A stretch of DNA of 64,000 bases. Origin: Syntrophales bacterium (GTDB taxonomy: Bacteria > Desulfobacterota > Syntrophia > Syntrophales > UBA5619). The position numbers were made by a program, and so were the translations under genes. Of this stretch, positions 1 through 64,000 are shown in pieces (positions within the stretch are counted from its first letter, which is position 1; the number at the start of each line of letters is the position of its first letter). The notes below the pieces were generated by a model. It saw only the letters and a program-made list of their open reading frames with translations, ran no database searches and was not told the origin of the DNA. The stretch is taken from positions 207 through 64,206 of the forward strand of contig JAURXV010000156.1 of NCBI GenBank assembly GCA_030654195.1, read 5' to 3'.

Positions 1-1
1 A

Positions 2-571
2 CTTCCCGATGTTCTAAGTCGTGAAGAGATGGCGCTGCTGTTGGCGCAACCCGGTGCGGAGACCCCGGCGGACATCCGGGATTCCGCCATGCTCGAGCTC
101 GTGTATGCGACCGGAATCCGGGTGTCGGAGCTGATCGGGCTTACCGTAAACAGCATCAACTGGCAGGTTGGGTATCTGGTCGCCATGGGGAAGGGGGAGA
201 AGGAACGGATTGTCCCCGTGGGCCAGACCGCATATGAGCGGGTCAAGCGGTACCAGGAAGGGGCAAGGCCGCTTCTTCTCAAGGGGCGCGAGAGCGAGCT
301 GTTGTTTCTGAACCGATCGGGAAAAGGGTTGACCCGGCAGGGATTCTGGAAGATCGTGAAAAAGTATGCCGCAAAGGCAGGTCTGGACAAGGCGATTCAT
401 CCCCACACCTTCCGGCATTCCTTTGCCTCACATCTGCTGGAGGGGGGGGCCGATCTGCGTTCTGTGCAGATCATGCTGGGTCATGCCGACATCTCCACGA
501 CCCAGATCTACACGCACGTGACCAGGGAACGTCTCAAGGAGATTCATCGGAAGTATCATCCACGGGGATGA
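2..571 (+). CDS. xerD: Tyrosine site-specific recombinase, XerC/XerD family, C-terminal part (5' end lies outside the window)
   Basis: ORF is open to the window edge. Catalytic C-terminus HPHTFRHSFASHLLEGGADLRSVQIMLGHADISTTQIYTHV matches the R-H-R-Y recombinase signature. The C versus D assignment is tentative. Confidence 0.85.
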   Translation, partial: LPDVLSREEMALLLAQPGAETPADIRDSAMLELVYATGIRVSELIGLTVNSINWQVGYLVAMGKGEKERIVPVGQTAYERVKRYQEGARPLLLKGRESELLFLNRSGKGLTRQGFWKIVKKYAAKAGLDKAIHPHTFRHSFASHLLEGGADLRSVQIMLGHADISTTQIYTHVTRERLKEIHRKYHPRG

Positions 572-629
572 CGGCATGCTCGGGTGATAAAAAGCAAGAG
601 GGTCAACGGGGGTCGAAAGGTTGGAATCC

Positions 630-2627
630 ATGGAATACAAGTCTGGTATCGCATCGAGATCTCGAAGGAAAAGACGAAAATCGACGTGGATCCGGACCGT
701 TCTTTTGCTCCTCACGGCAGCCGGCCTGGCGGCCCTTCTCTTTTACCCGGAAAAGGTTCGGGCGATCGCGGAAGGATGGAACCGCATTCAGAATACCTTT
801 TCCTTTATCGTCCTCGACCGGAAACCCCATTTCTACTCGCTTCTTCTGGAAAAGAACGGGAAGGATTACCGCCTGACCTCGCGCGATATTTTTGAGGTTT
901 CCTACCGGGATGAATTTGTGATCAAAGAGGTTTCGACGGATGTTCTCTTTGGCGGCGCGATCGCCGTGGATGTCGCAGGGCTCGGGGATAAGAATGATTT
1001 CGGAAAGCTCCTCAAGGGGATCGACCTGGTGGACAAGGCGGTCCTGGCCGGCAGGGGCGGCGTCGGGAGAAACAGACCAGGCGATTATTCGCTGCGGATT
1101 ACCTATCGGGGAGACCCGATCGCGACCATTCCTATCCGGATACAAATCACCCCCCAGGACTGGCTGCGCTATGCCCGGAGCTCGGGGAATCAGAAGGTTC
1201 AGATCGAATACCTCAAACGGGCGATCGCGCTGAACCGTGAAGATACGAACGTGCGCCGGATGCTCGCCTCCATCTATCTCCATGCCGGCATGACGGGGGA
1301 TGCTATTGCACAGTATCAGGAGATTCGTGCGCTGAAGCCGGATGATACGGCGATCCTGTCCGAGCTGGCAAAGTGCTATCTGAAAAGCGGACAGTACGAG
1401 GAGGCAATACGGATCACCGCGCAGGCCGTCAAAGCCAATCCGAAGGATGATGCCGCACTGGCCGATATGGCCCTGGCTTGGGGAAATTTGGGGAATTGGA
1501 AAAAGGCGATCGCCGCTTATGAGGATTCTCTGAAGCTTCGACCCGGCAATCCCTTGGTAATGTTCAAGTTGGGGGAGGCTTATGAGAAGACGGGCCAGTT
1601 GGGAAAGGCCGCAGAACAATATCAACTGGTGCTGGAAAAGGTGCCGAAGGCCGATCATGTGGCGGTCGCCCTGGCGAGCGTCACGTTGAAGCTGGGGAAT
1701 TATGACGACGCGATCCGGTGGCATCGGGAGGTTCTGAAGAGACAGCCGAAGAATGCCGCCGCCTATGCCAATCTCGGCCTGGCCTACGGCAGCAAGGGTC
1801 TGACCCGGGAAGAGATCGAAAATTACCGAAAGGCGATCGAACTGAAACCGGGTGATCCGGTGGTTCACTTTAACCTGGCGACCGCTTATGAAAAGGCAAA
1901 AAAGGAGCCGGAGGCGGTTCGGGAATACCAGAAAGTCCTGGAACTGAAACCCCATGATTCTGATTCCCTGGAAAGGCTGGCCGATCTCCATTTCAAGGCG
2001 AAGCGTTTCAGCGAGGCCGTACCTCTTTATGAGAAGGCGGTGAAGATGAGTCCCCGGAAATCGGTGATTCATACCCGTCTTGGTTTTGCCTACGCCGAGC
2101 TGAAGAAACCCGCCCAGTCCGTGGCAAACTATGAGCAGGCCATCCGATACGGCGCAAAAGATCCCCATATCCGGCAGAGCCTGGCTCTTTCCTACAGTCA
2201 GACGGGAAAGACAAAGGAATCGGTCGCAATGTATGAAACGCTTGCCGCCGCGAACCCGACGACCGAGGTCCTGAACACACTGGCAGACGCATACATGAAG
2301 GAAAAACAGTACGACAAGGCCATCCGGATCTATATGAAACTGATCGAATTGAACCCGAAGAAGGCAGCCGGCTATGCGAGCGCCGCTTACGCATACGGAC
2401 TCAAGGGTGATCCGGACCGGCAGATCGAATATTACCTGAAGTCGCTTAAATGGGATTCTGAGGACGACGAGGTTTACGTGAATCTTGGAGCGGCCTATGA
2501 GAAGAAAGGGCTTTTTCCGGAGGCGCTGAAGGCCTACACGACTGCCTATGAATTGAACCCCGACTCGGCGACGGCGGCCAGGAAGATCCCCCAGATGAAG
2601 ATTCGGATCTTCCAGCAGAAACAATGA
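630..2627 (+). CDS. Membrane-anchored tetratricopeptide (TPR) repeat protein
   Basis: Basic N-terminus plus a TM helix (WIRTVLLLLTAAGLAALLF), then more than 10 consecutive 34-aa TPR-like repeats (A..Y..AL.L.P..). ATG at 630 follows AAAGG; the long antisense ORF is rejected. Confidence 0.8.
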   Translation: MEYKSGIASRSRRKRRKSTWIRTVLLLLTAAGLAALLFYPEKVRAIAEGWNRIQNTFSFIVLDRKPHFYSLLLEKNGKDYRLTSRDIFEVSYRDEFVIKEVSTDVLFGGAIAVDVAGLGDKNDFGKLLKGIDLVDKAVLAGRGGVGRNRPGDYSLRITYRGDPIATIPIRIQITPQDWLRYARSSGNQKVQIEYLKRAIALNREDTNVRRMLASIYLHAGMTGDAIAQYQEIRALKPDDTAILSELAKCYLKSGQYEEAIRITAQAVKANPKDDAALADMALAWGNLGNWKKAIAAYEDSLKLRPGNPLVMFKLGEAYEKTGQLGKAAEQYQLVLEKVPKADHVAVALASVTLKLGNYDDAIRWHREVLKRQPKNAAAYANLGLAYGSKGLTREEIENYRKAIELKPGDPVVHFNLATAYEKAKKEPEAVREYQKVLELKPHDSDSLERLADLHFKAKRFSEAVPLYEKAVKMSPRKSVIHTRLGFAYAELKKPAQSVANYEQAIRYGAKDPHIRQSLALSYSQTGKTKESVAMYETLAAANPTTEVLNTLADAYMKEKQYDKAIRIYMKLIELNPKKAAGYASAAYAYGLKGDPDRQIEYYLKSLKWDSEDDEVYVNLGAAYEKKGLFPEALKAYTTAYELNPDSATAARKIPQMKIRIFQQKQ

Positions 2628-2646
2628 ATTGCGGAGGGGAGTGTGC

Positions 2647-3474
2647 ATGAAGAAAATCAGCATCGGTGGTTTCGAGGTCGGTGGGGGCGCTCCCCTTGTG
2701 CTCATCGCCGGTCCCTGCGTGATCGAGGATGAAGAAAAGACCATGGAGATTGCCCATGATCTGAAGGGGCTGACGGGGAAGCTTGGCGTCCCGTTCATAT
2801 TCAAGGCCTCTTACGACAAGGCGAATCGGACCTCCCGCGACGCCTACCGCGGACCAGGTTTGACCCGAGGCCTTGAAATTCTGAAGAGGATCCGGGATGC
2901 GTTCGCAATCCCCGTTCTCTCCGACGTCCATCGCTTTGAAGAGATCGCTCCGGCAGCGGCCGTCCTCGACGTCCTGCAAGTCCCGGCCTTTCTCTGCCGG
3001 CAGACCGACTTTATCGTCGAGATCGCCCGCCGGGCGAAGGTGGTGAACATCAAAAAGGGGCAGTTTCTCGCCCCATGGGATGCCGTCCATATCGCCGAGA
3101 AATCCGCGGCGGCCGGAAATCATAACATCATGCTGACAGAGCGGGGGGTCAGTTTCGGTTACAACAACCTGGTCGTCGATTACCGTTCCTTCCCGATTCT
3201 GCGAGCGACGGGATATCCGGTCATTTTTGATGCCACGCACAGCGTCCAGCTCCCGGGCGGGGCCGGCAATGCCTCGGCGGGAGACCGCCGGATGGTCCCC
3301 TGTCTTGCCCGGGCGGCGGTGGCGGCCGGGATCGACGGCCTGTTTGTTGAAGTTCATCCAAACCCGGACTGTGCGCTCTGCGACGGGCCCAATTCCCTGG
3401 CCCTGGACAGCCTGCCGGAGCTTCTCGCGACGCTCATGAAGATCGATGCGGCGGTGCGTACAAAACAGGACTGA
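2647..3474 (+). CDS. kdsA: 2-dehydro-3-deoxyphosphooctonate (KDO-8-P) aldolase/synthase
   Basis: Translation has LVLIAGPCVIE, FKASYDKANRTS and FDATHSVQLPGG, as in KdsA. RBS GGAGGGGA lies upstream of ATG 2647. Confidence 0.93.
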   Translation: MKKISIGGFEVGGGAPLVLIAGPCVIEDEEKTMEIAHDLKGLTGKLGVPFIFKASYDKANRTSRDAYRGPGLTRGLEILKRIRDAFAIPVLSDVHRFEEIAPAAAVLDVLQVPAFLCRQTDFIVEIARRAKVVNIKKGQFLAPWDAVHIAEKSAAAGNHNIMLTERGVSFGYNNLVVDYRSFPILRATGYPVIFDATHSVQLPGGAGNASAGDRRMVPCLARAAVAAGIDGLFVEVHPNPDCALCDGPNSLALDSLPELLATLMKIDAAVRTKQD

Positions 3475-3502
3475 ATCTGTCCAATTTGAAATGAGGGGTA
3501 AC

Positions 3503-4066
3503 ATGGCTGAAGAAGTGACCGAAGAGAGACTTCTGAACAAGATCCGCAGGGTGAAACTACTGATCCTGGATGTGGATGGGGTTCTGACCGATGGCCGGAT
3601 CGTCATCGACGATGCGGGGCTGGAGAGCAAGCAGTTCGATGTAAAGGACGGCCATGGCCTGAAAATTCTGATGAGATACGGAATCGGCGTGGCGCTGCTG
3701 ACCGGAAGGCGATCACGCGTGGTCGAACACCGCGCCGCCGATCTGGGGATCACCGAGGTTCATCAGGGGATCCGGAACAAGACCGAAGCCTTTGAGGAGA
3801 TTCTCAACCGGAGGCAAATCGCCCCGGAGGAGACGGCCTGTGTCGGGGATGATGTGGTGGATATCCCGCTCCTCAGGAGGGCAGGGTTTTCCGTGGCTGT
3901 GGCCGACGCCGTATTGGAGGCCCGGCAGATCGTCGATTATGTAACGTATCATCCTGGAGGCCGGGGGGCTGTTCGGGAGGTGTGCGAAGTGATCCTCAAG
4001 GCACAGAACCGATGGTCGGATGTGGCCGTGAGATATGAATTTGCGTGCTCTGGGGGACAGATTTAA
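3503..4066 (+). CDS. kdsC: KDO-8-phosphate phosphatase (HAD superfamily)
   Basis: HAD motif I LLILDVDGVLTDG and motif GDDVVDIPLL; KdsC-sized; sits next to kdsA and lptC. The last codons and the stop lie inside a 40-nt palindrome. Confidence 0.88.
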   Translation: MAEEVTEERLLNKIRRVKLLILDVDGVLTDGRIVIDDAGLESKQFDVKDGHGLKILMRYGIGVALLTGRRSRVVEHRAADLGITEVHQGIRNKTEAFEEILNRRQIAPEETACVGDDVVDIPLLRRAGFSVAVADAVLEARQIVDYVTYHPGGRGAVREVCEVILKAQNRWSDVAVRYEFACSGGQI

Positions 4067-4084
4067 ATCTGTCCCCCAGAGCAC
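4045..4084. repeat. Perfect 40-nt palindrome GTGCTCTGGGGGACAGATTT/AAATCTGTCCCCCAGAGCAC (GGGGACA...TGTCCCC family)
   Basis: Read directly: 20-nt arms with no loop. The central TTTAAA contains the kdsC TAA stop (4064-4066). Confidence 0.9.
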
Positions 4085-4086
4085 AG

Positions 4087-4113
4087 GAGGACACGCTGCG
4101 GCATCATGTCCCC
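4087..4113. repeat. 27-nt palindromic unit, degenerate copy (GAGGACACGCTGCGGCATCATGTCCCC)
   Basis: Two substitutions relative to the 27-mer GGGGACACGATGCGGCATCATGTCCCC found at 7764, 17973 and 24545. Confidence 0.8.
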
Positions 4114-4134
4114 TTCATGGCGCGACGTTTGACC

Positions 4135-4163
4135 TTTACATTCGCGGGCGCGGATGGTAGAAT
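4135..4163 (+). promoter_or_regulatory. Candidate sigma-70 promoter for lptC-lptA-lptB (TTTACA-17-TAGAAT, TG at -15)
   Basis: Hexamers read at 4135-4140 and 4158-4163 with a 17-nt spacer, between kdsC and lptC. Motif only, no experimental support. Confidence 0.4.
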
Positions 4164-4197
4164 TCCAGACAGGCGCGGAAGAACGCAGGGAGGCCAA

Positions 4198-4249
4198 GGG
4201 GGACATGATGCGGCATCATGACGGGGACACGATGCCGCATCATGTCCCC
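4198..4249. repeat. Tandem/nested 1.9-copy of the 27-nt palindromic unit
   Basis: GGGGGACATGATGCGGCATCATGAC followed by GGGGACACGATGCCGCATCATGTCCCC. Deleting 24 nt would restore a single perfect unit. Confidence 0.85.
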
Positions 4250-4255
4250 GGTGAG

Positions 4256-4846
4256 ATGAAGACAAAAAGAAAAACGGTGCTCATCGTCGCGATCCTTGCG
4301 GTGATTCTGTCCCTGGCCGTGATTTTCGTGATCGGCCTCAGGGTGGCGCCGGAAAAGGCGCTCCTGAAGATCATGGCGGACAAGGTTGACCTGCAGATCA
4401 AAAATGTCCGTTATACGGAGGTCGGGGATTCCGGCATGAAATGGGAGATCACCGCGGATACGGCGCGCTATCTGAAGAAGGAGAACCTGGCCCTCTTTGA
4501 GAAGGTGTCGGTCCGGCTGGTGATGAAGGACGGTCGGACCTTCGTGATGAACGGCGATCAAGGGCGGCTCGATACCCAGTCGCGGGACATGGAAATCGAC
4601 GGGAATGTCGGCATCGTTTCGGGAAACGGGGATCGCTTTGCGACGGACCGTCTTCGGTACCGGAATGCCGCCCGACGGATCGAAACAGACCAACCCGTCG
4701 CGATGGAAAACGGGAATGTCCGAATCAGCGGCGTCGGGATGATCTTTCATCTGGACGAGAGCAAGCTAACGCTGCTTTCGCAGATTCGGGCGAGCTCTGG
4801 GGACACCTTGCCGCAAGGTGTCCCCAAATGGGGGCAGGGAAAATAA
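4256..4846 (+). CDS. lptC: LPS export system protein LptC-like
   Basis: Single N-terminal TM helix (TVLIVAILAVILSLAVIFVIGL) followed by a beta-rich periplasmic domain. Position kdsC-[this]-lptA-lptB. Start is uncertain: in-frame ATGs at 4205/4208 lie inside the repeat. Confidence 0.7.
   Translation: MKTKRKTVLIVAILAVILSLAVIFVIGLRVAPEKALLKIMADKVDLQIKNVRYTEVGDSGMKWEITADTARYLKKENLALFEKVSVRLVMKDGRTFVMNGDQGRLDTQSRDMEIDGNVGIVSGNGDRFATDRLRYRNAARRIETDQPVAMENGNVRISGVGMIFHLDESKLTLLSQIRASSGDTLPQGVPKWGQGK
4799..4825. repeat. 27-nt palindromic unit, CCTTG subtype (GGGGACACCTTGCCGCAAGGTGTCCCC)
   Basis: Perfect 12-bp arms with loop CCG. Lies in the last 16 codons of lptC and 22 nt upstream of the lptA ATG. 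Confidence 0.88.
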
Positions 4847-4847
4847 G

Positions 4848-5408
4848 ATGTTAAAAAGTATCTTCCGAATCATCCTCTGCATCGGCGTTCTGACGACGAT
4901 CCCCTATCCGCCCCGGGACGCCCAGTGCGAGACAAAGCAGAAACCCGGGATCGAAAAGGAGCAGCCGATTCAGATCGTCTCCGACCGCCTGGATGCCTAC
5001 AACGAGAAACGGATGGTCGTTTTTTCGGGCAATGCCGTGGCTACGCAAGGCGCGCGGACGATCCGTGCCGAACGTCTGACGCTTTATTACAGGGATGATC
5101 AAAAGAAGACCGGGCGGTCGACCGTGGGGGGAGGGGGCGAAGGGACGGGGAATCTGGAAAGGATGGAGGCCAAGGGGCACGTTACGATCACGGAGGGCGA
5201 GCGGGTCGTGACCGGAGATGAGGCCGTCTTCGAACAGGATGCCCAGAAGATCACGATGACGGGCAGCGCCGTCCTGCGCGAGGGTGACAACATCATCCAG
5301 GGAGACAGGATCGTCGTATTCCTGAACGAAAACAGAGGAGTGGTCGAAGGCGCGGGGAGTCGGCGCGTGACGGCCACAATCTATCCGGGGGAGACGAAAA
5401 AACGGTGA
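4848..5408 (+). CDS. lptA: LPS transport periplasmic protein LptA (OstA-like)
   Basis: Signal peptide (MLKSIFRIILCIGVLTT) and OstA-N-like repeats (VVFSGNAVATQG..., ITMTGSAVLREGDN). Immediately precedes lptB. Confidence 0.8.
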   Translation: MLKSIFRIILCIGVLTTIPYPPRDAQCETKQKPGIEKEQPIQIVSDRLDAYNEKRMVVFSGNAVATQGARTIRAERLTLYYRDDQKKTGRSTVGGGGEGTGNLERMEAKGHVTITEGERVVTGDEAVFEQDAQKITMTGSAVLREGDNIIQGDRIVVFLNENRGVVEGAGSRRVTATIYPGETKKR

Positions 5409-5439
5409 CCTATTCCAGTCGGTATCATGGGTTCTTTTC

Positions 5440-6162
5440 ATGGGAAAACTGACGGCGACAGGCCTGATCAAGGTCTACAACCGACGACGGGTGGTCGATC
5501 GGATCGACCTTGAGATTAATCCCGGCGAGGTGGTCGGCCTCCTGGGACCGAACGGCGCCGGGAAGACGACGACCTTCTACATGATCGTCGGGCTGATCAA
5601 ACCGGATGGGGGGGCGATCTTCCTCGATGGCGAGGATCTGAGCCGCAGTCCGATGTATGTGCGGGCAAGAAAGGGGCTGAATTACCTGCCGCAGGAGCCC
5701 TCCATCTTCCGGAAACTGACGGTGCGGGAGAACATCATGGCCATCCTCGAAACGCTCACCATGGTCCCGGAAGAGAGAGAGGAGCGTCTGCACCAGCTTC
5801 TTGCGGAGCTGGATTTAACCCAAATATCCGACAACAGGGCCTATTCTCTGTCGGGAGGCGAACGGAGGCGTGTGGAGATCACGCGGGCGCTCGTTACCTC
5901 GCCGAAATATATTCTTCTCGATGAACCTTTCGCAGGGATCGATCCGCTGGCGGTGGCGGATATCGGGAAGATCATCGCCCGGCTGCGGACGAAGGGGATC
6001 GGGGTCATCATCTCCGACCACAACGTCCGGGAGACCCTTTCCGTCTGCGATCGGGCCTACATCGTCAACGAGGGGAAGGTCCTTGTGGAGGGATCGCCGG
6101 AGTTGATCGCGGGCTCCGAGATCGCGAGGAAAATCTATTTCGGCGACGATTTTAAATTCTGA
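5440..6162 (+). CDS. lptB: LPS export ABC transporter ATP-binding protein LptB
   Basis: Walker A GPNGAGKTT, ABC signature LSGGERRR, Walker B ILLDEPFAGIDP. Located upstream of rpoN. Confidence 0.95.
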   Translation: MGKLTATGLIKVYNRRRVVDRIDLEINPGEVVGLLGPNGAGKTTTFYMIVGLIKPDGGAIFLDGEDLSRSPMYVRARKGLNYLPQEPSIFRKLTVRENIMAILETLTMVPEEREERLHQLLAELDLTQISDNRAYSLSGGERRRVEITRALVTSPKYILLDEPFAGIDPLAVADIGKIIARLRTKGIGVIISDHNVRETLSVCDRAYIVNEGKVLVEGSPELIAGSEIARKIYFGDDFKF

Positions 6163-6191
6163 TCGGTCATGGAAGGCAGCGCAGTCGAAGC

Positions 6192-7655
6192 ATGGCATTT
6201 GAACTAAGACAGAATCTAAAACTGACCCAGCAATTGATCATGACACCGCAGCTTCAGCAGGCGATCAAGCTCCTGCAGTTGTCGCGACTGGATCTGGTCG
6301 ACATGGTCAACCAGGAGATGGAGGAAAATCCACTACTGGAAGAGGTCGTTTCCGATGAGGACCCCGAAGCCGAAAAAAAGATCGAACCCGCACAGACCGA
6401 GGAAGGCGATCGGGAAGAGAGCAAAACAGTCGAGCGGACAGGGGAGCTGACAGGCGAGGGGGACGGTCGGGAGGAGTTCGACTGGGACGGCTATCTGGAA
6501 GACTATGGGCCGATGGGGGTCACCTACGATCGGCAAGAGGGGACCGCTCCTTCCTGGGACAATCTCCTGGTCGTGAAAAACTCGCTTACGGACCATCTGA
6601 TGTGGCAGCTCCTTCTTTCTCGGTTTACCGAGGCTGAATACCGGATTGGCGAACAGATCATCGGCAACCTGGATCAGAACGGCTATCTGGCTGCCACACT
6701 GGATGAGATTGCCGTCCAGGAGAAGGTCGCGCCGGCCTTTGTAGAAGAGGTGCTGAAAAAGATTCAGGAATTCGATCCCGTCGGGATTGCCGCCCGCGAC
6801 CTTCGGGAGTGCCTGCTCATCCAGGCGAAGATGGTGGGGAATACGCGTTCCCTTGTGGAGCGGATTATCCTTGGCCATCTCAAGGATCTTGAAGTCAAGA
6901 ATTATCCCCGGATCGCCAGGAAATTGAAAGAGTCCCTCGATGACGTTCTGGCGGCCGTCGTGATCATAAGCCATATGGATCCCCATCCGGGGAGCATCTA
7001 CAATGAGGAACGCATCCAGGCGATCGTTCCCGATGTCTATGTCTTCAAGAGCGGCGATGATTACAAGATCGTTCTGAACGACGAGGGGCTTCCGCGACTT
7101 CGGATCAGCAATTTCTACCGGGAGATCATGGGCGGAATGAACGCCGGAGTGACGCGGGAAAACGGGAAAAAGTATATCAAGGAGCGAGTCCAGTCGGCAA
7201 CCTGGCTGATCAAGAGCATTCAGCAGCGGCAGAAGACGATCTACCGGGTTACCGAGAGCATCGTCCGGTTTCAGAGGGATTTTTTTGACCGGGGGATAAA
7301 CTCCATGAAGCCTTTGATCCTGCGGGACATCGCCGATGATGTGGAGATGCATGAATCCACGATCAGCAGGGTCGTAACGAACAAATACATGCATACGCCG
7401 CGGGGTCTCTTCGAGCTGAAATATTTCTTCGGCAGCGGCATTCACAAGCCCGGAAGCGACGACGTTTCATCCAAGAGCGTCCAGGATGATATCCGGAAGA
7501 TCATCGGCAAGGAAGATCCCCGCAAACCGTTCAGCGATCAGGTCATCGTGGCGCGTCTTGGGGATTCAGGGATCTCTATCGCCCGGCGGACGGTTGCGAA
7601 ATACAGGGAGATGATGGGAATCCTGCCCTCTTCCATGCGGAAGAAATATTTTTAA
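6192..7655 (+). CDS. rpoN: RNA polymerase sigma-54 factor
   Basis: Region I LKLTQQLIMTPQLQQAIKLLQLS, acidic region II, and C-terminal RpoN box ARRTVAKYRE. Confidence 0.97.
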   Translation: MAFELRQNLKLTQQLIMTPQLQQAIKLLQLSRLDLVDMVNQEMEENPLLEEVVSDEDPEAEKKIEPAQTEEGDREESKTVERTGELTGEGDGREEFDWDGYLEDYGPMGVTYDRQEGTAPSWDNLLVVKNSLTDHLMWQLLLSRFTEAEYRIGEQIIGNLDQNGYLAATLDEIAVQEKVAPAFVEEVLKKIQEFDPVGIAARDLRECLLIQAKMVGNTRSLVERIILGHLKDLEVKNYPRIARKLKESLDDVLAAVVIISHMDPHPGSIYNEERIQAIVPDVYVFKSGDDYKIVLNDEGLPRLRISNFYREIMGGMNAGVTRENGKKYIKERVQSATWLIKSIQQRQKTIYRVTESIVRFQRDFFDRGINSMKPLILRDIADDVEMHESTISRVVTNKYMHTPRGLFELKYFFGSGIHKPGSDDVSSKSVQDDIRKIIGKEDPRKPFSDQVIVARLGDSGISIARRTVAKYREMMGILPSSMRKKYF

Positions 7656-7661
7656 AAAGCG

Positions 7662-7690
7662 TTGACAAGGTAAAGAGATATCCGTATAGT
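7662..7690 (+). promoter_or_regulatory. Candidate sigma-70 promoter (TTGACA-17-TATAGT) for hpf-ptsN-hprK-rapZ
   Basis: Consensus -35 at 7662-7667, 17-nt spacer, TATAGT at 7685-7690. Begins 7 nt after the rpoN stop. Confidence 0.6.
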
Positions 7691-7716
7691 CCACCACTTT
7701 GCCGCCCGGCGGTCCA

Positions 7717-7791
7717 GGGGGACACGCCCAGCGATCTGGGGGACATGATGCTGCATCGTGCAGGGGGACACGATGCGGCATCATGTCCCCC
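7717..7791. repeat. Composite of three GGGGGACA-initiated units ending in a full 27-nt palindrome
   Basis: GGGGGACACGCCCAGCGATCT, then GGGGGACATGATGCTGCATCGTGCA, then GGGGGACACGATGCGGCATCATGTCCCCC. Positions 7764-7790 are identical to the ligA and hemW copies. Confidence 0.88.
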
Positions 7792-7817
7792 GAAATCAGA
7801 AACGGGAGGAACCGATC

Positions 7818-8354
7818 ATGAAGATTTCTGTGACATTCAGGAATGCGGAGGGTGAAACCTGGCAGAAGGAATATGTGGAAGAAAGACTGAAAAAACTGAA
7901 GAAATATATCGATAATCCGGTGGATGCCCGTGTTATCCTGTCGGTTGAAAAATTCCGGAATACGGCGGAAATCAATATGATGGCGAACGGGTTGAACATC
8001 TACGGCAAGGAAGAAGATAAGGATATGCATCTGGCCATCGACAACGCCATCGAAAAGATCGAGCGGCAGCTCAAGAAACGGAAGGAAAAGGTGCGCGGTT
8101 TCAAGACCAATCCTTCCCGAAGCGGAGAATTTGACGGAGAATCTGCTACGGAAGAGGGCGAGGAATCGCCAGATGCCCAGGTGGTCGAGACGCGCAAAGT
8201 GGTCTTGACGCCGATGTCTATTGATGACGCAGTCCTGGAAATGGAAACCACGAAAAACCGGTTTGTGATCTATCGCGACTCGTCCACCGAAAACGTCAAC
8301 GTCATCTATCGGCGTGAGGATGGGAAATTTGCGTTGATGGAGATCAGCCGTTGA
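7818..8354 (+). CDS. hpf: Ribosome hibernation promoting factor (long HPF type)
   Basis: MKISVTFRN... S30AE/HPF N-domain plus a C-terminal extension. RBS GGGAGGA at 7804-7810. Canonical position after rpoN. Confidence 0.9.
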   Translation: MKISVTFRNAEGETWQKEYVEERLKKLKKYIDNPVDARVILSVEKFRNTAEINMMANGLNIYGKEEDKDMHLAIDNAIEKIERQLKKRKEKVRGFKTNPSRSGEFDGESATEEGEESPDAQVVETRKVVLTPMSIDDAVLEMETTKNRFVIYRDSSTENVNVIYRREDGKFALMEISR

Positions 8355-8370
8355 GGTTTGGGGATAAAGC

Positions 8371-8832
8371 ATGAAAATCACGGAGATGCTCAAGCGCGAG
8401 TTCGTTCTTGAGCATTTGAAGGCAGCAAACAAGCGGGATGCGCTTGCGGAATTGGCGGGGGTTTTTGCACAGGGACGGATCAACGTTGATTCCGAGGCGA
8501 TGCTCCATGTCCTCCTGGAGAGGGAAAGGTTGGGGAGCACCGGCATCGGTGACGGGATCGCCATTCCCCACGGCAAACTCCCCGGACTCGAAGAGATGGT
8601 GGTCTCTTTCGGCAGGAGTCGGGAAGGGATCGCCTTCGAAGCGATGGACGGAAAGCCCGTACATCTCTTTTTTTTGCTGATGGCGCCCGAGAATTCGGCG
8701 GGCCAGCATCTCAAGGCGCTGGCGAAGATCTCCCGAATGCTGAAGGATGCGAACTTCCGAAAGAATCTTCTGGAAGCGAAGATGCATGAGGATCTCTTCC
8801 GGATTATCGCCGAAAAAGACGACGAAACGTGA
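8371..8832 (+). CDS. ptsN: PTS IIA-like nitrogen regulatory protein PtsN (EIIA-Ntr)
   Basis: EIIA(Fru/Ntr)-type sequence with active-site context GDGIAIPHGK. In the rpoN operon. Confidence 0.9.
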   Translation: MKITEMLKREFVLEHLKAANKRDALAELAGVFAQGRINVDSEAMLHVLLERERLGSTGIGDGIAIPHGKLPGLEEMVVSFGRSREGIAFEAMDGKPVHLFFLLMAPENSAGQHLKALAKISRMLKDANFRKNLLEAKMHEDLFRIIAEKDDET

Positions 8833-8851
8833 CCTGAATCAAGGGGCTCCT

Positions 8852-9724
8852 ATGAGGCCCGTAACGGTAAAAGAAATCCTGACATATGGGGAGAGACTTG
8901 GGATTACGGAAATGGTGGAACCTCCCGGCGCCCGTGGATCCGTCCGTCATCTGCTCCGGTATGCCGGGGGGGAATCCGGTCATGGCATGACGCCCTTCCC
9001 GCACTCCATGGTGATCATTCCGCGGACCGCGGCGGATGGGGCTTATGAAAACGGATGGAACAGATCTGTTCCCCCATCGCTCTTGCGGAATATCACCTGT
9101 TTGGCCCTGTCTGCGCAAAGGATAACCGTTTTTCTTCGGCAATTTTCGGAACGGACGGAGACGCCCATCTTTTCGTCGTGCTACGACGATTCATTGCTCC
9201 ACAGCCGTCTGACCGGCCTGCTCCGGGAGAGGGGTGAGCGGCAGGTCATGGTCCATGGCGTGCTCGTCCGGGTTTGGGGTCTCGGCGTTCTGCTCCTGGG
9301 TGAAAGCGGGATCGGAAAAACCGCCTGCGGTCTTGCCCTCATGGGCAAAGGCAATCGCTGGGTGGCGGATGATGCCGTCGTGCTGGAGGGAAGGGGAGAC
9401 GCCGTTTATGGGCGGGGCCATCAGAGAACCGCGGGGCGGATTGCCGTGCGGGGTCGGGGGGTTCTCCGTGCGGCAGATCTGCTCGGAATGGGGCGCCTCC
9501 TTCAGGAAACCCGTGTGGACGTGCTCGTCCGGCTTGTCCGTCGGTCTGAAAGAAATGCAGTACAAAAAGGAGAGTCATTTCAAGAGATTGTTGGAGTCTC
9601 TCTCCGCTGCAGAGATCTTGCGGCGGACGTTGATCCCCGGCGGGTGGCCGAACGGGTGACGGGTTATATTCACCCTCTTTCGGTCAAATCATCGGAAAAC
9701 ATAGTGCTGAGGACTGAGTGCTAA
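8852..9724 (+). CDS. hprK: HPr(Ser) kinase/phosphorylase
   Basis: P-loop GESGIGKT and an HprK C-terminal domain. ATG at 8852 follows AAGGGG. The ORF's 3' end runs into the heptamer repeat. Confidence 0.82.
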   Translation: MRPVTVKEILTYGERLGITEMVEPPGARGSVRHLLRYAGGESGHGMTPFPHSMVIIPRTAADGAYENGWNRSVPPSLLRNITCLALSAQRITVFLRQFSERTETPIFSSCYDDSLLHSRLTGLLRERGERQVMVHGVLVRVWGLGVLLLGESGIGKTACGLALMGKGNRWVADDAVVLEGRGDAVYGRGHQRTAGRIAVRGRGVLRAADLLGMGRLLQETRVDVLVRLVRRSERNAVQKGESFQEIVGVSLRCRDLAADVDPRRVAERVTGYIHPLSVKSSENIVLRTEC

Positions 9725-9810
9725 GTGCTGAGTAAAACATAGTGCTGAGTGTAAAAAAAAGTGCCAAGTACCGAGTGCCGAGTGCTAAGTGCTAAGTCCT
9801 CAGTACTATG
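9700..9810. repeat. Tandem heptamer array (TGCTGAG/TGCTAAG/TGCCGAG...) enclosed by a 16-bp inverted repeat
   Basis: About 12 heptamer units read directly, split by AAAACAT and an A8 run. Outer arms are CATAGTGCTGAGGACT and AGTCCTCAGTACTATG. Confidence 0.85.
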
Positions 9811-9835
9811 TACATCCGGACAAAGGGGGATCCGA

Positions 9836-10699
9836 ATGAAGCAACTTCGCGTGGTGATCATCACGGGACTTTCCGGTTCCGGCAAGAGTACCGCCCTGCG
9901 GGCGCTGGAGGACATCGGCTTTTTCTGCGTCGACAACCTGCCTGTGGTTCTGCTCTCGAAGTTTCTGCAGATCCAGTCCAATCCGGCCAAGGAGATCTCG
10001 CAGGTTGCCATGGTCATGGATCTCCGGGAGCAGGCATTCCTGGAAAAGTACCCGCGGATCTTCGTCCGCCTCAAGGAAAAAGGCTTTCGGATTGAGATCC
10101 TTTTTTTCGATGCCGCCGACGAGGCGATCCTGCGCCGTTTCAGCGAGACGAGGCGCACCCACCCTCTCGTCCCACTCGGTTCAATTATGGACGGCATCCG
10201 ACTGGAAAGGGAAAAACTCGCCCCGTTGAGACAGATGGCCGACAGGGTCATCGATACCACCTCCTGCAACGTCCATCAGCTCAAGGATGTCGTTCAGCGG
10301 CATTTCCGATCTTCTTCGACAAGGAGTCTCGTGATCCATGTGACCTCCTTCGGCTATCGCTATGGGCTGCCGGCGGACGCCGACATGGTCCTGGACGTCC
10401 GCTTCCTGCCCAATCCCCATTTCGTGGAGGAATTGCGCAGTTGCGACGGCCATGATTCCCGTGTGCGCGATTATGTTCTGGAATCGGAAGGCGGTCGAAC
10501 CTTTGTCACGAAACTGTTCGATCTGATGGCGTTTCTGATCCCTCTCTACGAAAAGGAGGGCAAGTCCCGTTTCAACATCGCCCTCGGCTGCACCGGCGGC
10601 CATCACCGCTCCGTCGTGATGGCAAACCTGCTGGGCGCCTACTTTGCGGAAAAGGGCTATCCGGTGCATATTGCCCACCGTGATATCGCCAAGTCTTAG
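9836..10699 (+). CDS. rapZ: RNase adapter protein RapZ (YhbJ family P-loop protein)
   Basis: N-terminal [19 protein letters not shown]-loop and C-terminal [10 protein letters not shown] motif. In the rpoN operon. Confidence 0.93.
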
Positions 10700-12021
10700 T
10701 AACCTGCCTCTAACTTCTTCGTCACGTTGTCGGCGATCCAATGCGGATCCCACCATTCGCGCGGGTCGACGAACCGGCCGTGGATCGCCACGCCGAAGTG
10801 AAGGTGATCCCCGCCGGCAAGACCGGTCTCGCCGGAGAGACCGATGACCTCTCCGCGCTTGACGGTCTGGTCCGGTTTGACCTGGATGCCGCTCATGTGG
10901 GCGTAGAGGGTCGAGAGTCCCAGACCGTGGTCGATGATGACGGCGTTGCCGTAGATACCGAGCAGACCGGTAAAACGGACAATCCCGCTGTTCGCGGCTT
11001 CGATCGGGGCATGAACGAGGGATGCGAGATCGACGCCGATATGGAGACTTTCACCCACCGGTTTTCCGCTGTAAAAATAGGTCCGGCGGTCACCGAAAAG
11101 AGCCATCGGGGCGGCGTTCTTCATCCGGAGAAAGGTATCCTGCCAGAGTTGCCGGGGTTCCGATTTCAGGCAGGCGGACTGGATTGTTTTGAGATTGTCG
11201 GCGCGCAGCAGGGTGTTTACGTAGACGAAGGTTTCGATGGGCGTTTTTCCGCGCAGCTCCGGGATGGCCGCTTGGAATTCTGGCATCTTTTGCCCGAGAA
11301 AACCGTCCGAAAGGACCATCGTGTCGCTGCGGAACTTCCGCTTCTTGATCAGGTTCGGGATGCCGTTCATTGTTTCGTTTCCGGCATGATCCTGGGCCAT
11401 GATGCGGATCTGCGGGACGCCCGGCGATGCATCCAGCGGCAGGGCAAAGTAGGCCGCGTAACCGGGTTTCCCGGCCAGCGTGACCGGGTAGCCGGGATAG
11501 AATTGATCACCGACCAGGACGCCCGTCCGGGGAACCGCTTCCGACAGGCGATAGGCAACGACGCAGGTTCCTCCAGGATTGATGTGGTTCTGCGTATTGA
11601 GCTGGAAGATCTGCGGCGGGAGGAAATCGATCTGAACGGGCCGGACCACCGTGGTCCGGTTGTTCCAGAGGCTGTGATCGACGGCGGTGAGGGTCAGCGT
11701 AGCCGGCCCGTCATGGAGGTTCAGCGCGGGGGCGTCCACGGCAACCGAGACCGCCTTGCGCCGGACGCCCGCTTCCGGGTAGTCGATGGAGGAAAGGACG
11801 CGGGGCCGACCGTCCTGGGTGATGACGATCTCCGTGTGCCGGAGACCCCGGTCCGAATCTGCGAAAGTGACGTTCAGGGCCTTCTGCCGGCCGATGACGG
11901 CAGCATCCGCGTCGATCTCAACGACGGGATTGCCGCGTTCCCCGACGGTAAGGAAAAACCACCAGCCTCCGCCCGCGAGCAGGACGAGACACCCGACGAT
12001 ATACCAGAATTTCCTTTTCAT
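10696..12021 (-). CDS. M23/LytM family peptidoglycan metalloendopeptidase
   Basis: N-terminal signal anchor ([20 protein letters not shown]). C-terminal M23 motifs HIGVDLA and [12 protein letters not shown]. Confidence 0.85.
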
Positions 12022-12115
12022 AGACTCTTGGCCTCCTGGATGAACAGAGGTGCGGTATAGCCACTTTGCGAGCGCATTGCAAGGTCAAAAACCATTTCCG
12101 GACGGGAACCATAAC

Positions 12116-12236
12116 GGCTACGCAAAAAGTCCGGATGCTGCGTTGCGCTTAATCCCTCGTCATTGCGGCGTACACCAAAGTACGCCTCATTCCTCGGGAT
12201 TCGCGCGCCTTGCCTGCGGCCTTTTTACGAAACCGT
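12116..12236. repeat. Long-hairpin interspersed element of about 120 nt, copy 1 (same family as 57422-57542)
   Basis: Aligns base-by-base, by eye at roughly two-thirds identity, with 57422-57542. Terminal arms are inverted (CGCAAAAAGTCCGGATGC.../...GCCTGCGGCCTTTTTACG). Central hairpin GGCGTAC-ACCAAA-GTACGCC. Confidence 0.75.
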
Positions 12237-12345
12237 CCCATTTTCACGACTTTTAAGACTTTTTACGGAGTCGTCACCCATGAATTGCTTGATATCGCCG
12301 GGCATCCTTGCTATAAGTTAACATTATTGTGAGGGGACCCCTGAT

Positions 12346-13560
12346 ATGATGAAGGATAGAAGAATCGTTCTGGGCGTGACCGGCGGTATCGCCGCCTACA
12401 AGGCCGCCGAACTGGTCCGGGAGCTGGTCCGGCGCGGGGCGAAGGTAAGGGTGGTCATGACCGACCATGCCTGCAAGTTCGTCGCGCCGCTCACCTTCGA
12501 GACCCTGTCGGGAAATCCGGTCGCCACGGACCTGTTTTGGGTACCGGGGGACTTCGAAATCGGCCACATCGCACTCGCCGAATTCGCCGAACTCGTCGTC
12601 ATCGCGCCCGCAACGGCGAACATCATCGGCAAGATGGCCGCCGGTCTGGCCGATGACCTCCTGACCACGGTTCTGCTGGCCACGGATGCCCCGGTTCTGA
12701 TCTGCCCGGCGATGAACGCAAAAATGTATGCGAATTCCGTTGTGAAAGAGAATCTTGCCCGCCTGGTCTTGCGGGGCCATATGATCCTGGAGCCGGGGTA
12801 CGGCGAACTGGCCTGCCGCGTTGAAGGACAGGGGCGGCTCGCCGAGCCGTCGGAGATCGTGGAGGAGATCGAGTCGATTCTGACTCCGAAGAACCTTCAG
12901 GGAGAACACATTCTCGTGACGGCCGGTCCGACGCAGGAACCCTTTGATCCGGTTCGGTTCATCAGCAACTACTCCTCCGGAAAGATGGGGTATGCGCTGG
13001 CCGTGATGGCGAAGCGGCGGGGCGCGGCTGTGACGCTGGTCAGCGGTCCCACCGCGCTTCCCGCACCGCGGGGCGTCGCCTTCGTCCCGGTCCGGACGGC
13101 CGTCGAGATGCGTGATGCCGTAGCGGCCCACCTGGAGGCGGCCACGGTGGTGGTCAAGGCCGCCGCGGTGGCCGATTACCGGCCGGCCGTCTGCGAACCG
13201 GCGAAGATCAAGAAGAAGGAAGGGTCCCTGACCGTTCACCTGGAACGGAATCCCGACATCATCTCCGAGGTCGCGAGCCGGAAGGGCGACCGGATCGTGG
13301 TAGGATTCTCGATGGAATCGGATCATCTGCTCGAACACGCCCGGAAAAAACTCATTGAAAAGGGGATGGATTTCATCGTGGCCAACGACGTGACCGAACC
13401 CGGGGCCGGCTTCCGGGGAGATACGAATGTGATCTCGATCCTGGACCGGGAGGGAGGGATCGAGGTGTTTCCATTGATGGACAAAATGGATGTGGCCGGC
13501 GTCATCCTTGACCGCGTAAGGAAAATGAGGGAAGGCGGAAGGATCCGGGATGGGCGCTGA
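12346..13560 (+). CDS. coaBC: Bifunctional phosphopantothenoylcysteine decarboxylase / phosphopantothenate-cysteine ligase
   Basis: Flavoprotein N-domain GVTGGIAAYKA and CoaB domain TAGPTQEPFDPVRFISNYSSGKMG. Confidence 0.95.
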   Translation: MMKDRRIVLGVTGGIAAYKAAELVRELVRRGAKVRVVMTDHACKFVAPLTFETLSGNPVATDLFWVPGDFEIGHIALAEFAELVVIAPATANIIGKMAAGLADDLLTTVLLATDAPVLICPAMNAKMYANSVVKENLARLVLRGHMILEPGYGELACRVEGQGRLAEPSEIVEEIESILTPKNLQGEHILVTAGPTQEPFDPVRFISNYSSGKMGYALAVMAKRRGAAVTLVSGPTALPAPRGVAFVPVRTAVEMRDAVAAHLEAATVVVKAAAVADYRPAVCEPAKIKKKEGSLTVHLERNPDIISEVASRKGDRIVVGFSMESDHLLEHARKKLIEKGMDFIVANDVTEPGAGFRGDTNVISILDREGGIEVFPLMDKMDVAGVILDRVRKMREGGRIRDGR

Positions 13561-14284
13561 GGACGAACCACGGGAGGAGCTCCTCGGCCTGGTCCGTTCC
13601 CTGACCGAGAGGGTGCGTCTGGACGGGGAGTTGCGAAAACCCCTCTGCTATCTGTCCCGGGGAAAAGGCGGCGTCGAGATGCCCGCCGCCGGTGCGCAGG
13701 AGCCGGCCGTGGAACGTTCCGGGGTGGAAGTTTCCGCTCTGGATCCGGTTCTTGAAGAGCTTGGCGACTGCCGGCGCTGTCCGCTCGGAGCTCTCCGTCA
13801 CCGGCTTGTCTTCGGCGAGGGGAATCCCGGTGCGGAGTTGGTCTTTGTCGGCGAGGCGCCGGGGGCGGACGAAGATGCGCAGGGAAGACCGTTCGTGGGT
13901 CGCGCGGGGCAATTGCTCACGAAGATCATTGCCGCGATGGGGCTGAAGCGGGAGGATGTCTATATCTGCAACATCCTGAAGTGCCGTCCTCCCGGGAACC
14001 GGAATCCGCTGCCGGATGAGATTGCAGCCTGCGAACCCTTTCTGATCCGGCAGATCAAAGCGATCCGCCCGCGGGTCATCTGCGCCCTCGGGAGCTTTGC
14101 GGCGCATACCCTGCTCAAATCGGAGGCGCCCATCTCCGTGCTGCGCGGCCGGTTCGATCGCTACCAGGGGATACCCCTGATGCCGACCTACCACCCGGCC
14201 TATCTGCTTCGGAACCAGGGGGCGAAGAAGCAGGTGTGGGAGGATGTCCAGGCGATCATGAAGCTCCTTCGGGAGGGGACGTGA
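13550..14284 (+). CDS. Uracil-DNA glycosylase, family 4
   Basis: [35 protein letters not shown] and HPAYLLRN motifs, plus N-terminal cysteines C..C. Confidence 0.9.
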
Positions 14285-14314
14285 CATGGATGAATGGAAG
14301 GAAGGTCCTGTGAA

Positions 14315-15640
14315 ATGAAGAGACCCATGCTGCAAAACATGATCCGCGCGGTTGCGGTGACGGCCGCCCTGCTCATCGGCATGATGCTGCCCGGACAGAA
14401 TCTGCGGGCGGCAGACAAGGCGCCCGTCTTCGACGTGATCACAATCAGCGCCGCCATCACTCCGCCCATTGCCGAGTACGTCGTCCAGAGCATCGGCGAG
14501 GCCGCGAAGAGCGGTGCGGAGGGGTTGATCATCCGTCTCGATACGCCGGGCGGCCTCGATCTGGCCATGCGGGATATTGCCAAGGGAATCCTGAACGCAC
14601 CTGTACCCATTATCGTTTACGTCGCACCCTCCGGGGCGAGGGCGGCCTCGGCCGGGGTCATCATCACGGTGGCCGCGCATATCGCGGTGATGGCGCCCGG
14701 GACGAACATCGGCGCAGCCCATCCCGTCGCCCTTGGGATCGGCGGCGGCATGGACAAGACGATGAGCAAAAAGGTGGAAAATGACGCCGTTGCCTATGTC
14801 CGGGGGATTGCCAACAAGAGGGCCCGGAATGAAGAGTGGGTCGAGAAGGCGGTCCGGAAGAGTGAATCGATCACCGCCGAGGAGGCTCTCCGGCTGAAGG
14901 TGATCGACTTCATCGCGGCGGACCTGAACCGCCTCATCGAGCAGGCGGACGGTCGGGAAGTTGTTCTGCCCAAGGGAAAGAAGGTCCTGAAGACGAAAGG
15001 CGCCGTCCTCAATGAAAAAGTGATGGGCGTCCGGCAGAAGGTCCTCTCCGCGCTCAGCGATCCGAACATCGCCTACATTCTGCTTCTGATCGGTCTCGCC
15101 GGCATCTACTTCGAATTTTCCACCCCGGGCGTCATTCTCCCCGGCGTGATCGGGGGGATCGCCCTGATCATGGCCTTCTTCGCGATGCAGACGCTGCCTG
15201 TGAACTACGCCGGGGTTGCCCTGATCCTCTTCAGCATCATTCTGTTCATCGCGGAGATCAAAGTGATCAGCCACGGGATCCTCACCATCGGGGGGATCGT
15301 CTCGCTTGCCATCGGGTCACTGATGCTCTTCCAGGCCCCCGATCCGTCGCTGCGGGTCTCCTGGAGCGTCCTCATTCCGGCGGTGTCGATCGCGTCGCTC
15401 TTCTTCATCGCCGTGATTGCGATCGCCGTCAAGGCGCAGCTCCGGCCGCGGCAGGGAGGCCAAGAGGGGATGCGGGGCGAAGAAGGCCTGGCCATAACCG
15501 ATATCCACGAGGAGGGAAAGGTCCTGATTCACGGAGAGCACTGGAACGCAATCAGTGACGTTCCCATAACCAGAGGGTCCAAAATACGGGTGATCCATGT
15601 GGAAAATCTGAAAGTCAAGGTAGAACCCATCGAACAATAA
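14315..15640 (+). CDS. NfeD-family membrane-bound ClpP-class serine protease
   Basis: Signal sequence, ClpP-like domain (PGGLDLAMRDI..., SGARAASAG), 4-5 TM helices and a C-terminal NfeD OB-fold (KVLIHGEHWNAIS). Immediately upstream of an SPFH gene. Confidence 0.85.
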   Translation: MKRPMLQNMIRAVAVTAALLIGMMLPGQNLRAADKAPVFDVITISAAITPPIAEYVVQSIGEAAKSGAEGLIIRLDTPGGLDLAMRDIAKGILNAPVPIIVYVAPSGARAASAGVIITVAAHIAVMAPGTNIGAAHPVALGIGGGMDKTMSKKVENDAVAYVRGIANKRARNEEWVEKAVRKSESITAEEALRLKVIDFIAADLNRLIEQADGREVVLPKGKKVLKTKGAVLNEKVMGVRQKVLSALSDPNIAYILLLIGLAGIYFEFSTPGVILPGVIGGIALIMAFFAMQTLPVNYAGVALILFSIILFIAEIKVISHGILTIGGIVSLAIGSLMLFQAPDPSLRVSWSVLIPAVSIASLFFIAVIAIAVKAQLRPRQGGQEGMRGEEGLAITDIHEEGKVLIHGEHWNAISDVPITRGSKIRVIHVENLKVKVEPIEQ

Positions 15641-15667
15641 CCCATCGTAAAATAAAGGAGGCAGGTC

Positions 15668-16426
15668 ATGTCAGGTATGTACCCAGTCATCGTCTTGGTA
15701 GTTCTGGTCATAATGTTTCTTTCCTCGGCCATTCGGATCCTGAACGAGTATGAGCGGGCCGTCATTTTTCGCCTGGGGAGGGTCATCGCCACGAAGGGCC
15801 CCGGGCTCATCATCCTGATCCCCATCGTCGACAAGATGGTCAGGATCGACATGCGGACGATCACGATGGATATTCCCCCGCAGGACGTCATCACCCGGGA
15901 CAACGTTTCGATCAAGGTCAACGCCGTCGTCTATTTCCGGGTCATGAACGCGAACGCCGCCGTGATCGATGTCGAGAATTACCTCTATGCGACGTCGCAG
16001 CTCTCCCAGACGACCCTCCGGAGCGTCTGCGGCCAGATGGAACTGGACGAAATTCTCTCCGAGCGGGAGAAGATCAACCTCCAGCTCCAGGAGATCCTGG
16101 ATCGCAGCACCGAACCCTGGGGGATCAAGGTCTCCCACGTCGAGGTCAAGCAGATCGACCTGCCTGAGGAGATGAAACGGGCCATCGCCAAACAGGCGGA
16201 AGCGGAGAGAGAACGGCGGGCCAAGGTGATCAATGCGGAAGGCGAGTTCCAGGCCGCCCAGAAGTTGATCGAGGCGGCGGCCCTGATGGAAACGCAGCCG
16301 ATGTCGCTGCAACTCCGCTACCTGCAAACCCTGAACCAGATCGCGGCAGAGAACAATTCGACGATAGCCTTCCCGATCCCGCTCGATCTGTTCAAGCCGT
16401 TCCTGAAGCTGGCGGAGAAATTGTAG
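15668..16426 (+). CDS. SPFH/band-7 (stomatin-like) protein
   Basis: N-terminal TM, then [11 protein letters not shown]...[17 protein letters not shown]...[14 protein letters not shown], typical of prokaryotic stomatins. RBS AAGGAGG. Confidence 0.9.
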
Positions 16427-16434
16427 CGATCCGA

Positions 16435-16459
16435 ACGGGGAGGGCCGCGCCCTCCCCGT
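16435..16459 (+). terminator. Candidate intrinsic terminator after the SPFH gene
   Basis: ACGGGGAGGGC-CGC-GCCCTCCCCGT hairpin 9 nt after the stop. Only a weak T tract (ACTTTTCTG) follows. Confidence 0.4.
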
Positions 16460-16535
16460 ATCGCCACTTTTCTGCTTCCCGTGCTGCTGATCCTGGCAGG
16501 GATTAATATCCTCATGAAATACTTCAAGAATAATA

Positions 16536-17282
16536 ATGATCCCGATCATGAATGATCATCCGATCCGTTCGCCCAGATCCGGCGGGGGAACCCCGTGCGA
16601 GCGTCTGCTGGTCCTCTGCGATTTCGACGGGACGGTCTGCCGCGTGGATATGGGCAACGCATTCCTGGAGCGTTTCGCGGAAGGGTGGGAGGAGATCGAT
16701 CGCTCCTACTCTGCGGGGGAGGTCGGCTCCCGGGCCGCCTACAGCCGGATCGCGCCGCTGTTTCGGGCGAACCGGTCGCAGGTGCTGGACTTTGTGCTCC
16801 GCCGCGAACGGCTCGATCCCTTCTTCCCGGAATTTTTAAGCTTCTGCCGGGGGCGGAAGATCGATCTCAAGATCGTCTCCGACGGCCTCGACGTTTACAT
16901 CGAGGCGATCCTCCGGAAATACGGTCTCGATGTCGAATTCTACTCGAACCGTCTCCTCTTTCAGGAGGATGACCGGATCGACTTCGCCTTTCCTTTGGCG
17001 AGCGAAGAGTGCGGGCGGTGCGGGACCTGCAAACGCTCCCTTCTCGACCGTTTCCGGTCCGATTATGACCGGATCATCTACGTAGGCGACGGTTATTCCG
17101 ATATCTGCCCCGCCCGCGCCGCCGATCAGGTCTTCGCGAAGCCAATCCTCCACGAAAAATGCATGAAGAACGGGACGCCCTCTCTTCCATACGATGATTT
17201 CGGCGATATCCGCCGCTGCCTCGAAAAAAACATCGTCATCAACCACTTCGGTGATGAAGCCACGAAGGTGTTCGATGTGTAG
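16536..17282 (+). CDS. HAD-IB family phosphatase (MtnX / phosphoserine-phosphatase-like)
   Basis: Motif I LVLCDFDGTV, motif III-IV YVGDGYSDICPA, and a C..C..C cluster in the cap region. Confidence 0.7.
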   Translation: MIPIMNDHPIRSPRSGGGTPCERLLVLCDFDGTVCRVDMGNAFLERFAEGWEEIDRSYSAGEVGSRAAYSRIAPLFRANRSQVLDFVLRRERLDPFFPEFLSFCRGRKIDLKIVSDGLDVYIEAILRKYGLDVEFYSNRLLFQEDDRIDFAFPLASEECGRCGTCKRSLLDRFRSDYDRIIYVGDGYSDICPARAADQVFAKPILHEKCMKNGTPSLPYDDFGDIRRCLEKNIVINHFGDEATKVFDV

Positions 17283-17324
17283 GGAACGCATTTGTTTCTT
17301 CCTGGAAACGATCTTTATCCTTTT

Positions 17325-18644
17325 TCAAATCAGGGCCAGGCTGTCGGCGACGGCCATCCCGGCGCGCGTCGGCCGGAGAAATCCGTCGCGGATCTCCAGG
17401 AGCCCTTCCCCGGAGAGCCTCACGATCATATCCCGTTTGTCCGCGAGAAGATCCCGGCCGTAGCGGATCTTGAACGTCTCCAGGCAGATTCCCCGGCGCG
17501 TCCGGAAGCCGAGAAAGAGCGCCTCCAGACGGAGTTGTTCGTCATTCAGGATCTCCCTCGACTCGACCGGTTCCCGCCCCGATTCCAGATCGCCGATGTA
17601 GGCGTCGACGGAGCTGCGGTTCCAGCGACGCTCGCGCCCCGAAAAAGAGTGCGCGGCGGGACCGAGGCCCAGATAGGGGACGTGGCTCCAGTATTTGCGG
17701 TTGTGCCTCGATTCCCGGCCGGGGCGGGCGAAATTGGAGACCTCGTAATGGCGATAACCGCTCTCTTCCAGGATTTGAGCCGTCCTGAGAAAAAAGTCGG
17801 CCTGACGTGATTCACCGGGGAGGATGAGTTCGCCGAGTCGGCATCGCTTTGCGAGGGGGGTTTTCTCCTCCAGCGTGAGTTGATAGCAGGAGAGGTGGTC
17901 GGGATCGAGGCCGATGGCCGTATCCAGCGTGGCAAGCCATGTTGCAAAGTTGCGGTCCGCTTCCGTGCAAATGGGGACACGATGCGGCATCATGTCCCCA
18001 TTTGCTCCTCCTGCGGGGGAAGAGGGAAGACCGTAGATCAGATCCAGACCGATGTTCACGAAGCCGGTGTCGCGCACCTGTTGGATGGCGCCGATCGCCT
18101 GAAGGGCCGTATGGCGGCGGCCCAGCAGCGCAAGCGAATCGTCGTCGAAGGACTGGACGCCGATGTTCAGGCGGTTCACACCGGAGCGACGGAGCGACGC
18201 GAGGAGCCCTTCGGTGATGTCGGCGGGATTCGCCTCGACGGTGATCTCCGCGCCGGCTGCGATCGTAAAAGCGGTCCGGATGTCGGCGATGAGCCCTTCC
18301 AGATCCTCCTCAGGCAAAACGGAGGGTGTTCCCCCGCCGATGTAGAGCGTATCAAAAGAGGCGGCCCACCCCCGGTAGAGCGCCATTTCCCGGCGTAGGG
18401 CCGACCGGTAGGCGGGGATAAGGGAAAGGTCGGTGATGGAATAGAAACCGCAGTAGGCGCATTTCCGGAGGCAGAAGGGGATGTGGATGTAGAGCCCCGG
18501 GAGTTCATCCGGTTCCGTGGATTGTTCCGACGGACCTTTCCCCGTTGTCGGAGGCGTTTCTTCAGAAATTCGCCCTGCTGAGAAATCTAAAGAATCCCTT
18601 GGAAAGAATCCCGTTCCCGCGGTCTGAAAAGCCGGTCCGCTCAT
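17325..18644 (-). CDS. hemW: Radical SAM heme chaperone HemW / HemN-like (oxygen-independent coproporphyrinogen oxidase family)
   Basis: LYIHIPFCLRKCAYCGF (CxxxCxxC) and a HemN_C-like C-terminus. ATG 18644 overlaps the lepA stop as ATGA. Contains an in-frame palindromic element. Confidence 0.85.
   Translation of the reverse strand: MSGPAFQTAGTGFFPRDSLDFSAGRISEETPPTTGKGPSEQSTEPDELPGLYIHIPFCLRKCAYCGFYSITDLSLIPAYRSALRREMALYRGWAASFDTLYIGGGTPSVLPEEDLEGLIADIRTAFTIAAGAEITVEANPADITEGLLASLRRSGVNRLNIGVQSFDDDSLALLGRRHTALQAIGAIQQVRDTGFVNIGLDLIYGLPSSPAGGANGDMMPHRVPICTEADRNFATWLATLDTAIGLDPDHLSCYQLTLEEKTPLAKRCRLGELILPGESRQADFFLRTAQILEESGYRHYEVSNFARPGRESRHNRKYWSHVPYLGLGPAAHSFSGRERRWNRSSVDAYIGDLESGREPVESREILNDEQLRLEALFLGFRTRRGICLETFKIRYGRDLLADKRDMIVRLSGEGLLEIRDGFLRPTRAGMAVADSLALI
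17967..18005. repeat. Intragenic copy of the 27-nt palindrome (core 17973-17999), extended to a 39-nt palindrome by GCAAAT/ATTTGC
   Basis: Core is identical to 24545-24571 and 7764-7790. It is 39 nt, or 13 codons, read as [13 protein letters not shown] in hemW. Confidence 0.9.
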
Positions 18645-20437
18645 TCCGTATCCGACTTCAACACGGCGAGGAAGGCGCTCTGCGGGATGCTGACGTTGCC
18701 GATCATCTTCATCCGTTTCTTGCCCTTTTTCTGCTTTTCGAGGAGTTTCCTCTTCCGGCTGATGTCGCCTCCGTAGCACTTCGCGATGACGTCCTTCCGG
18801 AAGGCGGAGATCGTCGTCCGGGAGATGATCTCCCCGCCGATCACCCCCTGGATCGCGATCTTGAACATCTGCCTCGGGATCTCCTCCTTCAGCCGTTCGC
18901 AGGCCTGAAGGCCGCGGGCGCGGGCCCGTTCGCGGTGGACGATCTGTGAGAGGGCGTCGACCTTTTCGCCGTTCACGAGGATGTCGAGAAGGGCAAGAGA
19001 GCTCTCGCGGTAGTCGATCAGGTCGTAGTCGAACGAGCCGTAACCCTGCGTCACCGACTTGAAGCGGTCGTAGAAGTCGAAGATCACCTCGGCGAGTGGG
19101 ACCTCATAGACCAGCTCCGCCCGGCCCGGGCTTGGGTAATTCAAGGTCGAGTTGACCCCCCGCTTTTCCATGCAGAGCTTCATCACGGCGCCGAGATAGC
19201 GCTCGGGGAGCATCATCGCTGCCCGGATGTATGGTTCCTCGGATTTGATGATGGACATCGGTTCGGGATAGTGGGTCGGATTATCCACGAACAGGACCGT
19301 TCCATCTTTCAGCGTGAAACGGTAGCGGACGCTCGGGACGGAGAGGATGATCGAGAGATCGTACTCCCGCTCCAGACGCTCCTGGACAATGTCGAGATGG
19401 AGCAACCCCAGGAAACCGCAGCGGAACCCCTGGCCGAGGGCGGCGGAAGAGTCCTTTTCATAGACGAACGAGGCGTCGTTAAGCTTGAATTTGTCCAGAG
19501 AGTCGGCCAGGTCCGTGTAATCGTCCGAGGCGATCGGGTAGATCGAGGCGAAGACGACCGGCTTGACCTCCTTGAAGCCCGGCAGCGGCTTGGGGCAGGG
19601 GCGGTTCTCAAGCGTGATCGTGTCTCCGGTGCGGACATCCGATACGGTCTTCACGCCGGCGATAATGTAGCCGACGTCCCCCGCGGAGAGGCTCTCCAGC
19701 TTCTGACGCTGGAGCAGGAAGTGGCCGACCTCTTCCACCCGGTGCGTGGCGTTGTTGTACACCAGACGGATGATGTCGCCGGCCTTCACCGTCCCGTCGA
19801 AGATCCGGCAGTGGATCACCGTTCCCCGGAAGGAGTCGTACTTCGCGTCGAAGATGAGCGCGGCGAGCGGCGCCGCCGGATCCCCTTTGGGCGGTGGGAT
19901 CCGCGCCACAATCGCCTCCAGGACCTCCTCGATCCCGATCCCCGCCTTGGCCGAACATTTCAGATGGGTGTCCGGGTCCAGGCCCAGCTCCGAGTCAATC
20001 TGCTCGATCACCCGCTCGACGTCCGCCGAGGGAAGATCGATTTTGTTGATGACGGGGATGATCGCCAGGTCGTGCTCCATCGCGAGGTAGAGGTTGGCGA
20101 GCGTCTGCGCCTGGACGCCTTGGGCGGCGTCGATCACAAGTAACACCCCTTCGCAGGAGGCGAGCGACCGCGACACCTCGTAGGTGAAATCGACGTGGCC
20201 CGGTGTGTCGATCAGGTTCAGGGTGTAGCTCCGGCCGTCCTTTGCGCAGTAGGGAAGCGAGACGACCTGGCTCTTGATCGTAATCCCGCGCTCCCGCTCG
20301 ATATCCATGTTGTCGAGGATCTGGTCCTGGAAATCGCGGTCCTCCACGATGCCGGTATACTGAATCAGCCGGTCGGCGAGCGTCGACTTCCCGTGGTCGA
20401 TATGGGCGATAATGCTGAAATTTCGGATGCTGTCCAT
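18641..20437 (-). CDS. lepA: Translation elongation factor 4 (LepA)
   Basis: G1 AHIDHGKST, G3 DTPGHVDF, and the LepA-specific C-terminal domain (...YGGDISRKRKLLEKQKKGKKRMK). Confidence 0.97.
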   Translation of the reverse strand: MDSIRNFSIIAHIDHGKSTLADRLIQYTGIVEDRDFQDQILDNMDIERERGITIKSQVVSLPYCAKDGRSYTLNLIDTPGHVDFTYEVSRSLASCEGVLLVIDAAQGVQAQTLANLYLAMEHDLAIIPVINKIDLPSADVERVIEQIDSELGLDPDTHLKCSAKAGIGIEEVLEAIVARIPPPKGDPAAPLAALIFDAKYDSFRGTVIHCRIFDGTVKAGDIIRLVYNNATHRVEEVGHFLLQRQKLESLSAGDVGYIIAGVKTVSDVRTGDTITLENRPCPKPLPGFKEVKPVVFASIYPIASDDYTDLADSLDKFKLNDASFVYEKDSSAALGQGFRCGFLGLLHLDIVQERLEREYDLSIILSVPSVRYRFTLKDGTVLFVDNPTHYPEPMSIIKSEEPYIRAAMMLPERYLGAVMKLCMEKRGVNSTLNYPSPGRAELVYEVPLAEVIFDFYDRFKSVTQGYGSFDYDLIDYRESSLALLDILVNGEKVDALSQIVHRERARARGLQACERLKEEIPRQMFKIAIQGVIGGEIISRTTISAFRKDVIAKCYGGDISRKRKLLEKQKKGKKRMKMIGNVSIPQSAFLAVLKSDTE

Positions 20438-20711
20438 AACTTGTTACACCTTCGCGTGGCTTCTTATCATGATTGTCCGCAAGAGTAAAGAAGGGGACGG
20501 TCATCATCCTATGACTCGACAGTGCAAGAGTAAATCAGATGTCCCACCAAAGGGCGGGCCAGATAACTCCCCATCCTCAGCGGACCAACAAGCCAACAAT
20601 TTCCGTTCAGTAAGTGCGCCACGATGATTTCGCCGTGGCAGGGGATAGCATTCGGATGAAGCCTGGAAAAAAACGGACGATTCCGTCGCAATCTTTACAA
20701 TTCAATAAAAA

Positions 20712-20743
20712 CAGAAAAGGGGTCTTGTTGACCCCTCTTCTGT
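20712..20743 (-). terminator. Intrinsic terminator of the dodecin gene
   Basis: Minus strand reads CAGAAGAGGGGTC-AACA-AGACCCCTTTTCTG followed by TTTTTATTG. Confidence 0.6.
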
Positions 20744-20777
20744 GTATTGCGAGCAGCCATAATTGATTAAAGCTTCT

Positions 20778-20981
20778 TCACTCACGATACTTGAATGAAA
20801 GGTTTAACCTTACCCTGAAGGCGGTTATCTTTCCATTCTCGATGGTGACATCCTGCCTCACGACCTCCGCAACCCTCAGCTCTTCGAGGGATTTTGCGGC
20901 AGTTGTCAGGGCCTTCTGGGTGGCGTCTTCCCACGACTTTGGACTTGTTCCTACAATTTCAACGATTTTGTACACGGACAT
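20778..20981 (-). CDS. Dodecin family flavin-binding protein
   Basis: 67 aa. MSVYKIVEIVGTSPKSWEDATQKAL...LRVAEV matches the dodecin fold signature (VYK..E.VG.S..S.E.A...A). RBS AGGAGGA. Confidence 0.8.
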   Translation of the reverse strand: MSVYKIVEIVGTSPKSWEDATQKALTTAAKSLEELRVAEVVRQDVTIENGKITAFRVRLNLSFKYRE

Positions 20982-21333
20982 AACAGTTCCTCCTTTCTTT
21001 CATTGGCTGAATCAGTTTAACTATTATTCTAATTGATAAGAACTTCCTTTTCGTGGTGGGAGTATATGAAGAAGAATTTTGTGTGTCAAGAGGATTTTGT
21101 CCGAATTGAAAAGATATTGCCAATACGGAAAAATTCGTTTGGACAAGTTGACCTGCCCACGGGAACCCGGCTGATACCGGGCCTCGATAAGTTCCGATAC
21201 GTCATAACAGCGGCTGATCGCAGTCATTTCAGTCCCTGTTTTTCAAATGCGGTCTACGAGGTGGCGTAGTCGCTTCGCGGTCACAGCGGTCGAAGGGGGC
21301 GGCGTAGTGATGGTGCGCTGCCGGAGGCCGGGG

Positions 21334-22008
21334 CTATCCCAACTTCGCGAGCAGGACCTGGGAGACCTCCTTTACGCCGGGCGTGCCGTCCACCTTGAGA
21401 ATTGTGGCACGCGCCCTGAAGTAGTCCACGGCGGCCAGCGTCCCCGTTTGCTTGTCGTAGTAGATCCCGTGGCGCTTGTCGATCGCCGCCTCGTCCTGGT
21501 CGTCGGCCCGGGCGGTCAGCTTGTCGCAGCCGCAGACGCGGCAGACCGGCTTCCCGTCTTTTTCCGCAGGTTTGATCGCGTCGATGAAGATGTTGTTGGG
21601 GTGGTTGTTGTCCGTGGCGCAGAGCCGGCGACCCATGATTCGCTTCTTGGCGATCTCACGGTCCAGGATGATTTCGATGACGCAGTCAAGCTTCATCCCG
21701 GCCTCCTGAAGCGCCTTCCCGAGGGCCTCCGCCTGGGCGAGATTCCGGGGGAATCCATCCAAGAGCCAGCCGCCTTTGCAATCCGCTTCCCGAAGACGGT
21801 TCAGGATCATCGGGACGGTGATCGCATCGGGAACCAACTCGCCGCGGTCGATAAAATCCTTTGCTTTATTGCCAAGTTCCGTTCCATTCTTAATGTTTTC
21901 CCTGAAGATCACGCCCGTCTCGATGTGGGGGACGCCGTACCGCTTTTGAACCACCGCGCCCTGTGTTCCCTTGCCGCTGCCGTTCGGTCCAAAGATCAGA
22001 ATGTTCAT
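21334..22008 (-). CDS. adk: Adenylate kinase (zinc-lid type)
   Basis: P-loop GPNGSGKGTQ and lid cysteines C..D...CRVCGC. Confidence 0.95.
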   Translation of the reverse strand: MNILIFGPNGSGKGTQGAVVQKRYGVPHIETGVIFRENIKNGTELGNKAKDFIDRGELVPDAITVPMILNRLREADCKGGWLLDGFPRNLAQAEALGKALQEAGMKLDCVIEIILDREIAKKRIMGRRLCATDNNHPNNIFIDAIKPAEKDGKPVCRVCGCDKLTARADDQDEAAIDKRHGIYYDKQTGTLAAVDYFRARATILKVDGTPGVKEVSQVLLAKLG

Positions 22009-22117
22009 GTTCGTGAACTCCTTTCACGGGATGGGTCAAGCGGTTGCCGCCGTCTGTTCGCAACGGGGAAATGCAATCCATTTTCTCATGGCCCACGGCC
22101 ATGACCGGTCAGTGTCC

Positions 22118-22330
22118 TCAGGAAGGGCCGCAACTCGTGGCGGCGCAGCTTCCGCACTCGGCGCCGCCGGCGGATGTGTTGCCGATCTTTCCGGCAAAGG
22201 CGGACAAAAGCCGCTCCGCCTTCTTCGACCCGCACTTCGGACAGGCGACGACTGTCTTATCCTCCCGGCTCCGGAAGAGGACCTCAAAGGGTTCTCCACA
22301 TTTTCGGCACTTGAATTCATAAATCGGCAT
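22118..22330 (-). CDS. FmdB-family zinc-ribbon protein
   Basis: MPIYEFKCRKCGEPFEVL....ACPKCGS, the classic FmdB CxxC...CxxC N-terminus. RBS GGAGGAG. Confidence 0.8.
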   Translation of the reverse strand: MPIYEFKCRKCGEPFEVLFRSREDKTVVACPKCGSKKAERLLSAFAGKIGNTSAGGAECGSCAATSCGPS

Positions 22331-22419
22331 CGGTTTATCTCCTCCGGCGGACCGCAACATCCCCACGCTCGTTACGATTGCGGAAGACGACAGGCCCTTG
22401 AACTTGATTTGCTATCGGA

Positions 22420-22448
22420 AGATTAGAAGAAACCCCCGAAAATGTCAA
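22420..22448 (-). promoter_or_regulatory. Candidate sigma-70 promoter (TTGACA-17-TAATCT) for fmdB-adk
   Basis: Minus-strand hexamers: TTGACA is the reverse complement of 22443-22448, TAATCT of 22420-22425. Confidence 0.4.
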
Positions 22449-22642
22449 GGCAGATCGCATGCACGGTCGCATAACACGAAATGGTAATGACCGGGCCATC
22501 GTCTTTAGACCGGCCGGCCGGCGGAGATCTCCGCACATTTCTCTTGACAGCGGGAAGCGGCCGTGACAGTGGGAAGGCAGTATCCAGGCTGCCCCGTTGA
22601 AGCCGGGGTATGAATCGTGGAATCATAATAAAGGGGTTTGCC

Positions 22643-23824
22643 ATGGCCATCGCGAAGAAGATCAAGGGATTTATCACACAGTCTTCCTTCATCCGGAAGA
22701 TGTTCGAGGAAGGGGTTCGTCTCAAGCAGAAGCATGGTGCGGAAAATGTCTTCGATTTCAGTCTCGGAAATCCGAATATCGATCCCCCGGAGGCCGTCAA
22801 GGCAAGGCTGCGTGAGCTTGTTTCCGCCGAGATCCCCGGGAAGCACATGTACATGCCGAACGCCGGATATCCGGAGACCCGAGCGGCCGTTGCAGCGGAG
22901 CTGAGCGCCTCCCGCGGGGTTGCGTTCTCGGCCGATCAGATCGTAATGACCTGCGGCGCCGGCGGGGCGTTGAACGTCATCCTGAAGACGATTCTCGACC
23001 CGGGAGAGGAGGTGATCATCCCGGCCCCCTTCTTCGTCGAGTACCGTTTCTATGTGGACAATGCCGGTGGAGAAACGCGGATCATCCCACCGCGGGAGGA
23101 TTTCTCCCTCGATCTCAAGGCGATCGATGGGGCCATCACCGAAAAAACCAGGGCCGTCCTGATCAACTCACCGAACAACCCGACGGGGAAGGTCTATGAC
23201 GAGGCGTCGATCCGGGGACTTGCGGCGCTTCTCGCCGAACGGGGAAAAGCGCTCAACCGGGAGATCTGCCTCATCTCCGACGAACCCTACAGCGAGATCG
23301 TCTATGACGGGGTGACGGTGCCGAGCGTGATGAAGATCTATCCCCACAGTTTCATCGCCTCCTCCTATTCCAAGAGTCTCTCCCTTCCCGGCGAACGGAT
23401 CGGCTATATCGCCGTGAACCCCGCCATGAGCGATCTCGGGGAGGTGCTGGGCGGCATCACCCTCTGCAACCGGATCCTCGGTTTTGTGAACGCCCCCGCG
23501 CTGATGCAGCGGGCGATCGCCGGTCTTCGGGGGGTGCGGGTGGATGTGGAGACCTACCGGCGAAAACGGGATCTCCTCTGCGACGGTCTCGCCTCCGTCG
23601 GTTACCAGGTGACCAAACCGGAAGGGGCCTTTTATCTGTTTCCCAAAACGCCCATCGCCGACGATGTCCGTTTCGCCGAAGCGCTCCGGAAGCGGCGGAT
23701 CCTGACCGTCCCGGGGAGCGGCTTCTACGGTCCCGGCCATATCCGGATCGCCTATTGTGTGGACGACGCCACGATCCTGGGCGCGATCGAAGGATTCGGC
23801 GAAGTCTGGAAGGAATTCAAATAG
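22643..23824 (+). CDS. Class I/II pyridoxal-phosphate aminotransferase (aspartate/alanine type)
   Basis: NPNIDPP, INSPNNPTG and PLP-lysine context SYSKSLSLPGERIGY. Confidence 0.9.
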   Translation: MAIAKKIKGFITQSSFIRKMFEEGVRLKQKHGAENVFDFSLGNPNIDPPEAVKARLRELVSAEIPGKHMYMPNAGYPETRAAVAAELSASRGVAFSADQIVMTCGAGGALNVILKTILDPGEEVIIPAPFFVEYRFYVDNAGGETRIIPPREDFSLDLKAIDGAITEKTRAVLINSPNNPTGKVYDEASIRGLAALLAERGKALNREICLISDEPYSEIVYDGVTVPSVMKIYPHSFIASSYSKSLSLPGERIGYIAVNPAMSDLGEVLGGITLCNRILGFVNAPALMQRAIAGLRGVRVDVETYRRKRDLLCDGLASVGYQVTKPEGAFYLFPKTPIADDVRFAEALRKRRILTVPGSGFYGPGHIRIAYCVDDATILGAIEGFGEVWKEFK

Positions 23825-23833
23825 GGAAGGGCG

Positions 23834-24109
23834 TCAATAGACGATATCGAAGTCGGTGAAGCCGCCTGCGGCGCTTTCCTCTGCAATTTCGAGATGATCC
23901 ACCCTGGCGGGCGGCGTTCCGGTTCGGCACCAGGCGAGCATCGCCTCGGCCTCTTTCTGTTCCCCCTCGAAAACCGTCTCCACGCGATCGTCCGGGAGAT
24001 TCCGGACCCAGCCGGTGAGCCCGAGCGCGCGCGCCTGTTTCCGGGTGTTGGCCCGAAAGAAGACCCCCTGGACGCGGCCGGAGATATGGAGATGATAGCG
24101 TTTCTTCAT
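23834..24109 (-). CDS. acyP: Acylphosphatase
   Basis: HISGRVQGVFFRANTRKQA..LGLTGWVRNL signature. About 91 aa. Confidence 0.9.
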   Translation of the reverse strand: MKKRYHLHISGRVQGVFFRANTRKQARALGLTGWVRNLPDDRVETVFEGEQKEAEAMLAWCRTGTPPARVDHLEIAEESAAGGFTDFDIVY

Positions 24110-24144
24110 TCTACTACCTTGTAACACTTTATCTTTCGTATATT

Positions 24145-24250
24145 CCCCTCCCTTGACGGGAGGGGGGCAGGGGGAGGGTGAAGCAACAACTTGGCGTCTT
24201 CGTGGTAACTTTTCCCCCCACCCTAACCCTCCCCCGCCAAAGGGGAGGGG
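24145..24250. repeat. G/C-run-rich interspersed element, copy 1 (inverted relative to 28707-28814)
   Basis: CCCCTCCCTTGACGGGAGGGGGGCAGGGGGAGGGTGAAGC...CCCCCCACCCTAACCCTCCCCCGCCAAAGGGGAGGGG. Both ends match the reverse complement of the 28.7-kb copy. Confidence 0.85.
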
Positions 24251-24268
24251 ATTGATTTGAGCTTGTAT

Positions 24269-26356
<2,088 letters not shown>

Positions 26357-26434
26357 TCATCCTGTTGAAACTCAGCGTTATTGAAGTCGGCCGCCCATGG
26401 GCGAGGCGATCTCTTTTGAACCATTTGGGGGATA

Positions 26435-26710
26435 TCACGATTTGACCAGCCGCAACGCCGGTTTTCCCTTCGGGGGTTTTTCCGGTCCGGTCTCATGCTG
26501 CCGCAGGAGCTGCTCGTTGAAGATGTGGTTCTTGGCGCGGACCGCGTTGATGATGAAAAAGATGATGACCGCCTTTTCCCACTCCTTCGAGGGTTCGAAA
26601 TGCTCCATCCGCTTCTTGTATTTTTCCCAGAGGGAGGAGAGGGAGGCCTCGTCGAGGCCGAGGATCTGTAGCGCCAGTCTGTCGAGTGAGGATTCGATCA
26701 TGATGTTCAA
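26435..26710 (-). CDS. Hypothetical small protein (about 90 aa), co-directional with ligA
   Basis: Only clean ORF in the gap. One hydrophobic segment (AVIIFFIINAV) and a basic Pro/Lys tail. I do not recognise the family. Confidence 0.45.
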   Translation of the reverse strand: MNIMIESSLDRLALQILGLDEASLSSLWEKYKKRMEHFEPSKEWEKAVIIFFIINAVRAKNHIFNEQLLRQHETGPEKPPKGKPALRLVKS

Positions 26711-26792
26711 CCCCTGCTTGCATTTTTCAGCCTCATTCTAACGTCAGTCATGCGGAAAGTCAAACGAAACGGGAGCCGCGCCGAAATAATCC

Positions 26793-26820
26793 TTGTCTTT
26801 TTGATTCATCTCGTTATAAT
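26793..26820 (+). promoter_or_regulatory. Candidate sigma-70 promoter (TTGTCT-16-TATAAT)
   Basis: Perfect -10 at 26815-26820, about 105 nt upstream of the HIT gene. Motif only. Confidence 0.35.
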
Positions 26821-26925
26821 CAGCCGGCTCGTGCGCGGAGGTCTCGGCCGGGTGATAATCGGAGCGATCTCCGATGTTCAGGAACGACCGTTAAAGCGCT
26901 CTTCCGTCTTGCTGAGGGTTACTGA

Positions 26926-27417
26926 ATGGACACGATCTTTGCGCCTTGGCGTTCGGCCTATATCCGGGGGGAAAAGCCCACGGGCTGCGTTCTCTGCAAG
27001 GATGCCGCGCGGGGGGATGGCTTGGTCCTCTGCGAGGGGAAAAGCGGCTACATCATGGTGAACCGCTATCCTTACACCGGCGGCCACCTGATGATCGTTC
27101 CGTTCCGTCACCTGAGCCGTCTAAGCGATCTTCTTCCCGAGGAGAGAGAGGAGCTCTTTGCGTTTATGGATCTCTCCGTCCGGGTTCTGACCGAAGCCAT
27201 GAAGCCGGAGGGGTTCAACCTCGGCATAAATCTGGGTAAGGCGGCGGGCGCCGGCATCGACGATCATCTCCACATCCATGTTGTCCCCCGGTGGGGAGGC
27301 GATACGAATTTCATGAGCGTTATCGGCGAGGTCCGCGTCATTCCTGAGGATATTTCCGGAACGGCCCGGGAGCTCAGACCCTTTTTCACGAAATTTCAGC
27401 GGGAGGTCTGCGGATGA
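26926..27417 (+). CDS. HIT family (histidine triad) nucleotide hydrolase/transferase
   Basis: Histidine triad DDHLHIHVVPRW and N-terminal C..C motif (GCVLC). Confidence 0.85.
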   Translation: MDTIFAPWRSAYIRGEKPTGCVLCKDAARGDGLVLCEGKSGYIMVNRYPYTGGHLMIVPFRHLSRLSDLLPEEREELFAFMDLSVRVLTEAMKPEGFNLGINLGKAAGAGIDDHLHIHVVPRWGGDTNFMSVIGEVRVIPEDISGTARELRPFFTKFQREVCG

Positions 27418-27755
27418 AAGTGATCTATACCATCATCGTGGCGATTTTCGTCATGTTCATCATCACCTTTTCACTTGAAAATACCGCTCCCGTCAACCTA
27501 CACTATCTTGGCTTTGATTTCTTCAAGGGATCCCTTCCAACGTACATGTTGATTTTCCTCTCGTTTTTAGCCGGGGTCATTTTCACGGGGTTCATGGGGA
27601 TCGTGGAGCGGTTCCGCCTGACCAGAACGATCAACCGCCTGAACAAGACCATCCGGGATCTTCGCCGCGAGATAAAGACGAACGAGAATGGGAATCCCCC
27701 CTATATCGAGGCCGGCGCGAAGACCACTCCGCCGTCCGGCGAAGAAATCTCCTGA
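27414..27755 (+). CDS. LapA/DUF1049-like small inner-membrane protein
   Basis: Two TM helices followed by a basic coiled tail (RLTRTINRLNKTIRDLRREIK). 4-nt overlap with the HIT gene. Confidence 0.65.
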   Translation: MKVIYTIIVAIFVMFIITFSLENTAPVNLHYLGFDFFKGSLPTYMLIFLSFLAGVIFTGFMGIVERFRLTRTINRLNKTIRDLRREIKTNENGNPPYIEAGAKTTPPSGEEIS

Positions 27756-27818
27756 TCTGTTTGTAGACAGGTTGTCTGGGGTGTGTTAGAAGCGCGCGTT
27801 TCTTGTCTGGGGAGCCTC

Positions 27819-28673
27819 ATGAATTTCGGCGGCATCGCACCTGCGTTCACCATTTATAAGAAGGCGGCATTCGTCGTCATTCCCGTTCCATATGACCTGA
27901 CCTCGACATACCAGTCCGGGTCGCGGCGCGGACCGGGGGCGATCCTTGATGCCTCCGGCAACATGGAGCTCTACGACGAGGAGCTCCGGAAAGAGACCTA
28001 TCGGTCCGGTATCCACACCCTGCCGCCCCTTGAGGCGGATGCCCGCGGACCGGCCGAGATGGTGGACTCCGTCCGCCGGACCATTTCCCGGGTAGCTGCC
28101 GACGGGAAGATCCCTGTCATGCTCGGCGGGGAACACAGCATCTCCTTCGGCGCCGTCCAGGCGATGAAAGAAATTTATCCCGAGATTACCGTCCTTCAGT
28201 TGGACGCCCATGCCGATCTCCGGGATGCCTATCAGGGGACGCCTTACAGCCATGCCTCCGTGGCCCGGCGCATCACCGGAATCTGCCCCCTCATCCAGGC
28301 GGGCATAAGGAGTTTGAGTGTCGAGGAGGCCGAATTCATGGAGGAGGGTCGCGTCCGCAGCCATGCGGCGGATTTCATCCTCGACGGCGGGGCATGGTGG
28401 GAGACGATCTGCGGCGACCTGCACGGGGATCTCTACCTCACGGTCGACCTCGACGTTCTCGATCCGGCCGTGATGCCCTCGACGGGAACGCCGGAACCGG
28501 GAGGCCTTGCCTGGCGCGATCTCCTGCGTCTCGTTCGGGAGGCGGCGAAGCGCTGCCGGATCCGGGGTTTCGACGTCGTGGAGCTTGCCCCCATCCCGGG
28601 GGTGGTCGCGCCCGATTTTTTGGCAGCCAAACTGGTCTATCGGATCATGGGCTACCTCACTGAAAAGAATTAA
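27819..28673 (+). CDS. speB: Agmatinase (ureohydrolase family)
   Basis: Mn-binding motifs GGEHSIS, QLDAHADLRD and TVDLDVLDPA. Confidence 0.9.
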   Translation: MNFGGIAPAFTIYKKAAFVVIPVPYDLTSTYQSGSRRGPGAILDASGNMELYDEELRKETYRSGIHTLPPLEADARGPAEMVDSVRRTISRVAADGKIPVMLGGEHSISFGAVQAMKEIYPEITVLQLDAHADLRDAYQGTPYSHASVARRITGICPLIQAGIRSLSVEEAEFMEEGRVRSHAADFILDGGAWWETICGDLHGDLYLTVDLDVLDPAVMPSTGTPEPGGLAWRDLLRLVREAAKRCRIRGFDVVELAPIPGVVAPDFLAAKLVYRIMGYLTEKN

Positions 28674-28706
28674 TATATGGAGGTAATCGCAAAAGTACCA
28701 ATAAAT

Positions 28707-28814
28707 CCCCTCCCCCCGGGCGGGGGTGGGTTAGGGGGGGGGGGGGAGGTTGCCATGCAATCAGCATGTTGCAGCTTCACCCACCCCCTAACCCCCTCCC
28801 GTCAAGGGAGGGGG
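28707..28814. repeat. G/C-run-rich interspersed element, copy 2 (contains a G13 homopolymer at 28734-28746)
   Basis: The reverse complement aligns with 24145-24250 at both ends. The central roughly 30 nt diverges. Confidence 0.85.
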
Positions 28815-28862
28815 AACATGTTTTGAAGAGTTTTGCAATTACCTCATAAGGAGAAAAAACCA

Positions 28863-29411
28863 TTGAGTGTTTATGTTCCCAGGCAGATTTTTTTCACAAA
28901 AGGGGTGGGGATCCACAAGGAGGAACTTCATTCCTTCGAGCTGGCTCTCCGTGAAGCCGGCATCGAGAAATGCAATCTTGTGCAGGTGTCCAGCATCCTG
29001 CCGCCCGGCTGTCAGGTGATCTCGCGTGCCCGGGGTCTGAAGGAGCTCAAGGCGGGCGCCATCACCTATTGCGTTCTGAGCCGTTGCTTCAGCAATGAAC
29101 CGAGGCGGCTGCTGGCGGCATCCGTCGGCTGCGCCATCCCAGCCGACAAGCGCACATACGGTTACATCAGCGAGCATCACGCCTTCGGCCAGACCCAGCG
29201 CCAGGCGGGGGACTATGCGGAAGACCTTGCCGCGGCCATGCTCGCATCCACGCTCGGCATCGACTTCGATATCGATGAGAGCTGGGACGAAAAAAAGGAG
29301 ATCTTCAAGATCAGCGGAAAGATCGTGAGCACCCGGAACATCACCCAGTCCAGCATCGTTCAATCGCACGGGTTCACCACGGTCATCGCCGTCGCCGTCT
29401 TCGCCTTCTGA
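28863..29411 (+). CDS. pdaD: Pyruvoyl-dependent arginine decarboxylase
   Basis: IFFTKGVGIHKE...NLVQVSSILPPGC (Ser-Ser self-cleavage site). TTG 28863 lies 9 nt after AAGGAG. The start is tentative. Confidence 0.82.
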   Translation: MSVYVPRQIFFTKGVGIHKEELHSFELALREAGIEKCNLVQVSSILPPGCQVISRARGLKELKAGAITYCVLSRCFSNEPRRLLAASVGCAIPADKRTYGYISEHHAFGQTQRQAGDYAEDLAAAMLASTLGIDFDIDESWDEKKEIFKISGKIVSTRNITQSSIVQSHGFTTVIAVAVFAF

Positions 29412-29525
29412 TCGCCGCTGATCCGCGGTAAGGGTCTGTTACAGACCCTAACATCGGAGGCCCCCGGGGGTCGTATTGCGGGCGGCTTCGCCCGGCAGAA
29501 AACCTTTTGCAAGGGGAAAGAAAAG

Positions 29526-31733
29526 ATGGTTCCGAACGCGCTGCAGGCGGTATCGGCATACGTCATTCCTCCGATTCTGGGGTTTATCGTCCTGCTTGGC
29601 CTCGCCCTGGTTTCGCTCCTGCGGGGCGGAAGGAAGCGGACGAACATCCTGTTTGCCGGCATCTGTCTCCTTGGCGCGCTATTCAATGCCGATATGGCCC
29701 TCGTTTCCGTTGTGCCCGATGAGCGGCTGGCCCTTCGCGTTGACCGGACGGTCCATTTTTTCTTCGTCTTCAGCATTCCCATCTATATCCTGTTCGTACA
29801 TGCATTTTTGGGCATCCGCGGACGACGATGGCTGGAGGTTCCCGCCTGGCTGTTCAGCATCGCTTTTCTGACCATCGTGCCCACCGATTTCTACTTGAAT
29901 GGATTCCATCACTATTCCTTCGGTCGGATCGCCCGCGCCGGCGTGCTGTTTCACCTCTTTTCGGCGACGGTCGCCTTTACGGTCATCTACTGTCTCGCGG
30001 TTCTCTATCGCGCGATGAAGGACTCCGCGGACAATCATCAGAGAAACCGGATCAAGTACATCTTCGGGGGGCTGGGGTTTTCCGCCCTTCTGCTCGCCTT
30101 CACGATCCTTCCGGTCAGCGGCGTTCCCGTCTACCCGCTGGGGAATTTCAGCTTCATCCCGGCCATTTTTCTCGCCTTCGGCGTCCTCAAATATGATCTT
30201 CTGGACATCGGCGCCCTGATCCGCCGGGGGACGGTCTACTTCCTCCTCACCGGCATTCTCACCGCGCTCTATATCCTGATCATCTTTCTCTTCCACACCT
30301 TCTTTCTTGGCACCGGCAGCGGCGATTCGTTTGTGCTTTCCCTGGTCCTCGCGCTCATCATCGTCCTCTTGTTCTCCCCCCTTCGGGAGCGGGTGCAGAG
30401 CCTCATCGACCACCTTTTTTTCCGGGGGCGCTACGATTACCGGGAGCTGCTCCGGGAGATCAGCGGGAAGATGGCCTCCATCCTCAGCATTTCGCAGATC
30501 CGGGGACTCCTTCTGAACGTGATTCACGATGCCCTTCAGGTGGAAAGGGCATCTCTCGTTCTGGCCGAAGGGGGTGTATTCCGTCTTTATAACGGGGAGA
30601 AACCGGATGGGGAAGGGGAGCCCCCTCCCAAAGGCGTTATTCCACTGATCCGCTTTCTAACGTGGGAAAAAGGACCCCTGAACCGGGTGGATGTGGAGAA
30701 GCTCAGGACGGATGCGGAGACCCGGGAAGCGTTCGCCGGTCTTTTCAACCTGCTTGGCGCGGTGCTGGTCATTCCCATTCCCTCGCGGGAGGGTCTGGCC
30801 GGGCTGATCTGCCTCGGTCAGAAGAAATCCGGAGAGCTCTTTGTTGATGAGGATCTGGAGCTCCTGACGACGATGGCGAATCAGGCGGCAACGGCGATCG
30901 AGAATGCGCGGAGTTACGAAGCGCTGGCGGCGCTGAACCGCGATCTCGAAAGGAAGGTTGAAAAACGGACGGCGGCCCTGCGGGAGGCGCTGGCGGAGAA
31001 GGAGAGGACGCAGCAGCAGTTGATCCGGTCGGAGAGTCTGGCCGCGATCGGCCAGCTTGTGGCCGGGACCGCCCATGAGTTGAACAACCCGATCGCCGGG
31101 GCGATGAGTCTCGTCGAGACCAGCGTCGAAACGATCGCGGGATGGGAAATGCAGGCGGATAAAAGGGACGAGATCCTCGAGGACCTCCGTTTTTCGATCG
31201 GCGAACTCCGGCGATCGGCGGCAATCATCCGGAGCCTCCTCGACCTGTCGCGCCAGACGCAGACCTATGTGGAGGCGGTGGACATGAACCGCGCCGTCGA
31301 TGATGCGCTCCGGGTGCTTCATAACCAGTACAAGAACCTGCCGGTGGAGATCGTGAAGGCATATGACGACGCACTCCCGGCCGTCGAGGGGAACTTTGCC
31401 AACCTGGGGCAGGTCCTGATCAACATCATCCGCAACGCCCTCCAGGCGCTTCCGGAGGGAAAAGGGCGGATCACCCTGACGACGCGCCGGCCATCGGCCG
31501 ACATTGTCGCTGTCGAGTGCCGCGATACGGGAATCGGGATTCCCGCCGCTTATCTGAAGGACATCTTCAAACCCTTTTTTACAACAAAAGCGGTCGGCCG
31601 GGGCACGGGCCTCGGCCTCTACCTGTCCCATGAGATCATCCGGCGACACGGCGGCCAGATCCGTGTCGCGAGCGAAGAGGGGAAAGGGACGGTCGTGACC
31701 GTCGAGCTCCCCTGCAGAAGGAGGGAAGCATGA
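29526..31733 (+). CDS. Sensor histidine kinase with N-terminal 7-TM module and GAF-like domain
   Basis: About 7 TM helices (residues about 10-290), a GAF-like segment, H-box AGTAHELNNPI, N box NIIRNALQA, and G boxes DTGIGIP and GTGLGL. Confidence 0.85.
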   Translation: MVPNALQAVSAYVIPPILGFIVLLGLALVSLLRGGRKRTNILFAGICLLGALFNADMALVSVVPDERLALRVDRTVHFFFVFSIPIYILFVHAFLGIRGRRWLEVPAWLFSIAFLTIVPTDFYLNGFHHYSFGRIARAGVLFHLFSATVAFTVIYCLAVLYRAMKDSADNHQRNRIKYIFGGLGFSALLLAFTILPVSGVPVYPLGNFSFIPAIFLAFGVLKYDLLDIGALIRRGTVYFLLTGILTALYILIIFLFHTFFLGTGSGDSFVLSLVLALIIVLLFSPLRERVQSLIDHLFFRGRYDYRELLREISGKMASILSISQIRGLLLNVIHDALQVERASLVLAEGGVFRLYNGEKPDGEGEPPPKGVIPLIRFLTWEKGPLNRVDVEKLRTDAETREAFAGLFNLLGAVLVIPIPSREGLAGLICLGQKKSGELFVDEDLELLTTMANQAATAIENARSYEALAALNRDLERKVEKRTAALREALAEKERTQQQLIRSESLAAIGQLVAGTAHELNNPIAGAMSLVETSVETIAGWEMQADKRDEILEDLRFSIGELRRSAAIIRSLLDLSRQTQTYVEAVDMNRAVDDALRVLHNQYKNLPVEIVKAYDDALPAVEGNFANLGQVLINIIRNALQALPEGKGRITLTTRRPSADIVAVECRDTGIGIPAAYLKDIFKPFFTTKAVGRGTGLGLYLSHEIIRRHGGQIRVASEEGKGTVVTVELPCRRREA

Positions 31734-32725
31734 ACGGTCTGATGGTGGTCGACGACGAAGAGGGGGTGCGCCGCTCCCTGAAGAAGGTTTTGGAGAGGGA
31801 CGGTTACCGGATCGTCCTTGCCGAAAACGGGGAGGAGGCGCTCTCCATCATCCGCAGCGACGGCCGGGATATCGAGACGGTCATCTCCGATTACCGGATG
31901 CCGGGGATGGACGGTCTGGAAACCTTGATCGAGATCGGCCGGTTGAACGCGGAGATCACCCGGATCATGCTGACCGGTTATGCGACGATGGCAAGCGCCA
32001 TCGAGGCGGTCAACGAGGGGATCGACGGTTTCCTGACGAAGCCGTTCGAGAATGATGAGCTGCGGGCGAAGGTCCGGGAGTACAACATCAAGAAAAGGCT
32101 CAAGCAGTTCGTTTCGGAACAGGTTCTCACCGAGCTTCAGAGGAGCGGTACGGCCCTGCTGCCGAAGCGCCTGACCGTGAGCGTCCTGTTCACCGACATC
32201 CGGGGGTTCACGAGCCTGTCCGAAAGGCTCAACCCCTCCGAACTCTCTGATCTCCTCAATCTCCACTACTTCTCGCCTCTCGACAACATCATTTTCCGCC
32301 ACAACGGGACGCTGGACAAGCATATCGGGGACAGCATCATGGGGATCTTCGGGGCGCCTGTCGGCGGTGGGGATGACGCCGACCGGGCGGTGCAGGCCGC
32401 GCTGGCCATCCGTGAGGAGATCGCCGGAATCAATGAAAAGATCCCGGACGCGGAACGGAGAATCGCCATCGGGATCGGAATCGCGACCGGTGATGTGATG
32501 GCCGGGATTTTTGGTTCACCGCGGAAAAAGGAATACACCGTCCTCGGCGCAACCGTCAACCTTGCCTCGCGACTGGAGAATCTCGCGCGGGCCAATCAAA
32601 TCCTCATATGCGGCGAAACGGCGCGTATCGTGGACAATCTCGTGAATCTGGAAAAAGTGCCCTCTCCCGTCATCCGCGGTCTTGCCAAACCTCCGGAGGT
32701 TTACAGCGTCCTCGGTAGGAAATGA
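31730..32725 (+). CDS. Response regulator receiver fused to a class III adenylate/guanylate cyclase domain
   Basis: REC (VISDYRMPGMDG, phospho-Asp context). Cyclase motifs VLFTDIRGFTSL and GDSIMGIFGAP. ATGA overlap with the kinase gene. Confidence 0.85.
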   Translation: MNGLMVVDDEEGVRRSLKKVLERDGYRIVLAENGEEALSIIRSDGRDIETVISDYRMPGMDGLETLIEIGRLNAEITRIMLTGYATMASAIEAVNEGIDGFLTKPFENDELRAKVREYNIKKRLKQFVSEQVLTELQRSGTALLPKRLTVSVLFTDIRGFTSLSERLNPSELSDLLNLHYFSPLDNIIFRHNGTLDKHIGDSIMGIFGAPVGGGDDADRAVQAALAIREEIAGINEKIPDAERRIAIGIGIATGDVMAGIFGSPRKKEYTVLGATVNLASRLENLARANQILICGETARIVDNLVNLEKVPSPVIRGLAKPPEVYSVLGRK

Positions 32726-32733
32726 GAAAGACC

Positions 32734-32762
32734 TTGACAATTCACCCAGCCTGGTTTATGAA
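32734..32762 (+). promoter_or_regulatory. Candidate promoter of tRNA-fMet (TTGACA-17-TATGAA)
   Basis: Hexamers at 32734-32739 and 32757-32762, about 30 nt before the tRNA 5' end. Same architecture as the tRNA-Asn promoter. Confidence 0.55.
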
Positions 32763-32793
32763 TCGCTGTCCAAAGGGAAAACGTGAACGGTGA

Positions 32794-32870
<77 letters not shown>

Positions 32871-32881
32871 TAGAATTACAA

Positions 32882-32908
32882 GGGGTTAGATGAGAATCTA
32901 ACCCCTTT
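32882..32908 (+). terminator. Intrinsic terminator after tRNA-fMet
   Basis: GGGGTTAGAT-GAGA-ATCTAACCCC followed by TTTGGTTTG. Confidence 0.6.
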
Positions 32909-32965
32909 GGTTTGCCTGCTTCGCTGCGGGATATTATTTTGCCAGACACGAAGGGAAGTGCCGCC

Positions 32966-34393
32966 ATGAAAACAGAGTTCAGGAAAAAAACGAAGATCGT
33001 CGCCACAATCTCCGACAGGCGTTGCGACTTGCCGTTCCTCACGGCGCTCTACCACGCCGGGATGGATGTAGTAAGAATCAACACCGCCCATCAGGATATC
33101 GAAGGGTCTCTGGAGGTGATCCGGAACGTCCGGCAAGTGTCCGAACATCTTGCCCTGATGATCGACACCAAGGGGCCGGAGGTCCGGACCTCTCCCGTTG
33201 CGGCAGCCATCATCCTGGCGAAGGGGGATCTCGTCACGTTCCGGGGCGATCCGGAGAAGGAATCGACCCGGGAAGGCGTCTACGTCAGCTACCGGGGATT
33301 TGTCGACGAGGTGCCGGTGCACAGCCATCTGCTGATCGACGACGGGTATCTGGATCTCCAGGTCCGGGAGAAGAAGGGGGATGCGTTGATCTGCGAGGCG
33401 CAAAACGACGGTCGGATCGAGGGGCGCAAGAGCGTCAACGTCCCGAAAGTGAATTTCAACCTCCCCTCCCTCAACGAGAAGGACAGGCGGTACGTCCGGT
33501 TCGCCATCGAGCAGGAGGTCGATTTCATCGCCCATTCCTTCGTGCGCAACAAGGAGGACGTCCTGGCCATCCAGGCCCTGCTGGACGAGCGCAAAAGCCC
33601 GATCCGGATTATCGCCAAGATCGAAAACCAGGAAGGGGTCGACCACATCGAGGAGATTCTCGATCACGTCTACGGCGTGATGGTCGCCCGCGGGGATCTG
33701 GCCATCGAGATCCCCTACGAGCGGATACCCGGTATCCAGAAGATGCTGATCAACAAATGCATCTCCCGCCGCAAGCCGGTCATCATCGCGACCCAGATGC
33801 TCCATTCGATGATCCGCAACCCCCGTCCCACCAGGGCCGAGGTCAGCGACATCGCCAACGCCATCTACGGCAAAACCGACGCGATCATGCTCAGCGGCGA
33901 GACCGCCAGTGGTCAGTATCCTCTGGAGGCGGTGCAGACCATGGCCCGGGTCGCCGCGGAGGTCGAGAAGTCGCGGAGCGACATCCACGACGCGCCGACG
34001 GTCGTCCTGACCAACGAACGGTCGGCCTTCCTGACCAAGACCGCGGTGGAGGCTGCCCTCAAACTGAACGCCCGGGCGATCATCGCCGACACCTCGTCGG
34101 GGAACTCCATCCGCAACATGGCCGGCTTCCGCGGTCGCAAGCCGATCTTTGCCCACTGCTACGACCGGCAGGTGGTCAGGCAGCTTGCCCTGTCGTTTGG
34201 CGTCTTTGCCGAATATATCGACAAGACGAAGGACAGCCGGGACTTCGTTCACCGGGCGCTGATGAGCCACCTGAACAGCGGCGCCCTCCGGGAAGAGGAC
34301 ATCGTCGTCGTGATTGCCGGGAATTTTGGCGATTCTTTCGGGACCTCATTCATCGAGATCAGTCCCGTGAAGCTGCTCCTGACGGAGAAATAG
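32966..34393 (+). CDS. pyk: Pyruvate kinase
   Basis: KIVATISDR..., RINTAHQD, MIDTKGPEVRT, IAKIENQEG and MVARGDLAIEIP motifs. Confidence 0.93.
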   Translation: MKTEFRKKTKIVATISDRRCDLPFLTALYHAGMDVVRINTAHQDIEGSLEVIRNVRQVSEHLALMIDTKGPEVRTSPVAAAIILAKGDLVTFRGDPEKESTREGVYVSYRGFVDEVPVHSHLLIDDGYLDLQVREKKGDALICEAQNDGRIEGRKSVNVPKVNFNLPSLNEKDRRYVRFAIEQEVDFIAHSFVRNKEDVLAIQALLDERKSPIRIIAKIENQEGVDHIEEILDHVYGVMVARGDLAIEIPYERIPGIQKMLINKCISRRKPVIIATQMLHSMIRNPRPTRAEVSDIANAIYGKTDAIMLSGETASGQYPLEAVQTMARVAAEVEKSRSDIHDAPTVVLTNERSAFLTKTAVEAALKLNARAIIADTSSGNSIRNMAGFRGRKPIFAHCYDRQVVRQLALSFGVFAEYIDKTKDSRDFVHRALMSHLNSGALREEDIVVVIAGNFGDSFGTSFIEISPVKLLLTEK

Positions 34394-34485
34394 CCGGGCT
34401 GAATCCGTCGGGTTGGTGCTTGATCTTGACGACGTCGGTCTTGACTTTGCATGTCAATCAGTTTCTGGATTTATTGAGACAGGTT

Positions 34486-34508
34486 ATCCGGAATCTCCGG
34501 ATCCTTTT
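34486..34508 (+). terminator. Candidate terminator after pyk
   Basis: ATCCGGA-ATC-TCCGGAT then CCTTTTAT. The stem is short (7 bp). Confidence 0.35.
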
Positions 34509-34530
34509 ATGGCGCGATTTGCAAATCGGA

Positions 34531-35781
34531 TCAGATCATCTCCAGGACGGCGGCCATCGATACGCCGCCGCCGCCGCAGAGCGTCGCCATCCCGAGTGTC
34601 TTTCCCCGCCTTTTCATCGCATGGAGCAACGTTACCATGATCCGGCAGCCGGTCGAGCCCACCGGGTGGCCGAGACCGACGCCGGAACCGTTGACGTTCA
34701 CGACCTCGCGGTTCAGGCCCAGTTCCCGTTCGCAGCCCAGATACTGGGCGGCAAAGGCCTCGTTCACCTCGATCAGCTCAAAATCGGCCAGATTCAGCCC
34801 CGATCGGCCGAGGAGATTCCGGACCGCCGGGATGGGGCTCAGCCCCATGACGGAGGGGTGGCAGCCGCCCCGGCCCACCGCCTTGATCCGGGCGAGGGGC
34901 TTCAGGCCAAGCCCGGCTGCCTTTTCGGCGGACATGATGACCATCGCGCTCGCCCCGTCGTTCACGCCCGACGAGTTGCCCGCCGTAACCTTGCCGCTCA
35001 TGGGAACGAAGGCGGCGGGCAGCGCCGCGAGATCGGCCATTGTCAGGCCGGGGCGGAAGTGCTCGTCCCTTTCAAAGATCACGGGTGGCTTGCCCTTCTT
35101 CTGGGGGATCTCCACAGGGACGATCTCATCCCGGAAATCCCCGTCTTTTGTCGCCCGTTCGGCGTTGTTGTGGCTCCGCAGGGCAACCTCGTCGATCTCC
35201 TCCCGGCTCAGGCTGTGCATCTGCGCGATGAGTTCGGCCGTCACCCCCATGATGTAGGGTTTCCCCCGGAAGAGCTCGATCACACCGCCCTCCTTCACCG
35301 GACCCTGCTCGAGCCCGGGGAGGAGGTGCGACCCCGAATGGAGGCCATGGACGATGTTATCCACGAAGACCTGGTCCTGGAAACGGCAGCCCCAGCGGGC
35401 CCCGGGGACGGAATAGGCGATGCCCGACATCTGCTCCATCCCGCCGGCAAGGATGATATCCGCCATGCCGGCCTGGATCATCGCCATGCCGGAGACGACC
35501 GCCTCCATCCCGGAGATGCAGACCCGGTTCACGGTGACGGCGGTGACGGTTTCCGGGATTCCCGCCATCAGCGCGGAGACCCTGGTGACGTTCAGTGCGT
35601 CGACCGGCTCCATACAGCAGCCGAAACGGACGTCGTCGATGAGCCCGGCGTCAATCCCGGCCCTTTTCACGGCCTCCCTCATCACGACGCTGCCGAGGGC
35701 GGCGCAGTTGAGATCCCGCAGTGTCCCGCCGAAGGTTCCAATGGCGGTCCTGCACGCAGATACGACTACGACATCTTTCAT
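34531..35781 (-). CDS. Acetyl-CoA C-acetyltransferase (thiolase II-like)
   Basis: MKDVVVVSACRTAIGTFGG, nucleophile Cys VNRVCISGMEA, and C-terminal NVNGSGVGLGHPVGSTG and CGGGG. RBS AGGAGGG. Confidence 0.93.
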   Translation of the reverse strand: MKDVVVVSACRTAIGTFGGTLRDLNCAALGSVVMREAVKRAGIDAGLIDDVRFGCCMEPVDALNVTRVSALMAGIPETVTAVTVNRVCISGMEAVVSGMAMIQAGMADIILAGGMEQMSGIAYSVPGARWGCRFQDQVFVDNIVHGLHSGSHLLPGLEQGPVKEGGVIELFRGKPYIMGVTAELIAQMHSLSREEIDEVALRSHNNAERATKDGDFRDEIVPVEIPQKKGKPPVIFERDEHFRPGLTMADLAALPAAFVPMSGKVTAGNSSGVNDGASAMVIMSAEKAAGLGLKPLARIKAVGRGGCHPSVMGLSPIPAVRNLLGRSGLNLADFELIEVNEAFAAQYLGCERELGLNREVVNVNGSGVGLGHPVGSTGCRIMVTLLHAMKRRGKTLGMATLCGGGGVSMAAVLEMI

Positions 35782-35859
35782 GGTGATCCCTCCTGAAATG
35801 GAATGGCGGCTGAAGAAAAGAAAGAGCGAAACGGCTCGTTCGGATCGAGATTTGATATG

Positions 35860-35891
35860 AAAAAGGCTGCAAAACCGAATGTTTTGCAGCC
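35860..35891 (-). terminator. Intrinsic terminator after tRNA-Asn
   Basis: Minus strand reads GGCTGCAAAAC-ATTCG-GTTTTGCAGCC followed by TTTTTCAT. Confidence 0.65.
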
Positions 35892-35900
35892 CCTTGTCTC

Positions 35901-35976
35901 TGGCTCCCCAGCGCGGACTCGAACCACGGACCCGATGGTTAACAGCCATCTGCTCTACCGACTGAGCTACTGGGGA
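35901..35976 (-). tRNA. tRNA-Asn (anticodon GTT)
   Basis: Reverse complement is TCCCCAGTAGCTCAGTCGGTAGAGCAGATGGCTGTTAACCATCGGGTCCGTGGTTCGAGTCCGCGCTGGGGAGCCA. All four stems pair, and the anticodon loop is CTGTTAA. Confidence 0.9.
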
Positions 35977-35997
35977 AGATCGGTTTTTAGGACAAGC

Positions 35998-36026
35998 TTC
36001 ATAATATAAGAAAAGGCCGTTGTCAA
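35998..36026 (-). promoter_or_regulatory. Candidate promoter of tRNA-Asn (TTGACA-17-TATGAA)
   Basis: Minus-strand hexamers: TTGACA is the reverse complement of 36021-36026, TATGAA of 35998-36003. About 20 nt upstream of the tRNA 5' end. Confidence 0.55.
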
Positions 36027-36171
36027 CAGGAGTCTTGCAGAAAATCTTTCCATTCTTTTTTTCTGTGATTTGGGTTGACAGCAAAACGGCTGCTCGTGTT
36101 AGAATGCGCCCGGAAAATCGGGAAGGAAAGGCCATTCCCGGACATTTAAACGGAGGAGGTGAAGTGGCGCC

Positions 36172-37302
36172 ATGCAGCAGCAGATGAGAGATCCGACGGA
36201 AAAGGGAAACGGCCGGGGGGGACAGAAGGAGTTGGAGGAACAGGTCCTCCGGGCAGGTCTCTGCACGGGTTGTGGCGCCTGCGTCAATCTCTGCCCCTAT
36301 CAGGCGATCCATCACGACCGGACGGTGACTCTCCACGCGTGCGATCTTGCCCAGGGAAGATGTTATACCTGCTGTCCACGGACGCCGGCGGACCTGGACG
36401 ACCTGCGGCGGAAGCTCTATGAGGAGATGGACTGCACGCCGGAGTTGGGGGCGGTGAAGGGGTTTTTCGTCGCACGCGCGGCGGATGAGGGCGTCCGTCG
36501 GGGGGCGCAGCATGGCGGCACGGTCACGACGCTTGTGACGCTTGCCCTACGGGAGGGACTCATTGACGCGGCCGTCCTTGCGGGGGAAGGAGAGGGACTA
36601 CTCCCTCACAGCGTGACGATCACCGATGCGGAAGTCGCCGCAAAAATGGGCAAGAGCCGTTTCGTTGTCTCTCCCACCGTGGCCGAATTCAACCGGATCT
36701 GCCGGGGAGATGCCGCAAAGATCGGCGTCGTGGCCACGCCCTGCCAGGCGCTTGCCTTGGCCAAGATGCGCACACAGCCGGTGTCCGAAGTCGAAAACGG
36801 CATTGAAAAGCTCCACCTTGTCGTGGGGCTTTTCTGCGGCTGGGCCCTCTCCTGGCAAAAACTGGCCGCCCTGCTGAAGGCAAAAACCGAGCTTGACCAG
36901 GTGACCGGGATGGATATCCCGCCCAGCCGTTACCATACCCTCGAGGTTTACACTCGAGGGGAGACCATCCGGGTTTCTCTCGACGAGGTTAACCCTTGCG
37001 TGCGGGAGGCCTGTCATTCCTGCGACGACATGACGGCCGAATTCAGCGATCTCTCGGTGGGGTCGGCCCGGCTGCCGGAGGGGTGGGAGGCGTCCCGCTC
37101 CTGGAATCAGGTGATCGTCCGGACACAACGGGGAATGGATCTTCTGGAACTGGCGCGACACCGGGGCGTTCTCGAATTCCGCGAGCCGTCGAGGGGGAAT
37201 CTGGAAAAACTGAAGGCGGCCTCGCTGGGAAAGAAAAAGGCGGCGGCGGGCCGGTCGTACGCGCAGCGCGATTCCGTCGAACGGACAGGGCAGGCAGGTT
37301 AA
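36172..37302 (+). CDS. FrhB/FdhB-family (coenzyme F420 hydrogenase/dehydrogenase beta-like) iron-sulfur flavoprotein
   Basis: N-terminal ferredoxin-type clusters CTGCGACVNLCP and C..CYTCCP, followed by an FrhB_N/C-like region (GGTVTTL..., ATPCQALA...). The assignment is family-level only. Confidence 0.7.
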   Translation: MQQQMRDPTEKGNGRGGQKELEEQVLRAGLCTGCGACVNLCPYQAIHHDRTVTLHACDLAQGRCYTCCPRTPADLDDLRRKLYEEMDCTPELGAVKGFFVARAADEGVRRGAQHGGTVTTLVTLALREGLIDAAVLAGEGEGLLPHSVTITDAEVAAKMGKSRFVVSPTVAEFNRICRGDAAKIGVVATPCQALALAKMRTQPVSEVENGIEKLHLVVGLFCGWALSWQKLAALLKAKTELDQVTGMDIPPSRYHTLEVYTRGETIRVSLDEVNPCVREACHSCDDMTAEFSDLSVGSARLPEGWEASRSWNQVIVRTQRGMDLLELARHRGVLEFREPSRGNLEKLKAASLGKKKAAAGRSYAQRDSVERTGQAG

Positions 37303-37454
37303 GCCTCGGCCCGGATCGGCGGTGGAAATATCCCGCCTTCTCTTGCGGGCGCGGGAAACACCGGAATGGCGTTTCCCATCAGAAAGAGATCCAAACAAAG
37401 ATAAATGGAATTGTTAGCATTTATTGGATAGTACGGCAAACGTGGAGGAACCGG

Positions 37455-39398
37455 ATGGCTTTGGATCGTGAACAGAAAGAAGGGGCCGAGGTCCTGCTGA
37501 TGGGGAACGAGGCCATCGCCCGCGGCGCCCTGGAGGCCGGGGTGCGGGTTGCCGCCGGTTACCCCGGCACGCCTTCCTCGGAGATCATCGAGACGCTTTC
37601 CCGCTTTTCGGAAGCGGGAAAGCTCTATGTAGAATGGTCCACCAACGAAAAGGTGGCCATGGAGGTCGCGGCGGCGGCCTCCTTCGCGGGGCTCCGCTCC
37701 CTCTGCGTGATGAAGCAGAACGGCGTCAACGTCGCCTCCGATTTTCTCCTCCATCTGGCCGGGTCGGGGACTCGGGGCGGGATGATTCTCGTCACCTGCG
37801 ACGATCCGGGCGCCCTCTCCAGCGTCAACGAGGGAGAATCCCGCCATTTCGCGCGGCTGATGGAGATCCCGCTGATCGAACCGGCGGACTTCCAGGAAGC
37901 CAAGGAGATGACACGTTGGGCGTTTGACCTTTCGGAGCAGATCCGGAACGTCGTCATGGTCCGCAGCGTGACCCGAATGTCGCACGCGAGCGGAAACATC
38001 GTTCTGGGAACCCTTCCGGCCTTGAAGGGAAAGGCCGAATTCCTCTGCGACGGTCCGGTGTCCGATCCCGAACGGGGGCCGGTCATCAGCGCCCCGGTCA
38101 TTGCCAAGCACCGTCTCCAGCAGGAAAAGCTTCGGAAGGCAACAGCTCTCTTTGAGGAGAGCCCCTTCAACGCCTATTCCGGTCCCGAGAAACCGGAACT
38201 CCTCATCATTACGAGCAGCGCCTGCACGCTCTACAGTAGGGAGGCCGTATCGCTGCTCCGCGCGGAGGGACGCGCGGGCATCCTCAAACTCGGGACGACG
38301 TGGCCGCTGCCGCCGGCGCTGCTGAAAAGGCATCTGCGTAGGACTCAGAAGGTCCTGATTGTCGAGGAGGTGCTCCCGTTTCTCGAAGACCAGGTGAAGA
38401 TCCTCGCCGCGGAACAGGCGCGGGAGATCGGCATCAAGACCTTTTACGGGAAGAACGACGGGGCGCTCCCGACGGTCGGGGAGCTGAATCCGGACCTTGT
38501 GGCCGCCGCCGTGGGAAGGATCCTGGGGATCGATCCGCCCGCGATTCCCGCAGAATACGGGGATAAACTCCGGAGACTCACGGAATTTCTGCCGAAGCGC
38601 GATCAGACCTTCTGTCCCGGCTGTCCGCACCGCGCCTCCTACTGGGGGATCCGCGAGGCGCTCCAGCGGGATAACCGCGGCGGTTTCGTCTGCGGAGACA
38701 TCGGCTGCTATGCGATGGCCGTCCTTTTCCAGGCGGCCGGTTTCCATACCGCAAAAACGCTTCATGCGATGGGGTCGGGGGCCGGAATCGCCTCCGGCTT
38801 TGGGAAACTGGGACCCTTCGGCATGACGCAACCGGTCCTTGCCGTCTGCGGGGATTCAACCTTCTACCACGCGGCGATCCCCGCCCTGATCAACGCGGTT
38901 CACCAGCGTGCGGACATAACTTTCATTGTCCTGGACAACAGCGGAACGGCGATGACGGGATTCCAGTCGCACCCGGGGCTTGACGTCAACGCCATGGGGG
39001 AGGCCGCGCCGATGGTCGATATCGCCGCCCTTTGCGGGGCGATGGGCGTTCCGGTGACGATCGGGGACCCCTTCGAATTAATTGAGACGAGGGAGACGCT
39101 GAACCGCCTTCTGGAAGAACCGGGGGTGAAGGTCCTCATCCTGAAGCAGTCCTGCGCCCTCTCCCCGGAGAAAAAGGGGAAGAAGCGGTTCCTGGTGCGG
39201 GTGGACGATACGCTCTGCCGGGGAGAGGCCTGCGGCTGCAATCGCCTCTGCACGAGGATTTTCCGCTGTCCCGGGCTCCTCTGGAACCGGGAGAGAAAAA
39301 GGGCCGAGATCGACGAGGTGATTTGCGCCGGCTGCGGGTTCTGCGCCGGGATCTGCCCGGCCGGGGCTATCCGAAGCGAGGAGGCGGCAAAGCCATGA
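37455..39398 (+). CDS. iorA: Indolepyruvate:ferredoxin oxidoreductase, alpha subunit
   Basis: LLMGNEAIARGALEAGV...GYPGTPSSE, TPP motif GDIGCY...GDSTFYHA, and a C-terminal 2x[4Fe-4S] region (CxxxxC...CAGCGFCAGICP). RBS GGAGGAA before ATG 37455. Confidence 0.9.
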   Translation: MALDREQKEGAEVLLMGNEAIARGALEAGVRVAAGYPGTPSSEIIETLSRFSEAGKLYVEWSTNEKVAMEVAAAASFAGLRSLCVMKQNGVNVASDFLLHLAGSGTRGGMILVTCDDPGALSSVNEGESRHFARLMEIPLIEPADFQEAKEMTRWAFDLSEQIRNVVMVRSVTRMSHASGNIVLGTLPALKGKAEFLCDGPVSDPERGPVISAPVIAKHRLQQEKLRKATALFEESPFNAYSGPEKPELLIITSSACTLYSREAVSLLRAEGRAGILKLGTTWPLPPALLKRHLRRTQKVLIVEEVLPFLEDQVKILAAEQAREIGIKTFYGKNDGALPTVGELNPDLVAAAVGRILGIDPPAIPAEYGDKLRRLTEFLPKRDQTFCPGCPHRASYWGIREALQRDNRGGFVCGDIGCYAMAVLFQAAGFHTAKTLHAMGSGAGIASGFGKLGPFGMTQPVLAVCGDSTFYHAAIPALINAVHQRADITFIVLDNSGTAMTGFQSHPGLDVNAMGEAAPMVDIAALCGAMGVPVTIGDPFELIETRETLNRLLEEPGVKVLILKQSCALSPEKKGKKRFLVRVDDTLCRGEACGCNRLCTRIFRCPGLLWNRERKRAEIDEVICAGCGFCAGICPAGAIRSEEAAKP

Positions 39399-40111
39399 GG
39401 GAGACCTTGGCGAAAGACCCGTACAATATCGTGATCACCGGCGTGGGGGGGCAGGGGAACGTCATGGCCTCCCGGGTGCTGTCGAACATGCTGGTCCGGA
39501 AGGGGTTCAAGGTGACGATTGGGGAGACCTTCGGAATGTCCCAGCGGGGCGGCTCGGTCATGAGCCATATCCGGGTTTCGTCGGCCTTCGTCTGGAGCCC
39601 TCAGATCCCGAAGGGCGGGGCCGATCTGATCGTCGCGATCGAGCCGATCGAGGCGATCCGCGTCCTTGCCGGTTACGGGAATCGGTCCGTAAAAGTGCTT
39701 GTGAACCTTCGACCCATCTATCCCGTCGGCGTGATCACCGGCGAGGAGGAATACCCGTCCGCGGAAACGATCCGCGCGACGGTCACGGCGCTGGCGGCGG
39801 AGGCGCGTTTTCTCGCTGCGACCGAGGAGGCGATCCGTATCGGCAATCCCATCCTCGGGAACATCGTCATGATCGGCGCCGTCGCGGGTCTGGGCGTTCT
39901 CCCGATCGATCGGGAGCTTTTTGAGAGGGTGATACGGGACGGGATGCCGGCCGCACGGGTGGAGGACAACCTCCGCGCCTTTGCGATCGGCGAGGCTTCC
40001 GTCGCCTTGAAATCCCCTCTCCCTCAGGGGGAGGAACAAAATTTGCGAGAACCTAACCGGACAGTGCTGGAAAATGTCAGTAAATTCTCTTGGAAAGAGG
40101 TGAAGCGATGA
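39395..40111 (+). CDS. iorB: Indolepyruvate:ferredoxin oxidoreductase, beta subunit
   Basis: NIVITGVGGQGNV...GETFGMSQRGGSV signature. ATGA overlap with the iorA stop. Confidence 0.88.
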   Translation: MRETLAKDPYNIVITGVGGQGNVMASRVLSNMLVRKGFKVTIGETFGMSQRGGSVMSHIRVSSAFVWSPQIPKGGADLIVAIEPIEAIRVLAGYGNRSVKVLVNLRPIYPVGVITGEEEYPSAETIRATVTALAAEARFLAATEEAIRIGNPILGNIVMIGAVAGLGVLPIDRELFERVIRDGMPAARVEDNLRAFAIGEASVALKSPLPQGEEQNLREPNRTVLENVSKFSWKEVKR

Positions 40112-41310
40112 AGAACACGTTCAAAGCCGTTCCTGTGACGGAGAATGTCTGGTGGGTCGGCGCCATCGACTGGAATATCCGGGATTTTCATGGTTATCAA
40201 ACGCGGCGCGGGAGCACGTATAACGCATATCTGGTCGTCGCGGACAAGGTCACGCTGATTGATACGGTCAAGACGCCTTTCCGGCAGGAAATGATGGCTC
40301 GCATCGCCTCCGTGATCGATCCGGGGAAGATCGATTACATCGTCTCCAATCACTCGGAGATGGATCACTCCGGGGCCCTCCCGGAGGTAATCGCGGCGGT
40401 GAACCCAAAGAAGGTGTTCGCCTCGGCCGTCGGCGCGAAGACGCTGAAAGAGCTTTTCCCGATCGACCGTGAGATCACGGCCGTGAAGGACGGGGAGACG
40501 CTCAGCCTCGGGAGCCGCACCCTCACGTTTCTGGAGACCCGAATGCTCCACTGGCCGGACAGCATGTTTTCCTACCTCAACGAAGAGGCGCTTCTCTTCT
40601 CCCAGGATGCCTTCGGGATGCACTACGCATCCTTGGAGCGGTTCGCCGACCAGTGCGATCCGGCAGTCCTGACCTACGAGACGGCGACCTACTACGCGAA
40701 CATCCTCCTTCCCTACTCGCCGCTGGTACTGAAGCTCATCGAGAAGGTGACGGCGGCGGGACTCTCGTTCCGGATCATCGCCCCGGATCATGGGCCGATC
40801 TGGCGGAAGGAGACCGGGGGGATCATCGGGAGTTATGCGAAATGGGCCGCGCAGAAGCCGGAGGCAAAGGCGGTTGTCGTCTATGCGACGATGTGGCGCA
40901 GCACGGAAAAGATGGCGCGCGCGATCAGCGAGGGGCTCGCGGCGGGCGGTCTTTACGTGAAACTCATGGAGATGGGTGCGGTGCACCGCAGCGACGTGGC
41001 GTATGAACTGCTTGGCGCCTCGGTTCTCGCGGTCGGTTCGCCGACGCTCAACAACCACCTGCTCCCAAACATCGCGGACATCCTGACCTATCTGAAGGGG
41101 TTGAAGCCGAAGAACCTCATCGGCGCCGCTTTCGGCTCCTACGGCTGGAGCGGGGAGGCGGTAAAGGAGATCGAGGAGGTTCTCGCGGAGATGAAGGTCG
41201 AGAAGGCGGGGGAGGGGATCCGGGTGAAGAACGTGCCGGATGCCGAGCTCCTTTCCCGCTGTTATGAACTCGGAAAAACGATGGCGGAGAAGGTTTACTC
41301 CCGCCTGTAG
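40108..41310 (+). CDS. fprA: Flavodiiron protein (FprA / rubredoxin:oxygen oxidoreductase type)
   Basis: Metallo-beta-lactamase-like diiron domain (VSNHSEMDHSG) plus a C-terminal flavodoxin domain (AVVVYATMWRSTEKMA). ATGA overlap with the iorB stop. Confidence 0.9.
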   Translation: MKNTFKAVPVTENVWWVGAIDWNIRDFHGYQTRRGSTYNAYLVVADKVTLIDTVKTPFRQEMMARIASVIDPGKIDYIVSNHSEMDHSGALPEVIAAVNPKKVFASAVGAKTLKELFPIDREITAVKDGETLSLGSRTLTFLETRMLHWPDSMFSYLNEEALLFSQDAFGMHYASLERFADQCDPAVLTYETATYYANILLPYSPLVLKLIEKVTAAGLSFRIIAPDHGPIWRKETGGIIGSYAKWAAQKPEAKAVVVYATMWRSTEKMARAISEGLAAGGLYVKLMEMGAVHRSDVAYELLGASVLAVGSPTLNNHLLPNIADILTYLKGLKPKNLIGAAFGSYGWSGEAVKEIEEVLAEMKVEKAGEGIRVKNVPDAELLSRCYELGKTMAEKVYSRL

Positions 41311-41400
41311 GGGTTGGACGGGCGGCGGCGGGGAGAACGGAAGGGCAATGCGGGAAGATTATTGTCAACATGGACCACTCAGTTGGGGAGGAGGAAGATC

Positions 41401-41559
41401 ATGGGAAGATACGTATGTAGCATATGCGGTTATGTTTATGACCCGGAGGCGGGTGATCCCGATGCGGGGGTAGCGGCGGGGGTTCCTTTTGAAAAGCTTC
41501 CCGAAGACTGGGTCTGCCCGACCTGCGGCGCCGCCAAGGATGAGTTCGCGCCGGAATAA
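41401..41559 (+). CDS. Rubredoxin
   Basis: 52 aa: [12 protein letters not shown]....[24 protein letters not shown]. Confidence 0.93.
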
Positions 41560-41612
41560 AGGGAGCAACGGTTTAATCGTGAGGGAAGAGCTTTGGAAAT
41601 CATAATCCCTTC

Positions 41613-41737
41613 GCGCGCTGGACATTTTTCGACCCTGCAACGGAAAATGGGGACAGCGCCCCTATTTTCCTGCGGCAAAATAGGGGCGCTGTCCCTAATT
41701 TTCCGGCAGGGTACCACGAAAAATCTCCAATGCGCGC
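41613..41737. repeat. Extended palindromic element of about 125 nt whose core is a GGGGACAG...TGCGGCA...CTGTCCC hairpin (41649-41695)
   Basis: The core has 19-nt perfect arms (GGGACAGCGCCCCTATTTT/AAAATAGGGGCGCTGTCCC). The outer arms GCGCGCTGGACATTTTTCGACCCTGC... and ...GCAGGGTACCACGAAAAATCTCCAATGCGCGC are imperfectly complementary. Confidence 0.85.
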
Positions 41738-41879
41738 TTCCGGGATCAAGATTTCCAAGTAACCCCCATGCCCGGCGCGGGCACAACGAAGGATGAAAAT
41801 AATCAGCAACTTGTATCTATTTTCATATAAAGGTCTCGGAGAGTCTTTTCGCTTCGCGGGCGTTTAAGGGGGATGCGTC

Positions 41880-42374
41880 ATGGAGGGAACGAAGGATGCG
41901 TTGCAGCAGGCCTATGCGGGTGAAGCCAAGGCTGCCCTGCGCCTGAAGGTGTACGCGGAAAAGGCGGAGGAGGAGGGATATCCGCAGATGGCGAAGCTCT
42001 TCCGGGTGATTGCATGGTCCGAAGAGATCCACGGGGCGAGGGCGCTGCGGGTTCTGAAGGAGATCAAAACGACGGAGGAGAACCTCGCGGAGAGCTTCCA
42101 GTCGGAGCAGGGGGTGGCGGAGGTTGCCTACGGCCGGTTCGTCAAGGAGGCCGAAGCGGAGGGAAACCAGGCAGCGGTCCTCCATTTCAGCCAGAGCCGG
42201 GATGTCGAAGAGACCCATGCGAAGCTCTACAAGGAGGCGATGAACCACCTCCTCGAGGAGCGGGAGACGACCTACCATGTTTGTCTGGTCTGCGGCTACG
42301 TCGCGGCCGGCGTTCAGCCGGAGGTCTGCCCGGTCTGCGGCGCCTCGAAAGAGAAGTTCAAGACCATGGGCTGA
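41880..42374 (+). CDS. Rubrerythrin
   Basis: Diiron four-helix motifs (E..A..RY, EE.H) plus a C-terminal rubredoxin-like CLVCGY...CPVCGA. Confidence 0.9.
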   Translation: MEGTKDALQQAYAGEAKAALRLKVYAEKAEEEGYPQMAKLFRVIAWSEEIHGARALRVLKEIKTTEENLAESFQSEQGVAEVAYGRFVKEAEAEGNQAAVLHFSQSRDVEETHAKLYKEAMNHLLEERETTYHVCLVCGYVAAGVQPEVCPVCGASKEKFKTMG

Positions 42375-42379
42375 CAAAA

Positions 42380-42448
42380 GGACTAAGTGCTGAGTGCTAA
42401 GTGCTGAGTGTTTTTCTTCTCAGTCCTCAGTCCTCAGCACTTGCTTTT
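42380..42448 (+). terminator. Heptamer-repeat hairpin, probable terminator of rubrerythrin
   Basis: GACTAAG-TGCTGAG-TGCTAAG-TGCTGAG, loop TGTTTTTCTT, then CTCAG-TCCTCAG-TCCTCAG-CACTT followed by GCTTTT. The 24-position stem has 3 mismatches and 2 G-U pairs. Confidence 0.5.
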
Positions 42449-42462
42449 ACAGGGAGCGATCG

Positions 42463-45087
42463 ATGGGAGTGAACGACCTGACGCCGGCCATGCGCCAGTA
42501 TTTGGAGGTGAAGGAACGCTACCCCGACTGTATCATCTTCTTCCGGATGGGCGACTTCTATGAGATGTTCTTCGAGGACGCCGTGACCGCATCGCGTGTT
42601 CTCGAGATCACGCTGACATCGCGGAACAAGAACCGGGAGGACGCCATCCCCCTTTGCGGTTTTCCCCACCATGCGGCATCATCCTACATCGCAAAACTGA
42701 TCGAAAAAGGGTTCAAGGTGGCCGTCTGCGAGCAGATGGAGGATCCGAAAGCCGCCAAGGGGGTGGTGAAACGGGAGGTGACCCGCGTGGTCACCCCCGG
42801 CCTTGTCCTCGACACGGAGAACCTCGATGCCAAGGAGAACAATTATCTCGCGGCGCTGGCCGTCCGGGGCGGCCGCTTCGCGCTGGCCTTCGTCGACATC
42901 TCTACCGGGGAATTCCGCGTCGCCGAGGCGGAGGAACGGGAGTTTTTCCGCGCGGAGACGGCGGGACTCCCGATCCGCGAAATTCTCGTCGCGGAGGATC
43001 TGCGGGACGACGACCTGATCCGGTCCGTCGTCGGGGAGGGGGAGCACTGTCGGATCAACCGTCTGCCGCCGGACCGTTTCGACACGGCGGCGGCCGTCGC
43101 CCTTCTGCGCGGCCATTTCCCGGAGGAAAAGCTGTCCGGAATCGCCCTCGAATCCCATCCGGCCGCGGCGGCAGCGGCCGGCGCCGTGCTTGCCTACATG
43201 ATGGAGACGCAGAAGGACCGTCTCGGCCACATCAACGAGCTCACCCGGTATGAAAGCGGCGCCCATCTGCTTCTGGACGAAGTTGCCAAACGGAACCTCG
43301 AACTCTTCAGCACGATCGCCGAGGGGAAGAAGAGCGGGTCTCTCTTCCACGTCCTCGACGAGACGGTCACCTCCCTCGGGGGGCGGAGGCTCCGCTGGTG
43401 GCTGAACCACCCGCTCTGCGACCCGATCCGGATCCGGGAGAGGCTCGCTGCAGTTTCCGAGATCCGGGAGGGGAACCTTCTGCGGGAGTCGCTCCGGGAG
43501 ATTCTGAAAGATGTCTACGATCTGGAACGCCTCGGAAGCCGGATCGCCGTCGGGCTCGCCAACGGCAGAGACCTCGCCGCCCTCCGGACGTCGCTGCTGG
43601 TTTTGCCGCGGCTCCGCGACGCGATCGCCGGGTGCGAAGCCCCTCTTCTGTGGGCGATCCGCGACGGCATCGACGAGATGCCGGACCTCCGGGTGCTGAT
43701 CGAACGCGGGATCGTGGATGAACCGCCGCTTACGATCCGCGAGGGGGGGATCATCCGGGAAGGGTATGATCCGGAGCTGGACCAACTGATTGCGATTATG
43801 CGGGACGGCAGAAAATGGATTGCCGCGTTAGAGGAGAAGGAGAGGAAGCGGACCGGAATTCACTCTCTGAAGGTCGGGTTCAACAGCGTCTTCGGGTACT
43901 ACATCGAGGTCACGAAGGCGAACGCCCGGCTGATCCCCGCTGAATACATCCGGAAGCAGACGCTGGTCAACGCGGAGCGGTACATCAACGAAGAATTGAA
44001 AGGGTACGAGGAGACGGTTCTCCATGCGGAGAAGCGGCGGCAGGCCAGGGAATACGATCTCTTCGTTGAAATCAGGGGCCGGATTGCGGGCGAGATCCGC
44101 CGGATCCAGCGGACGGCGGCGCGGATCGCCGATCTGGACGCCGTCGCGTCGCTTGCCGAGGTGGCGGAGCGCTACAACTACTGTTGCCCCGTGGTGGACA
44201 TCGAGGATGCCATCGCAATCACGGACGGCCGTCATCCGGTCGTGGAGCGCCAGGCCGGCGGGACCGGTTTCGTCCCCAATGATGTTCTGCTCGATCTGGA
44301 GAATAACCGCTTTCTGATCATCACCGGTCCCAACATGGCCGGGAAATCGACCTTCATCCGGCAGGTCGCGCTGATCGTTCTGATGGCCCAGATGGGGAGT
44401 TTCGTCCCCGCGGCTCGTGCGCGGGTCGGCGTTGTCGACCGGATCTTCACCCGCATCGGTGCGGCGGACAGCCTGGCGCGGGGGCAGAGCACCTTCATGG
44501 TCGAGATGAACGAGGTGGCGGACATCCTCCGGCATGCCACGAAACGGAGCCTCATCATCCTGGACGAGGTCGGGCGGGGAACAAGCACCTTCGACGGCCT
44601 CAGCATCGCCTGGGCGACGGCGGAATACATCCACGACGCCCCGTCGCTCGGCGCGCGGACGCTATTTGCCACCCACTATCACGAGCTGACGGAACTCACC
44701 GCCACAAAGGAAGGGGTCCGGAATTTCAACATCGCCGTCCGGGAATGGGGGGAAAAAATCATCTTCCTCCGGAAGATCATGGAGGGGGGGACCAACCGGA
44801 GTTACGGCATCCAGGTGGCGCGGCTTGCCGGGGTGCCGGCCGATGTGATCGCCCGGGCGAAGGAGATCCTCCGCAACCTGGAGAAGGGGGAGCTCGACGA
44901 GGCCGGTATGCCGAAGATCGCCCGGGGCCGGAAGACAGACCGGAAGAATGCGAATCAGCTCAGCCTTTTTACCGGGGAGCGGGATGCGGTGCTGGAGGAG
45001 ATCCGGGGCCTCGATCCGATGAACCTGACGCCGCTCGATGCGCTGCACCATCTCAGCGACTGGAAGCAGAGGCTGGAAAAGGGCTGA
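42463..45087 (+). CDS. mutS: DNA mismatch repair protein MutS
   Basis: N-terminal [11 protein letters not shown]...[11 protein letters not shown] and Walker [10 protein letters not shown], followed by STFMVEM and [12 protein letters not shown]. Confidence 0.97.
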
Positions 45088-45114
45088 TCGCGGACATCGC
45101 TTCCGCTCTGAGGC

Positions 45115-45190
45115 GTCAGGAGTGAGGAGTGAGGAGTCAGGAGTGAGGAGTGAGGAGTGTTTTTCACCTCACACCTCACTCCTCACTTTT
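45115..45190 (+). terminator. Heptamer-repeat hairpin terminator after mutS (GAGTGAG/GAGTCAG units)
   Basis: (GTCAGGA/GTGAGGA)x6, loop GTGTTTTTCA, then CCTCACA-CCTCACT-CCTCAC followed by TTTTT. Lies between the convergent mutS and gspE-like genes. Confidence 0.6.
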
Positions 45191-45201
45191 TATGGGGGGC
45201 T

Positions 45202-47496
45202 CTATTTGATGCAGACCCTTCGAACCTGCTTGAAGTCGGTGACACCCTGAATCGATTTGTAGATGCCGTCCTGCAGAAGGGTCGTCATCCCTTCCTCCAT
45301 CGCCAGATCCCGCATCGCTTCGACCGACGCGTGCGTCTGAATGAGCCGTTTGATGCCTTCCGAGGCGACGATCAGCTCGTGGATCCCCATTCGACCCTTG
45401 TATCCTGTATTGCCGCAGACGTCGCACCCCTTCGGCTTGTAGAGCGTGAACTTGTCATCGTAGGGGATGTTCAGTTTCAGGAACGCTTCCTCGCCGTAAC
45501 TCTGCACGATCTCGTCGAATTCCTTCTGGTCGGGATGGTAGGCCTCCTTGCACTTCTTGCAGACGGTCCTGACGAGACGCTGGGCGAGGATGCCGAGGAG
45601 AGCATCGGCGAAATTGAGCGGGTCGATCCCCATGTCCAGGAGGCGGACGATGGTTTCCGGGGCGCTGTTCGTGTGGAGCGTGCTGAAAACGAGATGGCCC
45701 GTCAGCGACGCCTCGACGCCGGTCTTGGCCGTTTCGAAATCACGCATCTCGCCCACCATGATCACGTCCGGATCCGCCCGGAGGAAGGCGCGCATGGCGG
45801 AGGCGAAGTCGAAGCCGATCTTCGACTGGACCTGAACCTGGCGGAGCCCGTACTGGGTGATTTCCACGGGATCCTCGGCCGTCCAGATCTTCCGGTCGGG
45901 CGTGTTGATCTCGTGGAGGGCGGCGTGCAGGGTGGTCGTCTTGCCGGAGCCGGTGGGGCCGACGACGAGGACCATCCCGTAGGGCTTGTCCAGGATGGCC
46001 CGAAGTTCCCGGAAATTGCGGGGCGACATCCCCATCGAGGTGAGGGGCAGGGCATCCCCGGCCGTTGCCAGGAGCCGCATAACCACGTCCTCCACCCCTC
46101 CCTGGGTCGGGATCGTGGCCACCCGCAGTTCGAGTTCCTCGCCGCCCGGCTTCTTGAACTTGATCTTCCCGTCCTGGGGGAGGCGCCGGACCGTGATGTC
46201 GAGGTTCGACATGATCTTGATGCGGGAGATGACCGCTGCGCGGTAGCTGTAGGGGAGGGTCTGATAGATGGCGCAGTCGCCGTCGACCCGGTAGCGGACC
46301 TCGACGTTCTTTTTCGCGACGTTGGGTTCGATATGGATGTCCGAGGCGCGTTTGGCTTGCGCTTCGAGGATGATCTTGTTGACGAGCTGCATGATGACGC
46401 TGTCCGACTCGGAGACAACATCTCCCTCCTCTTCCTGCGGCTGCTCTTCCTCCTCCAGTTTGCCGAGCATATCGGTGAGGGACGACTCGTCTTCGGGGGA
46501 CTGATAGAAGTGGTTGATGAATTTGATGATATCGTCCGGAAGGGAGACGTCGTAGCGGACCGCCTTGGTCTTCAAGAGGTTTTCGATCATGTCCCGTTTC
46601 AGGATGTTGTTTGGATCATCCACGATGATGCGGATGATCCCTTCTTTTCTTTCCAGCGGGACCCATAGTTCCCGGCGGAGATAGTCCCTCTTCAGGTTGA
46701 CCAGCAGATCGCCCGGGATCGGCAGTTTGTCCGAGAACGGGACGAACTTGCAGCGGAAAAATTCTTCGAAGGAGCGGCCGACATCCTCCCGCGGAATCTT
46801 GTATTTCCTCATCATGAAATCTTCAATGGTCTCCTTCGCTTCGCGTGACTCTTCCCAGGCGCTGTCCAGGTCGTCCTCCTTGAGGAGGTCATGGGTGATG
46901 AGATAATCAAAGCGGGTCTTTCGCCGCCGGCTGTACCGTTCCTGGTTGAAGAAGGCGACACCGAGGACGTCCGAGATCTCCTGCAGAAATCCCCTCTCAT
47001 CCTCGGTGAACTTGCCGGGTTCGCCTTTCTTGTTGAGGATCTGGAGAACGCCCATCAGCGTCTTGTTGTGGAAAATCGGGGCGGCGAGGATCTGCTTCGT
47101 CCGGAAACCGGTCTTCTTGTCCCAACTTAAATCAAAGGCCAGCTCCTTGTCGATTTTTTTCAACTCCTCGATATCATAGGCGTCGGCGATGTTGATCACC
47201 TTTCCCGTATTCGCCACGTGCCCGGCGATACTCTTGTTGTTGATGGTAACCCGGATCTCCTTGACCTGTGCGCCGGCGAGAAACATGGAAAAGATTTCGT
47301 TGCGCGGTCGGTCCACCACATAGATGGTGATCGAATGGGCGTTGAAGAGGTTCAGAATCCCATCCTTCAGATCGACAAGGATCTGCTTGATGTTCTGGGC
47401 GGCGTGGATCCGGTTGGTGATGTCAAGAAGGGACTGGCGCAGTTGGAGTTTATCTTCGAGTTCGGCAACCTCTTTGTTTTTGATAGGATCTGTCAT
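45202..47496 (-). CDS. GspE/PilB-family secretion ATPase with an N-terminal GAF domain
   Basis: GAF-like N-terminus (residues about 20-170), T2SSE_N-like segment, Walker A GPTGSGKTTT, Asp/His boxes, and a C-terminal tetracysteine CKKC...CDVC. Confidence 0.85.
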   Translation of the reverse strand: MTDPIKNKEVAELEDKLQLRQSLLDITNRIHAAQNIKQILVDLKDGILNLFNAHSITIYVVDRPRNEIFSMFLAGAQVKEIRVTINNKSIAGHVANTGKVINIADAYDIEELKKIDKELAFDLSWDKKTGFRTKQILAAPIFHNKTLMGVLQILNKKGEPGKFTEDERGFLQEISDVLGVAFFNQERYSRRRKTRFDYLITHDLLKEDDLDSAWEESREAKETIEDFMMRKYKIPREDVGRSFEEFFRCKFVPFSDKLPIPGDLLVNLKRDYLRRELWVPLERKEGIIRIIVDDPNNILKRDMIENLLKTKAVRYDVSLPDDIIKFINHFYQSPEDESSLTDMLGKLEEEEQPQEEEGDVVSESDSVIMQLVNKIILEAQAKRASDIHIEPNVAKKNVEVRYRVDGDCAIYQTLPYSYRAAVISRIKIMSNLDITVRRLPQDGKIKFKKPGGEELELRVATIPTQGGVEDVVMRLLATAGDALPLTSMGMSPRNFRELRAILDKPYGMVLVVGPTGSGKTTTLHAALHEINTPDRKIWTAEDPVEITQYGLRQVQVQSKIGFDFASAMRAFLRADPDVIMVGEMRDFETAKTGVEASLTGHLVFSTLHTNSAPETIVRLLDMGIDPLNFADALLGILAQRLVRTVCKKCKEAYHPDQKEFDEIVQSYGEEAFLKLNIPYDDKFTLYKPKGCDVCGNTGYKGRMGIHELIVASEGIKRLIQTHASVEAMRDLAMEEGMTTLLQDGIYKSIQGVTDFKQVRRVCIK

Positions 47497-47594
47497 GATC
47501 ATCTCCGTTGATTGTGCAACGCCATCATGATGCCCGGTCGCTATCGGAAATATTCCGATAGATCGCATCTATGATTAAAGCTAAATCATCGTGA

Positions 47595-47624
47595 ATAATA
47601 ATTCAATATGAATTTCGATTGCAA
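47595..47624 (-). promoter_or_regulatory. Candidate promoter (TTGCAA-18-TATTAT) for the GAF-GspE gene
   Basis: Minus-strand hexamers in the AT-rich gap between glyS and the ATPase gene. Motif only. Confidence 0.35.
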
Positions 47625-47698
47625 GCCTGTTTTTCGTCGCCCGGTCCTCCGGGGATCCGGGAGCCTCCGAACGGACCTGTGTGATCCGGAGAGTCCGG

Positions 47699-49777
47699 TC
47701 ATCCTTGCGATTCCGTAACAATTCTTGAAAAGTCGGCGACATCGTGGAAGAGGGTGGAAATCTCCTCTAACAGGGAGAGCCGGTTGAAACGGACCTTTTC
47801 ATCCTCCGCCATCACCAGAACCGCCTCGAAAAAGGCATCGACCGGTTCCCTGAGCCGGGCCAGATCGAAGAGAACGGCGGAATAATCCCCCCCGGAGATG
47901 TGGGTCAAGACCGTCTCGCGGATCTTCAGGAACGCCTCGTGGAGATTTTTTTCCTCCGGTCCGGAAAGCAGGGCCGGATCGACGGCGCCGTTTTGAAAAC
48001 CGCGGATGATGTTGACCACCCGCTTGAAGGCGATCGCGAGCGGCTGAAAGTCCGAATGGGACTTGAAGTCCGCCATCGCCCGGATCTTATCATCCGCCGC
48101 GACCAAGCTGTCTATGCCGGTGGCCAGGATGGCGTCGACGACGTCATAGGGGCGGCCCTGCGAGATGAGCTGGTTCTCGAACCGACCCTTGAAGAATTCC
48201 AGCACGGCCGTTTTTGTTTCATCGGAGGGGCGCTTCAGCAGTGGTCCGAGGATGGCGAGGCTCTCATCGATCAGGGAACCCAGTGAAAAAGAATAGCGTT
48301 TCGCCAGAATGATGTTGATCACGCCGAGCGCCTGGCGACGCAACGCGTAGGGATCGGCCGTTCCGGTCGGGATCAATTCGACGCCGAAGAAGCCGCAGAT
48401 CGAATCCGTCTTGTCGGCGATGCTGACGATGGCCCCCTCGCTGGTCTCGGGGAGGTCGCCTCCAGCCGCCGTCGGCAGGTAATGCTCATGGATAGCCTGC
48501 GCCACAACGGGATCCTCGCCGGCCAGCAGCGCGTATTCGCGCCCCATGATGCCCTGCAGTTCGGCGAATTCGCCGACCATCTGGGTGTCCAGATCCGTCT
48601 TTGCGAGCAGTGCGGCGCGATCCACCCGGCCCGCGAGGGTCGGATCGACACGGTTGGCAATCCAGGCGGCGAGTTTCCGGAAGCGCATGACCTTTTCATG
48701 GGATGTTCCGAGAAGGGTATGGAAGACCACTTTCTTGAGATCGGCCACGCGCCGGTCGAGGGGGATCTTCCGGTCCGCCTCGAAGAAGAACCGCGCATCG
48801 GAAAGACGGGCGCGGATCACCTTCTCGTTTCCGCGCTTCACGACCGCGGGATCGCGGGCCAGGGTATTGTTGATCGTGATGAAGTGGGGGAGCAGCGCGC
48901 CTCTATCATCCACCACCGGAAAATATTTCTGGTGGGAGATCATCGTGGTGATGAGCACCTCCTGCGGAAGCTTCAGGTATTCCCGGTCAAAATTCCCGCA
49001 GACGACCGTCGGATACTCGGTGAGGAAGGTCACCGTTTCCAGAAGTTCCTCGGACGGAAGGACGCGGCCGCCGACGGTCGCCGCCGCCTTCCGGGTCTCC
49101 TCGCGGATGATTTCCTTTCGCTCTCTCGGATCGACGATTACGAAACGGTTACGCGTCCCGGTAAGATATTCTTCCCGGCTGCCGACCGGGAAGGAGTCCG
49201 GGCTCATAAAGCGGTGGCCACGGCTGGTGTTGCCGCTTTCGATATTTGCGATCCGGAACGGGACGATCCGGCCGTCGAAAAGGGCCAGGATCCAGTGGAT
49301 CGGTCTTGCAAAGCGGAACTCCTGGTCGGACCAGCGCATCGATTTCCGGAAGGGGATCCCGGTGATGACCTTCGTCAGGATTGCCGGGAGGAGGCCCTCC
49401 GTCGCCTCGCCGAGGATCTTCTTTCGGGCGCAGAGGTACTCCCCCTTCTCCGTCGTTACCCGCTCCAGTTCGGCGATATCGAGGTTCTGCCCTCTGGCAA
49501 AACCGACGGCGGCGCGGGAGGGGTTTCCCTGCTCGTCGAAGGCGACCCTCGCGGCCGGGCCCAGCTTTTCGATCACCTGATCCTCCTGCTGTTCGGCCAG
49601 GTCGTCCGCCGTCAGGAAGAGCCGGCGGGGCGTCCCCATCGTCCGGATCTCCCCGTGACGGATCCGGTTTGCCGCCAGTTCTCCGCGGGCGATCTCCTCC
49701 AAATCCCTGAGCGCCTTCGGCAGAAAGGCGGCCGGGATCTCTTCCGTTCCGATTTCCAAGAGCAGTTCCTTGCCCAT
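47699..49777 (-). CDS. glyS: Glycine-tRNA ligase beta subunit
   Basis: MGKELLLEIGTEEIPA... N-terminus and the overall GlyS length and pattern. Directly downstream of glyQ. Confidence 0.95.
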   Translation of the reverse strand: MGKELLLEIGTEEIPAAFLPKALRDLEEIARGELAANRIRHGEIRTMGTPRRLFLTADDLAEQQEDQVIEKLGPAARVAFDEQGNPSRAAVGFARGQNLDIAELERVTTEKGEYLCARKKILGEATEGLLPAILTKVITGIPFRKSMRWSDQEFRFARPIHWILALFDGRIVPFRIANIESGNTSRGHRFMSPDSFPVGSREEYLTGTRNRFVIVDPRERKEIIREETRKAAATVGGRVLPSEELLETVTFLTEYPTVVCGNFDREYLKLPQEVLITTMISHQKYFPVVDDRGALLPHFITINNTLARDPAVVKRGNEKVIRARLSDARFFFEADRKIPLDRRVADLKKVVFHTLLGTSHEKVMRFRKLAAWIANRVDPTLAGRVDRAALLAKTDLDTQMVGEFAELQGIMGREYALLAGEDPVVAQAIHEHYLPTAAGGDLPETSEGAIVSIADKTDSICGFFGVELIPTGTADPYALRRQALGVINIILAKRYSFSLGSLIDESLAILGPLLKRPSDETKTAVLEFFKGRFENQLISQGRPYDVVDAILATGIDSLVAADDKIRAMADFKSHSDFQPLAIAFKRVVNIIRGFQNGAVDPALLSGPEEKNLHEAFLKIRETVLTHISGGDYSAVLFDLARLREPVDAFFEAVLVMAEDEKVRFNRLSLLEEISTLFHDVADFSRIVTESQG

Positions 49778-49866
49778 GAATGTTCTCCGATCCTCGTTCC
49801 GCCCGGATTGGCTAATTTGCGGGCTTTATCGATATCAATGCCGGGGAAATGGATGCGCTTCCGGCT

Positions 49867-50739
49867 TTATTTCCGGTTCAGCAGCGGGTAGCCCATCTCC
49901 TCCCGCTGCCTGAGGTAACCGTCGGCGCTCAGACGGGCGAGGTTCCGGACGCGGCCGATGTAGCTTGTCCGCTCGGCCACGCTGATTGCCCCCCGGGCAT
50001 TCAGCAGGTTGAAGGTGTGGGAACACTTGAGACAATGGTCGTACGTCGGCAGGACGAGACCTTTTTCCGCCGCACGCATCCCTTCGGCCTCGTACATGTC
50101 GAAGCGTTGTCGGAGCTGGGAGATGTCGGCGGTCTCGAAGTTGTAAACGGACCATTCCACCTCGCTCTGGTGGTGGATGTCGCCGTATTTGATTCCCTGG
50201 GTCCATTCGAGGTCATAGACGTTGTCGATCCCCTGGATGTACATCGCGATCCGCTCGATGCCGTAGGTAAGCTCCGCGCAGACGGGGCGGCAATCGAAAC
50301 CGCCGACCTGCTGGAAGTAGGTGAACTGGGAGATCTCCATCCCGTCGAGCCAAACCTCCCAGCCGAGACCCCATGCGCCGACGGTGGGCGATTCCCAGTC
50401 ATCCTCCACGAAACGGATGTCGTGCTCCAACGGGTCGATGCCGAAGCTCATCAGCGAGTCGAGGTAGAGCTGCTGGATGTTCGGAGGCGACGGCTTCATG
50501 ATCACCTGGTACTGATAGTAGTACTGGAGGCGGTTCGGATTTTTTCCGTAGCGGCCGTCCGTGGGTCTGCGGGAGGGTTCCACATAGGCCACGTTCCAGG
50601 GTTCCGGTCCCAAGGCCCGCAGAAAGGTGGCCGGGTTGAGGGTGCCCGCCCCCTTCTCGACGTCGTAGGGCTGCTGGATGACGCACCCCTGGCCCGCCCA
50701 GTACCGCTCGAGGGCGAAAATCAATTCCTGAAAGGTCAC
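49867..50739 (-). CDS. glyQ: Glycine-tRNA ligase alpha subunit
   Basis: [35 protein letters not shown], highly conserved GlyQ sequence. GTG start after GGAGGAGA. Confidence 0.97.
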
Positions 50740-50917
50740 ATCTCCTCCTACAGGTCAAAAATGGTTTCGCAAACGGTTCGATGGATTGGGCTGAACCGCG
50801 GACCGCCTCCGGCCCATCTCCCGGGGTAGCCCCGTTATTTCTTGATATCATGACTGTTTTTACGGGCAGGTTCTTAACACGCCACCCGGCGCATGTCAAT
50901 ACGAAATCGCGGCGGTT

Positions 50918-51694
50918 TTAGATCCCCAGGCGGCGGATTTCATTAAGGACGTGAACCGATTTCAGCTCCCGTCCGAGGAGGTGGCGGATGAAATGGGCGA
51001 GGAGGCGGCGGCTTTCATCTGCGGACTGATCCGAGAGGAGCAGGCGGCCCAGACGGTCGATCTCCATCTCGCGTCCTAAGAGCAGCGTCCGGATTGTTCC
51101 GAGAGATACGGGGATCGCGTCCCGGCTCCCGGGTGCGCAGACGCTGCAGGTCAGACCACCTTTGGCGGCGTCGAAACGGTAGGCAACCTCTTTTACGATC
51201 GGCGTCTTGCAGGAAATGCAGCGGTCCAGAACCGGGTCATAGCCGGAGATCCGGAGGAGACGGATTTCGAAAAAACGGAGCAACGCCTCCGTCAAGGCGG
51301 TTTCCTCTAACAGCCGGAGAAAATCGAGCAGAAGGCAAAATGAGGCCTCGCTCTTCTTGTCTTCCGGCGTGAACTGATCCGTGAGATCGATCAGGCAGGA
51401 GGCGGCCAGTGTTTTTCCCAAATCGGAGCGGATGCCGGGAAAATGCGAGAGGACATCGCACCCTTCGATCAGGGCCAGGCTGTCCGGACTTCTCCGCGAA
51501 AAGAGAATCCGGGAGCAGCAAAAGGGCTCGATCGCGTTTGCAAAACGTTTCCGGCTTCGTCGGGCCCCTTTGGCGATTCCGCGGATCTTCCCGAAGTCCG
51601 CGGTGCAGAAGGTCACGATCCGGTCCGATTCGCCGTAGTCGATCGCCCGTAGAACAATCGCCTCCGTCCGCAGCTCTGTCCTTGACTGGATCAT
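50918..51694 (-). CDS. recO: DNA repair protein RecO
   Basis: OB-fold N-terminus (TEAIVLRAIDYGESDRIVTF) and zinc motif C.SC.....C..C. Confidence 0.9.
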   Translation of the reverse strand: MIQSRTELRTEAIVLRAIDYGESDRIVTFCTADFGKIRGIAKGARRSRKRFANAIEPFCCSRILFSRRSPDSLALIEGCDVLSHFPGIRSDLGKTLAASCLIDLTDQFTPEDKKSEASFCLLLDFLRLLEETALTEALLRFFEIRLLRISGYDPVLDRCISCKTPIVKEVAYRFDAAKGGLTCSVCAPGSRDAIPVSLGTIRTLLLGREMEIDRLGRLLLSDQSADESRRLLAHFIRHLLGRELKSVHVLNEIRRLGI

Positions 51695-51695
51695 G

Positions 51696-53000
51696 TCAGC
51701 AGTCGCGATAGCGGATCTCGCCGCCGACGATCGTCAGGACCGCCTTTCCCTTCAGGGTCCAGTTGTGAAAGGGGGTGTTCTTCCCCCGGGAACGGAAAAG
51801 TCCGCGATCCACGGTCCATTCCCTCTGCGGGTCGATGACCGTGATATCGGCGTCGGCGCCGTCGGCAAGGGTCCCCTTCGGGATGCGGAGGATCCGGGCG
51901 GCGTTGACGGTCATCTTTTCGATCAGTTCCGGAAGCGTGAGAAGACCCTCTTCAACCAGGCCAAGCGAGAGGGCCAGGGAGGTTTCCAGACCCGTGATGC
52001 CGCTTGCCGCGAAGTCGAATTCAACCTCCTTATCGGTCCGGGCGTGGGGCGCGTGGTCGCTTGCGATCACATCGATCGTGCCGTCGCGGAGCCCTTCCCG
52101 GACGGCGTCGCGATCTTCCGCGCCGCGCAGCGGGGGGTAGACCTTCGTGGCGGTATCGAAGCTTCGAACGGCCTCGTCGGTCAGCGTGAAGTAATGGGGC
52201 GCCGTCTCTGCGGTGACAAGGACTCCGCGGGCTTTGGCCTCGCGGATCAGGCGGACCGCGCCGGCCGTGCTGACGTGGGCAATGTGCAGATGCGCCCCGG
52301 TGTATTCGGCGAGGAGGATATCCCGGGCGACCATAACCTCTTCCGCGATCCCGGGGATGCCCGGGAGGCCGATTTCGGTGGAGACGAAGCCCTCGTGCAT
52401 CATCCCGCCCGCGGAAAGGTTCCGGTCCTCGCAGTGCGCGATGACCGGCATGTCCAGCGAGGATGCGTATTCGAGCGCCCGGCGCATCAGGGCGGCGTTC
52501 ATGACCGGCCTGCCGTCATCGGAAAAACCGATGGCGCCGGCGTCCTTCAGGTCCCAATACTCACAGAGGAGGGCGCCCTCCGACTTCAGGCTGATCGCCG
52601 CGATCGGATAGACGTTTGCCAGGCCGCATTCCGCAGCCTTTCTCCGGATGAATTCAGTGACGGACCGGTTGTCATTCACGGGGTTCGTGTTGGGCATGCA
52701 GGCGACAGAGGTGAAGCCGCCCGCCACGGCCGCCTCGCTTCCGGAGGCGATCGTCTCCCTGTACTCGAAGCCGGGCTCCCGCAGGTGGGTGTGCATGTCG
52801 ATCAGGCCGGGGACGACGATCTTTCCTCGGAGATCGAGGATCTCCATGCCGGGGGGAACCCCTTTTCCTCTGCCCTTGCCGGTCTGCTGCAGCCCGCCGC
52901 CGATTCCGGCGATTTTCCCGTTTTCGATCAGCAGGTCCCCCGTTCCGTCCACTTTCCGCGAGGGGTCCACCACCCTAACGCCTTTCAGTAAGAGAGTCAT
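51696..53000 (-). CDS. pyrC: Dihydroorotase
   Basis: [10 protein letters not shown] metal motif, the carboxylated-Lys region, and the ASDHAPH motif. Confidence 0.93.
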
Positions 53001-53920
53001 GTGGTTCCTCCTGTCAACAGATAGAGAAGGGCCATCCGGACGGCCACGCCATTCGTGACCTGTTCGAGGATGATCGAATGGGGGCCGTCGGCGAGATCCG
53101 GAGAGATCTCCACCCCGCGGTTGATCGGTCCCGGATGCATGATGAGAACGTCCTTCCGGGCGAAACCGATGTTCTTGCGGTTGAGAGAGAAATACTGCGC
53201 GTATTCCCGCAGTGACGGAAAGATGTTCTGCTTTTCCCGCTCCGTCTGGATACGGAGCATCATGATGATGTCCGCGTCCCGGATCGCCTCCTCGATGCGC
53301 ATATGGACGACGACCCCCATCTTCTCGATGCCGCGGGGGATCATCGTGGCCGGGCCGGAAACGCAGACCTGTGCCCCCATCTTCGTCAGGCCGTGGATGT
53401 TGGAGCGGGCGACGCGGCTGTGGGCAATGTCGCCGACGATCGCCACCTTCAGCCCGGCGATTCTCCCTCTCTTCGCCCGGATCGTCATCATGTCCAAGAG
53501 CGCCTGGGTCGGGTGTTCATGCGCCCCGTCGCCGGCGTTGATGATCGACTGCCGGAGGATGCCGGCCAGCATGTGGGGCGCCCCGGCGGCGCTGTGGCGG
53601 ATCACGATGACATCTGGATTCATGGCCTCCAGGTTTTTCGCCGTGTCGATCAGGGTTTCTCCCTTCACGACGCTGCTGGTCGAAGCCGAGATGTTGATCG
53701 TATCCGCGCTCAGGCGCTTGGCGGCGATCTCGAAGGAGGTCCTCGTCCGGGTGCTGGCCTCATAGAAAAGGTTGATGACGGTCTTTCCGCGGAGGGTGGG
53801 AACCTTCTTGATCTCCCGGGTGGATACCTCGATGAAGGAATCCGCCGTTTCGAGAATCAGGTCGATCTCCTGCACGGAGAGTTCCTGGATGCCGAGGATG
53901 TCTTTCCGGTTCAGTTTCAT
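52997..53920 (-). CDS. pyrB: Aspartate carbamoyltransferase catalytic subunit
   Basis: [18 protein letters not shown] and HPGP motifs. 4-nt overlap with pyrC. Confidence 0.96.
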
Positions 53921-53978
53921 GGTTCAAGCCTCGCATGATCGGGAGTGTCTTCGCAAAACGACCGCGCGTAACATGTAT

Positions 53979-54005
53979 GGGGACACCTTGCGGCAAGGTG
54001 TCCCC
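53979..54005. repeat. 27-nt palindromic unit, CCTTG subtype (GGGGACACCTTGCGGCAAGGTGTCCCC)
   Basis: Perfect 12-bp arms. Differs from 4799-4825 only at the central base. Intergenic between pyrR and pyrB. Confidence 0.88.
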
Positions 54006-54022
54006 GTTTCGAGAAGTCTTCC

Positions 54023-54589
<567 letters not shown>

Positions 54590-54591
54590 TC

Positions 54592-54622
54592 AAAAAAAAG
54601 CCTTCCCCTGATGGGTGAAGGC
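54592..54622 (-). terminator. Leader (attenuator) terminator upstream of pyrR
   Basis: Minus strand reads GCCTTC(A)CCC-ATCA-GGGGAAGGC followed by T8, 30 nt before the pyrR start. Confidence 0.6.
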
Positions 54623-54674
54623 CTGCATACCGATTTTTTAAGGCATCAACTTTTCGCACAAGTCGTCCCTTTTC

Positions 54675-54688
54675 AATCTCGCGGGATT
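54675..54688 (-). promoter_or_regulatory. Candidate PyrR-binding loop in the pyrR leader RNA
   Basis: Minus-strand AAUCCCGCGAGAUU matches 11 of 14 positions of the Bacillus PyrR box as I recall it (ARUCCAGAGAGGYU). It is embedded in the hairpin CCCUUUU...AAAAGGG. Confidence 0.45.
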
Positions 54689-54726
54689 CAATTAAAAGGG
54701 TTTGAGAACCGCCAATTTTCGGTGGG

Positions 54727-54756
54727 AACATACAACAGGAAAACAGCAGAAGTCAA
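54727..54756 (-). promoter_or_regulatory. Candidate promoter of the pyrR-pyrB-pyrC operon (TTGACT-18-TATGTT)
   Basis: Minus-strand hexamers about 160 nt upstream of the pyrR start. Confidence 0.4.
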
Positions 54757-54834
54757 GCCCCAAAATACGGCCGAAAAAAACTGTTGAAATATCGGGTTTG
54801 GTGTTATAGGCAGCCCTACGTGGAGGCGGTGAAC

Positions 54835-56109
54835 ATGTCGGTGAACATGGTGGCGGACCATGAACCCCAGGTTTTTTTGTTTTTAAGCGAACTCCTGGGG
54901 GCAAAAATCGTTGATTCGGTAGGCCGACCCATCGGCAGGGTCCTCGATCTGACCGGAAATATCGGCGGGATGTACCCTCCTGTCACCGATATCCTCGTGC
55001 GACTGGAAGAGGATCGGCGAACGGATATGCTTCCTTGGCAAACCATCGAGGCGGTCAACGGGACGTTGACCCCCCATCCCCTGCTGCCGGAGGATTTCCG
55101 GGAACCGGCGCCCCGATCCGGAGAGCTCCTCCTCAAAGAGACCCTGCTGGACAAGCAGGTCGTGGACACGGACGGGGCGAAGATCCGGCGGGTCAACGAC
55201 CTGCAGTTTCTGATGGCGAACAAGATTCTGTACCTGGTCCATGTGGATGTCGGTTTCCGAGGTCTTCTGCGGCGCGTCGGTCTGGAGAGGCCGATCGGTT
55301 TTATCCTCCGCAAACTCTTCGATTACGTCATGACGGATCAACTGATTTCCTGGAAATTTGTCCAGCCCGTCTCCTCGCCGGATCTGCTGCGGCTGACCGT
55401 TGCCCAGAACCGCCTTGCCCAGCTCCACCCGGCGGATCTCGCCGATATCATCGAGGATCTCAATATCCATCAGCGCTCCGCCGTTTTCCGTTCACTCGAC
55501 GTCGAAACCGCCGCGGAAACCCTCGAAGAGACCGATCCGAAAATCCAGGTGAGCCTGATCGAGGGCCTGTCAACGGCGAACGCCTCCGATATCATCGAAG
55601 AGATGTCCCTCTCCGAGGCGGCCGACCTCCTGGGGGATCTCCCCAAGGAGAGGGTGGAAGGGATTCTCAAGGAGATGGAAAGGGAAGCGGCGGAGGACAT
55701 GAAGGAGCTCCTCGCGCATCCGGAAGAGAAGGCGGGAGGGCTGATGACCACATCGTATCTCAGCTTTGCACCTGCGGTGACAGCCGGCGAGGCCATGGAG
55801 AAGATCCGTCGTGAAGCCGAGGACATGGATCTGATTTATTACCTCTACGTCGTGGACGGCCAGGAGCACCTCCTCGGCGTCTTAAGTCTCCGGGATCTCT
55901 TAGTGGCGCCGCCCGCGACCATCCTGTCCGATCTGATGGATACGCGGGTGGTTGCGGTGAACATCGAGGAGAAGAAGGAGCGCATCGCCGACGATTTCGC
56001 CAAGTACGGCATTTTGGCCATGCCGGTTGTTGATGACGACAACTCCCTGAAGGGGGTTATTTTGTTCAAGAACCTCCTCGAAGTTGTGGCGCCCAAGTTG
56101 GGCCGGTAG
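54835..56109 (+). CDS. Soluble PRC-barrel + MgtE-N + CBS-pair protein (MgtE cytosolic module without the membrane domain)
   Basis: Two PRC-barrel-like segments (LLGAKIVDSVGRPIGRVLDL and LLDKQVVDTDGAKIRRVNDL), MgtE_N-like helices (HPADLADIIEDL...EAADLLGDLP) and a CBS pair. The ORF ends with no TM helices. Confidence 0.8.
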   Translation: MSVNMVADHEPQVFLFLSELLGAKIVDSVGRPIGRVLDLTGNIGGMYPPVTDILVRLEEDRRTDMLPWQTIEAVNGTLTPHPLLPEDFREPAPRSGELLLKETLLDKQVVDTDGAKIRRVNDLQFLMANKILYLVHVDVGFRGLLRRVGLERPIGFILRKLFDYVMTDQLISWKFVQPVSSPDLLRLTVAQNRLAQLHPADLADIIEDLNIHQRSAVFRSLDVETAAETLEETDPKIQVSLIEGLSTANASDIIEEMSLSEAADLLGDLPKERVEGILKEMEREAAEDMKELLAHPEEKAGGLMTTSYLSFAPAVTAGEAMEKIRREAEDMDLIYYLYVVDGQEHLLGVLSLRDLLVAPPATILSDLMDTRVVAVNIEEKKERIADDFAKYGILAMPVVDDDNSLKGVILFKNLLEVVAPKLGR

Positions 56110-56120
56110 GAAGACGATGG

Positions 56121-57419
56121 ATGAGGAAGGCGGTACTGAGAATGGTTGACGCACTTTCCGGAGGCATCCGCAGATTCCTGCAGTTCCCGTCCATCAGAAA
56201 ATACTGGCGCTCGCTCGGGCTCTTCTTCGCGCTGATCGGACCGGGGATCATCACCTCCAACGTCGACAACGACGCCGGCGGCATCACGACCTACTCGCTT
56301 GCCGGTTCGGAATACGGTCTCACGCTTCTGTGGACCCTCATCCCGATCACCGCAGCCTTGATCATTATCCAGGAGATGTGCGCCCGGATGGGCGTCGTTT
56401 CGGGCAAGGGGCTCTCCGACCTGATTCGCGAGCGGTTCGGGGCGCGGATCACCTTCTACCTGATGATCGTGCTGTTTCTGGCCAATCTGGGGAATACGGT
56501 TTCCGAATTTGCCGGCGTCGCGGCGAGCCTGGAGATCTTCGGCATCAGCCGATACGTCTCCGTGCCGTTCAGCGCCGCCTTTGTCTGGTGGCTGGTCGTC
56601 AAGGGGAATTACAAGTCCGTGGAGAAGGTGTTTCTGTTCGCATGCCTTTTTTATCTTTCATACATCGTCTCGGGTTTCATGGGAAAGCCGGACTGGAATG
56701 CCGTCGGGTCCTCCCTGCTGAAGCCGACCTTCCGGATGGAAACGGGCTTCCTGACGATGTTCGTGGCGTTGATCGGAACCACGATCGCACCCTGGATGCA
56801 GTTCTATCTCCAGTCTTCCGTGGTGGACAAGGGGCTGAAGGCGGAGGATTACCCGTACACCCGGATGGATGTGATCCTCGGATCGGTGACGGTGAACGTG
56901 ATCGCCTTTTTCATCATCATGCTCTGCGCGGTCACGCTCTTCCAGAACGGCGTCCGGATCGAGAGCGCCAAGGATGCCGCCCAGGCGTTGGCGCCGCTCG
57001 CGGGTGCGTACTGCTCCTGGCTCTTCGCCTTCGGCCTGCTGAACGCCTCGCTCTTCGCCGCCTCGATCCTGCCGATCTCGACCGCCTACACGATTTGCGA
57101 GGCCTTCGGGTGGGAGTCGAGCCTGAACCGCAAGTTCATAGAGGCCCCCCAGTTCTACGGTCTCTACTCGCTGATGGTTTTTCTCGGCGCTGGACTCATT
57201 CTGCTGCCCGACATGCCGCTGATCCGGATCATGTTCTACTCGCAGGTTATCAACGGGGCGATCCTCCCGGTGATCCTCGTCTTCATGCTGTTGCTGGTGA
57301 ACGACCGGCGGATCATGGGGAAATACACGAACGGCCCCGTCATGAACATCCTCTCCTGGCTGACCGTCGCGGTTCTCACCTTCCTTTCGCTGGCCATGCT
57401 GGTCTTCACGCTGATCTGA
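56121..57419 (+). CDS. NRAMP-family transporter with non-canonical metal-site motifs (NRAMP-related Mg2+ transporter-like)
   Basis: 11-12 TM helices. TM1 reads GPGIITSNVDNDAGGITTYS where canonical NRAMP has DPGN. TM6 reads GTTIAPWMQFYLQSS where canonical NRAMP has MPH. Confidence 0.88.
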   Translation: MRKAVLRMVDALSGGIRRFLQFPSIRKYWRSLGLFFALIGPGIITSNVDNDAGGITTYSLAGSEYGLTLLWTLIPITAALIIIQEMCARMGVVSGKGLSDLIRERFGARITFYLMIVLFLANLGNTVSEFAGVAASLEIFGISRYVSVPFSAAFVWWLVVKGNYKSVEKVFLFACLFYLSYIVSGFMGKPDWNAVGSSLLKPTFRMETGFLTMFVALIGTTIAPWMQFYLQSSVVDKGLKAEDYPYTRMDVILGSVTVNVIAFFIIMLCAVTLFQNGVRIESAKDAAQALAPLAGAYCSWLFAFGLLNASLFAASILPISTAYTICEAFGWESSLNRKFIEAPQFYGLYSLMVFLGAGLILLPDMPLIRIMFYSQVINGAILPVILVFMLLLVNDRRIMGKYTNGPVMNILSWLTVAVLTFLSLAMLVFTLI

Positions 57420-57421
57420 CA

Positions 57422-57542
57422 GGCTGTTGAAAAACGCCCATCTGCTGCGTTTCACTCATCCTTCGCCGTTCAACGTACCGGAAGGTACGCCTCACGGCTC
57501 AGGATTTCGGGGGCCTTGCATCTGGCCATTTTTGAACAGCGC
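57422..57542. repeat. Long-hairpin interspersed element of about 120 nt, copy 2 (same family as 12116-12236)
   Basis: Terminal arms GCTGTTGAAAAACGCCCATCTGC and GCATCTGGCCATTTTTGAACAGC are complementary. Central hairpin CGTACC-GGAA-GGTACG. Confidence 0.75.
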
Positions 57543-57558
57543 GTAATTCTAACATGCT

Positions 57559-57599
57559 GGACGAAAAAGGCCGCGCTGCGGGCGCGGCCTTTTTCGTCC
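57559..57599. terminator. Bidirectional intrinsic terminator between the NRAMP gene and lepB
   Basis: GGACGAAAAAGGCCGCGC-TGCGG-GCGCGGCCTTTTTCGTCC: a GC stem flanked by A5 and T5. Confidence 0.7.
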
Positions 57600-57624
57600 A
57601 GATCAGCAGGCAATGTGCACCGGT

Positions 57625-58236
57625 TCAATGCAGGATCGATCCGATCCGACCCAGGCGTACGCCGTGATTCTCCTGGTTCCATGACCAGTAGATGATCAGC
57701 GCTTTGCCCAGGACGTCCTTCATCGGGACGAATCCCCAGAAACGGCTGTCGTAACTCTCATCCCGGTTGTCTCCCATGACGAAGAGGAAACCTTCCGGCA
57801 CCGTGACCGGTCCGAAGTTGTCGCGGGGCTGGACGGCGCCCGGGATGATCAGGTTGTCCACATAGACCCCGCGGGTGTCGCTCCATGGGAGGCCGTTCAG
57901 AAGGATATTTTTGTTCCGGATCTCGATGGTGTCTCCCGGCAGGCCGATCAGGCGCTTGATGAAATCTTTTGAGCGGTCCTCGGGATAGATAAAGACCACG
58001 ATGTCCCCCCGCTTGGGCGTCCCGATGGGGATCAGCGTGGAACGGACCCAGGGGAGACGGATCCCGTAGTTGAATTTGCTCACTAAGATGTGATCGCCGA
58101 TCAGCAGCGTCGGCTTCATCGAACCGGAGGGAATCTTGTAGGCCTGAATCACGAAGGTTCGTATGAAAAAAGCGATCGCGACGGCCAGGAGGATCGCCTC
58201 GATATATTCCCGCAGTTTCGATTTCGGTTTGCTCAT
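57625..58236 (-). CDS. lepB: Signal peptidase I
   Basis: Catalytic Ser box IPSGSMKPTL, Lys box, and GDNRDESYDSR box E. Confidence 0.93.
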   Translation of the reverse strand: MSKPKSKLREYIEAILLAVAIAFFIRTFVIQAYKIPSGSMKPTLLIGDHILVSKFNYGIRLPWVRSTLIPIGTPKRGDIVVFIYPEDRSKDFIKRLIGLPGDTIEIRNKNILLNGLPWSDTRGVYVDNLIIPGAVQPRDNFGPVTVPEGFLFVMGDNRDESYDSRFWGFVPMKDVLGKALIIYWSWNQENHGVRLGRIGSILH

Positions 58237-58246
58237 TTAGGTTTCC

Positions 58247-58759
58247 TTAGTTATAAACGCTGGACAATGTAATGACGATCATGATCAGCGCAAAGCCGCC
58301 CTTCACGCAGATCCCCGCGGCCCGTCCCAGGACCGCCCCCCACGCCGCCCGGAGCGACGGTTTCAGTCTGTTTCGGCGGAGAAGCTCGACGGTCAGGACG
58401 CCGGCGAACCCGCCGAAGAATCCCCCGGCGACGGCGCCCAAGCCGAGAAGGAACGGCGCCATCAGCGCGGCCCCGATCAGACCGCCGATGATTGAGGCCC
58501 AGAACGCCTTCCGGGAGGCGCCGAACTTGACGGCGCCCGCCATCCCGACGGCAAAATCCGCGAGTTCCGCAAGGATCGAGAGAACGAGCAGCGTGACGAG
58601 GATCTTGAAACCGATCCTTTCAAACCCGGTAACGGCTGCATAGATGACCGCATCGATCAGGATGATGACGGTCCCCGGAAGGCCGAAAAGGATGGAGAAG
58701 GCGCCGAACAGCAGCACCAGGATGAACAGGGTCACTCCTCCGATCTCCAGGGGGGTCAA
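58247..58759 (-). CDS. Small polytopic membrane protein (DUF456-like)
   Basis: Four Gly/Ala-rich TM helices (FGLPGTVIILIDAV..., GGLIGAALMAPFLLGLGAVAGGFFGGFAG). The family call is tentative. Confidence 0.6.
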   Translation of the reverse strand: MTPLEIGGVTLFILVLLFGAFSILFGLPGTVIILIDAVIYAAVTGFERIGFKILVTLLVLSILAELADFAVGMAGAVKFGASRKAFWASIIGGLIGAALMAPFLLGLGAVAGGFFGGFAGVLTVELLRRNRLKPSLRAAWGAVLGRAAGICVKGGFALIMIVITLSSVYN

Positions 58760-58761
58760 CG

Positions 58762-59673
58762 TTATTTTTTCCTCTTCAATTCCGTCGGTTTGATCTTTTC
58801 GAAAAGAAGCACGATCGGACTCGCGATGAAGACGGTCGAATAGACGCCGGCGACGGTCCCCACGAGGAGCGCGAAGGTGAAATCGTGGATCACGGCCCCC
58901 CCGAAAAAGAAGAGGACGACCAAAACCATGATGACCGTCAGGGATGTCAGGATGGTTCGGCTGAGGGTCTGGTTCACGCTCGCATTGATCACCTCGTTGA
59001 GGCTCTGCCGGATGTTTTTGCGCGCATTTTCACGGATCCGGTCGAAGATGACGATCGTGTCGTTGATCGAGTAGCCGATGATCGCCAGCAGCGCCGCCAC
59101 GATGTTCAGGTCGAATTCCTTGTTGAAGAGGGAGAGAAACGTAATCGTCACCAGCACGTCGTGAACCAGCGCGATGATCCCGCCCAGCGCGTAGCGGAAT
59201 TCGAACCGCACCCCGACATAGACAAGAATCCCGATCCAGGAGAAGATGATCGCCAGAATCGCCTTCCGCGTCAGGTCCCTGCCGACCTTCGGGCCGACCA
59301 TCTCGATCCGCCGGACTTCATAGGCCCCTTTGCCGAAGGCGGCGCCGAGAGCCTCTTCGACGCGCGAAGTGAGCGCATTGGCATCGGTTCCGGATTCGGC
59401 CGTCCGGACGATGACCTCCTTCGGACCGAAATCCTGAATGATGCTCCCCTCGAAGCCGATCGACTTGAAGGCGGCCCGGATCTTGTCGGCCGGTGTCTCG
59501 TTCTGGAATTTGATCTGGATCAGGGTGCCGCCCGCGAAATCGATGCCGAAATTGGGCCCCCCGTGCCAGATCAGGGAGGCGATGCCGATGATGATGACGG
59601 CGAGCGACAGGATGACGGCGGGCTTCATCAACCTGACGAAATTATAGTTGGTCTCCGTTTTGATGATTTCCAT
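58762..59673 (-). CDS. secF: Protein translocase subunit SecF
   Basis: GIDFAGGT motif and a 6-TM SecF pattern. Follows secD. Confidence 0.95.
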   Translation of the reverse strand: MEIIKTETNYNFVRLMKPAVILSLAVIIIGIASLIWHGGPNFGIDFAGGTLIQIKFQNETPADKIRAAFKSIGFEGSIIQDFGPKEVIVRTAESGTDANALTSRVEEALGAAFGKGAYEVRRIEMVGPKVGRDLTRKAILAIIFSWIGILVYVGVRFEFRYALGGIIALVHDVLVTITFLSLFNKEFDLNIVAALLAIIGYSINDTIVIFDRIRENARKNIRQSLNEVINASVNQTLSRTILTSLTVIMVLVVLFFFGGAVIHDFTFALLVGTVAGVYSTVFIASPIVLLFEKIKPTELKRKK

Positions 59674-59692
59674 TGAATTCTCCTCAAATCCC

Positions 59693-61294
59693 CTAAATGC
59701 TGATTCTTTCGATCTTGCGATTCCAGACGAAGTGGTCGAAGATGATCCGCGTGACGAAGACGGCGGTGAACATGCTCACCACGATGCCGATCGTCAGCGT
59801 CACGGCGAACCCCTTAACCGGGCCGGTCCCGAAGCCGAAGAGGAAGAGCGCCGCCACCAGGGTCGTCACGTTGGAGTCGAAGATGGTCAGAAAGGCCTTC
59901 GTATAGCCGGCCTCGATGGCCGCCCGCGGCGTCTTTCCCAGACGGAGTTCCTCCCGGATCCGCTCGTTGATCAGCACGTTGGCGTCCACCGCCATGCCGA
60001 TGGTGAGCACGATGCCGGCGATGCCGGGGAGGGTCAGCGTCGCGTTGAAGGCGACCATGACGCCCAGCAGGAGCAGCATGTTCATGGCCAGCGCCACGTC
60101 GGCGACGATGCCGGTGAGCCGATAGTAAATGATCATGAAGAAGAGAATCAGGATCCCGGCGATGATGCTGGCCCAGGTTCCCTTGTCGATCGAATCCTGT
60201 CCGAGGGAAGGACCTACCGTCCGCTCCTCGAGAATGATCACCGGCGCGGGCAACGCGCCGGCGCGCAGAACGATGGCCAGATCGGTCGCCTCCTCCATCG
60301 TGAAGGAGCCGGTGATCTGAGCCTGGCCGCCGGAGATCCGCTCCTGGATCACCGGGGCGGAATGGATGACGCCGTCCAGCACGATCGCCAGCCGTTTCTT
60401 GACGTTTTCCGCGGTGATTCGCTCGAAGTTTTTCGCCCCCTGGGCATTGAATTTGAGGGATACGTGGGGTTCGCCGAAGCGGTCGCCGATCTGGACCTTC
60501 GCTTCCTCCAGCGCATCGCCGGTCATCAGCGTTCGGTTTTTGAGAAGAAGCGGAATCTCGGACCGCCTTCCGGAGGTCCGATCCATCCGGGATTCGTTGG
60601 CGACGACGCTTCCCTCGGGGACGTTCCCCTTGAGGGCATCGTCGAGGCTGTGCTCGTCATCAACGAGTTTGAACTCCAGCAGGGCCGTCCGGCCGATCAG
60701 ATTCTTGGCCCGCGCAGGATCCTTGACGCCGGGGAGCTGGACGATGATCCGGTCCACCCCCTGCGGGATGATCTCCGGTTCGGAGATGCCAAACTGATCG
60801 ACCCGGTTCCGGATTGTCTCCAGGCTCTGTTCCACCGCCATCTTCTTGATTTCTACGGCGCGTTTGTCCTTGATCTTCAGGGAGGCCATCCCCTTTCCAT
60901 CCACCGTCTGCGAGGAGGCGACTTCCAGATCCGGATACTGGTTCGTGAGGATCTTGTCGAAGGCCTCCCTTGATGCTGTATCGGGAAACTCGAAGGTCGG
61001 ATTCTTCTCCTTGGTCCGTTCATGCAGCTTGAAACGGACCCGGTTTTCCATCAGGTTCTCCTTCAGGTCATTTGCGGTCCTCTCCAGCGTGCTTTCCACC
61101 GCCTTGGCGGTTTCCACCTCCAGAACCAGATGCATCCCCCCCTGCAGATCGAGTCCGAGGTGGATTCGGTCCGTCGGGAGGTATTTCTTCCAGGTCTCGG
61201 GAAGATCGGAGGTCAGGGAAGGCGCCAGATAGACGAGTGCGGCCAGACAGAGGACGATCGTGACGGCGGCCCTGATTCTGATGCTTTTAAACAT
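59693..61294 (-). CDS. secD: Protein translocase subunit SecD
   Basis: LGLDLQGGMHLVLEV, large periplasmic domain, and C-terminal 5 TM helices (GPSLGQDSI...). Confidence 0.95.
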   Translation of the reverse strand: MFKSIRIRAAVTIVLCLAALVYLAPSLTSDLPETWKKYLPTDRIHLGLDLQGGMHLVLEVETAKAVESTLERTANDLKENLMENRVRFKLHERTKEKNPTFEFPDTASREAFDKILTNQYPDLEVASSQTVDGKGMASLKIKDKRAVEIKKMAVEQSLETIRNRVDQFGISEPEIIPQGVDRIIVQLPGVKDPARAKNLIGRTALLEFKLVDDEHSLDDALKGNVPEGSVVANESRMDRTSGRRSEIPLLLKNRTLMTGDALEEAKVQIGDRFGEPHVSLKFNAQGAKNFERITAENVKKRLAIVLDGVIHSAPVIQERISGGQAQITGSFTMEEATDLAIVLRAGALPAPVIILEERTVGPSLGQDSIDKGTWASIIAGILILFFMIIYYRLTGIVADVALAMNMLLLLGVMVAFNATLTLPGIAGIVLTIGMAVDANVLINERIREELRLGKTPRAAIEAGYTKAFLTIFDSNVTTLVAALFLFGFGTGPVKGFAVTLTIGIVVSMFTAVFVTRIIFDHFVWNRKIERISI

Positions 61295-61350
61295 GGTTTA
61301 CCCCTTTCAAACTTGACGCTTCAGCGCATGCAGTTCGTAAGACTCATTCC

Positions 61351-61677
61351 TTAGGACGCCTTTTGCAGGACGGCGCCGATGAAATTCCGGCCGACCTTGA
61401 TCTTGACCTTGTCGGCGATCTCGATCGTCACGACCGTATCCGTCAGCGCCACGACCTTCCCCTGGATCCCGCCGGAGGTCATCACCAGATCACCGTGCGC
61501 AAGGTTTGCTATCATATCTTTGACTTCCTTCTGTTTCTTCTGCTGCGGACGGATCAGAAGAAAGTAAAAGATACCGAAAAGAACCGCCATCATGATGATG
61601 AAGCTGAAATCACCGCCGGCGGCGCCTCCGCCGCCTCCGCCTCCCGGAAGACCCATCGCGTAAGCTGAATTCATCAA
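61351..61677 (-). CDS. yajC: Preprotein translocase subunit YajC
   Basis: Single TM helix, then LLIRPQQKKQKE...L..GD.V.T.GG..G.V. Confidence 0.9.
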   Translation of the reverse strand: MMNSAYAMGLPGGGGGGGAAGGDFSFIIMMAVLFGIFYFLLIRPQQKKQKEVKDMIANLAHGDLVMTSGGIQGKVVALTDTVVTIEIADKVKIKVGRNFIGAVLQKAS

Positions 61678-61732
61678 CGTAATATCCTCCCTTATGTTTG
61701 TTTAAAATGTTTTTGTTTCATTCCCCCCGGTC

Positions 61733-63915
<2,183 letters not shown>

Positions 63916-64000
63916 GAAGACAAAACCCCATCTCCGCGAAATCTGCGGCACATAATCAGAATCGGGATCGAAAGTCAACCATTCTTGCAATATGTTACGC

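Follow-up and report, generated by a model that had tools for sequence, protein, structure and literature searches.

What is the short palindrome that recurs along this 64-kb stretch of DNA from a Syntrophales bacterium (the window, analysed at its full length), and how did it reach its present sites? The first-pass annotation had read it as a mobile or copy-spreading hairpin comparable to REP/BIME elements, with GGGGACA/TGTCCCC arms shared by at least nine loci. These loci are real, and they resolve into seven full copies of a 27-mer, family A, with the consensus GGGGACAC-NN-TGC-S-GCA-NN-GTGTCCCC (shuffles expect none), two truncated copies in tandem, and a pair of related hairpins (4045-4084 and 41642-41704). 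The exact 27-mer GGGGACACGATGCGGCATCATGTCCCC occurs at 7764, 17973 and 24545, near-identical copies lie at 4223 (one mismatch) and 4087 (two mismatches), and a second subtype, GGGGACACCTTGCSGCAAGGTGTCCCC (CT/AG), is found at 4799 and 53979, all as the annotation had placed them. An unfiltered covariance-model search of the window returned the seven full copies and the two partial ones (4204-4220 and 7744-7760), and gave a weak match (E 0.019) at 4053-4076; the only Rfam matches in the window were two tRNAs.

Two clusters of copies lie in leaders directly 3' of promoter-like sites. The spacer between a kdsC-like gene and lptC holds a copy at 4087-4113 (GAGGACACGCTGCGGCATCATGTCCCC), which has orthologous copies, with variants, in L121, L152, L156, L168, L178 and L179. 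A 24-nt truncated tandem copy (4199-4222, GGGGACATGATGCGGCATCATGAC) abuts a full copy with a central C (4223-4249), itself 3' of a promoter-like site (4135-4163) and 6 nt 5' of the lptC ATG (4256). In the hpf leader, an exact 27-mer (7764-7790) sits between a promoter-like TTGACA-17-TATAGT (7662-7690) and the hpf ATG (7818), and is preceded by a 25-nt truncated tandem copy (7739-7763, GGGGACATGATGCTGCATCGTGCAG). These two partial copies stand as proposed at first pass, while the segment at 7718-7738 (GGGGACACGCCCAGCGATCTG) proved to belong to an inverted duplication of DNA flanking the 7764 copy: it forms the left arm, and its start coincides by chance with GGGGACAC. A CT/AG copy (53979-54005) occupies the spacer between a pyrR-like PRTase gene (stop 54023) and pyrB (start 53920), both on the minus strand. 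T-tracts are absent from the window copies, none of which was called terminator-like, and three lie in coding sequence; an intrinsic bidirectional terminator was accordingly rejected as an identity for the repeat, even though some copies in CAYVDS and JACRIR have A/T tracts. A CRISPR array was also rejected, the copies being kilobases apart or directly abutted rather than regularly spaced.

The 27-mer is a perfect 13+1+13 palindrome with a stem of 12-13 bp. Its stem base, GGGGACA/TGTCCCC, is invariant, while the upper stem varies and stays paired: 97.6% of cells were paired in the covariation analysis, dropping to 37-60% in slid controls, and pairs 8-20, 9-19 and 10-18 covary to a degree attained in 0 of 500 shuffles. 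Pair 9-19 is CG in 16 cases and GC in 16, pair 10-18 is AU in 24 and UA in 8, and L152 carries a compensatory variant of the arms (GGGGAGA...TCTCCCC). The covarying internal pairs thus support a 12-13 bp hairpin, into which the 27-mer would fold as single-stranded DNA or RNA. The central base is G or C at approximately equal frequency, seldom A or T, and G.T pairs are common among the copies. The conserved asymmetry and defined orientation suggested earlier hold in part: the C.A/G.T combination at pair 8-20 is real, and all five window copies of this subtype share one chromosomal orientation, but the pattern is not general, and the orientation of about 35 asymmetric copies outside the window tracks neither GC skew nor gene strand.

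Two collection scans traced the 27-mer core to many uncultured anaerobes, one giving at least 104 genome stretches and the other at least 120 from metagenomes; the carrier MAGs bear the labels Syntrophales, Elusimicrobia, "Poribacteria" and others, labels checked only through low cross-genome protein identity. Copies are common to close relatives only; more distant orthologues lack them at the corresponding sites. Both outcomes that the first-pass annotation had named as pointing to ancestral local structure, a motif restricted to this stretch or conservation of position in distant relatives, therefore failed to appear. The core in CAYVDS and JACRIR sits within a mosaic repeat of approximately 100 nt, where the palindrome reaches 2-4 non-conserved bases past the conserved flank and many copies bear an A-tract and a T-tract (AGAAAATC...GATTTTCT). 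According to gene calls from our own crude gene finder, on which all genic and spacer counts outside the window depend, copies in these two lie in 38 unidirectional, 15 convergent and 3 divergent spacers and in 2 genes, with convergent spacers in excess. The covarying pairs, tandem clusters, truncated units, mosaic repeat and spacer preference support the original comparison with REP/BIME; the repeat family is real, dynamic and of REP type.

Three window copies, not recognised as coding in the first-pass annotation, are inserted in frame in genes, some of them essential, adding peptide segments that orthologues lack. In ligA (24545-24571, minus strand), the copy falls in the linker between the HhH and BRCT domains. 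Of 121 aligned LigA sequences, 10, including that of the window, have the resulting insert of 7 residues, and the others keep x-T/V/A-P; the site is empty in L082, and filled and empty sites were compared as DNA. LigAs that carry the insert do not group together on a neighbour-joining tree, yet they have one flank and one asymmetric variant in common, a pattern that spread by homologous recombination and repeated transposition would fit equally. The hemW copy (17967-18005, minus strand; core 17973-17999 with palindromic flanks GCAAAT/ATTTGC) falls between the Radical_SAM and HemN_C domains, at a position where canonical HemW has no insert. This site is a hot spot: 15 sequences, that of the window among them, carry frame-0 copies, P0163 carries one in frame 1, and L109 has copies in both frames. 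The flanks covary among the window, L106 and L109. The third copy (4799-4825, CT/AG subtype) lies in frame at the 3' end of lptC, past the end of the LptC Pfam domain, giving a C-terminal tail of ...SGDTLPQGVPKWGQGK*. It is kept in L121, L152, L168 and L179, with a central G versus the window's C and a fast-changing tail. The occurrence of the LigA insert in 10 of 121 sequences, together with canonical HemW lacking one, indicates that the coding inserts are derived. On either strand, frame 0 of the 27-nt unit is stop-free and reads G-D-x-x-(P/R)-x-x-V-P; about half of the coding copies use it. Coding copies probably survive because of this open frame, which would allow insertions in surface linkers such as those of LigA, HemW and LptC to be tolerated and to persist. 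Outside CAYVDS and JACRIR, approximately 40% of copies are genic on our gene calls (26/63 in one count, 73/175 in another).

Comparison of relatives at 80-95% identity revealed empty sites (in L082, L178 and the window itself), 24-nt tandem partials, compensatory arm changes and a 17-nt inverted flank duplication. The partial-plus-full arrangement near 4199 recurs in L152 and L168/L179, while there is only one copy in each of L121 and L156 and none in L178; the 24-nt partials differ even between the near-identical L168 and L179. At the hpf copy, L121 and L147 carry both arms of the flank duplication, ACCCGCCCGGCGATCTG[core]CAGATCGCCGGGCGGGT, L152 has the right-hand sequence only and the window the left arm only. 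The net difference between a filled and an empty site is 18-22 nt, and a few target bases are replaced. Runs of G or C are present at the empty sites looked at closely, and the fills show overlap at their CCCC end. These junctions do not look like precise peel-and-paste transposition and could instead reflect microhomology-primed copying. Solo half-copies that stop exactly at the centre (...ATGC) were found in L008, L041, L055 and L073, and insertions also occur at sites of low homology, for example in the pyrR-pyrB spacer and the lptC tail.

The two related hairpins lead to a candidate enzyme. The 40-nt form at 4045-4084 (GTGCTCTGGGGGACAGATTTAAATCTGTCCCCCAGAGCAC) is, as first described, a perfect palindrome, but it has the head GGGACAG, lacks the TGCSGCA centre and belongs to a sister family. 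Its centre is the TAA stop (4064-4066) of the HAD/KdsC-like ORF, which ends earlier in relatives, at GCATGA; the core of the palindrome is also found in L055, L067, L156 and L178. The form of about 125 nt is likewise present (41613-41737), but it is a composite whose inner part is of the sister family and not a 27-mer: nested at its apex lies a REPIN-like hairpin, B2 (41642-41704; GGAAAATGGGGACAGCGCCCCTATTTTCC-TGCGGC-AAAATAGGGGCGCTGTCCCTAATTTTCC), while its outer arms are conserved in L014 around a different inner part. B2 belongs to the sister family (TTAGGGACAGNGCCCTATT) and aligns with hairpins that flank Y1 transposase genes. One such ORF, found in L112, resembles E. coli TnpA-REP (E 6e-9), and its homologues all carry PF01797 (RAYT-like). 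A GGGACAG-family arm adjoins the Y1 stop codon at 5 of 5 independent related loci (L112, L232, L233, L234-241 and L242), and an arm or full hairpin also lies upstream of Y1 at 3 of the 4 loci examined there, L112 being cut by the contig end. In the sister family, an NTAG tetranucleotide (TTAG/ATAG/GTAG) overlaps the stem. The 27-mer and the sister family have the stem base in common, and in CAYVDS and JACRIR also the head GAAAAT-N-GGGACA; the L112 contig holds both a 27-mer and a Y1 gene. In agreement with the first-pass annotation, no Y1/RAYT ORF was found in the window, and the 1.64 Mb formed by the window and 242 loci yielded no Y1 gene flanked by the 27-mer. Within 8 nt of 146 27-mer copies, GTAG occurs once and CGTC a few times, with no conserved tag.

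We propose, with moderate confidence, that the 27-mers are non-autonomous REP-type elements, most likely spread in trans by a Y1 (HUH) RAYT-like transposase and then remodelled by template switching. The 27-mers would multiply within a genome through a single-copy enzyme acting on the hairpin while the DNA is single-stranded, the candidate being the Y1 protein whose gene is flanked by the sister family in related Syntrophales; its link to the 27-mer runs only via that family. Replication-linked template switching may then remodel each copy, copying flanks in inverted orientation and so perfecting and extending the palindrome, flipping the central base, and yielding 24-nt tandem partials and deletions. 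Spread by template switching or gene conversion with no dedicated enzyme appears rather unlikely by comparison. A nascent strand ending in a G/C run would anneal to a GGGG/CCCC end elsewhere, copy through and return, extending and perfecting palindromes. The G/C runs at empty sites, the 18-22 nt fills overlapping at CCCC, the duplicated unique flank in L121/L147, the palindromes overrunning the conserved flank in CAYVDS/JACRIR and the differing partials of L168 and L179 are all consistent with such copying; the near-equal central G and C, with A/T rare, is what loop flipping predicts, and a transposase cognate to the 27-mer was not found in the window and 242 loci. Such a process accounts well for local remodelling, but less well for the hundreds of copies that are dispersed across distant lineages and share an invariant 7-bp stem base, or for insertions at sites with little homology, and the sister family, whose stem base is identical, is clearly partnered by a Y1 transposase.

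It is improbable that the hairpin is instead a structure selected by the host, acting as a terminator or attenuator, an mRNA stabilising or processing signal, or a binding site for nucleoid or topology proteins. The A- and T-tracts and the convergent and unidirectional preference in CAYVDS/JACRIR resemble bidirectional terminators, the two window clusters are placed in leaders just 3' of promoter-like sites, compensatory changes maintain the stems, and frequent G.T pairs have been read as a sign that such repeats may act as RNA (PMC3733652). Against this, the window copies have neither T-tracts nor a terminator-like call, the coding copies outside CAYVDS/JACRIR lie where a terminator would be harmful, presence varies at the same genes among close relatives, and orientation is unlinked to transcription; an exapted function would be compatible with transposase-driven spread and no replacement for it. 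We give very little weight to a reading of the 27-mer as a minimal MITE or an excision footprint, in which the 13-bp terminal inverted repeats of a DDE-type insertion sequence (GGGGACACNNTGC termini) would lie back to back, either left behind by excision or mobilised as termini only. The 13+1+13 architecture and the half-copies ending at the centre would suit it, but there are no direct target-site duplications, the flanks being inverted or unrelated, and all-against-all BLAST of the first 111 loci and the window gave no longer element ending in these 13-mers; the covarying internal stem suggests that pairing is what is selected, not a fixed sequence bound by a transposase.

Among known systems, the 27-mer is closest to REP/BIME and REPIN-RAYT elements, which are likewise short, G+C-rich palindromic units in many copies (PMC3116915, PMC3337134, PMC3479197, PMC3733652), with sub-families of alternative complementary stem residues, frequent G.T pairs and tandem or mosaic clusters. 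The preference for unidirectional and convergent spacers in CAYVDS/JACRIR is also REP-like, and the sister family adjoining PF01797 genes that resemble E. coli TnpA-REP recalls a REPtron. Unlike REPs, the 27-mer lacks the GTAG/CGTC tag, is a perfect 27-nt palindrome with a stem longer than the usual 6-9 bp, has no cognate RAYT tied to it in the window and 242 loci, and is intragenic in about 40% of its copies in Syntrophales-like genomes, whereas REPs are mostly extragenic. Its core occurs in MAGs labelled as several phyla, unlike REPIN-RAYT systems, which are described as mostly vertically inherited. In-frame intragenic REPs have been described (Di Nocera et al. 2013, PMC3733652), including one reported for Opitutus terrae in its DNA ligase gene; these and the Rickettsia palindromic elements (RPE) similarly add short peptides, often in replication or repair genes, and they can occur twice within a gene or at the ends of ORFs (PMC3733652). 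The 27-mer differs from them in belonging to an unrelated sequence family, in encoding 9 residues with a single 27-nt unit, and in being carried by free-living anaerobes. RPE-1, at 100-150 nt, is longer than the 27-mer. MITEs are likewise non-autonomous, hairpin-forming, dispersed and able to alter coding sequences (PMC10969869), whereas the 27-mer has neither target-site duplications nor sequence between its inverted repeats and is much shorter than a typical MITE. The untagged stem-loop families that resemble REPs and are known from M. tuberculosis, D. radiodurans, Bordetella, Brucella and cyanobacteria (PMC3733652) are also dispersed small palindromes without a conserved terminal tetranucleotide or proven mobilising enzyme. 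Their sequences appear to differ from that of the 27-mer. In size, it probably comes closest to the very small nested repeats that Elhai et al. (2008) described from cyanobacteria. As a sequence, the 27-mer family is apparently undescribed, and it adds a new member to the known class of REP-type selfish hairpin repeats.

The 27-mer palindrome GGGGACACGATGCGGCATCATGTCCCC was recovered by sequence matching at 7764, 17973 and 24545 in exact form, at 4223 with one mismatch and at 4087 with two, as the first-pass annotation had reported, and zero matches are expected in the shuffled window. A covariance model of 35 distinct copies, run unfiltered over the whole window, matched seven full copies, partial copies at 4204-4220 and 7744-7760 and a weak site at 4053-4076; together with sequence matching it recovered the second subtype, GGGGACACCTTGCSGCAAGGTGTCCCC, at 4799 and 53979. 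Tandem partial copies had been proposed near 4198 and at 7717-7760. Truncated copies do lie at 4199-4222 and 7739-7763, and the 7718 end proved instead to be an arm of an inverted duplication of flanking DNA. The forms at 4045 and 41613 (about 125 nt) had also been counted as members, wrongly: 4045-4084 and 41642-41704 have the head GGGACAG, have the stem base alone in common with the 27-mer, and belong to a sister family.

Rfam at gathering thresholds returned two tRNAs and nothing else from the whole window, a permissive scan of 3950-7900 gave chance miRNA-like hairpin matches only, and no paper came up in a full-text literature search with 13-mers of the element. The family, which the earlier annotation had not recognized, appears to be undescribed. 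A role as a DNA-uptake sequence was rejected, since single arms show no enrichment over and above the palindromes: most of the 13+13 arm 7-mers in the window lie within copies. Two other repeats were seen in the window. One, a G/C-run-rich intergenic repeat of ~110 nt (…CCCCTCCCTTGACGGGAGGGGGG…CCCTAACCCTCCCCCGCC…GGGGAGGGGATT), is found as two inverted copies with ~80% identity, at 24145-24257 and 28700-28813; locus L082 has it too, L003 and L012 have part of it, and it bears no relation to the 27-mer. The other consists of intergenic heptamer-like tandem runs (AGTGCTA/GAGTGCT…) at 9696-9811 and 42378-42448, mutually direct and inverted.

Gene context, assigned by Pfam, places the copies at 4087-4249 in the spacer between a HAD/KdsC-like gene and lptC, the 7718-7790 cluster between rpoN and hpf, and the 53979 copy between a pyrR-like gene and pyrB. 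The other copies lie in frame within genes: at 4799 in the 3' end of lptC, after the LptC domain (…SGDTLPQGVPKWGQGK and stop), at 17973 in hemW, in the stretch separating the Radical_SAM and HemN_C domains, and at 24545 in the HhH-BRCT linker of ligA. Since the unit is palindromic, frame 0 encodes the same peptide, G-D-x-x-(P/R/Q)-x-x-V-P, on either strand. Promoter-like sites at 4135-4163 and 7662-7690 precede the 4199-4249 copies and the 7718-7790 cluster, respectively, which would therefore sit in the lptC and hpf leaders. A purely functional reading, as a terminator or RNA element, fails in the window because no copy is followed by a T-tract and three copies are coding; later exaptation is still conceivable. 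At 4040-4066 the HAD/KdsC-like ORF runs into the 40-nt palindrome, with its TAA stop at the palindrome centre; the ORF of relatives ends six codons earlier, at GCATGA, and the tail looks like read-through into the repeat.

The conserved architecture is a 13+1+13 palindrome in which 97.6% of stem cells are paired across 35 distinct variants. Pair 9-19 is CG or GC in a ratio of 16:16, pair 10-18 is AU or UA in a ratio of 24:8, and pair 8-20 is often G.T; these covariation values were reached by no shuffle, and slid controls fell to 37-60% paired. Folding of the copies as single-stranded DNA gave energies of −8.4 to −13.3 kcal/mol. The lowest seven base pairs of the stem are invariant. Compensatory change extends to individual loci: in the L152 copy, from a close relative, a C-G pair in the arm has become G-C, and the hemW flanks covary as GCAAAT/ATTTGC, GCAAAT/ATTTAC and CGTAAAT/ATTTACG. 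The central base is G about as often as C, and rarely A or T; at the orthologous 4799 site it is C in the window and G in four relatives, differences that fit flipping of the loop. The orientation of asymmetric copies followed neither GC skew nor gene strand.

Dispersal beyond the window was shown by scans of single genomes for each species, with the core in at least 104 stretches, and of metagenomes for one subtype, with at least 120; IMG/VR held only 13 stretches with the core, on predicted viral contigs (L243-L255). JAHIMW01 and several JGI contigs, with identities of 93-95%, stand closest to the window; a look-up of the exact protein of the window's rpoN returned no record. Among the matches listed, depositors' labels, which we checked by GC content (49-65%) and low cross-genome protein identity alone, include Syntrophaceae/Syntrophales, Deltaproteobacteria, Elusimicrobia (three MAGs), 'Ca. 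Poribacteria' (JACRIR01) and unclassified MAGs (CAYVDS01 and others). In CAYVDS01 and JACRIR01 the core is flanked by conserved A+T-rich GAATTA, GAATAA or GATTTT, the palindrome extends a median of 8-9 nt past it, and the whole lies within a ~100-nt mosaic repeat carrying a second conserved module (…GGGGCGTTTCTTCCACGATTAACCGCGCCGCAGGCGTGGTCAGGCGCTCCTAAGAAAC…; loci L085, L097, L063, L075, L038, L096, L026, L061 and L036). The two MAGs have this mosaic unit in common at 77-86% identity, their proteins being at most ~46% identical. Nearly all of their copies are intergenic (38 unidirectional, 15 convergent and 3 divergent, with 2 genic). At loci L097, L045, L009, L018 and L085, the genes between neighbouring copies are ordinary metabolic ones, with no transposase. 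The bare 27-mer predominates in Syntrophales-like and Elusimicrobia MAGs. In the first locus set, genic copies number 28 of 138; of these, 26 lie outside CAYVDS01 and JACRIR01, where they make up 26 of 63 copies, and 20 are in frame 0. Among 175 metagenome copies, 65 are gene-interior, 8 lie at gene 3' ends and 13 near predicted starts, the frames of coding copies dividing 37:20:16. These genic counts are approximate because they come from our own codon-usage gene finder and include orthologous duplicates.

Comparison of orthologous loci revealed both filled and empty sites, coexisting among close relatives, and on these alignments the insertions are derived. An alignment of 121 LigA sequences places a GDMMPHR(V) insert in 10, the window's included; the rest, at 70-95% identity, read x-T/V/A-P at the site. 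Empty ligA alleles (L082, ATTACCCCC; L107, GTATCACCC; L108, GTGACCCCC) are a net 21 nt shorter than the filled alleles of the window, L105 and L106, (A/G)TC followed by the 27-mer, with identical flanks in the window and L082. Insert-bearing LigAs are scattered over the neighbour-joining tree and agree in their flank and in the asymmetric variant that they carry; recombination may therefore have spread a single event. In further pairs, the window has the empty site where L046 is filled (net 18 nt) and again, adjoining 41737, where L014 is filled; immediately 5' of lptC, L156 is filled and L178 empty.

HemW carries a hypervariable insert in the window's clade at a point where the canonical protein reads DLIYGVPGQ-xMDxWL. 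The 27-mer is in frame 0 there in 15 sequences, including the window's, and in frame 1 (GHDAASCP) in homologue P0163, and hemW of L109 contains two 27-mers, in both frames, 68 nt apart. Other lineages (P0124, P0126, P0134, P0137, P0149, P0152 and others; L110 10001-11275) have a different insert of ~30 residues (…TGGTKPPSSPAGGA…), and the site is therefore a general insertion hot spot, not one specific to the 27-mer. Radical SAM ORFs of L010, L039 and L081 cluster with hemW and are uninformative on the insert because they are not orthologues. In-frame intragenic REPs, one of them in a DNA ligase gene, and double insertions in one gene have already been published (PMC3733652).

A Y1 tyrosine transposase is the most likely candidate for mobilizing such an element, and the earlier statement that the window has no RAYT-type gene was upheld by a Y1 HMM. 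A first search of 105 sequences with E. coli TnpA-REP and a motif regex gave no match. One contig, L112, carries a Y1 ORF together with one 27-mer and five copies of the family with which 41642-41704 aligns, TAATTAGGGACAG[A/C]GCCC(C)TATT…AATAGGGGC[T/G]CTGTCCCTAATTA. The ORF contains the motifs HVHIV and YVELNPVRAGL and gives E 6e-9 against E. coli TnpA-REP (query confirmed as PDB 4ER8), and all of its best 120 homologues contain PF01797, several being labelled Syntrophales, Syntrophobacterales or Smithellaceae. The surroundings of Y1 genes were inspected at five independent loci (L112, L232, L233, L234-241, which is one locus in eight samples, and L242). A sister-family arm directly abuts the Y1 stop codon in all five, and an upstream arm or full hairpin is also present in L233, L234-241 and L242; L112 reaches its contig end upstream, and no family motif occurs in the 160 nt upstream of the L232 gene. 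Over 1.64 Mb, the Y1 HMM found no further match and no Y1 gene flanked by the 27-mer. By analogy with the sister family, we infer that the 27-mer would be mobilized by a Y1 enzyme.

The Y1 genes of L232, L233 and L242 lie amid toxin-antitoxin and defence-type genes (AbiEii, MazE/PIN pairs, ParE/HTH, HepT/NTP_transf_2, AAA_14-DUF4143). In L106 (1668-3074), phage-type integrase and HTH_17 genes adjoin the homologue of the window's tRNA-Met region (32729-32908), which suggests an element integrated at tRNA-Met in this relative. The ~125-nt hairpin at 41613-41737 has outer arms (…GCGCGCTGGACATTTTTCGACCCTGCA … GGCAGGG..CC.CGAAAAATCTCCAATGCGCGC) that are kept, with a different apex, in L014 3630-3769, from a Syntrophus MAG; they may form a long hairpin conserved in its own right, in a non-coding gap of ~570 nt, and it has no Rfam match.

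Replication template switching would be at least a second mechanism and is possibly the main process by which the 27-mer spreads. The junctions are not clean 27-nt insertions, and the empty alleles at the ligA, hemW and L046/window sites carry a G or C run. Pre-existing terminator loops as targets were not supported at the acyP/aminotransferase site, where element-less relatives have no flanking stem. The hpf leader contains one copy followed by CTGATCGTCGGGCGGGT in L152, and ACCCGCCCGGCGATCTG[core]CAGATCGCCGGGCGGGT in L121 and L147, where 17 nt of unique flank have been duplicated in inverted orientation; the window retains just the left arm of this duplication, plus a partial copy. A single 24-nt tandem partial copy distinguishes L168 from L179, a partial-plus-full arrangement 5' of lptC recurs in three lineages, and nested and half copies are common. 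Untidy junctions, inversion-duplication of the flank and loop flipping all point to template switching.

The 27-mers fit the description of REP-type non-autonomous elements, REP/REPIN-like in kind, with insertions tolerated in coding sequence. The dispersed, REP/BIME-like hairpin first proposed is supported by the likeness to REPs (PMC3733652, PMC3116915) in the invariant stem base, the variable but paired upper stem, the clustering, the mosaic forms and, for long versions of the element, the preference for intergenic sites. Unlike REPIN-RAYT systems, the 27-mer lacks the GTAG/CGTC tag as a family feature. Unusual are its perfect 27-nt palindrome, the high intragenic fraction, the use of frame 0 by about half of coding copies, and the occurrence of the same core across MAGs labelled as distant phyla. 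A bolder joint reading, which we consider rather unlikely, is a self-propagating palindrome without a dedicated transposase that seeds at G/C runs by template switching, grows by inverted flank duplication, flips its loop, may cross phyla (Syntrophales, Elusimicrobia and others) and inserts a G-D-x-x-P/R-x-x-V-P loop, again and again, into essential proteins, DNA ligase among them. If true, the 27-mer would be a selfish element compatible with coding sequence, which would set it apart from REPIN-RAYT systems and their vertical inheritance.

Hairpins of this family make ORFs longer, move apparent starts and stops and break assemblies; examples are the kdsC-like stop at a palindrome centre, the tail of lptC and the reading of leader copies as coding sequence. 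Knowledge of the family should improve annotation of Syntrophales, Elusimicrobia and related MAGs. The core common to MAGs labelled as distant lineages offers a test of whether REP/Y1 inheritance is always vertical. The family is also a well-sampled natural case of small in-frame palindromes in essential proteins, in which the filled and empty alleles of close relatives make insert tolerance and palindrome growth directly open to study.

Follow-up and report, generated by a model that had tools for sequence, protein, structure and literature searches.

The window (the whole 64,000-nt stretch analyzed here) encodes the radical-SAM heme chaperone HemW on the minus strand at 17325–18644. The protein exceeds the cut-off of the NCBIfam HemW model TIGR00539 (257 bits versus 205.4) in one continuous match, residues 96–467, that passes through the insert described below. 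The start codon is the ATG at 18644–18642, which overlaps the stop of lepA as ATGA. This overlap fixes hemW as 17325–18644, encoding 439 aa; a 484-aa ORF starting with GTG was set aside for it. The gene calls of relatives have hemW arranged likewise. In HemW, C59, C63 and C66 (CxxxCxxC radical-SAM motif) are invariant, as is G104–P108 (GGGTP). Homologues bear PF04055 and PF06969, and HemN_C downstream of the insert stays in frame. An AlphaFold2 model (63 homologues, 440 residues) has a mean pLDDT of 82.5; to either side of the insert, pLDDT exceeds 85. The gene model assumed in the earlier note on this DNA is therefore sound: a single HemW match spans the insert, HemN_C remains in frame, the flanking pLDDT is high, and the start forms the ATGA overlap.

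Residues 214–226 of HemW are encoded by a 39-nt palindromic element at 17967–18005 (minus strand), GCAAATGGGGACACGATGCGGCATCATGTCCCCATTTGC. By direct reading, 18 of its 19 pairs about the central G are complementary. The flanks GCAAAT/ATTTGC had been described as extending the element to a palindrome of 39 nt. The length is correct, and the symmetry is near-perfect rather than perfect because one pair, C·A at positions 14 and 26, is mismatched; in the minus-strand mRNA this pair becomes a U·G wobble. The minus-strand codons are GCA AAT GGG GAC ATG ATG CCG CAT CGT GTC CCC ATT TGC, and GDMMPHRVP is the core peptide of the 13-residue insert. The conserved 27-nt core, GGGGACA-CGATGC-G-GCATCA-TGTCCCC, occupies 17973–17999 and is identical to 7764–7790 and 24545–24571. 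Read directly, it lacks stop codons in five of the six frames, and its perfect form lacks them in all six. In the mRNA sense, the 39-nt copy forms a hairpin with an 18-bp stem and a 3-nt loop (−35.1 kcal/mol, z = −6.9). The copy has no T tract, only ATTTGC lies 3′ of the stem, and a terminator scan was silent, which ruled out an intrinsic terminator. An Rfam scan of the window at the gathering score returned two tRNAs only and no family for the element.

The element lies within a larger extra loop at 17940–18023 (minus strand), which consists of SSPAGG, the element and TEADRNFAT and is located between the strand DLIYGLP and the next helix. A phmmer alignment to HemN (1OLT) pairs query residues 254 and 283 with 217 and 224, so that about 22 residues are extra in the HemW loop. 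In the AlphaFold model, the insert sits between strand E199–205 (DLIYGLP) and helix H229–246. The element corresponds to residues 215–227 in the numbering of the 440-residue model, and pLDDT falls below 50 for residues 212–220 and 222–226 in the same numbering. On the basis of this model, the element is predicted to add 13 residues to a disordered surface loop of HemW. No insert is present in roughly half of the 120 closest HemW homologues (the 392-aa type), whose sequence here is G[VIL]PGQ-xM-xxWL, and HemN agrees with them. The extra loop that the earlier note had recognized after GLP is thus absent from HemN 1OLT and from about half of these homologues, and these comparisons agree with its expectation that the HemW family does not conserve this segment. 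Of the approximately 22 extra residues, 13 are encoded by recognizable element.

Allowing up to 3 mismatches, the core matches the window 9 times when each strand is counted, compared to 0.00 expected from 100 shuffles, a density of 8–9 copies per 64 kb. The ligA copy (24545–24571, minus strand; gene 24269–26350) has an identical core and encodes GDMMPHRVP in the linker between the HhH and BRCT domains. Agreement of the hemW and ligA cores had been claimed previously and extends to 27 of 27 positions; the shared phase and orientation are likewise borne out, since both copies read GDMMPHRVP. On the plus strand, a truncated 22-nt copy followed by a full copy with an identical core (7764–7790) occupies 7739–7790, in the rpoN–hpf spacer, and ends 29 nt before the ATG of hpf. 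A diverged plus-strand copy with 2 mismatches (4087–4113) lies in the spacer between a HAD/KdsC-like gene and lptC, and a truncated copy followed by a full copy with a central C (4223–4249) occupies 4199–4249 (plus strand), just upstream of the lptC start. The composite copies at 4199–4249 and 7739–7790 share a “1.8-mer” layout, in which a 22-nt copy ending before TCCCC is followed after 2–3 nt by a full copy. This layout points to slippage or to nested copying at the hairpin.

Two further copies, at 4799–4825 (plus strand) and 53979–54005, belong to a sister subfamily with the inner stem CCTTG/CAAGG and have the form GGGGACACCTTGCSGCAAGGTGTCCCC. The first falls in frame within the C-terminal tail of LptC, which is 16 aa long: the LptC Pfam match stops at residue 214 of 230, and the last 16 residues, SGDTLPQGVPKWGQGK, are partly encoded by the element. 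The lptC ORF ends a few bases from the likely lptA start. The second copy lies in the spacer between pyrR-like and pyrB-like genes. All copies in the window other than those in hemW, ligA and the LptC tail are intergenic. A palindrome with a 14-bp stem, GCTCTGGGGGACAGATTTAAATCTGTCCCCCAGAGC, was also noted at 4045–4084, extending across the stop codon of the HAD/KdsC-like gene (3446–4066). It has GGGGACA/TGTCCCC arms and a different center, ATTTAAAT, and could represent an additional subfamily or act as a terminator.

Close relatives of hemW, gathered by individual protein look-ups (a metagenome scan gave few close loci), differ in the presence of the element. One gene (L190, GCA_041643015.1) shares 95.8% nucleotide identity with the window gene outside the loop and is without the element, reading ...GCAGCGGGGGAAACCTCC/CCGGAAGTG... 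at the element's place; another (L191), 96.1% identical, has it. The comparison of close relatives proposed in the earlier note therefore yields both a filled and an empty state. No target-site duplication is visible at the hemW element when the window is compared to relatives, L190 included. The loop codons of L190 differ from those of the window more than the remaining gene does, so that a clean insertion footprint is not discernible, and allelic recombination may be a cause of the empty and filled states.

The element is found at the same hemW position, with different flanks, in L187, L192, L075 and L188. A second site in the same loop, 7 nt past the Pro codon, is occupied in L188 and L189. 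In hemW of L188 (GCA_049315695.1, a Syntrophales MAG), the stretch 3733–3939 contains a pair of identical 27-nt cores separated by 68 nt; they have one orientation but different frames, which give 10-residue and 11-residue readings. The string GHDAASCP was considered as a sign of the opposite orientation; this was rejected, as the DNA shows the same orientation and another frame. More element-like fragments (CCGCATCGGGGG) lie between the two cores. The loops of other relatives have inserts of 12 aa, about 30 aa or about 60 aa with GGGG...CCCC-like fragments, and alleles of 404 aa have GGGGGAAACCTCCCC, a small GGGGA/TCCCC palindrome, at the element site. The HemW loop is thus a permissive site, with insertions at two or more positions followed by partial decay. 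The ligA gene of L187 is occupied by the element at the same site as in the window. The view that hemW and ligA are independent cases thus stands within this genome and does not extend to L187, which shares both; for the same reason, these insertions are old rather than recent.

GGGGACANNNTGCSGCANNNTGTCCCC was scanned against one genome per species. The element is present in at least 18 MAGs, at a minimum of 106 loci, and forms a REP-like dispersed family with the consensus GGGGACA-N3-TGCSGCA-N3-TGTCCCC. By record labels, the MAGs belong to Syntrophaceae/Syntrophales/Deltaproteobacteria, Elusimicrobia, ‘Ca. Poribacteria’ and unclassified lineages. Three inner-stem subfamilies (CGATG/CATCG, CCATG/CATGG and CCTTG/CAAGG) are distinguished by paired changes on both arms. 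Among the matches listed, 95 of 119 copies show complementarity at each of the three free pairs; the exceptions are mostly T·G or C·A, as in the window. The palindrome of many copies runs 8–11 bp into AT-rich flanks (e.g. cttaattc-core-gaattaag and gaaaatt-core-aattttc), and the GCAAAT/ATTTGC of hemW is a short form of such extensions. The flank consensus is T-A/T-A-T-T-C before GGGG, the length ranges from 27 to 45 nt, and the stem from 12 to 20 bp. Neither flank composition nor core contains a GTAG or CGTC tag. Both orientations are represented among the copies, which are spread over unrelated genes and spacers. The window subtype CGATG..CATCA was also found in 11 IMG/VR contigs classed as viral (L193–L203), with palindromic flanks specific to each copy. 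These carriers could be a vector if they are true phages; the alternative is that they are host fragments. Literature searches with the sequence strings of the element gave no relevant match.

About three quarters of the listed copies lie outside long ORFs. A stop-to-stop ORF heuristic placed 37 of 145 listed copies in long open frames, a figure that is too high because the heuristic over-calls (the window copies at 7764 and 53979 are intergenic); only Pfam-verified genic copies were therefore counted. These Pfam-checked, in-frame copies are located in the linker between DNA_mis_repair and MutL_C of MutL (L094), past the synthetase domain of GlyS (L041), in the linker joining both ABC domains of a two-domain ABC ATPase (L106), between domains of a molybdopterin oxidoreductase (L095), between the Fer4_8 and CCG domains of a CCG-domain protein (L072), and, as two copies, in a PPDK_N protein (L009). 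RimO of an Elusimicrobiales MAG (L046) has a copy in frame inside its TRAM domain. The genic copies use all three reading frames, and the family is tolerated widely in protein linkers and loops. The L095 ORF (1046–3604) reads GDILPQGVPPNIMMPHRVPSH, in which a complete copy from one subfamily leads directly into a partial copy from a second, and each is in frame.

The 39 nt in hemW, which belong to a repeat family, lie in frame within an extra disordered loop and are polymorphic among near relatives, probably represent a dispersed hairpin repeat of the REP or RPE kind that has lodged in a tolerant loop of HemW and is translated without a HemW-specific role. A copy of the element would have entered the surface loop after the DLIYGLP strand, presumably by transposition-like or recombinational copying. 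Since its length is a multiple of three and the frame used is free of stops, it would simply be translated. HemW with 13 added residues in a disordered loop would remain functional, and the element would persist in hemW because it is tolerated there. We infer that the hemW element is translated and roughly neutral.

A search for a mover was conducted by tblastn, using as queries E. coli RAYT, IS608 TnpA and a RAYT-like ORF (L148). No valid match to a RAYT or IS200-type transposase was obtained in 1.36 Mb of element-bearing loci plus the window. The L148 match is an unrelated locus, the gene matched in L046 is RimO, and the L040 match overlaps a copy of the element. The ORFs between close-set copies in L040 and L010 were considered as transposases and are ordinary genes.

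The core shows an unusual degree of conservation within hemW. It is identical at 27 of 27 positions in six orthologous genes, and in four of the six, the rest of hemW is only 81–85% identical and the codons adjoining the core differ. The naive chance of such identity, calculated from the hemW identities with shared ancestry ignored, is 0.3–1.4% per pair. Judged by these alignments, conservation of the core in hemW exceeds the expectation for plain junk; this counts against a merely tolerated repeat, as do the lack of a mover in the loci searched and of a visible target-site duplication. Symmetric double changes were also observed (GCAAAT/ATTTGC versus GTAAAT/ATTTAC, and GGGGACA/TGTCCCC versus GTGGACA/TGTCCAC). 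Both the invariance and the symmetric changes would be compatible with selection for the hairpin, with gene conversion between copies, or with fold-back template switching. The core peptide is changed and the palindrome broken in some orthologues, such as P0003, P0009, P0011 and P0031; the constraint on the core is therefore not absolute.

Such conservation could mean that the hairpin is a selected cis-acting structure kept in hemW, either as an mRNA stem that stabilizes the message or slows the ribosome at loops and domain boundaries, or as a DNA or RNA site for a host factor. The high stability of the stem is in keeping with this explanation, as are the invariance of the core in diverged orthologues whose neighboring loop codons vary and the paired changes that preserve the palindrome. 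The verified genic copies are at interdomain linkers, which would suit an effect on translation; however, tolerance predicts these positions equally. We consider a cis-acting role in hemW unlikely, given that close relatives and most of the family are without the element, that copies occur in either orientation, all three frames, and unrelated genes and spacers, and that residue changes in some orthologues, those named above among them, break the palindrome. The lack of an Rfam match and of a terminator-like T tract also argues against it.

The palindrome could instead be kept, and its arms symmetrized, without a transposase by fold-back template switching or gene conversion, with new copies arising by recombination or templated repair. 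This process would be consistent with the copy-specific palindromic flanks (ggcaat/attgcc, gattat/ataatc and gcaaat/atttgc), with the symmetric double changes between subfamilies and orthologues, and with the finding of neither a transposase nor a target-site duplication. The small palindrome of the 404-aa alleles (GGGGGAAACCTCCCC), located at the element site, also favors it. However, the spread of an identical 27-mer to many unlinked sites in several phyla is left unaccounted for, and the process is concerned with maintenance more than origin, so that it is compatible with a dispersed selfish repeat; as a rival to the latter, it is decidedly improbable. That the insert is missing from mature HemW, either through decay of hemW to a pseudogene or through bypass or excision of the hairpin in the RNA, is an idea prompted by a hairpin unusually strong for a coding region, with no direct support, and is hardly credible: the ORF is intact, a confident fold flanks the insert, and every orthologue keeps the insert in frame and free of stops, with the L188 copies each open in their own frame, none of which excision would need.

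The preferred reading, a dispersed repeat tolerated in HemW, has precedents. Intragenic REPs, often in replication or repair genes, are documented (PMC3733652, PMC10969869). The element has the short (20–40 nt) imperfect palindrome and the many dispersed, mainly intergenic copies of a REP. Like the GTAG- and CGTC-tagged REPs (Di Nocera et al. 2013, PMC3733652), it forms stem-loops of 20–40 nt in many, mostly extragenic copies. A minority of both are wholly inside ORFs, in frame, and often in replication or repair genes (here, LigA and MutL), and dimers or partial tandems are seen in both (PMC3733652). The element differs from the tagged REPs in the absence of GTAG/CGTC, in its longer stem (12–20 bp) and 3-nt loop, and in that no RAYT was found nearby (PMC3733652).

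The occurrence of Rickettsia RPEs in frame in genes is established, as cited in PMC10969869 and PMC3733652. As far as they are described there, RPEs are, like the element, palindromic repeats found in frame in unrelated housekeeping genes, where the fold tolerates an added surface peptide. The element shares the in-frame genic insertion of RPEs (HemW, LigA, LptC tail, MutL, GlyS, RimO and others) and does not share their length: in the accounts given by these two sources, RPEs are about 100–150 bp and confined to the obligate intracellular Rickettsia, whereas the element is 27–45 nt and found in environmental MAGs labeled as several phyla. The element thus acts like REPs and RPEs, yet departs from each in family-specific features (for REPs the tag and, in the loci searched, a RAYT; for RPEs the far greater length).

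Coxiella QMITEs (PMC5896051) and the ERIC, BOX and Correia elements referred to in PMC10969869 resemble the element as small non-autonomous repeats able to fuse in frame with host ORFs. MITEs measure 50–500 bp and have both terminal inverted repeats and target-site duplications, whereas the element is one short palindrome with no visible duplication. Its unit is a single palindrome, with flanks that are inverted rather than direct repeats, which sets it apart from MITEs.

A further comparison is with the terminal inverted repeats that flank genes of RAYT-like ‘TIRYT’ transposases and share GGGGWSAS (PMC3733652). Some of these are self-complementary and form moderately abundant families, and the start of the element, GGGGACAC, fits GGGGWSAS (PMC3733652). 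The likeness is only 8 nt, however, and no TIRYT gene was seen adjoining any copy. The putative connection between the element and TIRYT may serve as a lead. A bolder proposal is that GGGGACA...TGTCCCC defines an undescribed, cross-phylum class of tiny mobile hairpins, whose symmetry and identity are actively kept, whether through fold-back templating, gene conversion or the action of an unrecognized enzyme of the HUH or ‘TIRYT’ type reading the GGGGWSAS-like arm. Such hairpins would be preferentially retained at loops and linkers, where an mRNA stem of about −35 kcal/mol may modulate translation. We regard this proposal as rather unlikely.

The hemW case is a real, small-scale instance of the known lodging of selfish palindromic repeats in housekeeping genes. 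The known intragenic palindromic repeats thereby gain an untagged, apparently transposase-less family, which, by record labels, is common to Syntrophales-like, Elusimicrobia and other uncultured lineages. At a single loop, the orthologous HemW genes form an allelic series, with empty, singly occupied and doubly occupied states (the last in different frames) alongside decayed remnants, which constitutes a clean natural experiment on insertion tolerance. For annotation, such repeats account for odd lineage-specific loops in housekeeping proteins and should not be taken for functional motifs; MMPH in a heme chaperone such as HemW is a tempting false lead.

Other repeats were noted in the window. 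Inverted repeats at 24145–24264 and 28693–28814, 4.4 kb apart, have arms of 106 nt that are 73% complementary and rich in C and G runs (e.g. CCCCCCACCCTAACCCTCCCCC and GGGGGTGGGTTAGGGGGGGGG). The first arm lies just downstream of ligA, and this repeat family is distinct from the palindromic element. Intergenic hairpins at 9696–9811, 42378–42448 and 45141–45185 consist of runs of AGTGCTG/AGTGCTA heptamers facing CTCAGTC/CTCAGCA, with a TTTTT loop. They are another dispersed repeat type, with a possible role as terminators.
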